Positions 1-64,000 of a stretch of DNA of 64,000 nucleotides are shown here, piece after piece. Source of the stretch: Curvularia clavata (lineage: Eukaryota); NCBI GenBank assembly GCA_023920165.1, contig CP089275.1:434001-498000 (forward strand). The letters are read 5' to 3'. Every line of letters begins with the position of its first letter. The stretch's first letter is position 1. The translations under genes and the position numbers were made by a program. The notes under the pieces are model-generated. The model saw only the letters and a list, made by a program, of their open reading frames with translations. It was not told the origin of the DNA and searched no databases.

Positions 1-1173
1 TCAGCCAGGGGAGTTGCGGGATATGGGGACGAGTCCGGAGGGGTGCACAATTGGGGGGATTATGGTTATGGAGGAGATGGGGGTGAGGGGGGCGTTAGGA
101 AAGGCGCTGAGGGAGGCAGTCACGCTTGCACGTTTGATGGGCAGCGAGAGGGAAGGGCTGCATATTAATGATACGAGGGAGAATACGGGTAGGCAGTGAG
201 TGGCTGAGAGTTAGAAAAATGAGGGATGATCCCAAAAATGGGTAGGCGATGTTCAACCCTCGCTTTGAATATGAGAACGACTTGCTATTGTTCACTAGTT
301 GAACCATATTTTTCTTTTATTCAAAAGACTCTCAAGCCACATGCGACATGACACTGCACGAGAACAAGTAGGCATACGATAAAATAACGATACAAAGAAA
401 GAACATTGAACACAAGAATCTAGTTTGAACCTCAAACCTAGTTTCTAGCTTTAATTGGCCTCTTTTACTTGCACTTGAATAGTCAATTCTTAGTCTAGAA
501 ACTGCTCCAGTTTTCTTAAAAACAAATAACAGTGGAGCTATGATCTCCAAGCACGCTGCAGTGAAGCCATGTCGTTACCTCCTACTCCTGCACTGTCTTA
601 ATATAGGAGGCGAGTGCGACCAGCTGGTTGTTCGGCATGATAACTTTAACTCTTCGGCTTTACACTGAGTTCTCTTTTCAGTGTAAGACAGGAGATATCC
701 TACTCACCATGTGCAGCATTGCCTGGCGACTCACTAGTAGCCTTTACTCATATTATTCTTATTCTTGCAGGTCTAGAGGCTTTCTGAAATTATTACTTAA
801 CATATAGTCATGTGCAACTTTTCTGATCTCAAACACCAGAAAACGAAACTAACAAAGATCATGGACACAATCTCGGAAAATATAAACTGCCTAAAAGCTT
901 ACCTTTCCCCCACGATATCCACTCCAAAAACATCTATGGAAGTAGGGAGAAAGACGTGGTAGATTAAAGATCATAAAGATCAAGTATGTATGGTGTCACC
1001 CTCGACTGTTAAATTTCTAGAACAAGCTCAGCGACAATAACCTTCTCAGAGTAAAGTAGTCAGGCGATCACTCTCTGTTATTCATGGAACAATACCAACT
1101 TCGCTGTTCCTTGCCATCCCCCTAATCCTTGTATGAATCAGGCTTACTCCGGGCCTAATCTTGTTCCACTTGC

Positions 1174-1640
1174 TCAATCCGAACATGAAATCGACCCAAA
1201 TTCATTCTTCGTCGCTTCACACTACGTAGAATGCACGTAACCCTTCAGACACGCCAGACTTGTGGTAAATTTCCAATTCATGATTCTCGACGACTCAATC
1301 CCACCACAGTGCGTGCGCAACGCTGTGCTTCCACGGCCCTTGAGATTGTCCCAGAGGCTGCTGAACTAGCCAGGGAATAATGCATTTTATTAACCGTCGT
1401 AATTTGAATCGATACAAATCTGGGGAGAGCATTGGGCAACCAGAGGGAGAAGAGATGTAGAACGGGACGGGAAAATATCTGTTACGCACTTCTATAAACG
1501 TGTTCCGTCCAAATGTCCCAGTTCAAGAGAATATTGCTATCCTAGTCGACGGTAGTAGAACATGAAGCTACGGCCACGGTTTCAGTCATGGCGACAAGGG
1601 CCACAAGGATAGAAGAGATGGAGAGAGTATTGAAGCACAT
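1174..1640 (-). pseudogene. Degraded gene for a small secreted Cys-containing protein
   Basis: Signal-peptide-like start MCFNTLSISSILVALVAMTETVAVASCST at ATG 1640. A downstream reading frame gives LWDNLKGRG..THCGG..NWKFTTSLACLKGYVHST*CEATKNEFGSISCSD*, with in-frame TAGs compatible with RIP (TGG>TAG). Confidence 0.45.
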
Positions 1641-2230
1641 CTTAGCAGTGGCGTTTAACAAAGCTCTTTTGTGGTTTTTCAAATTGGGCTTCTGAGAAGG
1701 CGGTTCAAGTACACGAATTTTGTGAGTGGAAGAGTGTCTGGCAGGTAGAATTAGAGCTTTAGGGATAGAAGTAGGAGCCTGTGGGATCACTGATTCCTTC
1801 TTAGATAGATCAACATATACAAATATATGCGTCTCTTTTGTAGTGTGCATACGTTTCTGATGCTAGAGCTCCCAATCCGTAGGTGTCGTCAAGTTCACCT
1901 TAGTAGGGCGCCTGTTGCTAGCATCGAAAGATGTCATAGTGTAGGACCAATAGTCGAGACGTAGATAGAGAGAGATAATCAAATAGAGTAATCAATTGAG
2001 AGATCGTATAGAACATTGCGCTAAACACAATGCATTGTATTAATCCCTGACTTCATTGGACAGTTTCTGAGGATGAAAATAAGGCTATCCGCAAGCTGGT
2101 TTGGGGTTGAGTTAGGCTCAGTCCTCAGCTAAATACGCCCTAAGATTTGTCTAGCTCGCAGGTATGTCGGGAAAGAAACCACCAGAAAAACAATCAGCAA
2201 CCGAGAATGACATGAAAGAAGGCACGGTCG

Positions 2231-3202
2231 CTACAATCGAGCAGAGAGGTTTGGGTACGAGCCTAAGCTCTGCTCGATCCTAGCCACTTCAGCCATTGTA
2301 GACATGACTTTCTCCCTGATAGGAGGTGCAGGCTCAAAGTAGGGCTTGCGTGGTCTCAGCAGCGCCACAGCATTGTCGATTCCCGCGTATTTGGCGCTAT
2401 GTATCGCAGCCGCGTACTTGGTCGCAGCAATGCCGGCCTTGATAGGCTGCTCAGCTAATGCAGCCTTTTGATGTAATGCCAGGGCTTCATCGTTCCGACC
2501 CTGCTGGTGCAGCTTGTAGATGTGCGCAATAGTTCTAGGGAAGACGTTGGCGAATGCAGCAATGCAGCCACTAGACCCAGAGGTTAGGCCGCCTAAAATG
2601 AAATCAGACTGGCCACCAAAGACTGCGAAGCGCTCCTTTGGGAGGACAGCTGCCAGACGGGTGATTTTGGCGACCGAGCCGCAAGTCAGCTTGACACCGA
2701 CAATGTTGGAGTGTCGCTGGGCTAAGTTGGCGATCAGGTCGGACTGGAGGTCTACGCCATTGCATACGCCAGGAAAGTTGTAGATGACAATGGGCAACGG
2801 GCTCCTCTTGGCAACGTCGTCGTAAAAGGCCTCTACAACCTGTGGTGTCGTTGCAGCTCCAAAGTAGGCAGGCGGGAGCAGAAGCACAGAGTTGGCGCCT
2901 GCGTCGGCTGCGTCGGCGATGTGTTGAAGAACTTGACGTGTAGAATGTCCGCCTACACCTACCATGAGGGGGAAGTGCGGGCCGACCGCACGCCTTGCCG
3001 TTACGACGAGCTCTTTGCGCTCCTCACGCGTCAAGAGAAACGTCTCTGCATTCGTGCCCAGGATAACGAGCCCAGCGAGGCCCGTCGTTGATAGGTAGTG
3101 GAAGTACCGCGCCTGCGCATCAAGTGCGAGCTCGTCGGTTTCTGGGTTGAAAAAGGTAATTGCAGGGCACCAGACACCGCTGGGAGGCACAATACTCGGC
3201 AT
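2231..3202 (-). CDS. DHDPS/NAL-family class I aldolase (4-hydroxy-2-oxoglutarate aldolase-like)
   Basis: Motifs GLVILGTNAE, IVIYNFPG and NIVGVKLT (Schiff-base Lys). No intron; likely start MPSIVPPSG at 3202. Confidence 0.9.
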   Translation of the reverse strand: MPSIVPPSGVWCPAITFFNPETDELALDAQARYFHYLSTTGLAGLVILGTNAETFLLTREERKELVVTARRAVGPHFPLMVGVGGHSTRQVLQHIADAADAGANSVLLLPPAYFGAATTPQVVEAFYDDVAKRSPLPIVIYNFPGVCNGVDLQSDLIANLAQRHSNIVGVKLTCGSVAKITRLAAVLPKERFAVFGGQSDFILGGLTSGSSGCIAAFANVFPRTIAHIYKLHQQGRNDEALALHQKAALAEQPIKAGIAATKYAAAIHSAKYAGIDNAVALLRPRKPYFEPAPPIREKVMSTMAEVARIEQSLGSYPNLSARL

Positions 3203-3726
3203 GGGTTCAGATGGGAGACTTGGACAGTCAACGTGAGGAGCAAAACAGGGTGGATTCGAGGGTTGTGAACGGCGGGAACTCATCTACAAAAGGCGACGGT
3301 CAGTGCCCGCTCCTCCTCTCTGCAGACACCGCGAATTTCCGCAGCATCGCCGTCCGCGTTCTCGCAGCCATCGTGGACTTTGACGATGTTCGGCATGCCT
3401 GCCGGAAGGACGATAGTTGGGGTAAACGCGATGCTCCACCGTCTCGCATGCATGCTCGCATATGTTCCGCGCGCTACGGCTGCTCTCCCGATCGCGCACG
3501 GGCTGCAGATGCATGCGTGCGTTTCTTACCGACGAGCAGCTTGGCGCGTGGAGCATGGTGCACAATCCATTATTGAATGAGGGGGGTGTGTTCTATCCCG
3601 GCTCTGATCCCGTACCGTGAGAAACTGTTGCTGCGACTTCGGCTTGGAGTGCATTTGCTGGCCAACAATGGAATACTTCAAGGGCGCTGCGCTGCTCACA
3701 GCGTCCAATCCATATACACGCCCATC

Positions 3727-5516
3727 ATGTCTACTTTACTTTTACGGTCAAGGCCTGCTGCCTCCAGGAACGCTGCTCTTCGTCTGGGCCGCAACGCCCA
3801 AATCCGCACAAAGACCACGGGCAGTGCTACGCTTCCGTTCCAGCTTCCCCCAGAGCGGAACGAGCCCAATCCAAACTACGAGAAGGGCTCCCCTGAACGG
3901 GCTGAGATTGAAAAGGCTCTGAAGGAGCTCCAGGCACAGATTCCCCTCAAGTCCAACGCCTTCATCAACGGTGTTGCTCAACAGTCGAGCAAGTCATGGG
4001 ACCAGGTCCTGCCTGCAGATCACAAGACCGTCTTCACCAACAATCCCTTGACTTCCAAGGAGCAAGTTTCGGCTGCAATTGACGCCGCACTCAAGGCGAA
4101 GAAGTCATGGCAAGACACTCCATTTGTCGACCGTGCCGCCATCTTCATTAAGGCTGCAGAGCTCGTCTCCAAGAAGTACCGCTACAAACTTATCGCTGCC
4201 ACCATGCTTGGCCAGGGCAAGAACATATGGCAGGGCGAGGTCGATGCTGCTGCTGAGCTGGCTGACTTCTTCCGTCTCAACACCAACTACGCTGCCGAAC
4301 TCCTCGGCAGGCAACCCTACCGTGGTTCTGATGGTATGTGGTCTCGTCTGGACTACCGACCGCTCGAGGGTTTCGTGTACGCCGTCTCGCCATTCAACTT
4401 CACTGCCATTGGTGGCAACCTCATTTCTGGACCTGCCATCATGGGTAATGTAGTACTATGGAAACCTTCTCCCTCCAACGTCTACGCCAGCCAGATTGTG
4501 TACGAGATTCTCCTCGAGGCTGGTCTTCCCCCGGATGTCATCCAGTTTATCCCCGGCGACCCGGAGGAGATCAACGACGTCATCCTGAACCACCGTGACT
4601 TTGCTGGTCTCGGCTTCGTAGGCTCTTCAGATGTTTTCCGCCAATTGCAGGCCAAGGTCGGCCAGGAGATTGGCAAGCACACCTATCGCGAGTTCCCCCG
4701 TCTCGTCGGCGAGACCTCTGGCAAGAACTTTACCCTCATCCACCCAACTGCTGACATCCCATCGGCCGTCAAGCACACCATCCGCGGTTCTTTCGAGTAC
4801 CAGGGCCAGAAGTGCTCTGCCACATCACGCCTCTACCTCCCTGAGTCCCGATCCAAAGAGTTCCTCGACGCCTTTCTCGCCGACGTGAAGACCATCACCC
4901 AGGGCAACCCGCACAAGGACCTCGCCGCCTTCATGGGCCCTGTGATCCACCGCAACTCCTTTGAGAAGATCAAAGCCGTCATCGACGAGAGCAACAAGGA
5001 CTCCTCACTCAAGCTACTCGCAGGTGGCACCTACGACGACACGGAAGGCTTCTATGTCAAGCCCACCGTGTACATGGCCGACTCGCCCGACCACAAGCTC
5101 TTCAACTATGAGATCTTCGGGCCTGTGTTGGTAATTCACGTCTACCCCGATGCGCAGTGGCCGGCAATTCTCGAAAAGGTTGACCAAGCGGGCGGCGGAT
5201 TCGCCCTCACTGGTGCGGTATTTGCCAACTCGCGCGCAGCAATACGCGAGGCAGAGGATGCGCTGCGGTACTCTGCGGGAAATTTCTATATCAGTAGGTC
5301 ATCCAGGCACTCATGTACACGATCAACAGCTAACATTATGCAGACTGCAAGACTACAGCCGCACTCATTGGGCAGCAGAGCTTTGGCGGCAGCCGCGCGT
5401 CTGGGACAAACGACAAGGCGGGCAGCCCCAATACGCTGCTCCGCTTTACGACGCCGCGCCTTATCAAAGAAGAGTTCTTCCCGCAGACGGACTTCTGGTA
5501 CCCATCTAACAAGTAG
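3727..5516 (+). CDS. put2: Delta-1-pyrroline-5-carboxylate dehydrogenase (ALDH4 family)
   Basis: Motifs SPFNFTAIG, GETSGKN, FEYQGQKCSA and EIFGP; Arg-rich mitochondrial-type N-terminus. A GT-AG intron at 5294-5343 restores NFYINCKTT..QQSFGGSRASGTNDKAG. Confidence 0.92.
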
Positions 5517-5742
5517 GTGGGTTTTTCTAGGTTATGAGAGATGCTTAACTTGATGAGATTGTCGCTGAGCGAATGATGCATTTGGGGCGTTCTTCTTTGT
5601 GTTCTTTTATCAATTAAAACTCACCTTAACTGGCGCTATATGATCCAATTGCGTCAAATTGTATCGCTATCTTCCTTTTGCGATTGCGCATTACTGAGGC
5701 GAGAGTCTTGGGTAGGAACAATAGAATCCTAGGCCATATTTT

Positions 5743-6335
5743 CTACTTTCTTCTATAGGTGTAGACACCTCTTCTCACAAAAATTACACTATTATTATTA
5801 CTTTGAGCACCGCGTTCATGTCTATATTCCTTCACCACACCAGCTCTCTCAGCCAAATCCTGCCAAGAATAACTCTTCTCATGAAAGAGAGCATCTCGGA
5901 TATATGTGGTAATAGCTTCGGCATCTGATGTGGTAAACCTGGGTGGGCGGCCGCGAGGATCGTGTTGGTCAGAATGCTGGAGACGACGGCATCGGTGGGT
6001 TGCAACCACATCGGATATAGTAGATTTTGGTATGCCAAATACAGCAAAAATCCGCCTAACACTGCATGGTAGCTTCTGCTCTTGGCAGTTATAAAGTATA
6101 GCGATATTAGCAGCGCGGCGGGGGGTATGAAGTTGCGGTGGTGCGTCTTCAGATTTGATCAGCTCCTGCGGCAGCGTTGTGAATCGTACACAGTCCGGCA
6201 TTACGATAAACGTATTCGCATACTAAAACTCACAACTTCTGTATATAAAATCAATATATTTACGTGCGTGGTTGTGGAGTATCAGGTGGTGGCTGGTGGG
6301 GGTTTGCACTGTTTTGGTGGGGGACTTGGCTGTCC
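5743..6335 (-). mobile_element. Truncated Tc1/mariner-like transposon (N-terminal HTH region only)
   Basis: ORF 5743-6201 has an HTH-like IFAVFGIPKSTISDVV and an RGRPPRFT linker, but no DDE domain. Confidence 0.5.
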
Positions 6336-6744
6336 GGCTATTTCGGTTCCCGGAGAGTGCGGGGACAAATCTCGCCAGTCCATAAAGTTCTTTTTCGTGC
6401 CGATGCCAGTCACACAAACATGCCGACAATTTGTCTGCGCTATGCACTCCAGAATGGTTGGACGTGAGAGTTGCCGAAGACTCAATTCTTGATTTGCTGA
6501 TTGCATGCCGTACCCATGGTTGCTGACTGTGGACAAATGATCGGTTAGAGGCACCTGCCGTTGCGGCGAAAGTAACCACATATGGATCGCTTCGTCATCC
6601 ATTGTTTGTTGGCCGAGCCTAAGATCCAGCGGCATTGTGAGATAGCATGATCGCACTATTTATTGAAATACAGCTGAGAGCCCATTCAGCATTATCCAAA
6701 TATCTCAAACAATCTTCCAGGCCTTGCCATATGAACATAGCAAA

Positions 6745-8428
6745 ATGGCAGATCTTTCTTGTACTGGGAACACCAACTGCCCCAATCATTTTCACCCCGA
6801 CGATCAATTATATATTGCAGACCCAAGTCGAGCACATGTTAACAATGACCTCGAAATAGGCAGAAGTAGCTCCGCAACTGGCCCTATGATCAAAAATGAA
6901 GCGCAAAATTCACAGGGTGACCAACATTCGAATATCAAGGATGGAAATGGCTTCCGAAGAATAATCCGTAACTTCACGCCTTCGTATGTACATGTACCTA
7001 TGATTATCGTCAACTTCGCTAGTTAAATTGACTTGTTTGTAGTTGGTTCATCATTACCATGAGCACTGGAGCTCTATCCATCATGTTGCATCAAATACCA
7101 TATCATGCCCACTGGCTGAATATTGTTTCAGAAATGCTCTTCGTCTTTAACATCGTATTGTTCTTGCTCTTCACGTTCATCTCAACCCTAAGGTACACAA
7201 TGTATCCTCTGTTGTTCCCTGCTGTTCTCCGCCATCCTCATCAAAGCTTGTTTCTTGCAACATTCCCAGTTGGCCTTGCGACACTTATTAACATGATCGT
7301 GCTTGTTTGCGTTCGTCCTTGGGGTCAAGGTATGGCGATCTTCGCTTGGGTGTTGTGGTGGATCGATAGTGTCCTTGCGGTGGCCACTTGTTTCCATTTA
7401 ACTTGGGTTATGTAAGTTCTATCCTTTTTCACGTTATGGGTTGAGTCTTAGGGTCTAGCTAACAACAAACACAGATTATCCAATCGTCGGCATGACCTCG
7501 AAGAAATGACCGCTTTATATCTTATACCTATCGTTGCTATTGTCATTGCCGCGACATCTGGAGCGCTTGTGGCAGGAGTATTAACAAATGCTAAACATCA
7601 ACTGTGGACGCTTGTGATTAGTTATATCTTCTGGGGCATCGGAACACCTCTATCCTGGATTATTCTAACCCTGTATTTTTTTCGACTCACAGTGCATAAG
7701 CCACTTCAACGCGAGGTGATTGTCTCATTGTTACTTCCAATTGGACCACTTGGACTGTCGGGGTTCTCGTATGTCTTCTTCTTCTTCTTCTTCTTCTTCT
7801 TCTTCTTCTTCTTCTTCTTCTTCTTCTTCTTCTTCTTCTTTGTCTTCTTCTTCTTCTTTGTCTTTGTATCTTTGTTGACTGTTGACGACACTGACCTTGG
7901 AATAGCTTGATAGCGCTTGGAAAAGTAGCTAGACACAGCTTTCCACTCAACGGCACGATCCCACACGTGGCCAATGCTGGAGATACTTTCTACCTCTTCG
8001 GCTTAATAGTCGGCATACTACTCTGGGGTTTTGCAGTCGTTTGGTTTATTACCGCTGCCATTATGATTGCAACAGCATATCCGTTCCCCTTCAACATGGG
8101 ATGGTGGGGCTTTATATTTCCAGTTGGTAAGTTAACGGAAAATTTTATACTCAAGAGCGGCATTTTCCTCACACAGATACTAGGAGTTTTCACACTTTTG
8201 ACCATTTCGATTGGAGAAGAGTTCGAATTCAAATTTTTCAAAGTTCTATCTTGCGTAAGTTGCACCTTTAGCTGGAAAGAGCACGAACTAAGTTTACAGG
8301 TTTTGACCGGAATTTGTGTAGTCATGTGGTTTATCGTGGCAGCGAGAACGGTGAAGCAGGCTGCTAGTGGTAAGATGTTCTTTGCGCCATGTTTAGGAAC
8401 AGACTTGTTTCTGAAAAGAGTGGAATAA
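6745..8428 (+). CDS. TDT/SLAC1-family (Mae1/Ssu1-like) dicarboxylate or sulfite transporter, multi-exon
   Basis: Motifs RNFTPSW-F..TMSTG, QSLFLATFPVG, LLLPIGPLG and FNMGWWGFIFP; multiple TM helices; GT-AG introns. Confidence 0.88.
7774..7857. repeat. (TCT)n microsatellite in an intron of the transporter gene
   Basis: About 22 perfect units plus an interrupted tail, just after the GTATGT donor at 7769. Confidence 0.95.
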
Positions 8429-8747
8429 CCGAAAAAAGCTTTAGGGATGTTGTGACGATGAATGTGATAGCTGTGAACAGCAGCTGCAGATTTACATGAT
8501 AAATTGTGGACTCAGCTGTATTCTTCGAAAGTCTTATCAGGCTGCACGTTGCAAATTGGAGAGAATGACAGGCATCCAATAAAAAGCAATATTCGATTGT
8601 AATCAGTTATCTAACAAAAGTATAACAAGAAGAATACATTTCTCCCTAAAATATGTGGTTTACTAGTCCAGCTTGCAGGTAGGAGTACAACCATCTGCCT
8701 TAAAGTAGCAAGATCTTTTTTTGTGAACCACAAAAAACAAAAATAAG

Positions 8748-8935
8748 CTCTCCAGCGGGGAATTGAACCCCGGTCTCCCGCGAGCTGCCAATCGCTTGAC
8801 AAGCGGAAATACTGACCACTATGTAACTGTGCTGTCTGCCATCAAATCGGTCAAATTTTCTGTTTTGGGTTACGAAAACCTGCTAAATTTCCTACTCTGG
8901 GTCGCAGTAACGTGAGGTCGGGTTTCTGTGCTTAG
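8748..8935 (-). repeat. R1: conserved arm fused to a 5'-truncated tRNA-Asp(GTC) copy (attR-like)
   Basis: 8748-8822 matches the tRNA at 23545-23619 except for 3 intron changes. The tRNA 5' end TCTTCAGTAGT is replaced by ...ATGGCAGACAGCACAGTTAC. A T-rich terminator follows. Confidence 0.9.
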
Positions 8936-10033
8936 TTGTATTAGCCTAATTATCATAGTTGATGTTTCACTCCCTTGTATGTTGAGTGTCTTGGCGTGTT
9001 AGTGGCGCTTATCGCCTTAAAGCAGCATCGCAGCGTTTGATATTTAACGATGACTGGATTAGTGATGTATCAAGACCACTTTTCAAATCAATTGGCTTAA
9101 CTACTAATTCAACACGTTGTCATAGAATACACTGTGACCTCCCTCACTGCGTGGCGACAAGAACAATAGTGTAACATGGGGTTGGGCTATACTTCTTGTT
9201 ACAAATTGATCAGCTATCGGAGATGGGGACTTTGTTAGTAATACTAATGACTGATCAACCGTAGATTTCCCGATAGCGTCTATATAAGCAGATGAGACGG
9301 CGTAGATAATAATGAATGGGACACAATTTTCTTCACGTACCAAAGAGTGCGACACTTCTCCAGTCCTCGATCCAGGTTAAGGCGAGATAGCTGACAGCGA
9401 TAGGCCGTGAAATTGCCTGGCAACTCTGGTTGAAAGAGGTTATATGTAGTAGAGTATTAATCTTATTAAGTAAAGGACTTGTATGAAAGTAGAATCTGAG
9501 AGTTGACTACAACGAGTGTAATGATGAAATCTTTCTATCCTTTATATCCGTTGCTTCTAGTCCTACCCTCCCTCTTATCCTCAGGAAGCAATCTTCCGCG
9601 GGGGGTTTGGGAGGGCATGGCATTCTATATTTTTATGGCATCCCGTTCTTGGTGGGGGGTCAAATTACGTGATGGCTACGCTACGCTGATTCTTACATTC
9701 TGACGGGATCCCGAGTGGTTTCCTAACTACTCGTCTTTCGTCAGGGGAGGGAATGCCGTCTCCTGTTATTCATAACAAAGTAGTTAGTTGCTTCGACTTT
9801 GCAACAGCTTTACCCTTTCCCTACAGGATATTCGTGGTTAATGATCGTGCTGCAACAGTAATAAACACTTTCCTACACATTTCGTAGTCTGCATCAAAAT
9901 TACACTAAATGCGTTACTACGTTTCTTGGTTTCTGCTAAACGTGCATTGACTACGTAACGCAATATTGATTAGAACAACGTAGTGTTAGCTATATGCGTA
10001 CTGCAGAGCCGGTCCCCGATACATAGGGAGCCG

Positions 10034-10065
10034 CCAACGCCCCAACGCCCCAACGCCCCAACGCC
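10034..10065. repeat. (CCAACGCC)x4 tandem repeat
   Basis: Read directly from the sequence. Confidence 0.85.
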
Positions 10066-10155
10066 TCATGCACAATTGGTTGCACACAGATTCATTTCAT
10101 CTCCCGCCTTAGAATTTTCTAGTGAACTCAGCCATATATGACGCTATCCTCGCGC

Positions 10156-13100
10156 TCAGCTCCCAGGCTTTAGTTCCTTCTCGCGAGTCCAACCGCTTTC
10201 GACCTTGAGATCGTAGAAGTTCTTAAGCCGGTATTCGACATAGCCCGCAGGATTGCGTCTGCGGTCGTAGATAGTGAAGACACCTTTAGTCCGCATGCCG
10301 TTGACAAAGATTGGCTTTTGAACAACATCACCCTTGCTAAAGCGCGCGCTTGCCTAAGGCATTGTGAGACCGTATCGCATGTGTAATGGAGAGTTCTGGG
10401 CTTACCATTACTGAGCCAAGATCCATGCGCATGGCAGATTTGGTGTCTGGGACTATGTCGTTGATCTGCCCGTTGGCCTGGTACGCACTAGCAAGCTCGT
10501 GCTGCGATGCTAGCCGGTCAGGGTGAGTCTCTGCCAGCGTAGTCTTCCGCACCTTGACAACGTGCTCTAGCAGCTGTACCGCCTCCTTCGTCTGCCCGTT
10601 GGCCCGGTACGCACCAGCAAGCTCGTGCTGCAATGTTAGCCGATTTGGGTGAGTCTCTGCCAGCATAGTCTCGTATACTTTGACAACGTGCTCTAGCAGC
10701 TGTACCGCCTCCTTCGTCTGCCCGTTGGCCCGGTACGCACCAGCAAGCTCGTGCTGCAATGCTAGCCGACTTGGGTGAGTCTCTGCCAGCGCAGCCTCCC
10801 GCATCTTGACTACATGCTCCAGCAGCCCTATGGCCTGTCTCGTGTAGCCTAAGTATCCTAAGTTTCTGGCTGCTAGGTCCCATATCCGTACGTGCTCTTG
10901 CGACGGATCTAGAGGTGTGATCTGAAGAACCTTGTAAATGCCGTCCAGAAGCTCCTTGAGCCTGCCGTCTTCTCTCATCGTGTTCAGCACCCACCCACAC
11001 TTTAACAGAATAGGCAAGATCGTCCCAGGTGGGCCAAACGAAAGCATCTCCTGAACCCTAGCCGATAGAAAAGACTGCATATGCGGCCGCAATTGCCTCT
11101 CGTACATTTGCCACGTCTCCGACTCACCCTGAGACAATGCAATAATACACCCCGCACCAATCCAAGCCGTCTGCTGTTGCTCCTGCCCAAGCCGGTCTTT
11201 CGCCCACGCATGCGCTAGCGGATGCATCGAGAATCCATCTAGGTCGTCTGAGCGGTGTCTTGTCACCAGCGAGAGCGAAGCAAGCAGATCGCTGGCTCTG
11301 TTGAGCCGGTAGTTGTCCCACTCGTTAGCTTGACTGTCGATGAACTTAGGCAACTGATACACGTGCCACTGTCCAAGATCGTCGATCTCATTGTTCTGGT
11401 AGCTGTTGGCCTCAATTATATCTCGAGCTCCTCTCCACGCATCTAAAAAGACGTTAAATGGCAGCACACTAGAGTGCAGCATAGAGAGAACCCCAAGCAA
11501 GTCTAGCGCGTCTTGGCTAGCTTCGTCCTCAGAATCTTTCAGCACTGGGATAGATGCCTCAAACGTTGCGTAAACATGCCGATATCGTGACTGCTCCTGT
11601 TTAGGATAGTGATTTAGTAGCCGCTCTCGCAGTCGCTCGTACTTCTCCGTGTACTGGTCTAGCCGGCAGTACCCTTCTGCAATGTACGTACCAGCCTGGA
11701 TCAGCGCAAGCGTATGCGATCCTAGCAGCTGTACGATAGCCTGCGCCTGCTCTCCGCAAGCCTGCCACGAGGCTTGCGGTACCCTTGCGGCTTTGAGCAG
11801 AAGCTGCGTTGAGTGTTCGTCCTCCAGGCCCTCGAGCGTTTCGGCAGGCAGCGTGCTGTACTGGCTGCACTCAGGCACGCGAGACGTTATAATTACTACA
11901 CTTCGACGCCCAGACGGAATATACGCTGCGTAGTCAAAAGCTGGATTGTCAGCGCTGTCTAAGATTAGCAGCCAACGGTCAGGCGTGTTAGCGAGCGCCT
12001 GGAGCGATTCCTCAACGCTCTCGGCAGACGATCCGAGCGCCTTCGCGATAGCCAAGAAGCCATGCTGAGCTGTTGATAGGCTGCTAACATCGACCCAAAA
12101 CACACCCCAGAAACTGTAGACTATTAGTAGAGTTACTAATATATAACTCAGCGAAGCCATAACGCACTCTTCTTGAAGCAGGTCTGCAATCTTTAAGCAC
12201 ACCTCACTCTTTCCTATACCGGCCATACCCGTAATAACTAGCCGCTTGTGCTCTATTGCATCTTCGCTATCATTGCGCAAGGCGCTCCTAATCCGGTCTA
12301 GGAGTTCTAAGCGCCCGGTAAAGAGATGATTGACAAGACGAGGGACTATCCAATGCACATTTCTCACTGCATGTATATTAGTCTAAGTATATTCGAAGGC
12401 AGACACGTCCTATTCACCTCGCTGACTTTGTGTAGTATGTCTTATCGTATGTTCCTGCAAAGCTGAGTATTTCTCACCATATGGGTGTAATATTGTACTT
12501 ACGTGCATAATCAACGCAAAAGACAACTCTGTTTTGCCTGTGCGAAGTTAGTTCCACGCCCTTAGGCAACCTAGGCGGAGTCTTTAAGATACACACCCTG
12601 CTTTTGCTGTAGGTTCTCAATGCAGTCTCGCACCCGAAACCTCTGTGCCTGGTGTTGTAGATACTCGCTCGTCGCCGCTTCTATCCTGCCCTGCTCCTTA
12701 TACTCGGCGAGCCCGATCTCTTGCAGCCCCCGGTCGATGTTGAAGCGGAAGTATCGCTTCTCGTCATAGTGCTTCGCCCATCGCACGATAAACTTCCTCT
12801 CTGTCTCCTCTGTCTCTGTCGCGATCCCAACTAGGCTCTTTGACAGGAACTTAGCTATGTTGTCCTCTAGCGCCTTCTTGCTAGGGTAACCCGTGCCGAT
12901 CGAGATAAAGCACTTAACCAGTGGCTTTAGGTCGCCTGTGCCAGAACTCCAGATGTTGGCCGCCTCGCCTTCTACCTCGTTGACGGGGTTATTAGCACCC
13001 AGCGCGCCGTTGACGAAATGATGTGCCCCGATCGAGACAGGGTCGAAGAAGTCTGTCGCAGCCAACGTCGCAAGAGCTGCCTGGCAGACGGTCGCAGGGA

Positions 13101-16100
13101 TCTCGCCTTCGTCAGGCAGTGTGTAACTCCTCAGACGTGTGATGCTGGCTGTCTCTTTCACTGTCGCACAGACAAACCTTATGCTGTGTTAGCGGGAGGC
13201 TATGCACCTATGCAGTACACTTACGTGCGACACCCACGCTTCTTGCCGTCATTAAAAGCATCTGCTAAGGAAGTGTCTGTCTTAGAGATCACATTTTCGA
13301 CAGCGCTCTTCAGCTTCGCTGAGTCGAACCGCGCTTTCACTTTGCCGCTCCAACTAACAGGAAGCCAGCTAGACTTCTCCTCAAATACAGCCTTTATCAG
13401 TTCGCTATACGCTGCGATGCATGCATCCACGTCCATCTCTAGCCGGCCGAGCATAATAGCCATGAGCCTGTCACGTCAGTCTTGTCTGGTCATCATGCAG
13501 TCTTGTACCTACCCGCCTGTGCTCGTGCCACCAATAAGATCAAATACTTCACATGGCTTTACTCGAAGAAGACCGGCACTTATACGTTCGTTATTTAGTC
13601 GGGTCATCAGGTCTTTCAGGATGTACAGTGTTGATAGGCCGCGCACGCTGCCGCCATCAAGCGACAATAAGCACAGGCCATTCGTATCGAGCGGGTTGGG
13701 GTAAAGCACCCGCAGGCCCTGCAATTTTGGAACCTGGATGGTCTCAACAGGACCGAGAAGGGCAAAACAGCTGACATCTGAGGCCGTAAAGAGCAGAGTC
13801 CCGTTTAGTCCTTGTGGTAATAGTTTTTCGAAGCACAAATATAAAGCGGTCTGGTGTTGTAGGCCGTCCAGGATGATTAGCCAACGGCCCTTGAATGTCC
13901 AGGTGAGATAATGAACGAAAAGTTGAATTCTGTGCGAAATAGAGCCTGCCCACTCGGGGGGTTCGCCAAACTCTCTCATTATTGTATCATATGACCTTTC
14001 AATGTCATCTTCAGAACTTGCATTCACCCAGAATATGGAACAGGCAGAAGGGTGTTGTCGGATTCTGCTCACGAAAGTGCGGGCGATTGAAGTTTTTCCT
14101 ATTCCTTTTTGGCCGACAAGTGCTATTCTCAATTGTTGACTGGAAAACTGGACGGAGAGGAGAAGATCTTCGAGCTTATTCAATATGTCCTCTTGGCCAA
14201 TCAAGTATGATGGTGGAGATGGCACGGATATGTATTGAAGAGAATTGACTGTAGTGTGTTAGCCAAGTGGTTACTCATCTGTGAAAACTGACAAGATAGC
14301 TTTTGGTTGTTGGAGAGTCTTACTTTGGTTGAACAGGGATGGTTGTGCATTGACTGCAGCCACAGAATTCATCTGCACAACCACTTCTACCGCCACGTCC
14401 CGTATGTCCGGATGTCCCCACTCCATGTTGTTCTGAGATGTAAACTCAAGGGTGTGTAGAACTTCTGTGAGCCTACGAGACTCGGTTTGCCACAGCTCAG
14501 TTGCAGCGGCATCTGAATACAACGGCCGCTTCAATCCAGATGGTAAGGATATGCTCCCAGTAGTCACTAATAGATGCCGGGCATTGTTCATCGTGTCCTC
14601 AACTTCTTGGAACGTGACGAGGGGACACTCGCGGGCAATGGCTTTGTCGACACCAGTCATATGCGTATGTGACAATAATCCAGACCCCTCAGATATCTGG
14701 CTCTCTTGGTTGTCTGTTTCCTCTGAACCTTCGGGCAACGCTCTGAGAGCAAATTCATGTAAGTGTTGGAGTATGTGGTCGTCGATCTCCGTATCTACGG
14801 AGTCAGTGGTGAACTGGCACAGAGGACAGGCCAGGGGTCCGATCATTGGCCGTTTGTTCAATTCACCAAGCGTAGCCAATTGGCTAGACAATTTCATATC
14901 TCCATGCTTCGCTGCAATGTGCGATCTCCATTCCTCGGCAGTATCGAACTGTTGTGGACCCTCGTAGGTGGACTCATTGCGTTTGCTCGCATCGTAGGCA
15001 CAATAATCGCATGTCCAGCGTATCACAGAATGTCTCTCGAACATGTGTGCGAGCAGACTTTCGGCAGTGAGATACATTTCATCTGGCGTATCGCAGTCAT
15101 GAATTATGCAGGAATATGGGATTATATCTTGAACAACATGTGCTCTACACAACAAGCTAGTCAGCTGGGTGAATTTTGGTGGTAAAATGCGTTGCTATGG
15201 CACTTACTTCCAACTATCTTTGTGTTTGGACCCCGAATATTCTGATGGAAGAACGTCATTGCAGTATGGACATACCAACGATCCGTTTGATCTTACATCT
15301 GGGCAGCGAGGATAGGCCTGTGAAGACCCTATCCTTGTCATCTTGGTGGCTGTTGATGACACCCGTCTTGTCATTATATGCTGGACATCAAGTTTAGAGC
15401 CGACATCAGTGGCGGTGAGGGTAGTAGTGTGAGCCACTGACTGAGTGGGTTCCTTTTCCATTTGGGATTGGTGTGTAGTGGCAACACTGGGTGCAAACTG
15501 AGAAGGACCCGGGTAGGTACCGATGGCGGGTTTAACGGCGGCTTCAACAACTGCCAACCCGCCAGCATCAACAGCAGGTTCTGGCTTCACCACCAGCATT
15601 GCAGTCCTCGTTGATTTGGTGAAGAATTCGATCCGATTCATTCTAAGAATGTTGGCGCGAACCATGCGTCTTTGAATCGGAGTCAGCCTTTCATAGTCTG
15701 ATAATTTGTCCATTTTCTGAACAGCAGTGAGTTCCCTGGCCATTTTGTCTTCGAAGGCCATCAGGATAACAGTAGTAAGATGTTTGCGGAAATCTTCAAA
15801 TCTGTTCTCATCCAGTGTGGCATCTGCTTTCTCAAATCGGTATTTGTTCCCCGATTTCCGTATGGCAAGTGAAATTCTCTGCAATTGGCCCAAGATCGTT
15901 TTTGCGTACGAAATTTGCTCGGACAGAAATGGATCTGAAGTCTCGTTCCCAGAGGACGAAGCCGACGCTTTGGATTCATTTGACATGGCATCCCAGGATC
16001 CACAGCTCTGAGGGGATTCTGGATCCATATCTTCAGGATCTGGTTGGGGTTCCTCTTCAATGATCGCCAAGCCGCCATCAAGCCGCGATTTTTCTGGCCA

Positions 16101-16417
16101 TTTGTCAACCAAGCGAACATCGATGAAAGTTTGAACTTACCAGCAACCAAACTCCAGCATCTCTCCAAGGCCCCTATCAGAGCCCGAACTAGGCCGTAGA
16201 CGACATCTCGAACTTCTGTTTTCGTCCTCAGACGATAGTCTAACGACGACTTGTCGGTGCGTGTTACGTTGATGCCAGCACACCAAAGGTTGAAGTCGCC
16301 CTGGGCGGAGCGGATCCATACATGCTGCCCTAGTTCAGGATCGGCAACACACCTGGCGAAGACGTCTTTGCACTCCCTAGCGACACGATAAATCTCGAAA
16401 CTCTTAGAGTCGTCCAT
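10156..16417 (-). CDS. Chimeric NLR-like protein (~1,900 aa): N-terminal helical region, C2H2-like fingers, partial NB-ARC, patatin, NB-ARC, TPR and a small C-terminal beta-type domain
   Basis: Seven listed ORFs join in phase through canonical GT-AG introns. Exons: 16417-16141, 16093-15208, 15144-14324, 14248-13513, 13467-13225, 13177-12597, 12537-12503, 12454-12418, 12366-10406 (with an internal 54-nt intron) and 10353-10156. Motifs: CPYC..H, CPLC..H, GQKGIGKT, DGGSVRG, GTSTG, GMAGIGKS and HELAGAY repeats. Confidence 0.75.
10480..10860 (-). repeat. Near-identical 126-bp TPR-coding repeats (about 3 units)
   Basis: Repeated peptide LAETHPxRLxxQHELAxAYxANGQ with near-identical DNA. Confidence 0.85.
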
Positions 16418-16716
16418 CCAAAAATAGTAGATGTCGAGAGCAAGAAATGCTGGATCTGGTGGAGGACTGTCAGGTCCTAGGACAAAAATTGCGACGAAAA
16501 GCTGAGCGAAACTGAAAGCAAAATTTGGGTCTTCCCAAGAGATTAGGACTTGCGACAGTTGGTGCCTGAGAAATCAATTCTTTGCTGTCTCACGGCAAGA
16601 AGAGGTTGTTGCCTGACCTTTCCTAATTGGGACGCCAATTGAAGCTGCCCCGCCTTTGGCTCCAAAAGCAGTCCTTCAGCGCGCATGTACCGATCCCGAC
16701 TTCGAAACTCACAGAC

Positions 16717-19700
16717 ATGGCGCCCGTTAATCCACGCAGTGGATGCAGCGTAGCAACAACCCATACGCAAGGGCGTCGGCTCGTGCACTCCAGCCTTAGT
16801 GCCCACTATAGCCAGGAGCCACTTGCAGACAAGGACGCTCTCGTCATCTTTGCCGCCAACGCAACCCGGGCCCTCCGCCAGAGTTCTAGCTCCCTAGCCG
16901 AGCGAGATCGATCGGCCTCTTTCTTTGGTGTTCTATCCTCGTTGTTGTTGGAAGTGGAAGGGCGCTTGAAGAGTGCGGCTTCTCTGACGGAGTTGAGGAT
17001 TTCAAAGCTCCTGGCCACGCTTGAGAGACTGGCAAAGGCAAATATCCGCTCAATCTTCTGGTTCTCCACTCTGTTTCGGTCTTGCTGACGGTCCTTCTGC
17101 AGTGGCCGAAACCTTTCAAAGACCCAGCAAAGCCCTACGACCCAAATACCTATCACACCCTCGCCCGCATCCTCGACAATAACCCGCGGCTCGCCCGAAA
17201 TTGTATCAAGACTCTAGGAGAAGATCAGAAAGCAATCAATGACAGAAAGAAGTTTCAAAAGGCTTTTAAGGCATTTGCTAACGTCAAGCTCCCACCACGC
17301 GGGTCAGAGGTCTCAGAGCTTATTAACACAAGCATAGAGTCAAGGCTGAATTCTAACAACGACACCCAGTGCCTCCAAAACCTGTATCGGACCCTTTATC
17401 AGCTCTGCCGTTGCTCACTCAATGTTGAAGGGTTTAGGGCAAACATCCGGGTAGACCACTTGACGTCAGCGGAGGCAGGTAATGTCACCATCGAGTCATA
17501 TTTCCTGCATCGCCATCGCACTGGCAATAACGAAACAGAGGAATGGAGAGAAACACAGATACGCGTGCTACTTGACAGGTAAGCCACCATATGCCAGGAT
17601 ATTATGACACGCAACTCACTTGTGCTATACCGTGGTCCTTGAAAGGCTGGCACCTTGCGTTTAACCACTTTGCAAATGACTTTCTGCTGGGGGGTTTTCT
17701 GTGGGAGGTTCTTGAGAATGTTCTTCGAACTGCCCTATTGGAATACCGATAGCTGGTTACGCATGCTGGGTGCCCGTCTTTCAAGCCCGGTATTACTAGT
17801 TCCGATATTGAAGACTCAGCTGATATGAAACCCCCAAATTCCCGATCCGCACAGTCTGGCACAAAGGTCTTGGACTTTTGCAAACTCCTCCGCTCCCAAG
17901 AACTGGGTTGCTTGAGGCTTGATGCCTCCAGTGGCTGCCTGTTTGACCAGGGCATCGAACTATCACTCAGGGAAGATGGTATCTCCCTTCAGGCTCCTAG
18001 TGTATCGCTTGAAAGGGTCCTTGGCTTGAAGAGCCTACAAAATGAGATTCAACGCAAGTTACTCCTTTCTTATCTCCTTGCAAAAGCAGCCTGGCAGTTC
18101 TATGATTCAGACTGGATGGCAGAGGCCTGGTCAAAACATGAGGTGCAATTCATGCGGCAACGTCTGGGCAATTTGCAGAACAAGGCCATACTAAACTATC
18201 GACCCTTCATCTTGGTAGAATTCCAAGATGACGCACCTCGAACTCCATCGTTGCAGGGACGAAACGCCATGGGCGAGACTGTTAGGAGGACGCATATCTT
18301 TCCCAAGATTCTAGCACTGGGAATCACCCTTCTCGAGATAGAACTAGGAGAGGGCATCGAAAAGCGCTACCCGAGAGAATTTCTCGACGCGGATGGCCGG
18401 CCACGCGCGAACGCTGATCACCTGACTGCTGGTGACTTCATCTCTTCCGAAGAGTGGAAAGGCCGGAACAAGACTATGAAATTTGTGAAGCAGGCGATCG
18501 AAATATGTGTGAAGCCCGACACGGGTCTACTGGGGACAGATCCTGTACATGTACGTGAGAACTTGCACCGCTATGTCGTCACGCCACTTAGGAACCTATT
18601 CGATATGATGTACGACTGCGGTGGGTGCCCAGAGAATTTCGATCCCGGGCCGATGAATTTTGAGCCGTCCGATCTTGACAATAATGCATTCGTGCCTTGT
18701 GTGTCCATGCAAGAGAAAATTGGGACCAGTTCTCATTCGGTGCAGGTAGTTGAGCATCCACTACTTATGCCCGTTGTCACAGCTAGCTCGCACCAATTTC
18801 AGCAGCCTGAAGCAGTCATGGATGGGGACTACGAACTTCAACAATTCTGGCGAGAAAAGCATACCCTGTCATCTTTTCATTGTGGCGACAAAACAAACAC
18901 CCAAGAATACTTGGCTGATTTGCAAAAGATTGCAGGCCATATCCATCGTTGTCGACGATCAGCAAAGATCACGAAACCAATACGAGTTGCAATCCTTGAT
19001 AGTGGTTGCAAGAAAGATCTCGCTTTTTTTCAGGATCCCGAAAGATCTAAGCGGATTAAGGGCTGGAAAGACTTCACTGTCAGTCACTCAGACGTTGAGA
19101 CCGATTCGTTTGGCCATGGGACCTTCATGGCTCGACTGCTTATGCATGTGGCGCCAATAGTGGATGTGTACCTAATTCGTGTGGCCGATAATACTGATGC
19201 CTTGCAAGACAGCCAGGACAGCATTGCAAAGGTAAAGACCTATAGAAAGTTATCTGACAAACTCGCTGACATTTTAATACTAGGCGATTGAGCACGCAGG
19301 TTTAGATCCGAATTGGAATGTCGATATCATTTCTATGTCCTTTGGATATTTCGATGAGTCAGGAATGAGTTACACCATAATTGAGGAAGCTATTGAAAGG
19401 GTCAAAAAGGTTCGCAAGGACAAAATTTTGTTCCTTGCGAGCGCTGGAAATTCATGGTCGCGACGAAGAGAAGATTTCCCTGCCAGTCATAAGGACGTCA
19501 TTCCAATTTACGCTGGGGATCCCAATGGTGTTTTTCTGACGTCTAATCCCACTCACACGGGTAAAAAGCTGGGCACTTATGGCAAGGACATCCCATCGTC
19601 TATCGTCGACGAAGTGAAAAAACACTTTCGAAATGCGGATCTCAATGCAGGGACATCTATAGCTACCGCCATCGCCGCCGGCATTGTCGCAATGATGCTT

Positions 19701-19937
19701 TCTTATGCCGCAGCACTTCCATCGCTGATGAAAATCAATGGATTTGAAGAGGTTTTTGCGAAACTGTTCACGAAGAAAGGCATGGAGCATATGCTAGAGA
19801 GCATGTCATTAACCCGGAACGACAAAGAGTATTTCATCAGCCCGATATCGTACTGGGGAAATAAGAAGAAAGACATGGATCTCTTAATCTCGATATGCAG
19901 TGCAATTGAGCAGATGAACAAGCAGCCACCAGAGTGA
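16717..19937 (+). CDS. Subtilisin-like S8 protease with a long N-terminal region (HET-Q2-like gasdermin-associated protease)
   Basis: Catalytic motifs VAILDSG, FGHGT, ASAGN and AGTSIAT; kinase-C-lobe-like segment KILALGITLLEIELG. Intron 19232-19283 is in phase. The 5' exons are less certain (GC donor at 17038, acceptor near 17799). Confidence 0.85.
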
Positions 19938-19989
19938 CTGCCTCCTTAGTCGTTTTGGTATCTCATATTCAATTGCCTGGATGATGCAA

Positions 19990-20829
19990 TTATGCTTTCG
20001 GAAGGAGATAAATACAAGTTTCGTCTTCATTGATTCTGGCACTGTCGTACTCGACCTCTTCTTCCAGGTCCTCGTCGATCTCCTCCTTAGTAGCGTCCAC
20101 AACCACCAACGGGTCTTCCTTCTTTCCTCCTTCACCAGTCAAGAAGCCGCTTGCGTGCGAAAAGAGCTCCGTCTCCATCCCGGCGCGACGGGTTCGTATG
20201 ACATTAAGCTGATAAGCAAATACGATCCCTGGCGCCGTATCGTACGAATCTATTGCTGTCTTCCCACTCTCATGTTTCATCCTGCCCCCCACTTCGACCG
20301 GGATCGTTCCAGAAGGTGGACCAGACCCTTCGGCCTCGATGGAAAAATTCGATGAGTCTTCTTCCGTGACAGTGAACGATGACGTCGCGATGCGCAGCCC
20401 GGTCACTACATACACGGCACGCTTGCCAAACATGCCCGAATTAATTTGTTTTTGTACCGCTGGCAGGTTCGCGATCATGCTTGCTGTGTCGGGCGTCAGA
20501 GGATCCACGAAGGACTGGATCTCATGGTCGGTTTTGCTATAGTCTGTAATACGGCTCTTGCCAGCCTCCGTATTGGCTGACGCTGAGGCGAGCCCTTCAA
20601 ACTTGGCCCACAGCCCGACGCTATTGGAGCGCGACTTTGAGCGGTTGAAAGCCCGGTTGCGCTCCACGATAGTTTTAACCGCGGGTAACGTAACGGTACT
20701 GATGTTGCCGGAGCCCATTTCCGCGAGGACGGTTGTTGGCCGAGACCAGTGGGGGATCACCATGCCCAACCGAAGCGGACCTTCGGTTGTGAAGGTGAAA
20801 TCGGCAGGGAGAAACCAGGTTCCAGGCAT
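19990..20829 (-). CDS. Fungal gasdermin (RCD-1/HET-Q1-like), ~279 aa
   Basis: TWFLPADF..GPLRLGMVI N-terminus, VYVVTGLRIA, IVFAYQL, acidic C-terminal tail ending ETCIY. Lies convergent to an S8 protease, as in known het-Q-type pairs. Confidence 0.85.
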   Translation of the reverse strand: MPGTWFLPADFTFTTEGPLRLGMVIPHWSRPTTVLAEMGSGNISTVTLPAVKTIVERNRAFNRSKSRSNSVGLWAKFEGLASASANTEAGKSRITDYSKTDHEIQSFVDPLTPDTASMIANLPAVQKQINSGMFGKRAVYVVTGLRIATSSFTVTEEDSSNFSIEAEGSGPPSGTIPVEVGGRMKHESGKTAIDSYDTAPGIVFAYQLNVIRTRRAGMETELFSHASGFLTGEGGKKEDPLVVVDATKEEIDEDLEEEVEYDSARINEDETCIYLLPKA

Positions 20830-21119
20830 TGCGGACCTAGAATGTTGAAATTGGGATGATTCAGAAATGCTCCTGTTGTGACACTTGTGCTGGCGTACGC
20901 TGAGGTGGAGACGCTGAAACGAGCTCTTGGGATCAACCACTTAATATTAATCTTCAACTAGCCAATGATTAATTGACAAGTGGTACGCTGTTGCCTTAAG
21001 ATCGTATAAATAATGATTCCTGTCTAGCCTTGCGCCAAAATATTAGTCAGCACCGCTTACTGATAACTATCTTCTGATTTGTCTAGCCGTTATGAAACAC
21101 CGCCGCGCACAAACAGTTA

Positions 21120-22974
21120 ACGTAGTTTATAAGCGAGTCGGTCATACAAGCGAGTCGGTCACCCTACTAACTTTGCGCACCTTTACAAGCGTGTAGCTCC
21201 ACCACATATAGATAGTTTTAACAGATATTAAGATAGTAGATTAATTACTATCTAGAGTATCTTTCTTACATGTACGCGAGTTATAGCCAGTCTCTTTACA
21301 TCTACTACAGCGCGTAAGAGCCCGGCCGCTAATATCTAATCACTCTCCTCCCTAACGCTCTTCATAAGCAATCTGCTCATCAGCATCGCGTTAAGCGATA
21401 ATATCCTCGCCAGCTCTCTTTATAAGTACTCCTTACTTCTATATTCGCTTTCTTTTACGCTGTCTACGCTTTAATACTAGCTTATTAGCCTTCTAAAGAC
21501 TAGTGATCTAATCGCGTATTAGCTCAGCCGATAGTATTATTACTTACGCGCCTTTCTTAAGCTGATTAATTACTGCAATAATTAAAGCTGGCAAAGAGCT
21601 CTTATACTATCAAACGCGATTACTTATTAGCGTTAATTAAGCTTCAAGCTCGCGTACGTTGCTTAGCGTACAGGGCTGCTAGAGAGCTTCCGCAAGAGCA
21701 GCTAGAGAAGTAGGCGTACGTAGCTATACATTAAGCTTTAATAGAATAGTATCTAGCTAGAGAGAAATAAGACCTGCGCCTCAGAAAGCTGAGCAGATAT
21801 TGGCTAGCGTAAAGGATTAATTAAATGCTGCTTTAAACGCTGGTAGAAACTCGAGCTTAGTAATATGGTTGATATAGTTGCGTATCAGACTCTCTACCTC
21901 ACGGCTATACGCGCGCTTTAATAGAGAGAAGCAGCCAACGTCAAGAGGCTGGAGTAGGTAAGACGAGTGAGGCGGCATACAGAGCGTGTAGATATTGTTC
22001 TCCTTATAGAGCTCTTAGAACTTAAGTAACTGATAGCTCTTATGGCTATTAAGGATAAGTAGCCGGCGTACTCTAACAACCTTGCTATCTATATACTTAA
22101 TAAAGTACTTTAGCCACTCAACTCTAAGCTTATTAGTCGTCTAGCCGTTTTTGCTCACTACGATCGCCCAGTCGCGTGGGATTTCTACCTCCTCGTACTA
22201 GGTAGATAGGTGATACTTGCCAGTAAAGATCAGAAATAGTAGGATAGACCAGCCAGCTACGTTAATCGTAGCGATAAACGTCATCTACTCGCGACCACCT
22301 GGCTAGATAGCCTTTGGATGGCCTCTTCTCTCTAATACTATAACGACAAGCTGAGTAGTAATCTTGCCCATTAAAAAGCCAGCTTCGTTAAAGTTGTAGA
22401 CGTCCTCATCGCAGATACCATACTTAGCCTTCGTCTGCTCTACAAGCTTAAACCAGCTCTTAATTAAGACCAGATCTTTATATAGGGCTCTCTGCCTATT
22501 ATACGCTCGATTGAAACGCGTCGTAAGACTGTCTGTACGCTTAACAAAGTTGCGCGGCCAGTAAACGCCAACCTAGCTAGCGTCGCGCGCAGCCAGCAGC
22601 TTATCAGCCATATCTCGTATAGCAGCATAGGTAGGCGCAAATCTACATAGATCGAGATCGATTATATAGCTAGCAATCATTTACTTTTCTAGCTGCGATA
22701 GCTTCTTTAAATTAGACTAGCAATCGCGCCGCGCGTGCCTCCCAGCGCGTCGGTCGATTAGTATTGATTTCGGAATATTAAAGGCTATAGCAGCGCGTCG
22801 GGTACTCTAGATTTAATTACTATCTAGAGAAGAAAGGGCAAGCTGAATATCCCCTTCGTGAGAAGTTAATTTAGAAGCGTGGTGTGGAGACATTGCGCGT
22901 AAAGTTAAGGTGGGTGATCAAAGCTAGAGGGGTGACCGACTCGCTTGTATGACCGACTCGCTTATAAACTACGT
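21120..22974 (-). mobile_element. pogo/Fot1-family DNA transposon, heavily RIP-mutated
   Basis: TIRs ACGTAGTTTATAAGCGAGTCGGTCATACAAGCGAGTCGGTCACC; TA target duplication at 21118-19 and 22975-76. The transposase relic (21241-22893) is homologous to 24284-25936 and has many TpA-derived stops. Confidence 0.93.
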
Positions 22975-23544
22975 TATCGATTGCATAGGATAATTCAGAC
23001 TAAAATTGCAATGACTATAGTGATTTTTTGAAGTTAAACAGTACAACAGGGTAGGAGGCGGATAGTTTTTTCGATGTGGGAGCTAACCGTATTGCTGGGT
23101 GTGGCATTACACATACCCTGCATTGCTGTTAGATTGCGAACCCTGTCACGTGATAAAACATCACGTGACTGATAAATCGACCTGCCATCCCTTTGTAACA
23201 TATAAACAAATGCTACTATACAGTTAAATAGGTAGTAAGAGTATTATATTCTTGCTAAATTTCATAATCGTGCTGCGATTCCTACCTTGGTTCGGTGGGA
23301 CAGGACTTGGCAGAATTAAGGACGGGTGGAGTCATCGTACTTGCCAAAGGACATGAAGTTCAAATACTATCACCGGGTAAGGATGCGCGCTATAGATGTA
23401 GAAAAGTGTCCAGGCCATTCTTAGATATAATATGCTAGTACGCTTGCTGATGGGGTGCAAGCCGAGCGACTCGATCAAGCAACAGATTAACTGTTGTGTA
23501 GAAGCCTGTGTGTGGAAAGGTGCAAAAACAACAAAAAAGAAAAT

Positions 23545-23630
23545 CTCTCCAGCGGGGAATTGAACCCCGGTCTCCCGCGATCTGTCAATTGCTTGACAAG
23601 CGGAAATACTGACCACTATACTACTGAAGA
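23545..23630 (-). tRNA. tRNA-Asp(GTC) with a 14-nt intron (T1, intact)
   Basis: TCTTCAG/CTGGAGA acceptor stem, AGTGGTC D-loop, TCCGC-TT-GTC-A[intron 23593-23580]C-GCGGG anticodon arm, CGGGG-TTCAATT-CCCCG T-arm and an oligo-T terminator. Confidence 0.95.
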
Positions 23631-24185
23631 TTGTTGTAACTTTTACACTACTGTAATGTTCGATGGGAATTAGCAAATTAATTGACAATATAATCAATTG
23701 TTTTGCAACTTGATGATAGACATATCCCTTCCCCACCATCACCGTCCAATCAGGAAACTCGTTGCGAATTGCAGATCTTAGCCAAAGACATTCAAAACTG
23801 CATCAGTATTTATAATGCGTAATCGTCATGTAGGGTTCGTTGAGTGTTGAAGGCCGCGTGTCATCAACCGGCCGGCTGTGAACGCATCACTTTGTTTCTC
23901 GTGTGCTAGGATGAAGACCGTGCACCGCCAAGCTCCTCGCTTCCCGCCCGTTGCATGAATGAAGCGGCAGAGTCAGACCCTGAAGCGCGTGTTATAACGT
24001 AGCTTGGCATCGCAGTGATTGGCTATCGAAACTTGATAGTTGTATTCCAGAGAAGTGCACGCGATCTGTAAAACTCGCTTCAAGCTACAGCGTCTTATAG
24101 GAGTTCTGACAGCCACATTTTAGCCTTTTCTACCTGAGGCCAGACTACAGTAACTAAAAAGCAGGAATGTCAACGGATGTTAGTA

Positions 24186-26057
24186 ACGTGTTGGATAAGC
24201 GAGTGAGCCAGGCAAGCGAGTGAGCCAGGCAAGCGAGTGAGCCACCTCACCAACTTTCCACAACGCCTCAACTTCAATCAACTATGGCGTCCCCCCAACA
24301 AGCTTCTAAGGTCTCTTGTGAGGCTGATATGTATCTTGCGATTTCAGCTCTTAATACAAAGCAAATTGAAACCGAGAGATGCGCTGCTAAGACGTTCAAT
24401 ATCTCGCGAGCTACACTCCACCGCCGACGCGCTGGTTGCCCTGCCTGACACGATTGTCAGCCCAACTCAAAGAAGCTAACTAAGCTAGAAGAGGAGGTGA
24501 TAGTTGATTATATACTCAATCTCGATTCACGTGGATTTGCGCCCACGTACGCTGCTGTGCGCGATATGGCTGATAAGCTGCTGGCTGCGCGCGGCGCTGG
24601 CCAGGTTGGGCAGAAGTGGCCAGCCAACTTTGTCAAGCGTACAGACAGTCTTACAACGCGCTTTAATCGGGCGTACGATAGACAGAGAGCTCTATGTGAA
24701 GATCCAGTCTTAATCAAGAGCTGGTTTGAGCTTGTAGAGCAGACAAAGGCCAAGTACGGCATCTGCGACGAGGACGTCTACAACTTCGACGAAGCTGGCT
24801 TCTTAATGGGCAAGATTACTACTCAGCTTGTCGTTACAGCGTCAGAAAGAAGAGCTCGGCCAAAGGCTATCCAGCCAGGTGGTCGCGAGTGGGTGACATT
24901 TATCGCTGGGATTAACGCAGCCGGCTGGTCTATCCCGCCGTTTCTGATCTTTACTGGCAAGTATCACCTATCTGCCTGGTACGAGGAGGCAGAAATCCCA
25001 CGCGACTGGGCGATCGCAGTCAGCGATAACGGCTGGACGACCAACGAGCTAGGAGTTGAGTGGCTAAAGCACTTTGTCAAGCATACAGATGGCAAGGTTG
25101 TTGGGGCACGCCGGCTGCTTATTCTTGACGGCCATGAGAGCCACCAGTCACTTGAGTTCCAAGAGCTCTGCAAGGATAACAATATCTATACGCTCTGTAT
25201 GCCGCCTCACTCGTCTCACCTGCTCCAGCCTCTTGACGTTGGCTGCTTCTCGCCATTGAAGCGTGCGTATAGCCGTGAGGTGGAGAGCCTAATACGCAAC
25301 CACATCAACCACATCACCAAGCTCGAGTTTCTGCCAGCATTTAAGGCAGCCTTTAATCAATCGTTTACGTCAGCCAATATCTGCTCAGCTTTTCGAGGTG
25401 CAGGCCTTGTTCCTCTCCAGCCAGACACTGTTCTATCAAAGCTTGACGTGCAGCTACGTACGCCTACTCCTCCAGCTGCTCTCGCAGAAGCTCTCTGGCA
25501 GGCCTGTACGCCAGGCAACGTACGCGAGCTTGAAGCTCAATCAACGCTAATAAGTGATCGTGTTCGACGGCACAAAAGCTCATCACCAGCGTCGATTATT
25601 GCGGCGATTGGCCAGCTTAAGAAGGGGGCAGAGATAATGATGCTCTCAGCTGAGCTAATGCGCGAGCGGATCGCCAACCTTGAGAGAGCTAATGAGGCAG
25701 CGTCAAAGCGTAGAGAGCGTAAAAGAAAGCGGATACAGAAGCAAGGAGTGCTTACGAAGGGAGCTGGCGAGGATATTATCGCTCAACGCGAGGCTGATGA
25801 GCAAATTGCTCATGAAGAGCGTCAGGGAGGAGAGCGATCAGGTGTCAGCCGCCGGGCTCTTACGCGCTGTAGCAGGTGTAGAGAGACTGGCCATAATTCG
25901 CGTACGTGTAAAAACGATACTATAGATACTGCTTAATCTGCTATATTAATATATATCTATATTATTATACTATGGTGGAGCTACACGCTTGTATAGATGC
26001 GCGAAGTTGGTGAGGTGGCTCACTCGCTTGCCTGGCTCACTCGCTTATCCAACACGT
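24186..26057 (+). mobile_element. pogo/Fot1-family DNA transposon, near intact
   Basis: TIRs ACGTGTTGGATAAGCGAGTGAGCC (a 17-bp subunit occurs 3x on the left, 2x on the right); TA duplication at 24184-85 and 26058-59. Confidence 0.95.
24284..25936 (+). pseudogene. Fot1-type DDE transposase with one premature stop
   Basis: ATG 24284 is in frame with ORF 24497-25936; TGA at 24446-48 (probably CGA>TGA). Motifs YNFDEAG, LILDGH, LQPLDV and a C-terminal CxxC..H..C knuckle. Confidence 0.88.
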
Positions 26058-27841
26058 TAACCAAAAACCGAAAATTTAATTGCCACAATGGCAGACAGCA
26101 CAGTTACAAAGTGGTTAGTATTTTTACTTCTTAAGTAATTGACAAATCGCGGGAAACTGGGATTCAATTCCCCGCTGGAGAGCTGATTCTTTTGATACTT
26201 TTGTGCTTTTTCTATCAGTGGTGAAGTGAAGAGTAGTCGCTCACCTAGCTGATCTGAGTCTCTTAGATCATTGGTATATAGCTAACCGTCACTAAAATAC
26301 CTCTATACTAACCTATAGGGAGACATTAGTAGATATTATCAAGATAGGATTTTGTAGCTTCTGTGACGGCGTTTGGCTACAATCACCACCCATTACTTAG
26401 AGGTACAGTACATCTCAGTGAGCAAGACCCGAGCTGGACCCAATTTGGGCCCGAAATGAATCTAGGCTTGTTACCGGGTCTTTGGATACAAATTCTATCC
26501 AAGTGTGATGGAGCGCATGGTGTAATAGTACACGTTTTTATCCAAACTCTGAGACTGTTCACGGTGCGCTTCTGTGTAGATTGCCACAATACGCATATAT
26601 TCTACAGCTAATATCTCCAAAACACTCTTGATCATAGAGACTACCGTGGCATGGACTATAACCTCCGCCCATCAAATTCGCCAGATATGAGCATTATGGA
26701 GACTTTGGCATTGTTAATCCGCCGCAATTTAACTATATACATTGCACAACTTAGCGTCAAGGTGTTCGGCGCTTCTATGAAGTTTGGGAGAACCTAAATC
26801 GCAAGAAGATCAACGAGATAGTCAACAACTACCCAACACGACTCCATAAAATTGTAAGTAGTTATCCAGTAAGAGTTTCAAAATATTGATCCAGAATTTA
26901 AGACTGCTAGCTACGCACAAAGGCGAGGTTTTCGCTGTCGATTAGGGTTGTTTTGCATCGGCGGTGGTGGGGCCACACTATTTCCGTTTTAAGCGCATGT
27001 CCGAGAGCAGCTGTCGCACTAGCCAATCGTTGACAAGTAGGTAGAGGTTTTGTCCTTATGCCATCTAAAACGCTACAAAGTCCAGATAGTGCTTCCGCTT
27101 CACCAGGAGATAATATCAACAGAATCCCCTTAGTTATAATCATATTCAACTCCCAGCGTTGCGGCCGAGGGTATTCAGCCTTACCAACAAGTCAGATTGT
27201 CCAATCGGCTTGCAACGCATCTATCCCCCGGACTTGTCGGGCCTTTAGCTTCAGCTTACGGCTCACAAATACCATGGTCGGCAAGAGATACGGCAAGTTG
27301 TGAACCCCAAGAATCAGCCCCAGATGTCCCACAAAGCATAGCCTACTTACTCTTTGGCAAAAGTATTCAAAGTGGGGCGGTGACAAGGGGGGAGCTAAGT
27401 TGGATAAGGAAGCCAGTTTTGATTTATTACTATGAGCAGTAGCTCTCAGAGCGAATTATAGCTTTTGATTTCCGTGTACAGCGATTCTGTTCGACTCAAA
27501 GTCCGACCGAGCAGAAGCTGGATAGCGCCCCACTTTGAATACTCTTGCTAAAGAGCAAGTAGACCTCCACTTGCCCAGAGTGTGGAGAGGTGGGAATTTA
27601 AGTTTGGCGACCCCGCGATTCGTTCGGCGACTTGGCCCTGGTTTGATATGCCGGCGGAGACAATGCACTCTGCAACTGCCGGGAGCATATTGAACAACGC
27701 CCGTTAAAATTGCGTCCGTGCCAAGCGGGGGAATGTCAATAAGTACGCCGTGTTTCTGGCTAGGTTTGGGTGATGAAGACGCAATCGCTGATCCGAGAGT
27801 ATTAATAGTAGGGAATTTCATACATCAAAATTAATATCGCC

Positions 27842-29798
27842 ATGGCGAAAGGCCAGCAAGACAAAGAGCTGCTTGCGGCGCAAGCACAGTCCAAGGTCCA
27901 TTTCGAGGACGACCCGCATCGCGCCGCCATCGAAGACAACCCCGAAACAACCTCAACAACTGTCCGGACATGGGCCTCCATTTTTGTGCGTCTCATACTC
28001 CCGTGAAACAACCAAGATGACTATACTCTTGATAGCATGCTGACCAAAGAGTGAATGTACAGTGTATGGCCGCGTCCTTTGGCCCTGCAGTCCCTCTGCC
28101 CTTCACTTGTCTTGCAGCCATCGTCGTCCAGGTCTCGCAGGATCTGGGGAATGATGTGGATTTCGCCTGGATCGTCGGCGCCTGGTCGCTAGCCAGCGCT
28201 TGCTCTTTCTCCATTGCTGGCCCCCTCAGTGATGTCTTTGGGCGCAAGATCCTTGTCCTTGCTGGTCAAATTATTGTGCTTATCGGCTCAATCGTAGGAG
28301 CGACAGCGCAGAGCGTTGCCAGCATGGTTGCAGCTGAGACCGTCATCGGTGCTGGAGCTGGTTTTGTGTTTGTGTCTTATTCTGGAGCTACAGAAATGCT
28401 CCCCAACAAGTGGCGATCTGTTGGTGTTGGCATCCTCGAGGGCGGCATCATGATTCCCTGGTAAGTCCTTGTCACTTACCCCTAATACACACCATTCTCC
28501 AACGCTAATATCACATGTTCCGCTGCAGGGGCTCCTTTAACGTCCTATTTGCCAACCTTCTCCTCAAATATACCACTTGGCGTTGGATCTTCTACATCTC
28601 CATCATCGTCGAGAGCATTACGTTTGTTGGGACAGCCTTTTTCTACAATCCAGTATCCCGTCCTCGTGGCGACTATGACAAGACCCGATGGCAGCAGTTT
28701 CTCGAGGTTGACTGGCTCGGTCTCTTCCTCTTTACTACTGGCCTGGCAACCTGTCTCGTTGGCCTCACCTGGGCTGGGTCTGCTGGCCACCCTTGGCATG
28801 GAGCATCGGTTCTCGCGCCCATGCTCCTCGGCATAGCAGTTCTTGCCTGTGGTTTTGCTTATGACTTCACTATTGCAAAGAACCCAATCTTCCCGCTAAG
28901 GCTCTTTAAGTTGTGGCGCGGATTTCTGTGCATCTGCATCGTCCTGTTCATCTCCGGCATGAACTTCAATTCGCTCTCCGCCCTCCTACCTCAAGGCTCC
29001 ATGTACATGTTCACAACTAACGGCATCGAAGTTGGTGTCCTCGCCCTCCCCAACAACATCGTCTCCATCATTGTCAGCGTCATCATCCCAATCTTCGCCC
29101 ACAAGATTGGACACATCAAGTGGCTCTTCGTTATCGGCATGGCCTTGCAGCTCATCTTCATCGGAGCAAGCGCAGCAACTGTTAACCCCAACCACAAAAT
29201 CGCCTGGGCGTTTGTCCCGGGTATTGGAGTCCCCATGTTCCTCATGGTTACCATTCTGGGCTATGCCATTGCCAGTCTACACGTACCATATTCGCATCTC
29301 GGTGTTGCCATGGGTCTTCTAGGCACGTTCCGCTCGGCTGGCGGCGCCGTTGGCAATGCCATATTCAACACCATATTCCAGAACAAGTTTAAAAACTATT
29401 CTGGTGAGGATATCCCTCGGGCTGCCCTCGCTGCAGGCTTGAATGCGACTGATCTTGGCGCAATTATTCCTGGCGCCATCACGTACAACATCGGAGTGCC
29501 GTACCCAGCGTCCCTGGGCTCTATCGAGGGCATGACGCCTGCCATTGCGGAGACATTGAGACTCGCTGTGCGCCACGCATATGGGCGTGCGTTCCAATTT
29601 GTGTTCTATATTACGATTCCATTCGGTGTCGTGGCACTTGTTGCGTCATTCATGGTCGAGGATCCTACGCCTTACATGACGAACCACACCCAGTCGGCAA
29701 TGGAGGCGCCAATAGTCAACGGACTGAGCTTGAAGGAGGTTGGAGATACGGAACAGGAGCATATTGAATCTGCTCAGGAGACCAAGAGTATTAGCTGA
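27842..29798 (+). CDS. MFS drug/metabolite transporter (TRI12-like 14-TM family)
   Basis: Motifs GPLSDVFGRK, EMLPNKWR, WRWIFY and GTFRSAGGAVG; two introns near 27986-28072 and 28461-28528. Confidence 0.88.
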
Positions 29799-31401
29799 TG
29801 GTTTCTGAGATTCGTTGTCTTGTGCAGAGGTTACAATACTCGGAAATCTAGGTTTGAAAGTAGCCAGCGGGTTTGTAAAGCAACTTTTGAGATCAAATAA
29901 TGTTCTTTGAGCCTATGTTCACCAATTGCATTGTAATGCAGCCTTTACTTTCCCGTAGTAGCCCTTGTCCGTATCGCCAACTTCACGTGCGTACACGTTG
30001 CCCGTTTGAAGCAATTGTGCGTTTGGGATCTAGAAAGATCGCCTACTGAGCGATAGTATTTGGGATTCAGTCATCCGTGTAGCTCGAATGCGGAGGTCGT
30101 TGCCCAAACAGAGAGATTTGGGATGCTCTGAGGATGGGCACAACCATACCAAGCTTGATTTGAACCAATCAAACAAGAAGCTCAGAGAAAATATTATCTA
30201 GGATACATAGCTCCATAGGTACCTGCGGGCCTCTAGTAGCTAGAAGTTATTGCGTTATTACATAGCAGCGATGGTCGGACTAGAACACGACATTGACAGG
30301 CGAGGTGTCGCAAACTATAGAAGGATGCAACAGCATCAATTGCAGACCAAAGACCATGGTGCTCTTGTTGGAGCAATTGCTTAAAGTGAGTCAGCTGGTA
30401 ATGGTATGGATCAGCTTCAACTATTTCCTGAACAGCATATATGCTGGCATTGTGGAAAAACGAGTAAGATTGACCAATGGGCGTGATCTCCCACAACTGC
30501 GCGATATGCCAGAAAATTATATACTTATAAGCCAGTAGAGATGAGGGGCTACATTCATGTCCTTCGGGTGTCAAAGGACCCAAAATTTATGGCGATCTGC
30601 ATTATATGTGTTGCTGCCTAGTCAGCACCAGGCCAGATCCCTGGCTTCCTTATTCACAATAGCGTCGTCACTATACTTGAAACAATTTGGAACAGCAAGC
30701 AGCTTTTCCATTGTCGTTTTTTTAACAGGATATGATTGTCGCTTGCATGATGAGGGCGCCAGTACTAACAGTTGGACATTTGCCCGAGTAGGTATACGGC
30801 TGAGCCGTGCGGCCATGTGCGGCTGAGCTACACACCGCCTTAGCTCTCTCTCCAGTCTGGCTTCAAGTAATCCAAACTGATTCGTCAATTTCCTCGTCGC
30901 CTTATGGCTTATGATTAATATTTGTCGCTCATTTCACTCACTACATGCTGTAATAAGCCAGACAGAGTAACTTTAGACTTGTCGGATCGTATTCTACGTA
31001 GAAGCAGTAAACAACTAAACGAAAACAATACAAATGCAATGAAATCTGATCTGATTTCAGGGTGCCCTGACTCGCAATAGGTAAACTAGCGGGTCTTACA
31101 GTGAGTGTCCAAGTAACAACTACCTAGGATACCAGTCCGACTCGCCATTTATGAAGACCCTGATTGCAATTCCTAGTAAACTTGCCAGCCTCGGATGTCC
31201 ATAAACGAATTTTTTTGTCTGAGTTTCACGCTATATGGAAACCCGCTTCGAAGTTCCCAAACATCTTCATTCGTACTAAATGTAGTTGGATCTCACTTCG
31301 TGCGCGGCTTCCTGCAAATCCCACTGCATTACCCCAAAGCCAATCAATAATAGGTTGCAATGCTGCGGATAAGAAGAAGTGTTCTGCTTCCTCAAGGTGA
31401 A

Positions 31402-33776
31402 TTATATAAACTCAAAAATCTCCTCAACCACAGGTTCGCTCGCCAATTTCTCCCCCTTCATCCACTTGTCATTGTAGAAGAAACATGGCGCCAGAACCGA
31501 ATATATCCTTTTCCGTTTCTTCCGCAAAACAAACGGCACACGTCCACCATAAAGAATGACAATATCATCGCCTGACTTGACCTTTTCCGAGGTGAGTACG
31601 AAGTCGCCATCAGTCGTGCAGTAGAGCCTCCGATTCTCAGTCGGTGGATGCCCTATGGTAAATGCGATGGACCTCGATCGAAGTTCGCGCTCGTCCATAA
31701 GGGGTAGCAGAGCTTTGAATTTCCCACGCAGTCTGTCTTTACGCTTCAATACTGGGGAACTAGTATGGCTTTTAGCCCGAGCTCGGCTTTCAATGTACAT
31801 TTTTTGCAGATCATTGCTTTCACGCTTTGATACTATGCAAGGCTGTCGACCAGGTTTGATAATCATATAGTAACTTAGATCAGCGGACGTTTCGTCTCGG
31901 AGAGGTTGGGGCGCAAGTACGCTCTCTATTCCTGCGATGCGTACACCTTGGAGCGATAGAGAAAGGGGCGAATCAGTAGGCCGCACAATGGCCGATCTCC
32001 CGTCGGACGCATTGTAGACCCCATACTTCTCGGAGAAGCTGTCTTGCATATGTTCGTTTGATGCAAAAATGTTGGTTACCCATGAGGGAGCTTCCTGCAG
32101 CAGGGGATCATTGCGGGTTGTATCAATAGCTATGAGGTAATCAAGTGGGCCGGCTATATTCGATGGCGGAACAATTTCCGACGCCGATGTTGCGTCGAAG
32201 GTTGCTGTGTCTCGAGGGGTAGTATAGGTGCCATTGGTCGCATTCTCATAAGATACATCGTGACCAACAGTCAATGGTTCCTCTCTCAAGTTCTGCAGCT
32301 CAGAAACATGAGTTACAGAGGCACGGTCTGCCGAATGATGTTGCAAGGATGACCTCACATTCTGATTTTGAACACCCGTCTTGTTAGAATGAGAACCACT
32401 GGTGTGACCGCCTCTACTACTCTTATCATCGGGTGATGAGGAAACGTTAGACCTCGAAAGCTGCCATCGTCTATAGTTCCCCATGACTAGTGTCAATGGC
32501 GTTGTATAGTCAGTATGAAGAAGAGGCTCTAGTTTGAATATGTCCGAAGTATCTGACCCGAGCTGAAGAAGAGCGAATAGTCGGTCACGGGGATCACTCG
32601 ACTCGAACGCAACGGTCTTGGAAAGGCAGTGCTCGATGGAAAATCCTGTAGAATCCGTGCCGCCTAGCGAGCGTACTGAAAGCACTAACCAGGACTGGTT
32701 GAAGAAATCTACATTGAGACACTGTGTCTTGAGAGCAGCATTCCCGAGAAAGAGCGCAACAGCGACCAGTTCATTCCACTGCATCTGAGACTGACCGCTG
32801 AAGACAGTGACCCGCCGTGCGCCATTTCGATCCACAGGAGCCATCATGACTTCCTGAATGACCCAGATTCTGCGAAACCAAGGACGTGAGAAGTAGCGGT
32901 CTGCACAATCTACGATCAATTTCAACAATACCAACGGTGCAGGCGTGTTTTTGAATATTCCTTCAACATAGTGAATGAGATCATCACCAAGATATTCGAG
33001 CGTAAAATACTCTTCAGCGAGTCGTAGCAGCATGTCATTCTGCAATGCCTTCTCATACCAGCGAGTTGCTTCAAAATCCCACAAGCTAAAAAGTCGTGGC
33101 TCATCCTTGGTATTGTCGTCCAAACACGGATATCTTTCCACCGAGGAAATTTCGGGGACACTGCGCGCAAACACTTTATGGGCCTCGACCATGATTTCGC
33201 TGTACACGTCTGCCTCTCCTAACCAAACCAATACCTCCGATGCTGAACTGTAGACCAAGCCCATGGAGCTGACTTGGTGAGTTTTTTCGATGGCATTGTC
33301 TTGGGCTATACAAATGGCATCAACCCAGAGTACCCGATGTTCGTCGGGTTGTCGTAGTGCGCGAAGGAGTGCATCAAGGTTCCGTGTTATCTGATATGGT
33401 TGCGCTGTCCACGCGTCCTGCGAACTCTGTGCCGTTGCTTCTTTTGTTTTGGCGCATCGCAGGGTGAACTCGAGAGTATCCTTAATTTCGCCCCAGCAAT
33501 ACGAGACCGCTTGGTAGGATATAGCTGGGGCATGGGTTTGCGATCCTCGCAACTCGAGGTAACCAAGAAAGCCCGAGAGAGGTGCGTCTCCTTCGCCTGG
33601 ATCAATAGCAATATAACGAATCTCGTTGACCTTTGGATCAAGCGGCAGATAGGCGGATGTGTCGTTTCTAACTCCTCGGAATGGAAGCGTGACATCGCTT
33701 GTTGTTGTACCCCGGCCTCGCTTCTTGGTTGGAGGGCCAGTTGCACGCCTTCCAAAGAGGACCTGCTGCGCTTCAT
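31402..33776 (-). CDS. HET-domain protein (het-6-like); 5' end frameshifted or spliced
   Basis: Motifs YQAVSYCWG, LWVDAICIAQ, WFRRIWVIQE, DPRDRLFALL and GDDIVILYGGRVPFVLR. The in-frame upstream sequence reads YLPLDPKVNEIRY, but the nearest ATG (33776) is out of frame. Confidence 0.8.
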
Positions 33777-33888
33777 GGCTTTCAAATTTTGAAACGGGAA
33801 CGTGCTAATTCATGAGGATTTAGAAGAGATCTGTGACTGCTATAAACTTGGAAGATGCCCCTTTTCATCAACCGATTGCGCTCGGACC

Positions 33889-36800
33889 ATGGACGAGTAT
33901 CATCTGGGGACCTCTCTTGGCAGGCATTCTGACGTGTTGGCGCAACTTGGAGATCGAGAGCCAGCAAATCTGATCGAGGCTCAGGCAGTCATCGAGAAAA
34001 TAAGGGCTGAGAAGGGTTACCTGGACAGCGAGACACTACAAGATCTTCAAAAAATCAATGAGCAGAGCCGGAAGAGGATTCTAAATGTAGTGCAATCAGG
34101 AAGAGAGACAGAGGCCAGGTATACAACGAGGTATGACTTTATCCATCACCTCGGGATCGATCATTGAAGTCTTCCAGTATCTCTGAACAACTTTATTCAT
34201 CAAAGTTCCGTTTCCTGTACGAGTTGATTCAGAATGCCGATGATTCTTCTTACCCTATCTCCACCTCAGCATGGTTACGCTTCGATGTTACACCAGAAAG
34301 CTTCGTGATTGAGACTAACGAACTCGGTTTCAAACGAGATAACGTTGAGGCTATCTGTGCAACGGGGCGAAGCTCGAAGAAGGCATCTGTGGAGGACGAT
34401 CATATCGGCGAAAAGGGCTTTGGCTTCAAATCAGTCTTTTCTATCGCCGATGAAGTCTACATACAGTCCGGGTGGTGGTCATTTTGCTTCAAACACCGGA
34501 AAGGTGAGAATGGGCTCGGAATGGTGACTCCGTTGGATGCAGAGCCCAACGTATTGCCCGAGGGAGTAACAACTAGAATCTCACTGAAATACTCGGAAGA
34601 GGCCAGGCATGATTATCATCGTCTCGTCGAAGCTGTTCGAGAACTGCCAGATACAACTATCCTCTTCCTGCAGAGGCTTCGCAAGATTCATATCAACATT
34701 CTTGATGATACTGAACAGTACGAGGAGACCACCATTAGCAAGCAGTACGATTTGGGAAACCGTATGTGCACCATTGAGCGTCACCAGGTTTCGGAAAACG
34801 TAAACAAACACGAAATCTGCAGATATCATCTATTTCGCAATACTGTGCAGAACATGCCTCTAGACGAGCGTCGAAAAGGTCGCAACGAAGCGAGAATTGA
34901 GCTCGCTTTTCCGTTTGACTCCATCACCGAGCAACCTGAGCTCTCAGAGCAAGGTCAGCATGTCTTTGCATTTTTGCCGTTACAGCGACTAGCCCAGCTT
35001 CAGGTTCGTCATCTTAATACTGCACAAGATCAAGCTAATAACAAGGCTAGTTTTTGATACACTCTGATTTTATAACTTCTGCAAGTCGGGAAAACGTTCT
35101 CGATTGTCCATGGAATCTCAAGTTGTGCGAAGGAATAGCAGACACATTTGTTTCTGCTGTGAGTGGCACCTTCGCCAAATCAGATCATCCCTGTAAACAC
35201 ACATGGCTCGACTGGCTACCGAAGTCAGGAATGGAGCGTCCTTGGGGGTCACTCTATACTTCTGTCGTAAGGGCGTTAGCTACGAAGCCAGTTGCGCAGA
35301 CTTGGGAGAGCGCACAGTGGAAAGCACCGAACCAGTTGCGTATCGTAGTGCCATACGCTGTGCATCGCGGACTACCCATCCTCCCCGATCTCCGCGATGA
35401 GATCTATCTGGCTCCAGGATATACGACTCAACATGTATCGCGACTAAGGGAGTTGGAAGTTGTTGACATCTCCGGGGATGAATTGATAGACCGCCTCCAA
35501 GGTGATTTGTCACGATCGGGGTCCAGACTCAAAACGACCTTGGCTACTGATCCATGGCATGAGGCTTTCGCTAGCCTCTTCCTCCAAGTGTTGGAGACTG
35601 AAGCGACGACAACGTCCAGAATGAAGCAAAGGATCCGTACATTGGGTATCATTCCACTACTCAACGGAAGACAATGGACAGGCGCACCTGGAGCTAGTAT
35701 GGGTGGCTCTCAGAAGGTTTATTTCTCGTACACCGATCAAACACCGATTCCGGACTTGTTCAATCTGCGTCTCCTCGACAGGTCAGCTTCTCAAAACATG
35801 AGGCGCAAAGCATTTTATAGGGCCTTAGGCGTTGAGGAGTGTACCCGGGGAACCGTTTTCGCGAAGATCCGAGAGAGACATAAGACCCAGCCGCAAGCTT
35901 GTGATACGATTGCTGATCTCCAGTACCTGTACCATCAAAGCTACGAATTAGATGATCTCAAGACCTGGATTTGGGCCCCCTTGACGGCTGGCTGGACCAT
36001 CCAAGCTGCGACCAAAACTTTCTACTCGCCAACAAATGGTGAGTTTGATATGTACCACCTTGTGCCGTCATCGAATCGATGCTATCTATCAAAGGCACTG
36101 TATGATATCGTACCTCCAGATGTATTTGTGAAAAAGGAAAGCTGGCACAAATGGCTCGCCCGAATCCTGCCGGCACAGAGTCACCCGATGCTTGTAGGAG
36201 GTCCATCGTTTCATAAAAATGGCCACGAACTGTCGCAGTGCCTGCAGCATGTTTTAGAGCATAACCCAACCAAATTTCTAGGAACGCTCCGCGCCCATTG
36301 GCCAATCTATCAAAGTCGGGCTCACTTAGTCGAAAAGGATTTACGTGCGCGCCGTGTTCCCTGCATGTCTGGAACTTCTGCACCACTGGAGCTCGCGTAT
36401 CTCCCAACTATGGATATCATGAACGAAATATCACGACTCGGCATTGAGGTTGATGCCGTAAATCTGTTGAATGTGAATGAACGCACACTCGATGAGGTTA
36501 CTTATAGGTCATGGAAATTTCTTGAAGACTTTGGTGTCACCTCCAGGCCCAATCTGAAGTTCTACGAGGCAGCTATCGAGTCAAAGGCTGGACGGACCGC
36601 GAACGTTGATCTCAACGTGATCGCGGACATATATCTACAGATGGTTCGAATGACCACGATCGAAGACCATAGGCATCTGAGGTCAGATTACCCTCCGCCT
36701 CTTCTCTGATACACTAATTAATATGTTCATAGAACCCGTTTCGACAACTCCTTCATCTGGGATAGCCATTGTAACGAATGGGTAGAGCGCAAACAGTGCT

Positions 36801-39310
36801 TATGGAATGGTCCTGAGTTCATAAGGTCCAAGTCTGTTCTTTCGCGCACATACAAAAGTTTTCCGCGCCTTGACAGTTTCTTCTCGGCCATATTGGATGT
36901 GCCAAGCACGAAAATCGAAGATGTGATACAAGAGATCGAGGCAAGGCGTGATGGAGAAGAAGCTGTCGCGCTACATTTGATGCACCAGATTTATATGTAT
37001 CTGCACACGGTCGCGATTGGTGACGAAGACTGGCAGAAGATAAAGTAAGTCCTCGTTTTGAATCTCTCGAGTAATATCATATCACAGCACAAAGGTCGCC
37101 AAGTGCCCGCATATCGAGAGCAAGCTTATCTCTCTCAGACCCAGTTTAACCCAATTTCATCGATTCCATAGAGCGAAGGCATAAGCTAATAATATGACAG
37201 GAACGCATTCATCGAGAAGCAGCTAGTTCTGGGTGACAACGGGATGTGGTATACATTGTCGAACTGCCTCTGGGGCAGCCCTTTCGCCTTGAGTGGGATG
37301 CAAGACCTCTTGACAATCTATGCTGAGATGGAGAATCTTTTCGTTCGAAGACTTAAAGTCAAGAGGGCAAGTCTGAGTATGCTGATTACTGAGGTCAAAA
37401 CTATGACCGAGGCAAGACAGCCACATGTCGAGAATATAAAGACGCGCCTGATTGAAATTGGCAAGACACTGGCAAGAAACGAGATGGACAGTAGTGTTTC
37501 GAAAGCTTTATCCAAGCTCAAAGAAGTCAAGTTTTTGCCTAAAATACTGGATGACGGCACATCGGTGCTTCTAGGTGCAGAAGAAGACTTTGCCGTATCA
37601 GATCACCAACGATATGGTGATGCCTTTGCAAGCAGTAATGCATTGCTTGACTTTCGGGTTCACGAGGTCCAGAGTCTCCATCACGTCTTCAAACACATGG
37701 ACTTAACGCATCGCTATCTTTCGTCCTTGGTGAAGGAGGTTTCCGAGGTTGGTGAGAACTGCATTGAGAACGCGGTTCTGTCTCGGCAGCTTCAGGGCAG
37801 GGCATATGCATTGTACTGGTACGTCTACATTTATTTTCTATCGCAACAGTGAGCGCGTCAAATATTGTCGGCAGTCTGCATCGGAGAACACGACCTGATA
37901 TTCCATGCTGACGGAAAATAGCTGTGCTGCAAAACACAAAAGTAGCAAGGCTTTGCACGGGGATCGTGCACTTTTCGAGCAACTCACTACAATTCGCATC
38001 TATACCACGGACTGCATGGCCACGAATCTTGTACTTACTTTGGGCTCTCGTCCGATCAGAGTACCAAGTAAGCGAATCGCCATACATAGCGAGATTTCTG
38101 AAGGCATGATCAAGATATACGTCCCGAATGAGACACAACATCGTGAAACCTGCTACCGTTCACAGCTTCCACATTTGCTAACGAATATACTGAGTGTCGA
38201 TCGATCGGCCACTCTTGATATCTGGACTATCATCTCATCGAACATTGAAGACCTTGAGGATATCCTGGTTCAGCAAGACATTCCACCAGTGCCATGGATC
38301 GACAGACCTGTAATAGTAGTGCCATACATTCCAGAAGATAATAGGCCAATCACACCACCAGCGTCTCACACGAGTAGTGACTCCGAGACACCGTTTCCAC
38401 GCTCTAGACCAATAACACCTGATGCTACACCCACACATCATAGACGAGCAGTGCCGATCTTGAACACAGGATATATTGCGGCTGGAACTTCACCTCCAGA
38501 TTATCCTGCACTCATAGAGCAAGTCGTACGAAGTGCACAAAGAGCTGGTCGCATGCGCCACAATACTGAAGATGTGGCTGATCAAATACCATTTGCCGAT
38601 CGAGCTCGAGAGTTTGATCACTATGCGACTTTTGGTTCCCGAGAGAGAGATCCTTTCGCACATGATAGACGTATCGGTGCTGCAGGCGAAGGCTATGTAC
38701 GTCCATCATCCCTACCAAGCTTAACTTTCTGACGTGTAATCAGGTGTTCGAACTGCTGAACTGCATCAATCTGCCCAACTTTTCAGAATCAAATTGGCGC
38801 AGCACCATTCGCGGCGAGCTTTCATGCTCAACGCGCTTCGCAGATATAGAAAACTGGATAGGTCGCGAAACAGCAGATATTGTGTACAAGGACGAATCTG
38901 GGCAGTTTACACAGTACCTTCGTGAGCATTCTGAAGGCCCCTTCCCAAATCAGATTGGCGAAGACAGGAATTTTCAGACGCATCCTATCGAGTATTTCCT
39001 TGAGGTGAAGACCACGACTGGAGATTGTAGGACGAGGTTCTACATGAGCTCGGGGCAGTATAAACGGGTACGTTAATATCTCCCACAAGAACAAAACCGC
39101 TTAGTCCAACGAGATGCTAACACTTGCCTCTAGATGGAGACCATGGCGCTTGGAAATTTTGAGCAGTGTCCTAGCAAAGTATATGTCGTCATGAGAGTGT
39201 ACAATTTGATGTCACGAGAGGTAGGGCTGAACATCTTTGTTGATGCTCTGCGGTTCAAAAACACAAAATTGAACTTTGAGGCGGAGCAGTGGTTCGTTAA
39301 CACGCTGTAA
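33889..39310 (+). CDS. Sacsin-type GHKL ATPase with a C-terminal NOV/DUF3883-like PD-(D/E)xK nuclease domain, multi-exon
   Basis: N-terminal LYELIQNADD and IGEKGFGFKSVF; C-terminal IGAAGEGY-VFE..ADI..YFLEVKTT..FYMSSGQ. ORFs are linked by GT-AG introns; the start is uncertain. Confidence 0.8.
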
Positions 39311-39819
39311 CTTGAGCATGAGCCATGCAAGTTGAGCAAGCCCTTGGATGGATATTGTGGGGATATGTATGACATTCTGAGGTCTTACCGACGCGGCAAT
39401 CATGTACATAAGTCTGCTGGCAGACCTAAGTCTTTACATGCCCCTCTTCAGGTAACAGCACGGCTACTCGGTGGTTCTTTCGCAAGTTCCTGATATTTCT
39501 ATTGTACTACTATTCCATCACATGCGTAGCCTCGCTCCTTTGTAATTGCATGTCTGAATGAGTTTCCGGAATGTCAAGTAACTACTACGGCTGTGATGCC
39601 TCACTTTCGCTAGCTTGTTCCTCCACTACTTTCTTCTGATTAACCTTCCTTTAGCCGCTCTTTCTTGTCTATGCATGGACATTGTTAACGATTGCAACGA
39701 TCACGGACGACAGGCTAAATGATATGGTTTAACGAGAACAGGATTTTCGATGATCGTCTTTGTAGACCTGTCTTGCCAGCTCACGTTGAGCCACCGATTC
39801 AAAACGCACAAAAGAAAAA

Positions 39820-40005
39820 CTCCCTAGCGGTAGAATGAGCGCCAGGCTCCCGGACCCATTAATCACTTGATAGGTACAAACAATAATACGATTTCATTGT
39901 GCTCTCTGCTACCATATCTATTGATGCTTATATTCAAGATTACGAATACCTATTTGTTTTCCTACTTTCTAGATAGTAATCTAAGGGGGGTTTTCAGTTC
40001 TCAAG
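39820..40005 (-). repeat. R3: decayed arm + 5'-truncated tRNA-Asp copy
   Basis: Collinear with R1 on the + strand: tgtgctctctgc, ttacgaatacct, tttcctact and agtaa match, with the same 25-nt spacer. Degenerate tRNA body plus terminator. Confidence 0.75.
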
Positions 40006-40706
40006 TACACTAGTTTAGAGGTAACTCGTGTTTCACCTATTATGTATTCGCAGCCTTAGTTAATTAGTGATACTTATCGGCTCCAAGCAGCACCATAGCG
40101 TTATAAGGGGCTGCGTTCAGTTTTCTCTTACCAGGAGACTGCATTGATAACAATCCACATGCCTAGAAGCCAACGAGCTCAAGTGATATGATCGATATCA
40201 TATAACTATGGTTACGTACAAGGCAAGCAAGAAGATGAGAGTCAAACCTCTTGCATGACGGCTCTCTTCTTTATGAGTCTTCCTTTTGCACCTCTTGAAC
40301 CTAGCTCTACTAGCCCTGCTAGTCGTACGGGAAGTTGAAGAGCAACACGATCTATTCAAATGACTGTATCACATAATCTAGTCAGCGATCTTCCTGGTAG
40401 TGACCATTGATGGAGCTGTCTGCACATGTGACCTATATACTCAATTTTCATTCAATATTTACCTCAGTATCTTAATCTTCCTACTCTTAGCTGGCCAATT
40501 TACAAGTGGATTGTGAAAGATTATTTGAATGCCTTGAATTCTGGAAGCAAATTCTATTGATGCGCTATAACTACAACTGATTGTCCGGCTATGTGGTAGA
40601 TGCACGTAGCTAGCTTCGTAGAGTGGATAGTGTTCATGCGCAAACTGCAGATGGCACCTTCAATGACTATACGAAAGCGATTAGGTACGTATTCAACTAC
40701 ATCTAC

Positions 40707-42500
40707 CTACTCAAACTTCAAAGCTTCCAAATCAATCTCTGCTTCTCTTTTCCTGTACCTCAAAGTACTCTTAGGGTTTAACATGTAGTTGATTCCAAAC
40801 TTAGTTGGCTCAAGAGTTGTTCCAGGAGCCAATTCCCAATCATATTTGAGAAGAAGAAAACAGAGCGCAATCTTGGTCTCATTAGCAGCAAAGAAACGAC
40901 CGGGGCAGGAATGCATTCCGTGGCCAAAATCTAAGTGCTCCGGACTCGTGCTAACAAAGTGTGCTTTGTTAGCAAACTCGGGCGTTTCTCGCAAGCGCAC
41001 CCAACGGTATATGTCGAACTTCTCTGGGTTCTCAAATAGGTTTGGTTGCGACTCTCGGGCGCCATCTACCATGACATACTGTCCTTTGCGGATGGTTATG
41101 TTCTCTTCAGGTAGGTGTACATCTTTCGTTGCGATCCGACGCATGGCCACTTAAAACACGTCGTTAATGGAATGGGCCTATACAATAACATACGCAAGGA
41201 CTTACATCTTTCGTTAGGCAAAAATCTCTGTGCTTCCTTCATTGTGCTGTCTAACAGCTTCATGTTGTATAATGAGGATTTGCTCCATCCATCCTTTTTC
41301 AGGACACGAACAATTTCTTCCCGGAGGGGGTCCATTAGCTGAGGTTCTCTAGCCAAGAGCAACATGATCTTTGTCAAAAGGTCCGATGTGGTGTGTATAG
41401 CAGCAAACGATAGAAGAAGTTGCAGTGAGGCAGGATCATAGCTGATGCCTTTGCATTCCGCTTCGCCCCATTCAATGGCATCATTGAACTTTGGAACCGG
41501 TTTCCCTGCCTTGCGTGCTTGTTCCTTCAGTAAACGACGCTCCTCGATTACGGGCTTGACCAGCTCCTGAGAGCGCTGCAGTTGCTCACGAACAGTTCTG
41601 CATTCTTTAGAGAAGATGGGAACGAGGAACCGAAGGTAAGGGGGCACGAGCGTCAATCTGAATGCCGCTTGGAACATGTTCACAGTATATTCCTTCGTGG
41701 CCTTAAGCCAATCGTCGTTGCGACAAAGTCTGTCGCCCAGGAAGACGCGTGACGAAAGACGTGCGATGATGCTCAGCATAGAGTCCAAAATGAAGGTTTC
41801 TTGCCAATCTACTTTAGATTAGACAATTTTGATCACTAAATGACTACTTGAATCTAAACTCTTACCAGTGGGGTTACCCAAGACGAGCTCAGTTGCGAAG
41901 ATAGCTTCGGAAGCCAGGGGCTCAGTAACAGTATCTAGACAGACGGATTGTAAGCCACATAATGCAATGAATATTTCCTTGATATCAAACTTACTGAGTA
42001 GTTTTGTGAGTGGTTTCCTAACAAGATTTTGTATTACCTGTCCCTGATGCCCCATAACTCCCATAGGTGTAAATCCTGAAACGTGGGAGTGGAAGTCCTG
42101 GACAATTAACATTTTCTGCCTCATGAAGAGACTTGACAGAGCCTACCTGCTCGACAGCTTCCGCAAAGCTTAGACCTGCTTCGTTCCGGATAGCATTCAC
42201 ACAGCGTGATGGGAGGACAATCATTTCTCCATTATTGTTGATTATTCGGAACGCTCTGTCGGGAAACCTCTTCCGGGCATCATCTAAGATATCCATGCCG
42301 TGTTGTACAGCGTCTGATTGCCTTGCAGTCGTCGGAGAAAACCATGACGGAGGGTTCGCATGAGGGAGCTTGCTGTTTCTTTGACGTAGAATAAGTATCG
42401 CAATCACAGCCGCAAGCAATATCGGAGTGGTAACAGGATTAAGGATAAGTGGAGGCAGGCTGGTAGGAAATAGGCCAGTTGAAGATTCCAAGGTCTCCAT
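40707..42500 (-). CDS. Cytochrome P450 (CYP68/ent-kaurene oxidase-like clan)
   Basis: I-helix FAAIHTT, EAQR (ExxR), PEKFD, heme motif FGHGMHSCPG and an N-terminal TM; multi-exon. Confidence 0.9.
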
Positions 42501-45261
42501 CACTTCAATCGACTAAAGTGTCCAGATGGTTGCTTGTACAAAAGATAGTGTTCATGTAGGTGAAGATTCGAAGCTGGTTGATGAACAATGAATCCAAATA
42601 TATGAGAGATGTGATGGGATTTATCTATCTCTGCATCAACTCAAAGTCTTCGGTTCGGGTCGATACTGCATCCGACTCGCCTTACAAGTTCGTATTATTA
42701 CGTCTTGTCTTCTGCACGTTATATTTTCTGTGATCAAGTGGCTAGAAACTTATTCCGGATACCGAGATCCACTCTGTTCCAAGTAAATGCATTTCCTAGA
42801 AGAAACATTCACAATTGAGCTTCTCTCTAGGCTAAATCACGACCAGCAAAGAGCACTTGGGGCATATTGTTCTTTTCATTTGTTCTCTATGAAACACGAT
42901 CCTGTCTGACCACCTCTTCTATGCTGGTTTTAACTCAAGTCAGCTTACATGGTCCACCAAAATGCAACAGTAGATGAATTCTTTCATCCGTGTAGGTGAC
43001 AAATACCGGAAATCTTTTAGCCACAGTGGAACTGGCACAAATGACGCCCAACTATGCGTTAACGACCAAACGCTTAAGCTAGACATGAAGATCAACTTCT
43101 ACTTGAGACGCTAAGGCGCATGCCACACTATATTCGGGTCGGCTGATGCAAGCCATCCGTCTTGGCTATTGTCATCAAGATTCGTACTCGCATGGCGATG
43201 TTCCGATAGGAGGAATGCTGCAGCGAGTCATGGCCCTGTTTGGCTAGTTCAACCGGAACACGGAACCGTCAACAGCCGCTTGCCTCTTCGTTTTCAGTGG
43301 GTTGGTCTGCATTGTCCTTTTCACTTTTTATTTGCTCGTAATTGCAACCCTCCAGATGGCTCCTGACGTAAAACGGCTACGAGCACCGCATCCGGCCGGT
43401 AACATGCAGATGCTGTTCACAATGGCTGAGCGGGCCGCGCGGGAGGCGCAAACCTTAGAGTTAGAGTTACTACTATCCTGTATTTTGTGCAGTGATGACC
43501 GGAGATGCAGTCCGGAATTTGTACGTTCCGGTGACACAAGCGGTATTCCGCGGCAGTAGCGTGTTGAGATATCTGCGTGTCGTGCGCACCGCAGGCTGTG
43601 GCTAGGATCTGTGGTTTCGCCTAATCACCTGACCTTGGATAGAGCGGGCAGGCAGGTTGTCCGCAACTGCTACCCTTTGTGTTGCCAACTGCCACGCTAC
43701 AAACTTGCTTGAATTGGCTTTTTCCCACTCCGAGTAAGTCTGCCGATGGTGTGTGCGTCCAAGCTCTTTGCTGGATCGATTGAAACTAACGTTAAGTGGC
43801 CGCATCATTGATAGCAACCTACTTTATCTATCACGTTAAAGCTCGGGTTCAGGTAATGAAGGGAAATGCTGTTGAATATAATTGCAAAATGAATCATGGT
43901 AATTTTATGTTTACTGCTCTTCGCGTACGTCACCTTGCGAGCTGTCCAGTGTCTTGAAATACGATTGTGTATTGGGATGTTGCTCACCAATGACTTTCGG
44001 AAGCGACTGAACGCATATCCCAGTCAAAGAAACAGCGCAAATATGACGGAATTGTGACCAGGGTGTATAGCTAAGACTGTGCATGCTGGAAAACCTTTCA
44101 GAATGCTCATTGCCTAGTACATATTCTCTTGATTGTCTGCACCTTTTTTGCCTCAAGCTCTTCAATCGCCCTGTATTAAACATAGCTTTATAGAGCCGTG
44201 GCACAATTTCGTACAAGATCTAGCCTCCCCTCATCGTCATCTCTCTGGGTATCCGACAGGCGTACCGTGTTGCCGAAGCAGTCGCCTCCATGTACTTCTG
44301 TTACTGTGATCGCCGTTGTGGAAAATCTAGAGTAGCTATGTGGTTTTGTTTTGAAATGGATCCTCGAGTCTCTCCTCAGCCTCTATACTCTTTTGTATAC
44401 TGATTGAGCACCTCGATGGTATCTTCGTGTGTTTGCGGTGATGTTGCTTATAAGAATTCGAGCAGAATGTTCTTTCGATCTAAGTATGCAGCGCTAAACT
44501 GATAGTCCGAGCGTTGCTGTGGCGCAGTTGGCTCACAGAGAGAGGCAGGATAGCAGCCACAGCGTCCCTCAGACCAGGTTCTTACAGTTTGCATCCACGT
44601 GGGTCATCACTAAACTCGAGAGCTGCTCCTCTGTGCTCGACTAGCTGTGCTCTGTTAGCTGTGCTCGGTACTGGTGCACCATTATATGACTAGCGTTTAT
44701 GCACGCTGCTGCTTGCATGACTGCTAAAGGCAAATGAGATAGCTCGGTTAGCAAGTGGAGTGTAGGTGGCCAGTGCTTGCGACAGTTTAGTCAATGTGAT
44801 GCCTTGCACTAGTAAATCTCAGTCCTTTTTAGTGAAAAAAGTTGCATTAACTGAACAATTGCACGCACTGACTTCTTGGATGTACTGTGACGTTTTGCTG
44901 TCGATAATTTGAAAGCGGCATTGTTAAGCAATTTTGTAGCATCCTCAACGCCGTACCTGGCGTCGGCTCGTGCAGCGCTATCACATTTTATGCAACGTGA
45001 ACCTCAATTGTGTCGCATTCTGTTTTTGTGAGAATGAAGAAACATAGCTTAGAGAGTGGCAGAAAGCCGGAAACCTGCAGCTTTCCTTCCCGCTGAATAG
45101 GGCCCGAGATAATTTAGAGTTAAGAATATGGGTGTGTATATGTGTGACACGGGCTCAATTGCAAGCCAGTCATCTGCGAAGAAAGCAACCAGCAAATTTA
45201 CAATACACATTTCTACCCATATTACATTATCTGCTACGTGTGAACAAAAGTAAAGAAGTAG

Positions 45262-46684
45262 CTACATGCTCTCAACATTCTTCAATCCCGCTTCTGTAAT
45301 TCCCATCATAACTTCAGACTCGAACAAGAAAGCTAGGAATGGTTCCGTTGCAATCTTCTTTGGCTTGAACTCTTTCGTTCTCTCTTCCTCATGCTCCTTT
45401 TTAGTAGACCCGTGTGGCGTCATTGGTCGAGTCATCATTGCGCCAAATGGCTTGAATACAAGGTCTCCACTTGGATCTGCCTCTTTCATAATCATGCCAA
45501 TAAATTCGCTCATGGTGTTCATATGGAATGGTGGCAGCCAGTATGTGTCTTCCATAACCTGCCAGCGTGGAGGAAAGACTGCAAAGTCGACCAAGGCAGT
45601 CCCTGGCTCTCGATATGAGGGTGCGGTAAGAACCGTAAAGATGGATGGATCAGGGTGGTCGTAAAGGAGGCTCCCAATAACATTGAAGCGTCCCAAATCG
45701 TACTTGTACGGATAATATGTACCATGCCACGCTGCAACATCAAATGGCGTTTGGCCCTGGGTACAGGAGAATAGCTTGCCGTTGAACTTCCTAATTACGG
45801 TCCAGTCGACAGCCTCACAGGTTGCCACACCGTCGCTGACGGTGCCGTCGAAAATAGCCTTCGGAACCTGAAAATCGCGTGGATTCGCAAGTCCGGATGA
45901 ACCCAGTGTACCAAGTTCAGGCAGCTGGTAGTGGCCATGGAACAGTTCGCAAATATAACCACGGGCAGGTCCGCCTACCAGATTGACTTGGTACTTGACC
46001 CCTCGAGGGATTACCGCAATTTCACATGGTCTATGCAAGGTGAGCATTATGAGTCGTGGCAAGAATGAGATTCCGAGAAGCAGTCATGCGTACCTTAGCA
46101 GAATGTTGCCAAACTCAGTATGAATATCCAACGCTCCTGATTGTGGCACGATAAGATAGTCTCCGTCAGATGAGAGGAAGGCGGAATTCGGAGGCATGTG
46201 TTTTGTAGCAGCATACACAGAGTACGCTAAACCAGTTTTGATAGCGATATCTCCTGACTGACAAATAACCTTCTGAGAAGTAACCCAGTCATAGCCAGGC
46301 TCCATCCCGAAATCTTTCCATGTGAGATAATTTGGGTCATAGATCAGAGGCCCCTCCTTTTCACCTGCGGAGGTGAGTTCACTCGAATACGGAACATACT
46401 TTCCACGGTTGAGTGAGGCCGACACGCGGTATAACCAAGTCTGGCTGCTAGCTGCCCGGGGACTTGCGAAAGCGCTGCCTGACAGAGACTCGGTGACCAA
46501 CTTATATGGGCCGACCTGGGGGTTGTTCTGCGCAATCGGATTGGCGCCAGGAAGAGCTTCAGATCTGTTTTCCAGCCATTTAATTTCGACTAGTAGAACA
46601 TTGGTAATATACTTACTGATGGTAGTCCCGCAATCCATCCAAGTACGTATACTTCTCTTCTATGGTGAAAGTTGTGGTGGGCAT
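45262..46684 (-). CDS. hmgA: Homogentisate 1,2-dioxygenase-family protein (divergent)
   Basis: MPTTTF..YTYLDG..YH-SEALPGA, DGDYLIVPQ, VIPRG, FDVAAWHG and DHPDPSIFTVLT; Fe-ligand motifs FHMNTMSE and MTPHG; two introns. Confidence 0.85.
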
Positions 46685-47099
46685 GATGGTGATATTTCCT
46701 TACTGTGAGGAAATCAGTATGCACCCTGGCACCCTATCCTTGAGGACTGATGTATAGACTCACTCTTAGAAAAAACTTGGTGAATGATGAATGAATTGTG
46801 AGGTCTCCAACACGAGGAACATGCAATTTTTATACATGGCCGGTATTCTCTCTAGATCTAATGCTTATGCAAGAGTAGATGTGTAATCTGGTTCGGCTGT
46901 GGAAGCTGTCGTTGCTGACTCTACGGAGGTGCCTTCGAAAAGTCCTTGCCTAACTTGACGAGCAGGGGGATTGCGAGCTATTCCTAATTCGGAACCAACC
47001 TCCGGCAGCTCCAGCTCTAGTCTCCTAAGCCGCCTACCCTCCTTCGATCCGTTGCCACCTTTAAGTTTAATAATTTGTTTAACATGAACTGGAGTTCTC

Positions 47100-48450
47100 T
47101 CAATCTAGACCTAAATCTCCTCTGAAGATAGGTCTCTCCAGCACTACTCTCAAGTTCGAATTCCCCCTACTATACTCTTTGGTGCCATCTTCTGCGTTGT
47201 AGCTATTTCCATCATCGGCCAGCGAGGCTCAACAGGATTAAGGTTAGGAGAGTTGCTACACCGGAATAGCCTTTCAAGACTAGAGAGGCTATATATATAC
47301 AGTATTGAGCGTAGTAGTCTTAAACAGGCAGCCTGTATTCTTATATGACTATCTTAGAACATTTAGCTGTACATTTCTTCATAGAAGAGGATAGGCTTAG
47401 AAGCAAAATATTGGTCTAATACCTATACTAGTTGATGCTAAAGCCCCTGCTTCTACTGAGCTTTCCAATCTTCTTATTCTATTGAGGTTGTCAGCCAGAC
47501 TTATTGCGAAGGTCAAGACATCGCATACTACTCTTGAGCTCTGAGTTAGGCAACTTGATTCGTTTAGCAGCAGCCTCTTTCTCTTACTTCATTCCAGGTA
47601 GCTAGTAGTGACAAGGCACCTTCTTGTCATACAAGAAGCACCCCTAGAACATGACTCAAAATAGCTCTTTTATTGCTTACGAATCCAGGTTCATACAAAG
47701 GCCTCATCTGCTTTTTTCCAAACTTGATATCCATCAGGGCCATGGTCAAGAATAATAGATGATTCATCTAACTAGACTACATTTTCCCAGTCCTCTAGTA
47801 TCCAGTGCTCATGATTGCGGCACAACTTATAGCGGCCATTCTCCGTCTTCTTCGTCAGTTCAGGTTTCCTCCTTGGTTGGTCTTCTTGGAATCTGCTTTC
47901 TCAAGAACCCGCCATACTATTGATACTGAGATATGGAACTTTTCTAGGCTAAGAGCGCCAGCAATGTCAGCACATGAATTCCCTTGCCCATATCTAGCAG
48001 TTCATACGGTATCAGCTACCTTTTCTAGGACTCTGGCGTGCTTAGGTGGCCGACCGGATCGAAGGGCATCCTCAAGATGTATATCTAGAAGCTTCATTGG
48101 CCGCTCGAATGGTTCAAAACCTCGTTCAATTGCCCGAGCGTAGATGGAGTTCACCGTCCGCGTTGGCATCCCAGAGATAGCAGAAACCTCTTTACTCGAT
48201 TTTCCAGTAGCTTTGAGACAAACGACTAGAGCACGCATAGAGTTCTCTTAGGGGGCCATAGTATCAAGGCTTTTATAATATATTGCACAGAGATACAGTG
48301 CTATGGCCGCAGTGGCCCAAGGAAAGTAACCGAAGTGAGGGCAACACAGTAGTGTACATGATGATTGCTATCAGGACTATGGAGCAAGTAAGTATCGTAG
48401 ATCTGAGATATGGCGCTAGTCCCAAAGGGGAAAATAGCCTGGCTGTGCTA
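47100..48450 (-). mobile_element. Degenerate Tc1/mariner transposon
   Basis: HTH segment ending RSGRPPK (48002-48238); NSPNLNPVEPRW (SPDLNPIE-like) near 47220-47255; many stops; ends approximate. Confidence 0.7.
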
Positions 48451-49977
48451 TAACATACAGCACGAAGTTAGAAACAAGAACCGCGTTAGTTCGGGGATGC
48501 TTCCCAATCTGGTTGACGCTGCGAACCCCTGCTCGCTGATTTTGGCAAAAACTTTTGAAAAGCACCTCCGTAGTTCAGTTCCGACTTCGCTCTTCAGCTA
48601 TGTCCGGCGGACCGAGCGCGAAGAACCAAGTAAAATATATTATGGCCGCTCGAGGTGGCTCCCACTTTCAATTAGCGTCTTGGCCGACGATCGCTTGGCG
48701 ACACTCAGCCAGTTGGCATTGTGCACATGGTTCATCTAAAACATAATCTTACCCTACCTGACGTTCTTGCATGAACATCAAGCACATGGCAGATTTCGGT
48801 ATCGAAATGCTCTAATGTATTGTTGCAATGCGTGGAGTAGGTTACGGGAGCACCCCTACGACAAAAATGACCGGTCACGAGTACAGGCCCCCAACCACCA
48901 TAATACTATCCTCAACTTTACACCACGTCTTTTTTTAAAAGCAAAAAAGAATAATAATTAACTAAATAGCTCTCAAGGCTTATAGCTGCTATCTCAGAAA
49001 GGTGCAATTAAGAATACTAAAGCGTTCGTGGTGTTTTAAGCCAAAATAGCAGATTTTCAACGTTTTTAGAGCGGACATTTTTGATGTCATAGGGGTGGCA
49101 GAGGGAGGCGATGGACAAGTAACAGCCAGTGCCTGCAGACCGGTATTGGTTGTGAGATTATCTCAGATCGCCGTACAGTTTGCCACTGAGGTGGGCATGC
49201 ACAAGGAAAGCTATCGAAACCTTCCTCGGCTGGTATAAGGTACTACTGCTGCTGTGCTTTCTGCACTCTAGTCTTTCTCCCATTTTCACGGTGATATTCG
49301 GTGGATGCAGGAACTTCGTCTCGTGTCCAGATCAGATGGCGCACATCAAAATCCCATGCGCTGTACCAGTTCCGTCAGTGCGTTTTTGACCAAGTCTCTG
49401 CCCTCTCTGCTCTGCATCATCGTTGGACAGTTGCTGTGTTCGCTGAAAGTACACTCGCGCTGAATCGTGTACAGCCTTCCGAGAGTGCCGATGCGGCCAT
49501 GTCAGCTACTGTGCTCTAGCTCTTGCTGCCTGACGCCACGTACCGCGAAACTGTCAAGCTAATGGGGCAGATCTACAAACTTTGTTAATGTGACCTCTTG
49601 CATGGCTCTTTGCAACTTCGGCGAGCACGACTAGGGTAGACAGGAAACGGCTGCTTACACAACTAGGATAAGAGCTATCTGAGGCCAGGTTAACGGAGGC
49701 CCTAGTTCTCAGCTACAGCATGCGCTACCCTTCGCAAACATCTCAGCATGCTACTAGCGCTTTTATGTCGCTTAAGACGCATAGATAATTGGATAGTTAA
49801 TTTAATAATAATATGTCCGTGTTAAAGCGCATTGAACATAATCTGAGCTTCTGGAACAAAAGTGTCCAGCTACACCGGCTACTCCGGCTGGCTAGGATTG
49901 GCGTTATATATTGTAGACAAGCACCAGGTGTCATCGCTCAGCAACAACCGCCTGTCTCAATCAATGCCAGGTAGCCA

Positions 49978-50063
49978 TCTGTAGTAGTATAGTGATCAGT
50001 GTTTCTACTTGTCAAGCAATCGACACATGGCGGGAGACCGGGGTCTAATTCCCCGCTGGGGAG
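49978..50063 (+). pseudogene. T2: full-length tRNA-Asp(GTC) pseudogene
   Basis: 86 nt collinear with T1, including the intron and native 5' end (TCTGTAGTAGTATAG). The D-loop GG>GA, broken anticodon stem and T-loop TTC>TCT suggest it is non-functional. Confidence 0.85.
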
Positions 50064-50443
50064 CTCAAATTGATTTTTTATTCGGTGACTTGATGTTCGC
50101 ATCATCTCAGGACTCACCCAAGCGGCGTCTTTTTTTTTCTGCCTCAGCTGAAAAGCGATGACAGCCGGTCCGAACCCAGCCCCATGCTGTCTGATCGATA
50201 CCAGTTGGTTTCGTGGCTGCACGAAAGGGTGGAGGCGCAGCCACAGCTACTAGTGTAGCTGCTGCGCCGCCCCCCACCTCCCAGGCTTCTACTAAGCATA
50301 ATACCTCGCTCTTCGGTACCGTTTCTGAAAAGAAAAAAGAACGAAACTCCTGCTCGAAAATTGTAGATATACTGGCTTACTCAATCGATACGCGTTTCTT
50401 ACATTGCGCTGGTGATACTCTAGACCCAGGCCTCCAAGCTGCC

Positions 50444-52497
50444 ATGCCAGTGGGGTCAAAGTCTAGCGTAGGTTTCCGGTCAAAGAATGAATCCTCCAAC
50501 AGCTTACTCTCTTTCAGAGCGGTCTAGCCAACACAACAATCGGCGAATCTGCTATTGAATTGAACTATCCAAAGCTGGAGAATGCCGATTTTCAGTTTCG
50601 TATGCTGGCTCTGGAACCCTCTGAGGACTTCAGTGACGACATTAAATGTCATGTCCATAATCGATCGCGAAGTCGCAACCCAGAGTACGAAGCTTTATCT
50701 TACAGATGGGGAGATCCAAAGGATACTACTACAATTTATGTCCGCCTGACTGAATATCAAGGCGAACAAGAATCTGATGAGACTCCATATACACCATGGC
50801 CAGTTACGCGCGACCTGGAACAGGCACTGCGATCCTTGCGACTACCCGATAAAATGCGTCTTCTCTGGGTAGATGCACTTTGTATAAATCAAAATGACGA
50901 CCTTGAGAAGGGTCAGCAGGTTCGAATAATGGGCAAGATTTATCAAAACTGCGTCCGAGATCTTTTATGGCTCGGACCAGAGAATGCTCAGATCGGGCGA
51001 GCCATGAGACTGATCCTGAAACTCCAAGGCCATGGTGAAAGCGGTCATGATAGAACTTGTAGGTCGATGATTGAAACCGAAAGCACAACCTTCTCGGCCT
51101 TCTCAGACCAAGCCTGGGATGACCTGAAGAGTCTTATCCTACATCCTGTCGTATGGGACAGAGTCTGGATTATCCAAGAGCTGATATTATCGCCCGAATT
51201 CACGCTCGTGTGTGGGAAAGATACACTGGACTGGAGTTGTATTGACAGCGTACTCGATGACAACCGCGATATCTTGAGAATATTCGACCTGCGAGGCACT
51301 GAGCTCAGAATGCTTCCAGAAGTTATCCACAAAGTGTCCATCATTCGGATGTATCGGATGCCACCAGAAGTGACCACCCGTTTGTTTTCCAAGTCCTTGC
51401 TCACCACTTTCTTCACTTTTCTGGAATGGGAAGCGACTGATAGACGAGACAAAGTCCATGCAGTGTTGAGTCTTACGACAGACGGGAAGGGATTGGATGT
51501 GGACTACCGAAAGACGATGGATCAGTTGTCAATTGATTTCGCTACAACATGCCTTGCGCAGGGCAACGTGAGACTGTTGTCTCACAACACAAACTATTGC
51601 GTCGATAAAACTCAGTATCTCAAACATCATCCAAGCAGCCGTGGGGATGCCATCAACGAGACGGAGCTTTTGGTTCCTCGCAGAAAAGACTGGCCAACAT
51701 GGATTCCTGATTTGTCCGACGATATCATCAGGAATGCTAAAAGCCCTGGTCTTTCTACTGCAGGAATCGCGAATTATAAAGCATGTGGTTCCATGGAATG
51801 TATGGAGGCCATGCAAGTCAGCCGTTGTCAGATTACTCCTTCACTTGAACTACTGATGGCTGGAGTCTTTGTTGATTCAGTTGCACTCGTCAACCCAATA
51901 ACCCTCGTGTCAGAGAACGAGACTGCAAGAGATCGATGGACTCGTGATGTTCTCGCCTGGGCACCGCCTGAAACGAAACAGCCAAATGCAATCTTGCAAC
52001 CATATCCATGGTCTGACGCAGAACATGAAAGCGTTGTCTCAGCATACTGGCATACCATCGTGACAGATCGTCGTACGGATAAACGACTCAACGCAGAAGA
52101 CCTAAGACAACCCCAATGGTATATGGAGATCTCAGAGGGCTCTGATGTACCCGAGGAAAACATGTTGCTGGCCGGCTGGCGCTTCGGCAAGACTGCGGCT
52201 GGTATGTACTGTATGCTTCCACCTCAATCGAAGGTAGGGGATACCCTTTGCGTGCCGAGCGGAGGACAAGTGCCACTACTACTTCGGCGGCGAAGCGGAG
52301 ATCGTGAGGTGTATGAGCTGATTGGGGAGGCATACGTGCATGGTATCATGGATGGAATGGGGATGCTTCGAGCGCTCGCAAACATGAGTAAGATGATGCA
52401 AGCTGATCCGAATCATGATTTCGAACACATGACTAGAAGGCTACAAGACGAGACGAGGGGCACGCAGTTCTATATGAAGACTTTGACCATCGCATGA
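50444..52497 (+). CDS. HET-domain protein (het-6-like)
   Basis: Motifs YEALSYRWG, LWVDALCINQ, VWIIQE, DRRDKVHA and YELIGEAYVHGIMDG; short exon 1 followed by an in-phase intron at 50468-50517. Confidence 0.88.
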
Positions 52498-53161
52498 AAA
52501 TACGATACATGGTATTCACGGTCACTGCCGTTCGTGGTTTCGCCATACTCTGCTGATGATCTTGTTTAGCATACTCAACAAAGACCGGGTGTGAGAGAGG
52601 AGGAGCCAAAGGGAACTGCGGATAGGGGAGATTGTAGTTGTCTTTGGTGTCTAGTAGTGCGCACGTGCGCGTTCGCTGTACCTAGTACCAATTCTGTAAC
52701 TGACTGGTGTTACTGAAGCTGGACGCTACATGAGAGCTGTTTAGCATGCTTCGACGCCTCTAATTTTTTAGGATTTGGCATCGCTAAGCAGCGCGCGCTG
52801 CCGGGGTGTTTTCCAATGCCTCATCCAATCAAGGTAGGTCACAGCCTTGTGTCCAATGTTCTGGTGCATGCCTTCAGCCGTGCTTGCCCCACCCGAGGCG
52901 TGATACGAAACACCCTCACCACACTTGATTGTGCCAGCGAGCGCCCGCTTTGGCTCAGAACACGATCGCACTTTGCAATATCATACTGCAAGTCAATAAT
53001 GCGGTGAAATCCTCTCTTCTCTTTTCTTGTAGGTAACGCGTAGGGTGCGAAGGTCACGACACGCAGCCTCGCCCGCGCACGCTGGGTCTGCCAGGCTGCC
53101 GTAATAAGCCTCTTGTGTTTTGTACCTGCTACCTGCGCCGACTCTCCACCCATACAACGCA

Positions 53162-56100
53162 ATGCGTCTTCTCAAGTACGGAGATAACGACGAATTCTCT
53201 ATCGCCGAATTCGGTGAGGACACAAAGCCACCATATGCGATACTCTCCCACAGGTGGGGACCAGAAGCAGACGAGGTAACCTTCGAAGATGTAGTAGGAA
53301 ATAAGGGCAAGGATAAGCCTGGCTATGCGAAAATTCGCTTCTGCGGGGAACAAGCACAGCGAGATGGCCTGCAGTACTTCTGGATTGACACTTGTTGCAT
53401 TAACAAGGCAAACAAGGCAGAGTTGTCGTTAGCTATCCAGTTGATGTTCCGTTGGTACCGCAACTCAGTGCGATGCTACGCCTACCTATCAGACGTGTCT
53501 GTATCGCATTCTGGAGAGGACGGGGGGTCAAATGTGCCCGCGTGGGAACCAGACTTCCGCAAAAGTGAGTGGTTCGTTCGCGGATGGACGCTCCAAGAGC
53601 TTCTCGCACCTAGCTCAGTCGAGTTCTTCTCACAGCAATGGGAGAAGCTCGGCGACAAGAAATCATTACTACACCAAATTCACGAGATCACTGGCATCCC
53701 ACATTCAGCACTACAAGGAGCTCGGTTGTCTCAATTCAGCATCAACGAGCGGCTACGGTGGACCGAATACCGGTATACTACATATCCAGAAGACAAGGTG
53801 TACTCATTGTTAGGTATTGTTGATGTTGACTTGGCCCCATGCTACGGCGAAGGCCTAGCTGGAGCGTTCAGACGACTTCACGACGAGATCGATAAGACGA
53901 AACGATGCATCCAGGACTTACGCGACACAGATCCGCGCGACGATAAGAAGCGCATTGAGGATACAAAGGGTGGCTTGCTAAAAGATTCGTACCGCTGGGT
54001 CCTTCACAACGATAGTTTCCGACAGTGGCGCGAAGACCAGCAGAGACTGCTATGGATAAAGAGTGACCCTGGCAAGGGCAAGACGATGCTACTCTGTGGT
54101 ATCATCGATGAACTTCAAGATTCAATGCCCCAAGGTGCTGTGCTATCGTACTTTTTCTGTCAAGCGACGGACGCGCGCATTAATAGCGCAACAGCTGTAC
54201 TAAGAGGGTTGCTTTACATGGTCGTAAGCCAGCAACCCTCACTTGCATTGAATGTCCGCAAAAGATACGATCAAGCAGGCAAGAAAATGTTCGAGGATGC
54301 GAATGCATGGGTTGTTCTAGCGAAGATGTTCACGGACGTGCTGCGAGACCCGAGCTTGACTACTCATACTACGTATCTAATCATCGACGCGCTAGACGAG
54401 TGCATTACCAACTTGCCAGAGCTACTTGACTTTGTCGCAAAGCAGTCGTCTGCCCTCTCCCACGTGAAGTGGATAGTTTCTAGCCGCAACTGGCCAGAAA
54501 TAGAGGGACGCTTAGAGCAGATAGTAGGCCACAAGGTCAGACTAAGTCTCGAGCTAAATGCAGCGTCTGTGTCGACGGCAGTCCAAATCTTTATCGATCA
54601 AAGAGTCTCTGAGCTCGCGCACCAGAACAAGTACGACGACACGACCAAGCGCGCTGTGCTCGAACATCTAGCATCCAATGCAAACGACACCTTCCTATGG
54701 GTAGCGCTAGTGTGTCAGCACCTTCGAGCGACAGCAAGGCGAAACGTTCTGAGGAAGCTAGAGCTGTTTCCGCTTGGACTGAACGCCCTATACGAGCGGA
54801 TGATGCAGCAAATCAACAAAACGGACGATGCTGAGCTCTGCAAGCAGGTGCTAGCTACGGTTGCACTTGTATATCGGCCGATCACGCTCGAGGAGCTGGT
54901 AGCTCTTGTCGAACCGCTTGAAGATATAACCGACGACTCAGAACTACAAGAGATTATCGGTTATTGCGGCTCTTTCCTTACCCTACGAGGACGGACTATA
55001 TACTTTGTACATCAGTCAGCTAAGGACTTTCTCCTTACCAAAGCGGCTCAAGAAGTTTTCCCAGCCGGACAGGAGGCCTTCCACTACTCTATCTTTGCAA
55101 GATCGCTTCAGGTTATGTCCACAACCTTGCAACGGGATATTTATGGTCTTAAAGTGCTAGGCATATCGATCGATGATGTCAAGATACCTGAGCCAGACCC
55201 GCTAGTAGCAGTGCGTTACTCTTGTGTTCATTGGGTCGACCATCTGCGCGACTCAAACCCTACAGCTTCCGCAACCTACGCAGGATGTTTGCAAGATGGA
55301 GGCCTTGTTGAAAGATTCTTGAAAGAAAAGTTTCTGTATTGGCTAGAGTCTCTCAGTCTTTGCGAAAGCATGCCGAAAGGTGTAGTCTCGATGAATGAGG
55401 TACAGATGTTAGTGCAGGTGTGTATGCAACAAACTACCTGCGAGATAACCTTCTTACTGACAGTAGCTAGGCACAAGGCAAGTCAACTTCATCTACTGAG
55501 CTTGTGTACGATGCATATCGATTTGTCATGTACCATAAGCAAGTAATCGAGATTCAACCTCTTCAGGTTTATGGATCTGGGCTATTGTTTAGTCCAACGC
55601 AGAGTCTAGTGAGAAAGCTATTCCGGCAAGAAAAGCCAGAAGGTATCACTATCAAACCAGGCATCAGGGACGGATGGAGTGCATGCCTGCAGACGCTTGA
55701 GGGCCATATGGGTATTGTTTGTTCAGTAGCCTTCTCGCACGACTCGACGCTGCTGGCTTCAGGATCTAGAGACGACACTGTCAAGATATGGGATGTAAGA
55801 AGTGGCACGTGTCTGCAGACCCTTGAGTACGGTAATATGGTTGATTTATTGGCATTCTCGCACGATTCACGGCGGCTGGCATCATCTGACAGGCGGGATG
55901 TCAAGATATGGGATGTAAGCAATGGCATGTGTCTGCAGACGCTAGAGCTAAACGACGGTTATCTCGCATCGGCGGCATTCTCGCACGACGCAACGCGACT
56001 GGCATCGTTTCACAAGGGGACTGTCAAAGTATTAGACACGAGCAACGGAGCGTGTCTACAGACCTTTGAGAACAATTATGGTGATGCTGGATTGGTGGCC

Positions 56101-57534
56101 TTCTCGCACGATTCGGCGTGGTTGGCGTTGGCGTCAGCGACCAACCACGGAGCTATTCATATATGGGATATAAGGAATGCTGTATGCCTACAGAAACTCA
56201 GAGTGCCTACCGACAGTGTCACTTCTATAGTCTTCTCACGCGACTCAGCGCGACTAGCGTCGGTATCGAGGGAAAGAACTATTAGAATCTGGGATACAGG
56301 TAGTGGTGTATGTCTGCAGACGTTCGAGGGCTATACCAACGGTATTGCCTCTATAGTCTTCTCAAACGACTCAGGGCGACTATTTTCAGGGTATTGGGAC
56401 GGAACTATCAAGATTTGGGATGTGCGTAATGGCGATTGTCTACAGGCGCTCGAGAGCCATAGCACTTGGATCACCTCCGTGGTCTTGTCGCCTGACTCGA
56501 CACAGCTCGTGTCAGGATCTGGGGATAAGACTATCAAAATATGGGACACCAACAGCAGCACGTGTCTACAGACATCTCAGGACCATAGCTATTCAGTCAT
56601 ATTAGTGGTCCTCTCGCATGTCTCTACGCGACTAGCGTCAGCGTCTTACGATGAAACTATCAAGATATGGGATACGAGGAGCGGCGAATGTCTGCAGACG
56701 CTTAAGGGCCATAGCGATACAGTCTCCTCAGTTGACTTCTCACACGACTATACTTGGCTAGCGTCAGCGTCTAACGATAAAACTATCAAGATATGGGATA
56801 CAAGGAGCGGCGAATGTCTGCAGACGCTCAAGGGCCACCAAAATGGTGTTGAGTCAGTAGCCTTTTTGCATGACTCAAAGCGGCTAGCGTCAGCGTCTAA
56901 CGATAAAACTATCAAGATATGGGATACAAGGAGCGGCGAATGTCTGCAGACGCTCGAGGGTCATAGCGATACAGTCTCCTCAGTTGACTTCTCACATGAC
57001 TCAACGTGGCTAGTATCGACATCTAAAGATCGTACCATCAAGATATGGGATATGGATGATGGTGCATGTTTGCAAACGCTTCAGGGTCATAGATATTCTG
57101 TTGTCTCCGCGGCCTTCTCGCACGACTCAACACGACTGGCGTCGTCGTCATGGGATGGCACTGTGAAGATATGGAATGCAAGCAGCGGCGCATGCCTGCT
57201 AACGCTCGACGTTGGAAGACGTCTGTATTGTTTGTCATTTGATGCTACTGGCGAATACTTGATTACAGATATTGGATCTATTGATGTAAGTACATCCATG
57301 GGATCTGCCACAGTGAATGCCACAGAGCTTCAACATCCCCGTTATGTTGGCGTGGGCATAAGCATTGATGGCACATGGATTACTTATGACGGCAAGGAAC
57401 TGATCTGGATACCACCTGAGTATCGACCCACATGCTCGTTTGTGCACGGAGACACAATTGGCATAGGTACTACATTAGGAAGAACATGGGTTTGTAGTAT
57501 TGACGTTCAAACGGTTTCCCAGCTATATGTATGA
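53162..57534 (+). CDS. HET-NACHT-WD40 NLR (HNWD, het-e/het-d-like)
   Basis: HET motifs YAILSHRW, WIDTCCI and RGWTLQE; NACHT SDPGKGKT and IIDALDE; about 12 WD40 repeats; intron near 55418-55470. Confidence 0.92.
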
Positions 57535-57755
57535 GCAAATACAAATACAGAGCTTCTTTCTCTATCTCATGCTCCATTTTCTTGACCCCTATCTCATAGA
57601 AATGAATGTGGATGCCTGAGTACATACATACGTGGTTTTGCCGCATCGAAGTGTCACAAAAGTTCAAGAAGCCAGACGATCGCGATTCTATTACACCATC
57701 ATTGTAGTCACTCATCAGCTGCCAATAGCATTGATAGCGTCTTTTTCATAATCTG

Positions 57756-57904
57756 GACCCGAAAAATTAACGCATTTTTGTAACCTAGAGTGGAAGCCTT
57801 AACAGTTGTTATGGCAGATGGCGCGGTGACATACTAGTCAACATCTCGGATTGTAAAGCAATTGTTAGCTCGGGGGAGACAGGAGTTCAACCTTGACTGT
57901 AGAG
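57756..57904 (+). repeat. R4: decayed arm + 5'-truncated tRNA-Asp copy
   Basis: GTAACC-N25-ATGGCAGATGGCGCGGTGACAT is followed by TAGTCAACAT..TTGTAAAGCAATTGTTAGCTCGGGGGAGACAGGAGTTCAA..AGAG and a T-tract. Confidence 0.75.
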
Positions 57905-58988
57905 TCATCTTTTTTCTTGATTTTTTCCACTTTAGTGGGTGGGTAAGTGCAGCTGAAGGGCTGGTCTAATTATAATGTACACTACTGGTTTACGGCTACT
58001 TGTCTGGTTCCCGGTCCTAGCATCAAGCCATTACATGGTCTCTACATCAGCACTCAGAGAAAAGAGATGGTAATCTCACTCGTGAGAGAGCTCAAGGTAC
58101 CTATCTTCCTCAGTGGAATACTAGGTGCATGCCAGCATCATACACTGAGTGACATTTTCGCTTTTAAGCCTTGGCTAGCGCGTCTACGCTACGCATCTCG
58201 CTTGCCGTTCTATATGCATTCCTCGTGTGGTCTCCTAAGATCTTTGGCCGTGCGATTAGAAATATGTAAATAGTGACACCCGACTGAAGTCTGACTGGCA
58301 TTTTGATGTTTCGCGTGACTCAAGTCATATGGTCCACATCAAGCGATTATCAACTTCGCAGTGGCGAAGCACTGTCAGATTGACGTCAGGGTACTTTGCC
58401 TTTTTAGGAGCAGTTAAACAATACTAGTATAGATACATAGCTTTTTAAAATATTTGATAGTGGTTGTTGCCTCATATACCTAAATTTGGGCTTCTTGGCC
58501 AAGATCCTTGTTCCCTTAGTATACACAGGTGAGGCAGGACTCGACAATCCTGGCATATCTAGTACCCTTATCCTTGGAAATTCCGGTAATTGCTACAGAA
58601 AAAGGCGCAATTCTACCAGTTTCAGATCGTTCAACACTCTGAAAGCTAAAGTCTCTTCGCACAGACGGTAGGTGTGCGACCCGACAAGGCGCTGATCCTG
58701 GTTGTACTCCACAAGCGAGCTTCAAAGCCCGATCTCAAGCAGAAAACTCCGAGGCTATGATTGTCATCCTGAGCGATGTAACGATCTTCACAGCCTGCTT
58801 CTTGGCTTTGAAAATGCTGATTTGTATTCTCTGCCCAGTCGTTATCCCCAGACAATCGGGTGCCTTCATCACCACAATAATACTGACTGCATTCTTCAGA
58901 GCTGTCTCGTACCTTGATACACTAGCACCAGGAAATTCAGTATTGGGAAAGAAAAGGCCAGCCAGAGTCATTTCGATATTCTCATCGT

Positions 58989-61946
58989 TTAGGACGCCTT
59001 TTCCAATGCTTCGTTATAATCATCGGTGCGTATCGTGGGCTTCTCCCCACGAATATGTTGAACCATGTTTCTAGCCCAGGCTCTAAAATAGGCACTCCAG
59101 GCGACTTGGCGCAACAGGGCCTTCTCAGTGGCTCGAAAGAGGCACGGAAGAGAATCCAGCCCACGCAAGATACCCACGTTCGTTAAATGAATATCAGCAT
59201 CTCCGCCACTCCTGACCCAATTTTGAACATCCTCTCGGCTTGAGAGTTGATCGAGCCGCACGAGACGCCGCGGCGCTGTGCCTAGCCGCCCAAAGTTGGT
59301 ATCTGCTGATGCCTGCGACGGCTGGGGCTCCACTTGCCGTAGTTCCATGTAAAGCGCAATGTAGCAAATGGCAACCCCAACACTGAACATGTCGTAGCAC
59401 GCAAGACGCTGCATGGTCTGAAGAGACTTGGAAATGCGCGCGGCGTGCCACAAACACTTTCTCGACCGCTCTCCGTCGCGCTCTAAGAACTCTCTGAACT
59501 TTGTCTTCGACCTCGTCATCTGGGTAGTGTTGGCTTGCCAACCGGTACCCGTAAACAGGATCTGCAGGGAGACGCAGCGGAGGATAGCTAGGATATGGGG
59601 AAGAGATTCATGGCAGCTGGCTGATTCCCGCGTCGAAAACACGATGTGATCGATGGACTCATCTAGCAACGGGTTATCGATTCTCGCATCCTCATTGTCG
59701 ATAAAAGCTTGCCCGATGGGCGCCTTGGGGATTCTGGGGCTCACGGCTCTGAGATGGGAGCCGAACAAGTTCACTGCGAGTCTTGATGCGCGGCGCTGCC
59801 TTTGGATGTTCTTTTCGTTAATGTACAATGATAGTAGGCTCATCTTGGTTAAGAAGGGGTTGTAATCGGTTCTTGGTGGTGGAGCTTCCTGGGACGCTCC
59901 TGGCTTCAACTGAACAGCTATACAAATCAGTCAAGGCGTGAGCACCTAGTATCCTGCGAGCTCTTACTAACCTTCAGATTTCTTCTGCTTCGACTTCCAG
60001 TCACTGAGATCTTTCGAATACCAAATACCACTGGGGCAGGGCATCTGCCGCGAGATATCAAACAGATCAAAATTTGTGGGGATATCAGTAAAGAGAAAAT
60101 GAATACATTCGAGCACTGTCACGAATTAATGTCGCCGATCCCATGCTAAGCGAAACACACAGACTTACTATATACGCAGCAAACAAGTCGTATTTCTTCT
60201 TCCGTTGTAAGCCACTGTGCCCACTCTTCACGAAGGGTGAAGGCACGTTGCCGGGCTGTTCTCTCGTCGTCCCTTCGCAACACCACGTCGTAGCACATGT
60301 CAACGAGCATGTGCCTCTGATATTGGCAGCGGATGATTTCTTTATACAAACCGCAAAACGAGAGGTGAATACGGCGCAAAAAGGTGCTCTGGATGAGGGG
60401 CTTGCTTGGTCGTTTGATCTGTAAATTGGCCTGTAGATGACAGTCAATAAAGGTCAGAAACAACTTAGGACTGGGTTGGCAAGGCACCTCACTGTCAACT
60501 GCTCGACCCAGCAAGTCGCACAATATCGAGGTATATTCTTGTATATTGTCAAGTTCAGAGTAATAGCTTCCGATGGCTGCCGTTGCTAAGAGCAAAATCC
60601 AAGGCAAATCTTCTGCCTCAAGATGTGAGATATGCAAGAAGGGGAAGTGGGGATCGAAGTACTCAAAGTAGAGATCTACAAAGGCTTGGATAAGGGGCAT
60701 AGGAACAAAAGATGATGTGTTGTCCTGGCATTGCGTTGCGTAGAAGTCTTGTAGGTCTCCGTATGCGCGAGCGGGGACGCTGTGGACGTGGCCAAATGTT
60801 TCTGCCTCGGCAGTCTGTATTTGACTGTCTTGCGTCTGTGGAAATCGCCGGTATAGAGGCTGGACGTGTGAATGAGAGCTCTGTACGACTGGATTGGTCG
60901 GATCCGAATTCGACGGACGGTCTGGCACATTCTGGTGTAAGCACTCGACTGAGGGGGCCGGCGCTTCTTGGCCCTGCATATGATAATTTGTGGAGTGACT
61001 GCGTGTCTCGATGCCGCACTGCTGCTTGTGGCTTGTCATGTCATTTGGAGCGCCAAGCGCATCCTCGAATTCTGCAGGTACCAGGCAGAACGGAAAGTAA
61101 GCTGTCATGTCATTCCACCCGGAGGCGAATTCGCTCACGACTGCGTCTCCATAGAGGGACAGAGAGGGGTCCCATTGATCAGACGTATAAAGATTAGAAT
61201 CGCTAGGTAGGGAAGAAGGGGTAAAGACAGTGGGCAGTGAAATTGGATGCCCGGCCGTTGTAGGAGAAAACGAATCGTTGCTTTGGTTGTTGCTGGTAGA
61301 GTCACTGGTGAAGTTGCTGTCATTGTAATGTAAAGCAGACTGCTCAGCGACCTCCGATAGTTGACTACTTGCCACATGAAGTCTAGTTGCTGGGCCGTTA
61401 GTGTCGCTAGGATGTAGATCGGACGAGATCGAGCTGGTCGTCGCAGCACTGGTGCGAGCAGTGGGTGTCTCGCTCGTTCGAGGAGAGATATCTGTGACAC
61501 TGATGGCCTTTCCCGGGCCGTACGTGCACTCGGTTCCAGTTTCCCGACAACGCGCACATGGCAGACCCCTCCCACAACGCTGCTTGAGCCGAGCACAGGA
61601 AAGACAAGCCTGTACACATCGACGTGGTGTACTGCGTGTCTGATCTTCAATACGATGAATTCTGTTGTGGCGCACGAGTGTGTCGCTGTGAAAGCCTTTA
61701 TGATCAACTGGATGCCGTGTGGAGATCAGGTTCTGCAATACTGCATGCGACGCACCTCCGCGCAAAGGACTTGGAGCAAACCTCGCACTGAAACGGCTTA
61801 ACGCCGGAATGCTTTCGCATATGCCGGTGCCGGTGCTCTCTCCGAAGGAACGTCTCCCCGCAGTGCTCACATGTGAGGGTCGCGGGATGAGACGCCATGT
61901 TCTTAACGATGGGCGTCGGGTGCATGGGAGAGGTGAAGGTCGACAT
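58989..61946 (-). CDS. Transcription factor with two C2H2 fingers, a Zn2Cys6 cluster and a fungal TF middle domain
   Basis: CEHC..HRHRHMRKH, KPFQCEVC, ACLSCARLKQRCGRGLPCARC..C and YFEYFDPHFPFLH; multi-exon. The start could be 61946, 61925 or 61898. Confidence 0.87.
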
Positions 61947-62244
61947 AGAGAGAGCAATGTGGGGCGTCTGGACCACCCGCCGACCCCATGTTTACCCCAC
62001 CCCCGTCGGCGCAGAGGTTCTCGGGCGTAGAGGTTCTCGGCCGAGAACGGTAATGAAGGTACCTACACACAGCATCTCCGAAGCACTTTGACAGCGGCCG
62101 CCATCATGGCCCCGTTGTATATGACCGCCCTGCATGGGCGCTTGCTCCTCGCGTCAGAGTGCCGATTTTTTATAAATCTTTATTTTTGGTTTGAAGTCAT
62201 ACACCTCGATTCTCGGACGAACGTCGTGCATTCTGACAACCACC

Positions 62245-63456
62245 ATGGATCACACGGCAGGTTCTACTGACCGCACAACCATTGAATGGTTTGGTGAGGT
62301 CACCCCCGGCAGTTGCATGCTTGTGCACACTGACGAGATCTAGGCGCCACAACGTTTCGGCTTCGTGTCAGAGGCATCACCATCTTCTTAGACAGCTGGC
62401 TTGACAGGCCCTCCGCCATGCCCAAGTACCTTGCCGCCGATGATGTGAAAGAGGCAGACTATATTTTCATCTCCCATGCTCACTTTGACCAGTAATTCAA
62501 TGACATCTTGATACACGTGACAAAGCAAGCTGACGAATTGGGAAGTCTGCCTGGAGCCGACCGCATCGCCATAAAAACCGGTGCCATTGTGATCGCCAAC
62601 GGTGAAGCCATTCAATGTCTCCGGAATGCGGGCGTCCCAGAGGAACAGCTGATTCCTGTGGCTGGTGGCGAGCGCATACCGCTTTTCACCCACGCAGTTC
62701 GCCAGCGAGCCCGACAGGATCCGTCTCTGCGGGCCAAAGGGTTGCCCGGCGCCCCCATCTTCCCAGTACATACACTGGCTAGCCTCTCGGTGCATGTTTG
62801 GCCGTCCCTGCACTGCATGATGCCCGAGGACCACCCACAGGTCATTGATACGGCAACAGTGTACACCGGCTCGGCAACGCCCTATACCTGTTCCTTAGAC
62901 ATCACGTTTGGGATGAAGCATGGCCTCTTAAATCTTGGCAAGCTCGTTCCGCCCGAGAAGCTCAACGACGGCCAGCGCTCCTTTATAGAGTACGTTGGTG
63001 ACCGGGAGCGTAATGTATTCTCCCACTATGACGGTGGACAATTGATGTTCAACTTCATCATTGGAGACAAGGCCTTGCTCTGGAGTGCCCATCTTGGCGC
63101 CTACGAGGGCGTCGTGAAAGATATGCAGCCCAAGCCAGATATTGCCATCTTGGCCATTGCTGGACGAGCCAACTTGAACGGGCGACCATTTGACGGCTCG
63201 TCGGCTGAATTCGCCGTGAAAAAGCTTGAGTGGCTTGAAAACCCATCTACAGTAATCTGGGCTCTTCATGATGAAAGGTAGGTATCCAGCCCTTAAACAT
63301 AGCACCATCATGAAAACAATGGACTGACTTGCTTTTCTCAGTTGTATCCCTCCTTACCGAATAGATACGGCAGCAGCCACAGCTGCAGTAGAGAAACTGA
63401 ATGGATCAAAGGTTTTAGATCTGAAGCATGCTGAGGTGGTTGAGCTGGACTTGTAG
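62245..63456 (+). CDS. Metallo-beta-lactamase-fold hydrolase
   Basis: TIEWFG-ATTFR, FLDSWL, ISHAHFDH (split by an intron) and WALHD; divergent from the TF gene. Confidence 0.82.
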
Positions 63457-64000
63457 GATTCACCCATGTACGAGTCATGAGGCTCGTAAATATACAAACA
63501 TGCCGCGCTTTATGTCAAAGTTTGCCTTGATTCGAGGATTTTCTGAGGTCACTTACGAACACAGCCCAGCACAGGGTATTAACACGTCGTTCAATGTTGT
63601 CGGTATACATGAGCCCAAGCCAAACAAGCTCTCTGAAGAAGAGATAGCGAGTGCCTCCCTAGCTTGGATTGTAACCTGAGCGCATGATGCGTGCTATTCT
63701 GCACCTTTGGCCTTATCATCTGTGGCGGGGCGTTTGTTTAGTATGATAGAAATAAGATCCTTGTATCACATAGCGCTAGTACTTTGGATTAGATGAGTAT
63801 GCACGTATACGTTTAGGTCGGCGACATAGCTGTGGTGCATAACAGACTTGTACGGAAGCTTCTTTGTCATAATCATTTCCTTTGTAATATTGAATGACTT
63901 TGATGTTGATAACTATATTATAAATACAAAAGAGAGTAGAGAAGCAGTGCAATAGATCAATGCTATGCGATTCCGGATACATGATTCTATGCTCTTGACC

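Follow-up and report, generated by a model that had tools for sequence, protein, structure and literature searches.

Junctions between a common non-tRNA arm and tRNA-Asp in a 64-kb window of Curvularia clavata as candidate insertion scars

Bacterial islands that integrate at tRNA genes usually recombine in the 3' part of the tRNA, and the integrase gene stands beside the att site. The Dada DNA transposons, by the parts of the literature consulted, form a DDE superfamily with multicopy small RNA genes as targets (PMC3706591, PMC8869645). The sections consulted describe fixed insertion sites inside tRNA genes, some of them in the A box, and sub-terminal repeats that mimic the target (PMC3706591); the A box (TAGCTC) is the site used by some Perkinsus families, short internally deleted derivatives retain the ends only, and Dada relatives are reported from fungi (PMC3706591, PMC8869645). 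The Starships, by the portions of the papers used here, are elements of Pezizomycotina with NLR and patatin-type genes as typical companions (PMC9156397, PMC11162782), and the insertion site of the Voyager Starships is 20 bp from the 5' start of the 5S rDNA (PMC9156397).

The window analysed here, a stretch of 64,000 nucleotides from Curvularia clavata, contains six copies derived from tRNA-Asp, two with a native-type 5' end (T1 and T2) and four (R1 to R4) in which the first dozen tRNA bases are replaced by a common foreign arm sequence. The locus resembles Dada in that one fixed position inside one tRNA species is used, which holds for all four arms; in the Dada descriptions consulted, however, the copies have both tRNA fragments and 6-7-bp duplications, whereas neither a 5' fragment nor a duplication was found here. 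With the Starships it shares the fungal host and, with those that target 5S, as far as the sections consulted go, a multicopy conserved Pol III gene hit near its 5' end. In contrast to Starships, the window has no DUF3435 captain, boundary direct repeats or inverted ends, and the target here is a tRNA, whereas no tRNA-targeting Starship was found in the parts of the Starship literature searched. In bacterial islands and ICEs, accessory genes are enclosed by an intact tRNA on one side and a direct repeat of the tRNA 3' part on the other. The orders T1 to R1 and T2 to R4 would fit this geometry, but two of the four R copies do not follow it, the break here lies at nt ~5-12, and no integrase was found in the window. 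Finally, the R copies are short dispersed units containing tRNA-like sequence, as tRNA-derived SINEs are, but the tRNA module is at their 3' side, the intron is retained, the A box is not intact, and there are no tail and no target duplications. Where a SINE has a 5' tRNA head with A and B boxes, R1 matches the tRNA model only from position 5 (22.2 bits). The earlier note on this DNA had already set the 5' position of the arm against that of a SINE, and our results agree.

Copies of tRNA-Asp in the window

A profile built from the tRNA part and trailer recovered, with nhmmer, exactly six copies (E 1e-32 to 4e-19; next match E 8.3), the number that the earlier note had counted by inspection of the letters. 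T1 (23545..23630, minus strand) is intact, a tRNA-Asp(GUC) gene interrupted by an intron of 14 nt, and is the sole valid tRNA of the window, scoring 48.8 bits against the Rfam tRNA model (positions 1-71; gathering score 29). ARAGORN reported T1 alone, and labelled it Leu(caa) because this program has no intron model; both the sequence and the alignment give an anticodon loop that reads ..TTGTCA... T2 (49978..50063, plus strand) had been presented as a second tRNA-Asp with a native 5' end. It is full-length, its 5' end is of native type, it is identical to T1 at 63/73 positions over nt 14 to the end, and a T1-only nhmmer model detects it at E 1e-14, but it is a pseudogene, with a mismatched acceptor stem and no Rfam match at E<=10. 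Compared with each other, T1 and T2 have unrelated 5' flanks.

The R copies have diverged from T1 to very different extents. The tRNA part of R1 (8748..8822, minus strand) runs from nt ~12 to the 3' end with the intron present, and its Rfam score (22.2 bits, model positions 5-66) is under the gathering score. It is identical to T1 at 70/73 positions, and the three changes are all in the intron, which thus differs at 3/14. The exon positions agree with T1 at 59/59, whereas intron and trailer together differ at 10/37 (Fisher 3e-5). Such perfect exons beside a diverged intron and trailer suggest a gene that was under selection until recently, and thus a young junction in R1 and old ones in R3 and R4. 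R2 (26108..26182, plus strand), aligned to T1, has a T1-type intron and 11 differences, 10 of which are C>T or G>A. R3 (39820..39892, minus strand; 45/71 identity to T1, T1-only model E 2e-4) and R4 (57831..57904, plus strand; 44/73 identity, BLAST against T1 E 3e-7, T1-only model E 3e-8) are heavily decayed. The R copies therefore differ in age. Their orientation alternates along the window (-,+,-,+), probably by chance.

In the alignments all six copies retain an intron-equivalent stretch and T-runs, as previously stated; in R1 to R4 the intron is still present, and the trailer, 28-50 nt long, is rich in T. Since intron and trailer are both retained, the copying took place at the level of DNA. 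The trailers are common across copies over these 28-50 nt (R2-R3 p<0.0025, R3-R4 p 0.005, T1-R4 p 0.003), so that the homology of the six is one-sided, with a common 3' flank and no common 5' flank. Each R unit spans only about 240-340 nt, with no homology among the units past ~215 nt upstream or ~50-65 nt downstream. Embedding in longer segmental duplications, which the earlier note had named as contrary to its reading, was not seen. A mirror-image segmental duplication, (R1,T1,R2)/(R4,T2,R3), was also considered and rejected, as the trailer pairings and the arm pairings disagree with it.

The arm and its junction with the tRNA part

R1 to R4 have a single kind of junction, in which a non-tRNA arm of 65-215 nt is joined to tRNA position ~12 (possibly ~5). 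The R1 arm (8823..9038, minus strand) was delimited by profile and pairwise comparison; it is shared over ~215 nt with R3 and over 65-75 nt with R2 and R4. The R3 arm (39893..40103, minus strand) has 132/201 identity to it, and the R4 arm (57704..57830, plus strand) was found with nhmmer. The R2 arm consists of a distal piece (24107..24185, plus strand; nhmmer E 5e-15) and a proximal one (26060..26107, plus strand; nhmmer E 5e-5), the latter with the junction 29-mer at two mismatches. Over the 64 kb, an arm-only profile matches the four arms alone, that of R2 in its two pieces (next match E 0.53). In addition, a model built from R1 and R2 recovers R4 (E 4e-4) and R3 (E 7e-3), and one built from R3 and R4 recovers R1 (E 2e-6), so that the way in which the profile was built does not account for the arm match. 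The arm that the earlier note had described as common to R1 to R4 is thus confirmed, and each of the four arms in the window adjoins tRNA-Asp at the same position, as that note had expected of every arm match.

The common break at about nt 12 holds as to place, which the alignments put at the same point in all four copies, but the exact site is ambiguous between tRNA positions 4/5 and 11/12, because the CAGT at the end of the arm may itself be tRNA nt 5-8. The conserved arm blocks are TTCGTAACC and ATGGCAGACAGCACAGTTAC, with a variable spacer between them. This spacer had been called exact, which is true of its length (25 nt in all four R copies) but not of its sequence, identical at just 10-15 of 25 positions in pairwise comparison. 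Invariant columns are unevenly distributed along the arm, with 7/9 in block TTCGTAACC, 12/22 in the terminal 22 nt and 6/25 in the spacer (p 0.007), a pattern that fits a functional terminus in the source lineage. Between R1 and R2, transversions are more frequent in the arm (12/78) than in the tRNA part (2/72; p 0.01), a contrast that is significant in only one of the six pairs.

Several other identities of the arm were tried and discarded. By eye, the T2 flank resembled the arm end, as would be expected if the arm were native 5' sequence, next to a tRNA-Asp of a lineage that had undergone a small deletion. The arm profile has no match in the T1 and T2 flanks, and eight local-alignment comparisons of the arm with these 5' flanks, against shuffles, gave no significant similarity (p 0.13-0.94). 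A second tRNA or other known RNA within the arm was dismissed, with nothing credible in Rfam at E<=10. A tRNA that is split or permuted, or one with an intron in the D-arm, was likewise dismissed, since the missing nt 1-11 do not occur in the 1.5 kb upstream of the R copies.

The span of 24130-26182 first given for R2 includes a pogo/Fot1-like DDE transposon of 1872 bp (24186..26057, plus strand; Pfam DDE_1 1e-35, HTH_Tnp_Tc5), which separates the two pieces of the arm. It inserted at TA with duplication of the TA; its inverted end is perfect over 44 nt, and its frame of 495 aa is intact. Sequence comparison revealed a second, degenerate copy, 82% identical and flanked by TA (21120..22974, minus strand), between T1 and the rest of the T1-R1 interval.

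Element genes, element ends and related organisms

Apart from the pogo-type gene, no mobility gene (transposase, recombinase, tyrosine recombinase/Phage_integrase/DUF3435 or reverse transcriptase) was found in a Pfam scan of the 139 stop-to-stop frames of at least 70 aa in the window, 15 unexplained frames being re-scanned with Pfam at E<=1. The DUF3435 or other tyrosine recombinase for which the earlier note had proposed to look near the arms is therefore absent from these 139 frames. The ORF at 19990-20940, near T1, was considered as a recombinase and set aside, since it encodes a conserved hypothetical protein of 279 aa with no domain. The names met in that comparison suggest a Pleosporales-type ascomycete as the host. 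No Dada-type transposase was seen in the window, where the sole DDE gene is of the pogo type (DDE_1), and Pfam may lack a Dada model. The intervals between the copies hold NLR/HET genes, which are at most candidate cassette cargo.

A left junction was sought as a fragment of the tRNA 5' end. The 1.5 kb upstream of each of the four R copies contains no fragment of nt 1-11, and window-wide such matches are at chance level (15 observed, 19 expected); for nt 1-15, T1, T2 and chance-level matches are all that the window contains. Upstream of R1 on the R1 strand, T1 is the only exact nt 1-11 match. Comparison of the arms with the sequence downstream of T1 and T2, direct and inverted, revealed no terminal inverted repeats and no common left end (12 tests, p 0.10-0.94), and the downstream sequences of T1 and T2 are unrelated to each other (p 0.087), with no common "element left end". 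No convincing target duplication was found; a direct repeat of 14-17 nt around R1 (nominal p 0.02 among six tests) was rejected, its upstream copy falling inside the homology shared with R3. The R units have no A-rich tail. A solo LTR, a Helitron end, a foldback element and Polinton-like long inverted ends were likewise rejected, without TG..CA ends, duplications or matching gene content.

Comparison with contigs of related organisms rests on four runs, and shares of 0.14-0.31 in other runs are not interpreted. The arm adjacent to the junction is covered, at a likeness of at least 85%, by two contigs in each of two related organisms. In one relative (X7), a 28-kb contig starts inside T1, passes position 24180 and then contains a tRNA piece of 71 nt on the opposite strand, like R2; if this piece is the counterpart of R2, the family is older than that split. 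Another X7 contig covers the R1-side flank and ends 27 nt into the tRNA (8774), and a further one begins at ~23605, in the 5' part of the tRNA, with the upstream flank of T1; no contig joins these two. They are not taken to show a joined empty site, because breaks at a repeated tRNA are expected under any structure. The stretch 14205-20874 has no cover in X4 and X7 and almost none in X8, with no contig spanning it; this is not read as absence, since no contig joins across. In metagenome contigs, the junction 19-mer had five matches, all due to chance, and tRNA sequence followed in none.

Possible origins of the junctions

In our view, R1 to R4 are best read as scars left by an element whose target is a fixed site in tRNA-Asp genes and which is not itself in the window, a tentative reading to which we give a probability of about 0.45. 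A family of mobile elements encoded elsewhere would join its conserved terminus, the arm, to tRNA-Asp(GUC) at one place in the A-box/D-arm region (tRNA nt ~5-12), and R1 to R4 would be its right-end junction scars, of different ages. The junction would have formed repeatedly through target-specific insertion, with the enzyme acting in trans from elsewhere in the genome; the older scars R3 and R4 would have decayed afterwards, and in R2 the pogo insertion and C>T/G>A mutation would have come later. The exon/intron contrast in R1, the arm blocks and the one-sided homology speak against a single ancestral junction that simply decayed neutrally. As the trailers are common to the copies, the insertion targets would need to be local paralogues. 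Set against insertion, the window has no mobility gene except pogo, no left junction, no inverted ends and no convincing target duplication, and the tRNA part of R1 could also have been refreshed by ectopic gene conversion, with a functional tRNA-Asp gene as donor.

Conversion of this kind, known in fission yeast between dispersed tRNA genes, is part of a possible though less probable origin that requires no site-specific enzyme: one tRNA-Asp would have lost its 5' end by illegitimate rearrangement, local copying at the DNA level, through segmental duplication or ectopic recombination, would have multiplied the resulting unit of ~300 nt, and the younger-looking tRNA parts would have been refreshed by ectopic conversion. 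One event followed by descent is the simplest source of an identical junction, the trailer as well as the tRNA part is common to all copies, and the lack of a mobility gene (pogo aside), target duplication and left junction is what such an origin leads one to expect. The six copies also lie within 50 kb, in an NLR/HET-rich region of a duplication-prone kind, and R2, 500 bp from T1 and inverted, has a T1-type intron, as expected of conversion. Nevertheless, a conversion tract from T1 would include the intron, so that R1, with perfect exons and an intron differing from that of T1 at 3/14, needs an unseen donor; block-wise conservation of the arm is unexpected under neutral decay; and no flanking homology past ~215 nt upstream or ~50-65 nt downstream testifies to segmental copying. 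The earlier note had instead proposed repeated site-specific integration at tRNA-Asp that built a cassette array. Worked out as an integrative island of the bacterial kind, this would involve an attP made of arm, tRNA nt 12 to the end and trailer: recombination in the D-arm of tRNA-Asp would restore an intact gene (T) at one end and leave the arm with the old 3' part (R) at the other, and repeated rounds would build an array of NLR/HET cargo. The locus would then be a fungal counterpart of the bacterial tRNA-integrating islands, T1 and T2 being restored genes, R1 to R4 attR scars, and the 50 kb an NLR/HET immunity-type array formed by repeated integration and rearrangement. We regard this as unlikely, and the cassette-array mechanism as one that can only be inferred. 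In its favour are the fixed junction, the short units outside longer duplications, the recently functional look of the R1 tRNA part, the conserved arm blocks and the attL/attR-like order of two direct pairs with T upstream, T1 to R1 over 14.7 kb (minus strand) and T2 to R4 over 7.7 kb (plus strand). T1 and R1 have the same exons and different introns and trailers, as if one 3' part were element-derived and the other host-derived; no exact nt 1-11 match other than T1 is present upstream of R1 on the R1 strand; and one-sided homology with common trailers fits growth of an array by repeated integration at the restored gene. The X7 contigs that end and start inside the tRNA at the R1 and T1 flanks are compatible with an empty site, with no joining contig, but such ends are expected at any repeated tRNA. 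R2 and R3, moreover, have no T partner and are in the wrong orientation, the window has no integrase or DUF3435 gene, the sequences 3' of T1 and T2 are unrelated (p 0.087), and, since all six copies carry a common 3' trailer, there is no unique "host side" to the junction. Very improbable, in our view, is a SINE-like or other retroposed short element with a tRNA-Asp-derived module, in spite of the short unit of about 240-340 nt, of arms that seem 5'-shortened to varied lengths (215 nt against 65-90 nt) and of unit ends close to Pol III T-runs. The intron is present in all copies, and therefore mature tRNA was not the template; the tRNA part lies 3' of the arm with its A box disrupted, A-rich tail and target duplications are absent, and the 59/59 exon identity of R1 exceeds promoter constraint.

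Fixed-position insertion inside tRNA genes is known for Dada in animals and protists, and the parts of the literature searched yielded no fungal element that targets a tRNA gene or restores its target as bacterial islands do. If one old rearrangement was copied locally, the R copies are an ordinary pseudogene family. If the junctions are insertion scars, the arm would be a probe for the element, with blocks TTCGTAACC and ATGGCAGACAGCACAGTTAC as its best parts, and such a probe would test whether tRNA-targeted integration assembles or moves the NLR/HET gene clusters of this fungal group.

The tRNA-Asp copies and their common arm

A profile of the tRNA part and its trailer, the T-rich 3' flank, matches exactly six copies in the window and none further (best non-member E = 8.3), which confirms the six tRNA-Asp-derived copies that had been claimed, and a model built from T1 only still recovers R1, T2, R2, R4 (E = 3e-8) and R3 (E = 2e-4). 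T1 (23545–23630, − strand; ARAGORN and Rfam) is a tRNA-Asp(GUC) gene and the sole tRNA found in the window by ARAGORN, which labels it Leu(caa) because it was used without an intron model; the anticodon loop reads GUC (Asp) once a 14-nt intron is assumed. It is also the window's only tRNA above the Rfam gathering score (48.8 bits, model positions 1–71), with R1 falling under it (22.2 bits, positions 5–66). The earlier note described T1 and T2 as keeping the native 5' end. T1 is a valid gene; T2 (49978–50063, + strand; T1 alignment and Rfam), although full-length and with a 5' end of the native type, is a pseudogene, with 63/73 positions identical to T1 from nt 14 to the end, a mismatched acceptor stem and no match in an Rfam search at E ≤ 10. 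Identity to T1 is 63% in R3 and 60% in R4.

R1 (−), R2 (+), R3 (−) and R4 (+), the copies with a replaced 5' end, have a common non-tRNA sequence, the arm, upstream of tRNA position ~12. An arm-only profile, built without the last 12 nt preceding the tRNA part, matches these four arms exclusively (E = 9e-26 to 5e-15; second piece of R2, 5e-5; next E, 0.53). A model of the R1 and R2 arms recovers R4 (4e-4) and R3 (7e-3), and one of the R3 and R4 arms recovers R1 (2e-6), so the likeness is not circular and the claim of a common arm is borne out across the 64-kb window. For most pairs the likeness covers 65–90 nt, and R1 and R3 are alike over about 215 nt (132/201 identical); the arm shows no relation to the 5' flanks of T1 and T2 (8 comparisons, p = 0.13–0.94). 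The alignments agree on the single break position proposed for R1–R4, with the exact nucleotide ambiguous: a covariance model places the arm's CAGT on tRNA positions 5–8, which puts the break either at 11/12 or, if three bases have changed, at 4/5. The supposedly exact 25-nt spacer is constant in length (4/4 arms) but not in sequence (10–15 of 25 positions identical between pairs). Conservation along the arm is uneven, with 7/9 invariant columns in TTCGTAACC, 12/22 in the terminal 22 nt and 6/25 in the spacer (pooled blocks versus spacer, 19/31 vs 6/25, p = 0.007).

Pairwise comparisons also revealed a common T-rich trailer downstream of the copies, of about 40 nt in R2–R3 (p < 0.0025), 50 nt in R3–R4 (p = 0.005) and 26 nt in T1–R4 (p = 0.003), and present in R3–T2 (p = 0.04), the remaining pairs being not significant. 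Since the trailers are common and the 5' flanks of T1 and T2 are unrelated (p = 0.42–0.91), the homology among the six copies is one-sided: a 3' module, made up of the tRNA from nt ~12 onward and the trailer, is joined to three unrelated 5' sides, namely the T1 flank, the T2 flank and the arm. Self-BLAST of the window detected no longer duplication around any of the six copies.

Flanking sequence and neighbouring genes

No fragment of tRNA nt 1–11 was found within 1.5 kb upstream of the R copies (0/4), and matches to this 11-mer across the window are at chance (15 observed versus 19 expected), T1 being the sole exact one; the tRNA 15-mer matches T1, T2 and, with 3 mismatches, one further site. 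The arms have neither inverted nor direct likeness to the DNA downstream of T1 and T2 (12 tests), and these two downstream regions do not resemble each other (p = 0.087). R1 alone is flanked by a direct repeat (nominal p = 0.02, 6 tests); the upstream copy of this repeat falls inside the R1–R3 homology, so the repeat does not qualify as a clean target duplication.

The R2 arm contains, at a TA, a 1872-bp pogo/Fot1-like transposon (24186–26057; DDE_1, 1e-35) with 44-nt perfect inverted ends, 17-nt tandem repeats inside them and an intact 495-aa frame. A second, degenerate copy, 82% identical, lies at 21120–22974, and both have TA duplications. Very many contigs in four public sequencing runs (X2, X4, X7 and X8) match this transposon family, which is thus common in the fungal group. 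The pogo transposase is the sole mobility gene among the 139 stop-to-stop frames of at least 70 aa (28 + 111) scanned with Pfam in the window, 15 unexplained ones being rescanned at E ≤ 1; the DUF3435 or other tyrosine recombinase sought near the arms was not found among them, nor was an integrase or reverse transcriptase.

The remaining Pfam-identified genes include DHDPS, aldehyde dehydrogenase, a SLAC1-type channel, DUF7580, a subtilase, an MFS TRI12-type pump, two HET genes, a sacsin-like gene, a P450, homogentisate dioxygenase, a Zn2Cys6 factor and two NLRs. The HET-NACHT-WD40 NLR (53108–57534) has about twelve 126-bp (42-aa) WD40 repeats at 55680–57210, 63–74% alike in DNA, an architecture typical of fungal NLRs. 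The patatin-NB-ARC-TPR NLR (10337–14258, −) has three 126-bp TPR-coding repeats, 87–88% identical, at 10465–10826, and a repeat-number variant occurs in the source organism's contigs (the joint goes back 115); a GGGGCGTT microsatellite of about 4 units lies just downstream (10040–10075, −). GC content is 41–57% across the window, and large AT-rich blocks are absent. Downstream of T1, beyond the second pogo copy, a homology search identified a conserved hypothetical protein of 279 aa without Pfam domain (19990–20940, −), whose top named relatives belong to Alternaria (83%), Phaeosphaeriaceae (79%) and Bipolaris (75%), suggesting that the host is of the Pleosporales type. Proteins 70–91% identical to it are scattered in Dothideomycetes, Leotiomycetes, Eurotiomycetes and Sordariomycetes; because this spread is patchy yet well conserved, it could be a mobile cargo gene.

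Relatives and the source organism

The word share of 2000–11900 is 0.98–0.99 in two same-organism runs and 0.14–0.31 in the other 21 listed. Contigs of X2, X4, X7 and X8 were compared with 4200–24180 at ≥85% likeness. In the relative X7, a 6770-nt contig spans 4200–7766 and 7876–8774, stopping 27 nt into the R1 tRNA part, and a 28,351-nt contig starts about 26 nt into the T1 5' part (aligned from 23614), and covers the T1 upstream flank to 24180, beyond which it has a 71-nt piece of tRNA in opposite-strand orientation, as in R2. In X7 and a second relative, X4, two contigs each span arm position 8845 and stop about 30 nt from it. Should the opposite-strand piece be the counterpart of R2, at least one relative would have the head-to-head arrangement of T1 and R2, and in two relatives arm-like sequence would adjoin the junction. 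The contigs break at young tRNA copies, and therefore neither an empty nor a filled site is readable from them. In metagenome contigs, a scan for the junction 19-mer gave 5 matches, none followed by tRNA sequence (0/5). The source organism's contigs give extra cover over 8869–9750 (≥85% likeness), extending past the 215-nt arm, and one of them omits 9533–9699; because the cover runs beyond the arm, the R1 arm may terminate a longer repeat, of at least 0.9 kb, that also occurs at other places in the genome.

Origin of the junctions

In our preferred reading, with a probability of about 0.45, an element encoded elsewhere left the R copies as scars of its right end. Such an element, lying outside the window, would join its terminus to tRNA-Asp at one fixed A-box/D-arm position, each event leaving the arm plus the tRNA 3' part. 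Passages of PMC3706591 and PMC8869645 describe Dada transposons that insert at fixed positions inside tRNA genes, in some cases within the A box as proposed here, with sub-terminal repeats resembling the target and with relatives in fungi; Voyager-type Starships likewise have a fixed site, 20 bp from the 5S rDNA 5' start (passages of PMC9156397 and PMC11162782), and main-text passages on Starships do not report tRNA targeting. No captain or transposase, second tRNA fragment or duplications were found for the R copies in the window, so by the features tested they qualify for neither family.

The earlier note proposed att-type integration restoring the tRNA-Asp gene and building a cassette array. 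The T1→R1 and T2→R4 geometry fits this, as do the intron and trailer differences between T1 and R1, but R2 and R3 do not, the window holds no enzyme and the contigs show no joined empty site, which makes this origin improbable. A SINE-like origin is more improbable still. A serious rival, though behind the preferred reading, is one old rearrangement whose product was copied locally, R1 and R2 having been refreshed by gene conversion. The history signals bear on it. R1 is identical to T1 at 59/59 exon positions from nt 14 onward, with 3/14 intron positions changed and 7 further changes in 22 nt of trailer (10 in total in a 97-nt BLAST alignment); this contrast (exon 0/59 vs intron plus trailer 10/37, Fisher 3e-5) is a purifying-selection pattern and suggests that the R1 3' part recently still belonged to a functional gene, or arose by conversion from a gene with the same intron. 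The other copies look older. Of the 11 changes that separate R2 from T1, 10 are of the C>T or G>A type, which fits RIP-like mutation after the arrival of the transposon. Transversions between R1 and R2 differ between the arm (12/78) and the tRNA part (2/72, p = 0.01), with no such difference in the other five pairs. Taken with the uneven conservation of the arm, these signals fit junctions formed at different dates from two conserved sources, functional tRNA-Asp genes and the working terminus of an element; a single rearrangement with neutral decay fits them less well.

What the first reader, a model, noticed from the sequence alone, without database searches (positions are those of the whole stretch)
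49978..57904. Cassette 2: HET + HET-NACHT-WD40 enclosed by older tRNA direct repeats
Seen: T2 lies ~380 bp before the HET gene and R4 ~220 bp after the HNWD stop, so the repeats bracket exactly two immunity genes with the same T-cargo-R polarity as cassette 1. Both repeats are more decayed. Inference: an independent, older integration of an allorecognition module.
Basis: partly seen in the sequence, partly recalled or inferred. Interest (0 to 1): 0.7.

Follow-up and report, generated by a model that had tools for sequence, protein, structure and literature searches.

The report
Fungal tRNA-targeting immunity gene islands
Two cell-death and immunity genes of a mould sit between a tRNA gene and a partial copy of it fused to a conserved 58-base end, a layout like that of bacterial genomic islands and also seen in a second mould genus, which suggests an undescribed route by which fungi insert and swap immune genes.

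Summary
A decayed tRNA-Asp (T2, 49978-50063) and a partial copy (R4, 57831-57904) bracket a HET gene and a HET-NACHT-WD40 gene, with the polarity of cassette 1. R4 is more than a decayed tRNA. It lacks tRNA nt 1-11, and in their place carries a gapless 58-nt non-tRNA 'arm' shared by four R copies in the window and by no T copy. The arm-tRNA junction motif retrieved one independent case: in an Alternaria alternata-like contig an intact tRNA-Asp, a single HET gene and arm+R lie within 3.3 kb. That HET is 92% identical to a Bipolaris sorokiniana protein but 77% to this window's copy, which points to horizontal transfer. Best reading: attL/attR scars of cargo circles that integrate site-specifically into tRNA-Asp and restore it, as bacterial islands do. 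Cassette 2 is an old, probably immobile instance. Not shown: an empty site (2 of 4 laid metagenomes carry both junctions; no skip among 15 joints listed), a recombinase (none in 230 window ORFs scanned), the T2-R4 pairing itself, or that the two genes act as a module. It fails Starship membership. Ten literature searches found no description.

The parts
49978..50063 (+). T2: full-length but pseudogenised tRNA-Asp(GTC) with intron; inferred attL-like left junction. T-tract at 50074-50079
   Evidence: 87% to the intact copy; D-loop GG, anticodon stem and T-loop TTC are broken; upstream flank unrelated to the arm
50444..52497 (+). Cargo gene 1 ('HET-B'): HET-domain protein, 667 aa, intron 50468-50517
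   Evidence: PF06985; 100% to NCBI USP74762.1 named Curvularia clavata, 79% Bipolaris sorokiniana, 77% B. oryzae, 70% Elasticomyces; intron read from the sequence against P0003
53162..57534 (+). Cargo gene 2: HET-NACHT-WD40 (HNWD) fungal NLR, about 1439 aa, intron 55418-55470, 12 spaced WD units; Walker A reads S-DPGKGKT
   Evidence: Pfam HET, NACHT, NPHP3_N, WD40; intron at the same place and phase as in paralogue L006; G in place of S in L005 and L006; 9 full 42-aa repeats 45-79% identical
57773..57830 (+). Conserved 58-nt non-tRNA 'arm'; inferred element end or attP arm
   Evidence: gapless identity 37/58 to copy A, 38/58 to L001, 35/58 to D, 30/50 to C; above all of 2000 random segments for A, C and D; above all of 300 shuffles for A and L001, not for D (8/300)
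57831..57904 (+). R4: tRNA-Asp nt 12-end with intron, decayed; inferred attR-like right junction. T-tracts at 57910-57926
   Evidence: 73% to the intact copy
8748..8880 (-). Copy A: arm plus tRNA nt 12-end, right junction of cassette 1; best-preserved R
   Evidence: 96% to the intact tRNA, all 3 differences in the intron; arm likeness to D extends 215 nt
23545..23630 (-). Copy B: intact tRNA-Asp(GTC), left junction of cassette 1
26058..26182 (+). Copy C: arm (cut by a Pogo-like transposon at a TA) plus tRNA nt 12-end; no same-strand T upstream in the window
   Evidence: 10 of 12 changes are C>T or G>A
39820..39950 (-). Copy D: arm plus strongly decayed tRNA part; no same-strand T upstream in the window
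   Evidence: tRNA score 45.5, near chance, but arm significant against A and L001
31402..33804 (-). 'HET-A': HET gene with no arm or tRNA beside it here; its homologue is the sole cargo of the Alternaria-like cassette L001
   Evidence: 84% nt identity over 2525 bp to L001 1883-4406; no arm hit beside it

Best explanation
Cassette 2 is an old, probably immobile member of a family of small fungal integrative islands that target tRNA-Asp(GTC) genes. Inferred mechanism: an excised circle carries an attP-like site made of a conserved 58-nt arm fused to tRNA nt 12-end and the Pol III T-tract. One crossover with a chromosomal tRNA-Asp gives tRNA (restored)-cargo-arm-partial tRNA. Since T is again a valid target and R again a valid donor site, islands pile up, nest and can re-excise, which fits six copies within 50 kb. 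The recombinase acts in trans and is probably a tyrosine recombinase (inferred by analogy, not found). Cargo is biased to regulated-cell-death genes (HET, NLR, patatin-NLR, gasdermin-like gene with protease). Shown: the junction anatomy, its recurrence in a second genus, and a discordant cargo gene. Inferred: circle, enzyme, mobility of this copy, any joint function of the two genes.
For: All 4 window R copies lack tRNA nt 1-11 and share the arm; both T copies lack it. The arm is colinear without gaps across 5 copies from 2 genera. T-upstream, T-downstream and R-downstream flanks are unrelated: none of 31 pairs beat the best of 300 shuffles. 1 of 4 metagenome hits to the junction motif is fungal, and it shows intact tRNA-Asp 1298-1385, HET 1941-4352, arm 65 bp after the stop, then R, between a carboxypeptidase and FAD-monooxygenase, NIPA-like and COG4 genes (NIPA named by me from the translation). 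Its flank exons are identical to Alternaria alternata proteins. Its HET is 92% identical to B. sorokiniana but 77% to the window copy, while the two Bipolaris HET-B proteins are 86% alike; Curvularia and Bipolaris being closer to each other than to Alternaria is recalled. Among listed rows, the HET-A cluster stands on 26 contigs against 134 and 89 for two flank exons (15 rows each): a weak hint of presence/absence. A differs from B only in the intron (3 of 3), which fits recombination between two functional paralogues better than a decaying duplication (my arithmetic, p about 0.01-0.04). Starships move through circles and carry target-like sequence at their ends (passages), so the chemistry exists in these fungi.
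Against: No empty site seen: contigs of X3 and X5 bridge both T2 and R4; X7 and X9 show no listed bridging piece; none of the 15 joints shown (154 not shown) skips the cassette. No recombinase or integrase Pfam hit in 28+95+107 window ORFs. T2 and R4 share 0 derived changes while T2 and D share 5 (significance not tested). C and D have no same-strand T in the window, and the layout R(-)..T..R(+) occurs twice. HET-A sits in the window without arm or tRNA. HET-A and HET-B homologues are near neighbours in B. sorokiniana, so the zone may be inherited as a block. Two HNWD paralogues (59-63%) have no tRNA or arm in the DNA held. In L001, T and R share intron type and trailer, which a target duplication explains equally well. 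Only one independent cassette was found.
Confidence: 0.6

Rival explanations
1. The arm plus tRNA fragment is a short mobile unit of its own (SINE-like or MITE-like) that gathers in accessory regions and near tRNA-Asp; T-cargo-R brackets, T2-R4 included, are partly accidental or mispaired.
For: Orphan copies C and D; both orientations; 0 derived changes shared by T2 and R4; flanking genes are themselves patchy, so the whole zone is accessory.
Against: In L001 the only T and the only R in 14.5 kb bracket one gene tightly, on the same strand, the arm 65 bp after the stop; T and R there share intron and trailer. tRNA-derived SINEs begin with the tRNA part (recalled), whereas here the foreign sequence is 5' and replaces nt 1-11.
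Confidence: 0.17
2. These are derelict or non-autonomous Starships of an undescribed tRNA-targeting lineage: the captain was lost, the arm is the Starship 3' end, and a captain elsewhere moves them.
For: HET, NACHT and patatin genes are typical Starship cargo and captain-less derelicts exist (passages); some families target a Pol III gene, 5S rDNA; the arm ends in TTAC, the Hephaestus core.
Against: No DUF3435 at the T end or elsewhere in the ORFs scanned; repeat about 75-95 bp against 2-16 bp; target restored rather than disrupted; cassettes of 3-15 kb; 3 of 3 lack a captain; the base after TTAC(N7) is T, not A.
Confidence: 0.15
3. No mobility: local duplications and decay of tRNA-Asp in a vertically inherited accessory block that also collects HET and NLR genes.
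For: Cassette 2 is present at the same site in 2 unrelated metagenomes; HET-A and HET-B are neighbours in B. sorokiniana too.
Against: Does not explain a shared gapless non-tRNA arm with one fixed breakpoint in 5 copies at unrelated flanks, nor the 92% Alternaria-Bipolaris HET identity.
Confidence: 0.08

Closest known systems
Bacterial tRNA-targeting genomic islands, ICEs and integrative mobilizable elements (features recalled; tRNA targeting by ICEs also stated in PMC9156397)
   Same: Intact tRNA on one side, 3' part of the tRNA as a direct repeat on the other, conserved element end next to the repeat, tandem piling, defence cargo.
   Different: Eukaryotic nuclear locus, intron-bearing tRNA and intron-bearing cargo; repeat covers nt 12-end plus terminator; no integrase on board in 3 of 3 cassettes; no transfer genes.
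Starships (DUF3435 tyrosine-recombinase elements of Pezizomycotina; PMC11162782, PMC9156397, PMC10104507, bioRxiv 10.64898/2026.09.21.753150)
   Same: Fungal, cargo of HET, NLR and patatin genes, horizontal transfer, terminal target-like repeat, some families target a Pol III gene (5S rDNA), circular intermediate.
   Different: No captain, much smaller, repeat 75-95 bp against 2-16 bp, tRNA-Asp target that is restored; no tRNA target named in the passages read.
Podospora HNWD allorecognition NLRs het-d, het-e, het-r (PMC13449251, passages)
   Same: HET-NACHT-WD40 architecture of cargo gene 2.
   Different: WD repeats 45-79% identical, below the 80-100% high internal conservation of het-e-type genes; Walker A G replaced by S; no functional data.
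tRNA-targeting retrotransposons (Ty1, Ty3, Dictyostelium TRE; recalled)
   Same: Use tRNA genes as landing sites.
   Different: They insert beside the gene with short duplications and encode reverse transcriptase; here most of the tRNA is duplicated and the cargo keeps introns.

Membership tests
Starship | DUF3435 tyrosine recombinase (captain) as first gene at the 5' end | tested here: not met
   HET follows T2 by 380 bp; no PF11917 or integrase hit in 230 window ORFs or in the 4 L001 ORFs scanned. Heavily broken relics could be missed.
Starship | Short direct repeats (2-16 bp) matching the target core | tested here: not met
   Repeat spans tRNA nt 12-end (about 75 bp) plus trailer; range from PMC11162782 passages.
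Starship | Auxiliary cargo families (NLR, patatin, DUF3723, FRE) | tested here: met
   HET-NACHT-WD40 in cassette 2; NB-ARC-TPR and a patatin piece in cassette 1. Not diagnostic alone.
Starship | Clean empty site and circular intermediate | tested here: inconclusive
   No skip among 15 joints listed in 4 metagenome contig sets; contigs drop rare forms.
tRNA-targeting integrative island (bacterial type) | Full tRNA at one end and 3' tRNA fragment as direct repeat at the other | tested here: met
   Cassettes 1 and 2 and L001; T2 has since decayed.
tRNA-targeting integrative island (bacterial type) | Conserved element-side att arm beside the repeat | tested here: met
   58-nt arm in 5 of 5 R copies and 0 of 3 T copies; that a recombinase binds it is inferred.
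tRNA-targeting integrative island (bacterial type) | Cognate integrase, on board or in trans | tested here: inconclusive
   None in the window; the rest of the genome is not held.
tRNA-targeting integrative island (bacterial type) | Empty attB allele in relatives | tested here: inconclusive
   negative for cassette 2; contig counts hint at absence of HET-A in many Alternaria; accession adjacency could not be completed.
HNWD NLR family | HET + NACHT + WD40 architecture | tested here: met
HNWD het genes with high internal conservation | WD repeats 80-100% identical | tested here: not met
   45-79% among 9 full repeats; threshold from PMC13449251.
Allorecognition (het) locus | Allele-dependent cell death on hyphal fusion | not testable with these tools
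   needs genetics

The most novel reading that the evidence does not exclude
Pleosporales fungi have an undescribed class of mobile element, separate from Starships: small, non-autonomous, tRNA-Asp-restoring integrative islands whose only conserved part is a 58-nt att arm. They shuttle HET, NLR and gasdermin-protease genes between loci and genera and so build eukaryotic 'defence islands' at tRNA genes, driven in trans by a site-specific recombinase not yet identified.
Probability: 0.4. Interest if true: 0.88.

Novelty: new variant of a known kind. Interest (0 to 1): 0.7.

Why it matters
Fungal NLR and HET genes are patchy, turn over fast and cross species lines, and how they move is open. PMC13449251 links them to transposons in general terms (passages). 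A fixed junction motif makes the question testable: one profile search over fungal assemblies lists every island, its cargo, its empty alleles and any element that still carries the enzyme. If it holds, it is a eukaryotic parallel to bacterial tRNA-anchored defence islands, and a natural site-specific integration system at a multicopy neutral site.

Tried and rejected
Whole genome not held. Junction, tRNA and arm patterns gave 0 hits in viral contigs, and the tRNA pattern 0 in prokaryote genomes. HET-B and HNWD had no relatives in viral contigs. 3 of 4 metagenome hits (L002-L004) are unrelated tRNA-like sequences and were dropped: no BLAST hit to the window, tRNA score at most 39. L005 and L006 are distant HNWD paralogues, not orthologues, without tRNA or arm. 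Synteny by accession numbers failed for cassette 2, since no named genome held both flanks (HmgA paralogue: C. kusanoi 87%, A. terreus 72%; transcription factor: B. maydis 59%, Pyricularia 56%), and for L001, since the carboxypeptidase exon gave no Alternaria accession. The L001 record could not be searched further. The laid runs proved to be mixed metagenomes, so depth says nothing on presence or absence. One X5 contig holds an 84% HET-B relative and is listed on the window for only 1626 of 4148 bases: a weak hint that the gene pair is not kept. No fold signal in arm+R (z -0.6 to 0.4). No regional RIP or GC shift in the cargo. Whether C's arm continues left of the Pogo insertion was not supported. 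A six-frame read-through scan for a broken recombinase did not run; stop-free ORFs of 48-79 aa were scanned instead. 3 of the 110 ORFs listed (at 3269-3592, outside the islands) were never scanned. The gasdermin-like ORF has no PDB sequence hit. Five look-ups of earlier findings returned nothing.
Full report
Setting. The window is fungal. The cargo HET protein is 100% identical to an NCBI protein named Curvularia clavata; no whole genome is held. A local alignment scan with the one intact tRNA found six related copies: A 8748-8829(-), B 23545-23632(-), C 26101-26182(+), D 39820-39893(-), T2 49977-50063(+) and R4 57831-57904(+), with scores 143, 176, 111.5, 45.5, 132 and 75.5 against 34-40.5 for the best hits in 5 shuffles. 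B is tRNA-Asp(GTC) with an intron.

Observation. T2 ends 380 bp before the HET ATG at 50444. The HET-NACHT-WD40 gene runs 53162-57534 with one intron whose place and phase match a paralogue. The tRNA part of R4 starts 296 bp after the stop, and a conserved arm 228-238 bp after it. T2 is 87% and R4 73% identical to B, against 96% for A. T2 has lost the D-loop GG, anticodon-stem pairs and the T-loop TTC, so it is a pseudogene (read from the alignments).

What R really is. A, C, D and R4 lack tRNA nt 1-11 and share a non-tRNA sequence in their place; B and T2 have the full 5' stem and unrelated upstream DNA. For the 75 nt upstream, R4 scores 66, 54 and 33 against A, D and C, each reached by 0 of 2000 random window segments; against B and T2 it scores -6 and -8. 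The core is 58 nt and aligns without gaps; between A and D the likeness runs 215 nt. In one search, five of the six arm pairs among A, D, R4 and L001 beat all 300 shuffles; D-R4 did not (8 of 300). None of 31 pairs of T-upstream, T-downstream and R-downstream flanks beat the best shuffle. A profile of the arm finds no further copy in the window. So the layout is host-tRNA | cargo | arm-tRNA(12-end)-terminator, the anatomy of attL and attR in bacterial islands that carry the 3' part of their target tRNA (recalled).

Independent case. The arm-tRNA junction motif gave 4 hits in the metagenome collection. Three are unrelated and were dropped. L001 holds an intact tRNA-Asp (1298-1385), one HET gene, the arm 65 bp after its stop, and R, all on one strand, between a serine carboxypeptidase and FAD-monooxygenase, NIPA-like and COG4 genes. 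Its flank exons are identical to Alternaria alternata proteins. Its HET is 92.2% identical to B. sorokiniana GGP41_005997 but 77.1% to the homologue in this window (31402-33804), and the window copy is 81.3% identical to the Bipolaris one; HET-B of two Bipolaris species is 85.8% alike. As Curvularia and Bipolaris are closer to each other than to Alternaria (recalled), this points to transfer between the Bipolaris and Alternaria lineages of a gene that now sits inside T..arm-R; hidden paralogy is not excluded. Among the 15 rows listed per cluster, HET-A stands on 26 contigs and two flank exons on 134 and 89. That is only a hint of presence/absence, since the clusters differ in breadth and ORF length.

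Age and status of cassette 2. Of 19 runs holding 53000-62999 (2 flagged as possible source) I laid 4; all are mixed metagenome contig sets. X3 and X5 each have contigs that bridge T2 (about 96%) and R4 (about 98.6%); X7 and X9 list no bridging piece among 8 shown each. None of the 15 joints shown skips the cassette; 154 were not shown. So no empty site was seen. In B. sorokiniana the HET-B homologue (EMD58540.1, GGP41_006000) lies 3 locus numbers from the HET-A homologue (EMD58537.1, GGP41_005997), as the two genes are neighbours here, so the zone is old or moved as a block. The HNWD has S for G in Walker A and WD repeats only 45-79% alike, below the 80-100% of het-e-type genes (PMC13449251, passages). 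'Older' is supported; 'module' is not shown.

Results against the reading. T2 and R4 share 0 derived changes and T2 and D share 5, two of them also in C; I did not test this formally. C and D have no same-strand T in the window, and R(-)..T..R(+) occurs twice (8748-26182 and 39820-57904), which nesting or inversion could explain but I could not resolve. HET-A has no arm beside it in the window. Two HNWD paralogues at 59-63% have no tRNA or arm nearby. No recombinase was found in 28, 95 and 107 window ORFs. Both flanking genes of cassette 2 are patchy, so the zone is accessory as a whole. In L001, T and R share intron and trailer, which a target duplication would also give. Against simple duplication, A differs from B at 3 sites, all in the intron.

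Mechanism. Most likely (0.6): a cargo circle with arm plus tRNA fragment recombines with a tRNA-Asp gene, restoring it on the left and leaving arm-R on the right. Each product is again a substrate, so islands accumulate. The enzyme would act in trans; a tyrosine recombinase is the best guess by analogy. Starships use circles and carry target-like ends (bioRxiv 10.64898/2026.09.21.753150, part 1 of 4 read; PMC10104507, passages). Rivals: a free-standing short element (0.17), captain-less Starships of a new lineage (0.15), no mobility (0.08).

Comparison with what is known. It works like a bacterial tRNA island and shares cargo types with Starships (PMC9156397, passages). It fails two defining Starship tests, the captain and the 2-16 bp repeat, and Starship insertions in 5S rDNA are described as disrupting the target (PMC11162782, passages). 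Passages of PMC13373834, PMC13004909 and PMC12134995 name no tRNA target. Ten full-text searches (listings seen) showed no paper describing tRNA-restoring islands in fungi. The library lacks most subscription papers and I read no supplements, so novelty is probable, not proven.

Verdict. A real feature. Interest 0.7.

Noticed in passing
window 16627-20940: Cassette 1 carries a DUF7580/S8 protease gene convergent with a gasdermin-like ORF (19990-20940; ESM Atlas score 0.96 to clusters with PF26164 in 10 of 30 hits; recognition score below the tool's threshold). Resembles the Podospora het-Q pair (recalled).
   Followed up: partly
window 10337-16573 (-): NB-ARC, patatin and NB-ARC-TPR pieces that may form one large het-z-like NLR gene, or two genes, inside cassette 1.
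   Followed up: no
window 8748-26182 and 39820-57904: Twice the layout R(-)..T..R(+): two outward-pointing arm+R copies enclose one T in 17-18 kb; unexplained.
   Followed up: partly
window 31402-33804 (-) and L001 1941-4352: HET-A is 92% identical between an Alternaria-like contig and B. sorokiniana, 77-81% to the window copy: likely horizontal transfer. The window copy's first ATG is in another frame than the long ORF.
   Followed up: yes
window 21116-22976 and 24184-26059: Two Pogo-like DDE transposons in opposite orientation, 82% alike, flank the intact tRNA; the second cuts the arm of copy C at a TA.
   Followed up: partly
window 27343-27562 and 46921-48573: A MITE-like inverted repeat and a Tc1/mariner-like relic with terminal inverted repeats.
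   Followed up: no
window 34137-38732 (+): Large sacsin-domain gene head-to-head with HET-A (PF25794).
   Followed up: no
window 45262-46659 and 58989-62062: HmgA paralogue and Zn2Cys6 factor with patchy best hits (Aspergillus terreus 72%; Pyricularia 56%).
   Followed up: partly
L005 5470-7383 and L006 2564-4813: Fungal-type HNWD genes (one with a spliceosomal-type intron) in contigs filed under an archaeal and a bacterial MAG: probably binning contamination.
   Followed up: no
P0009: The Elasticomyces homologue of HET-B (70%) has an N-terminal HeLo domain (PF14479); high identity for so distant a fungus.
   Followed up: no
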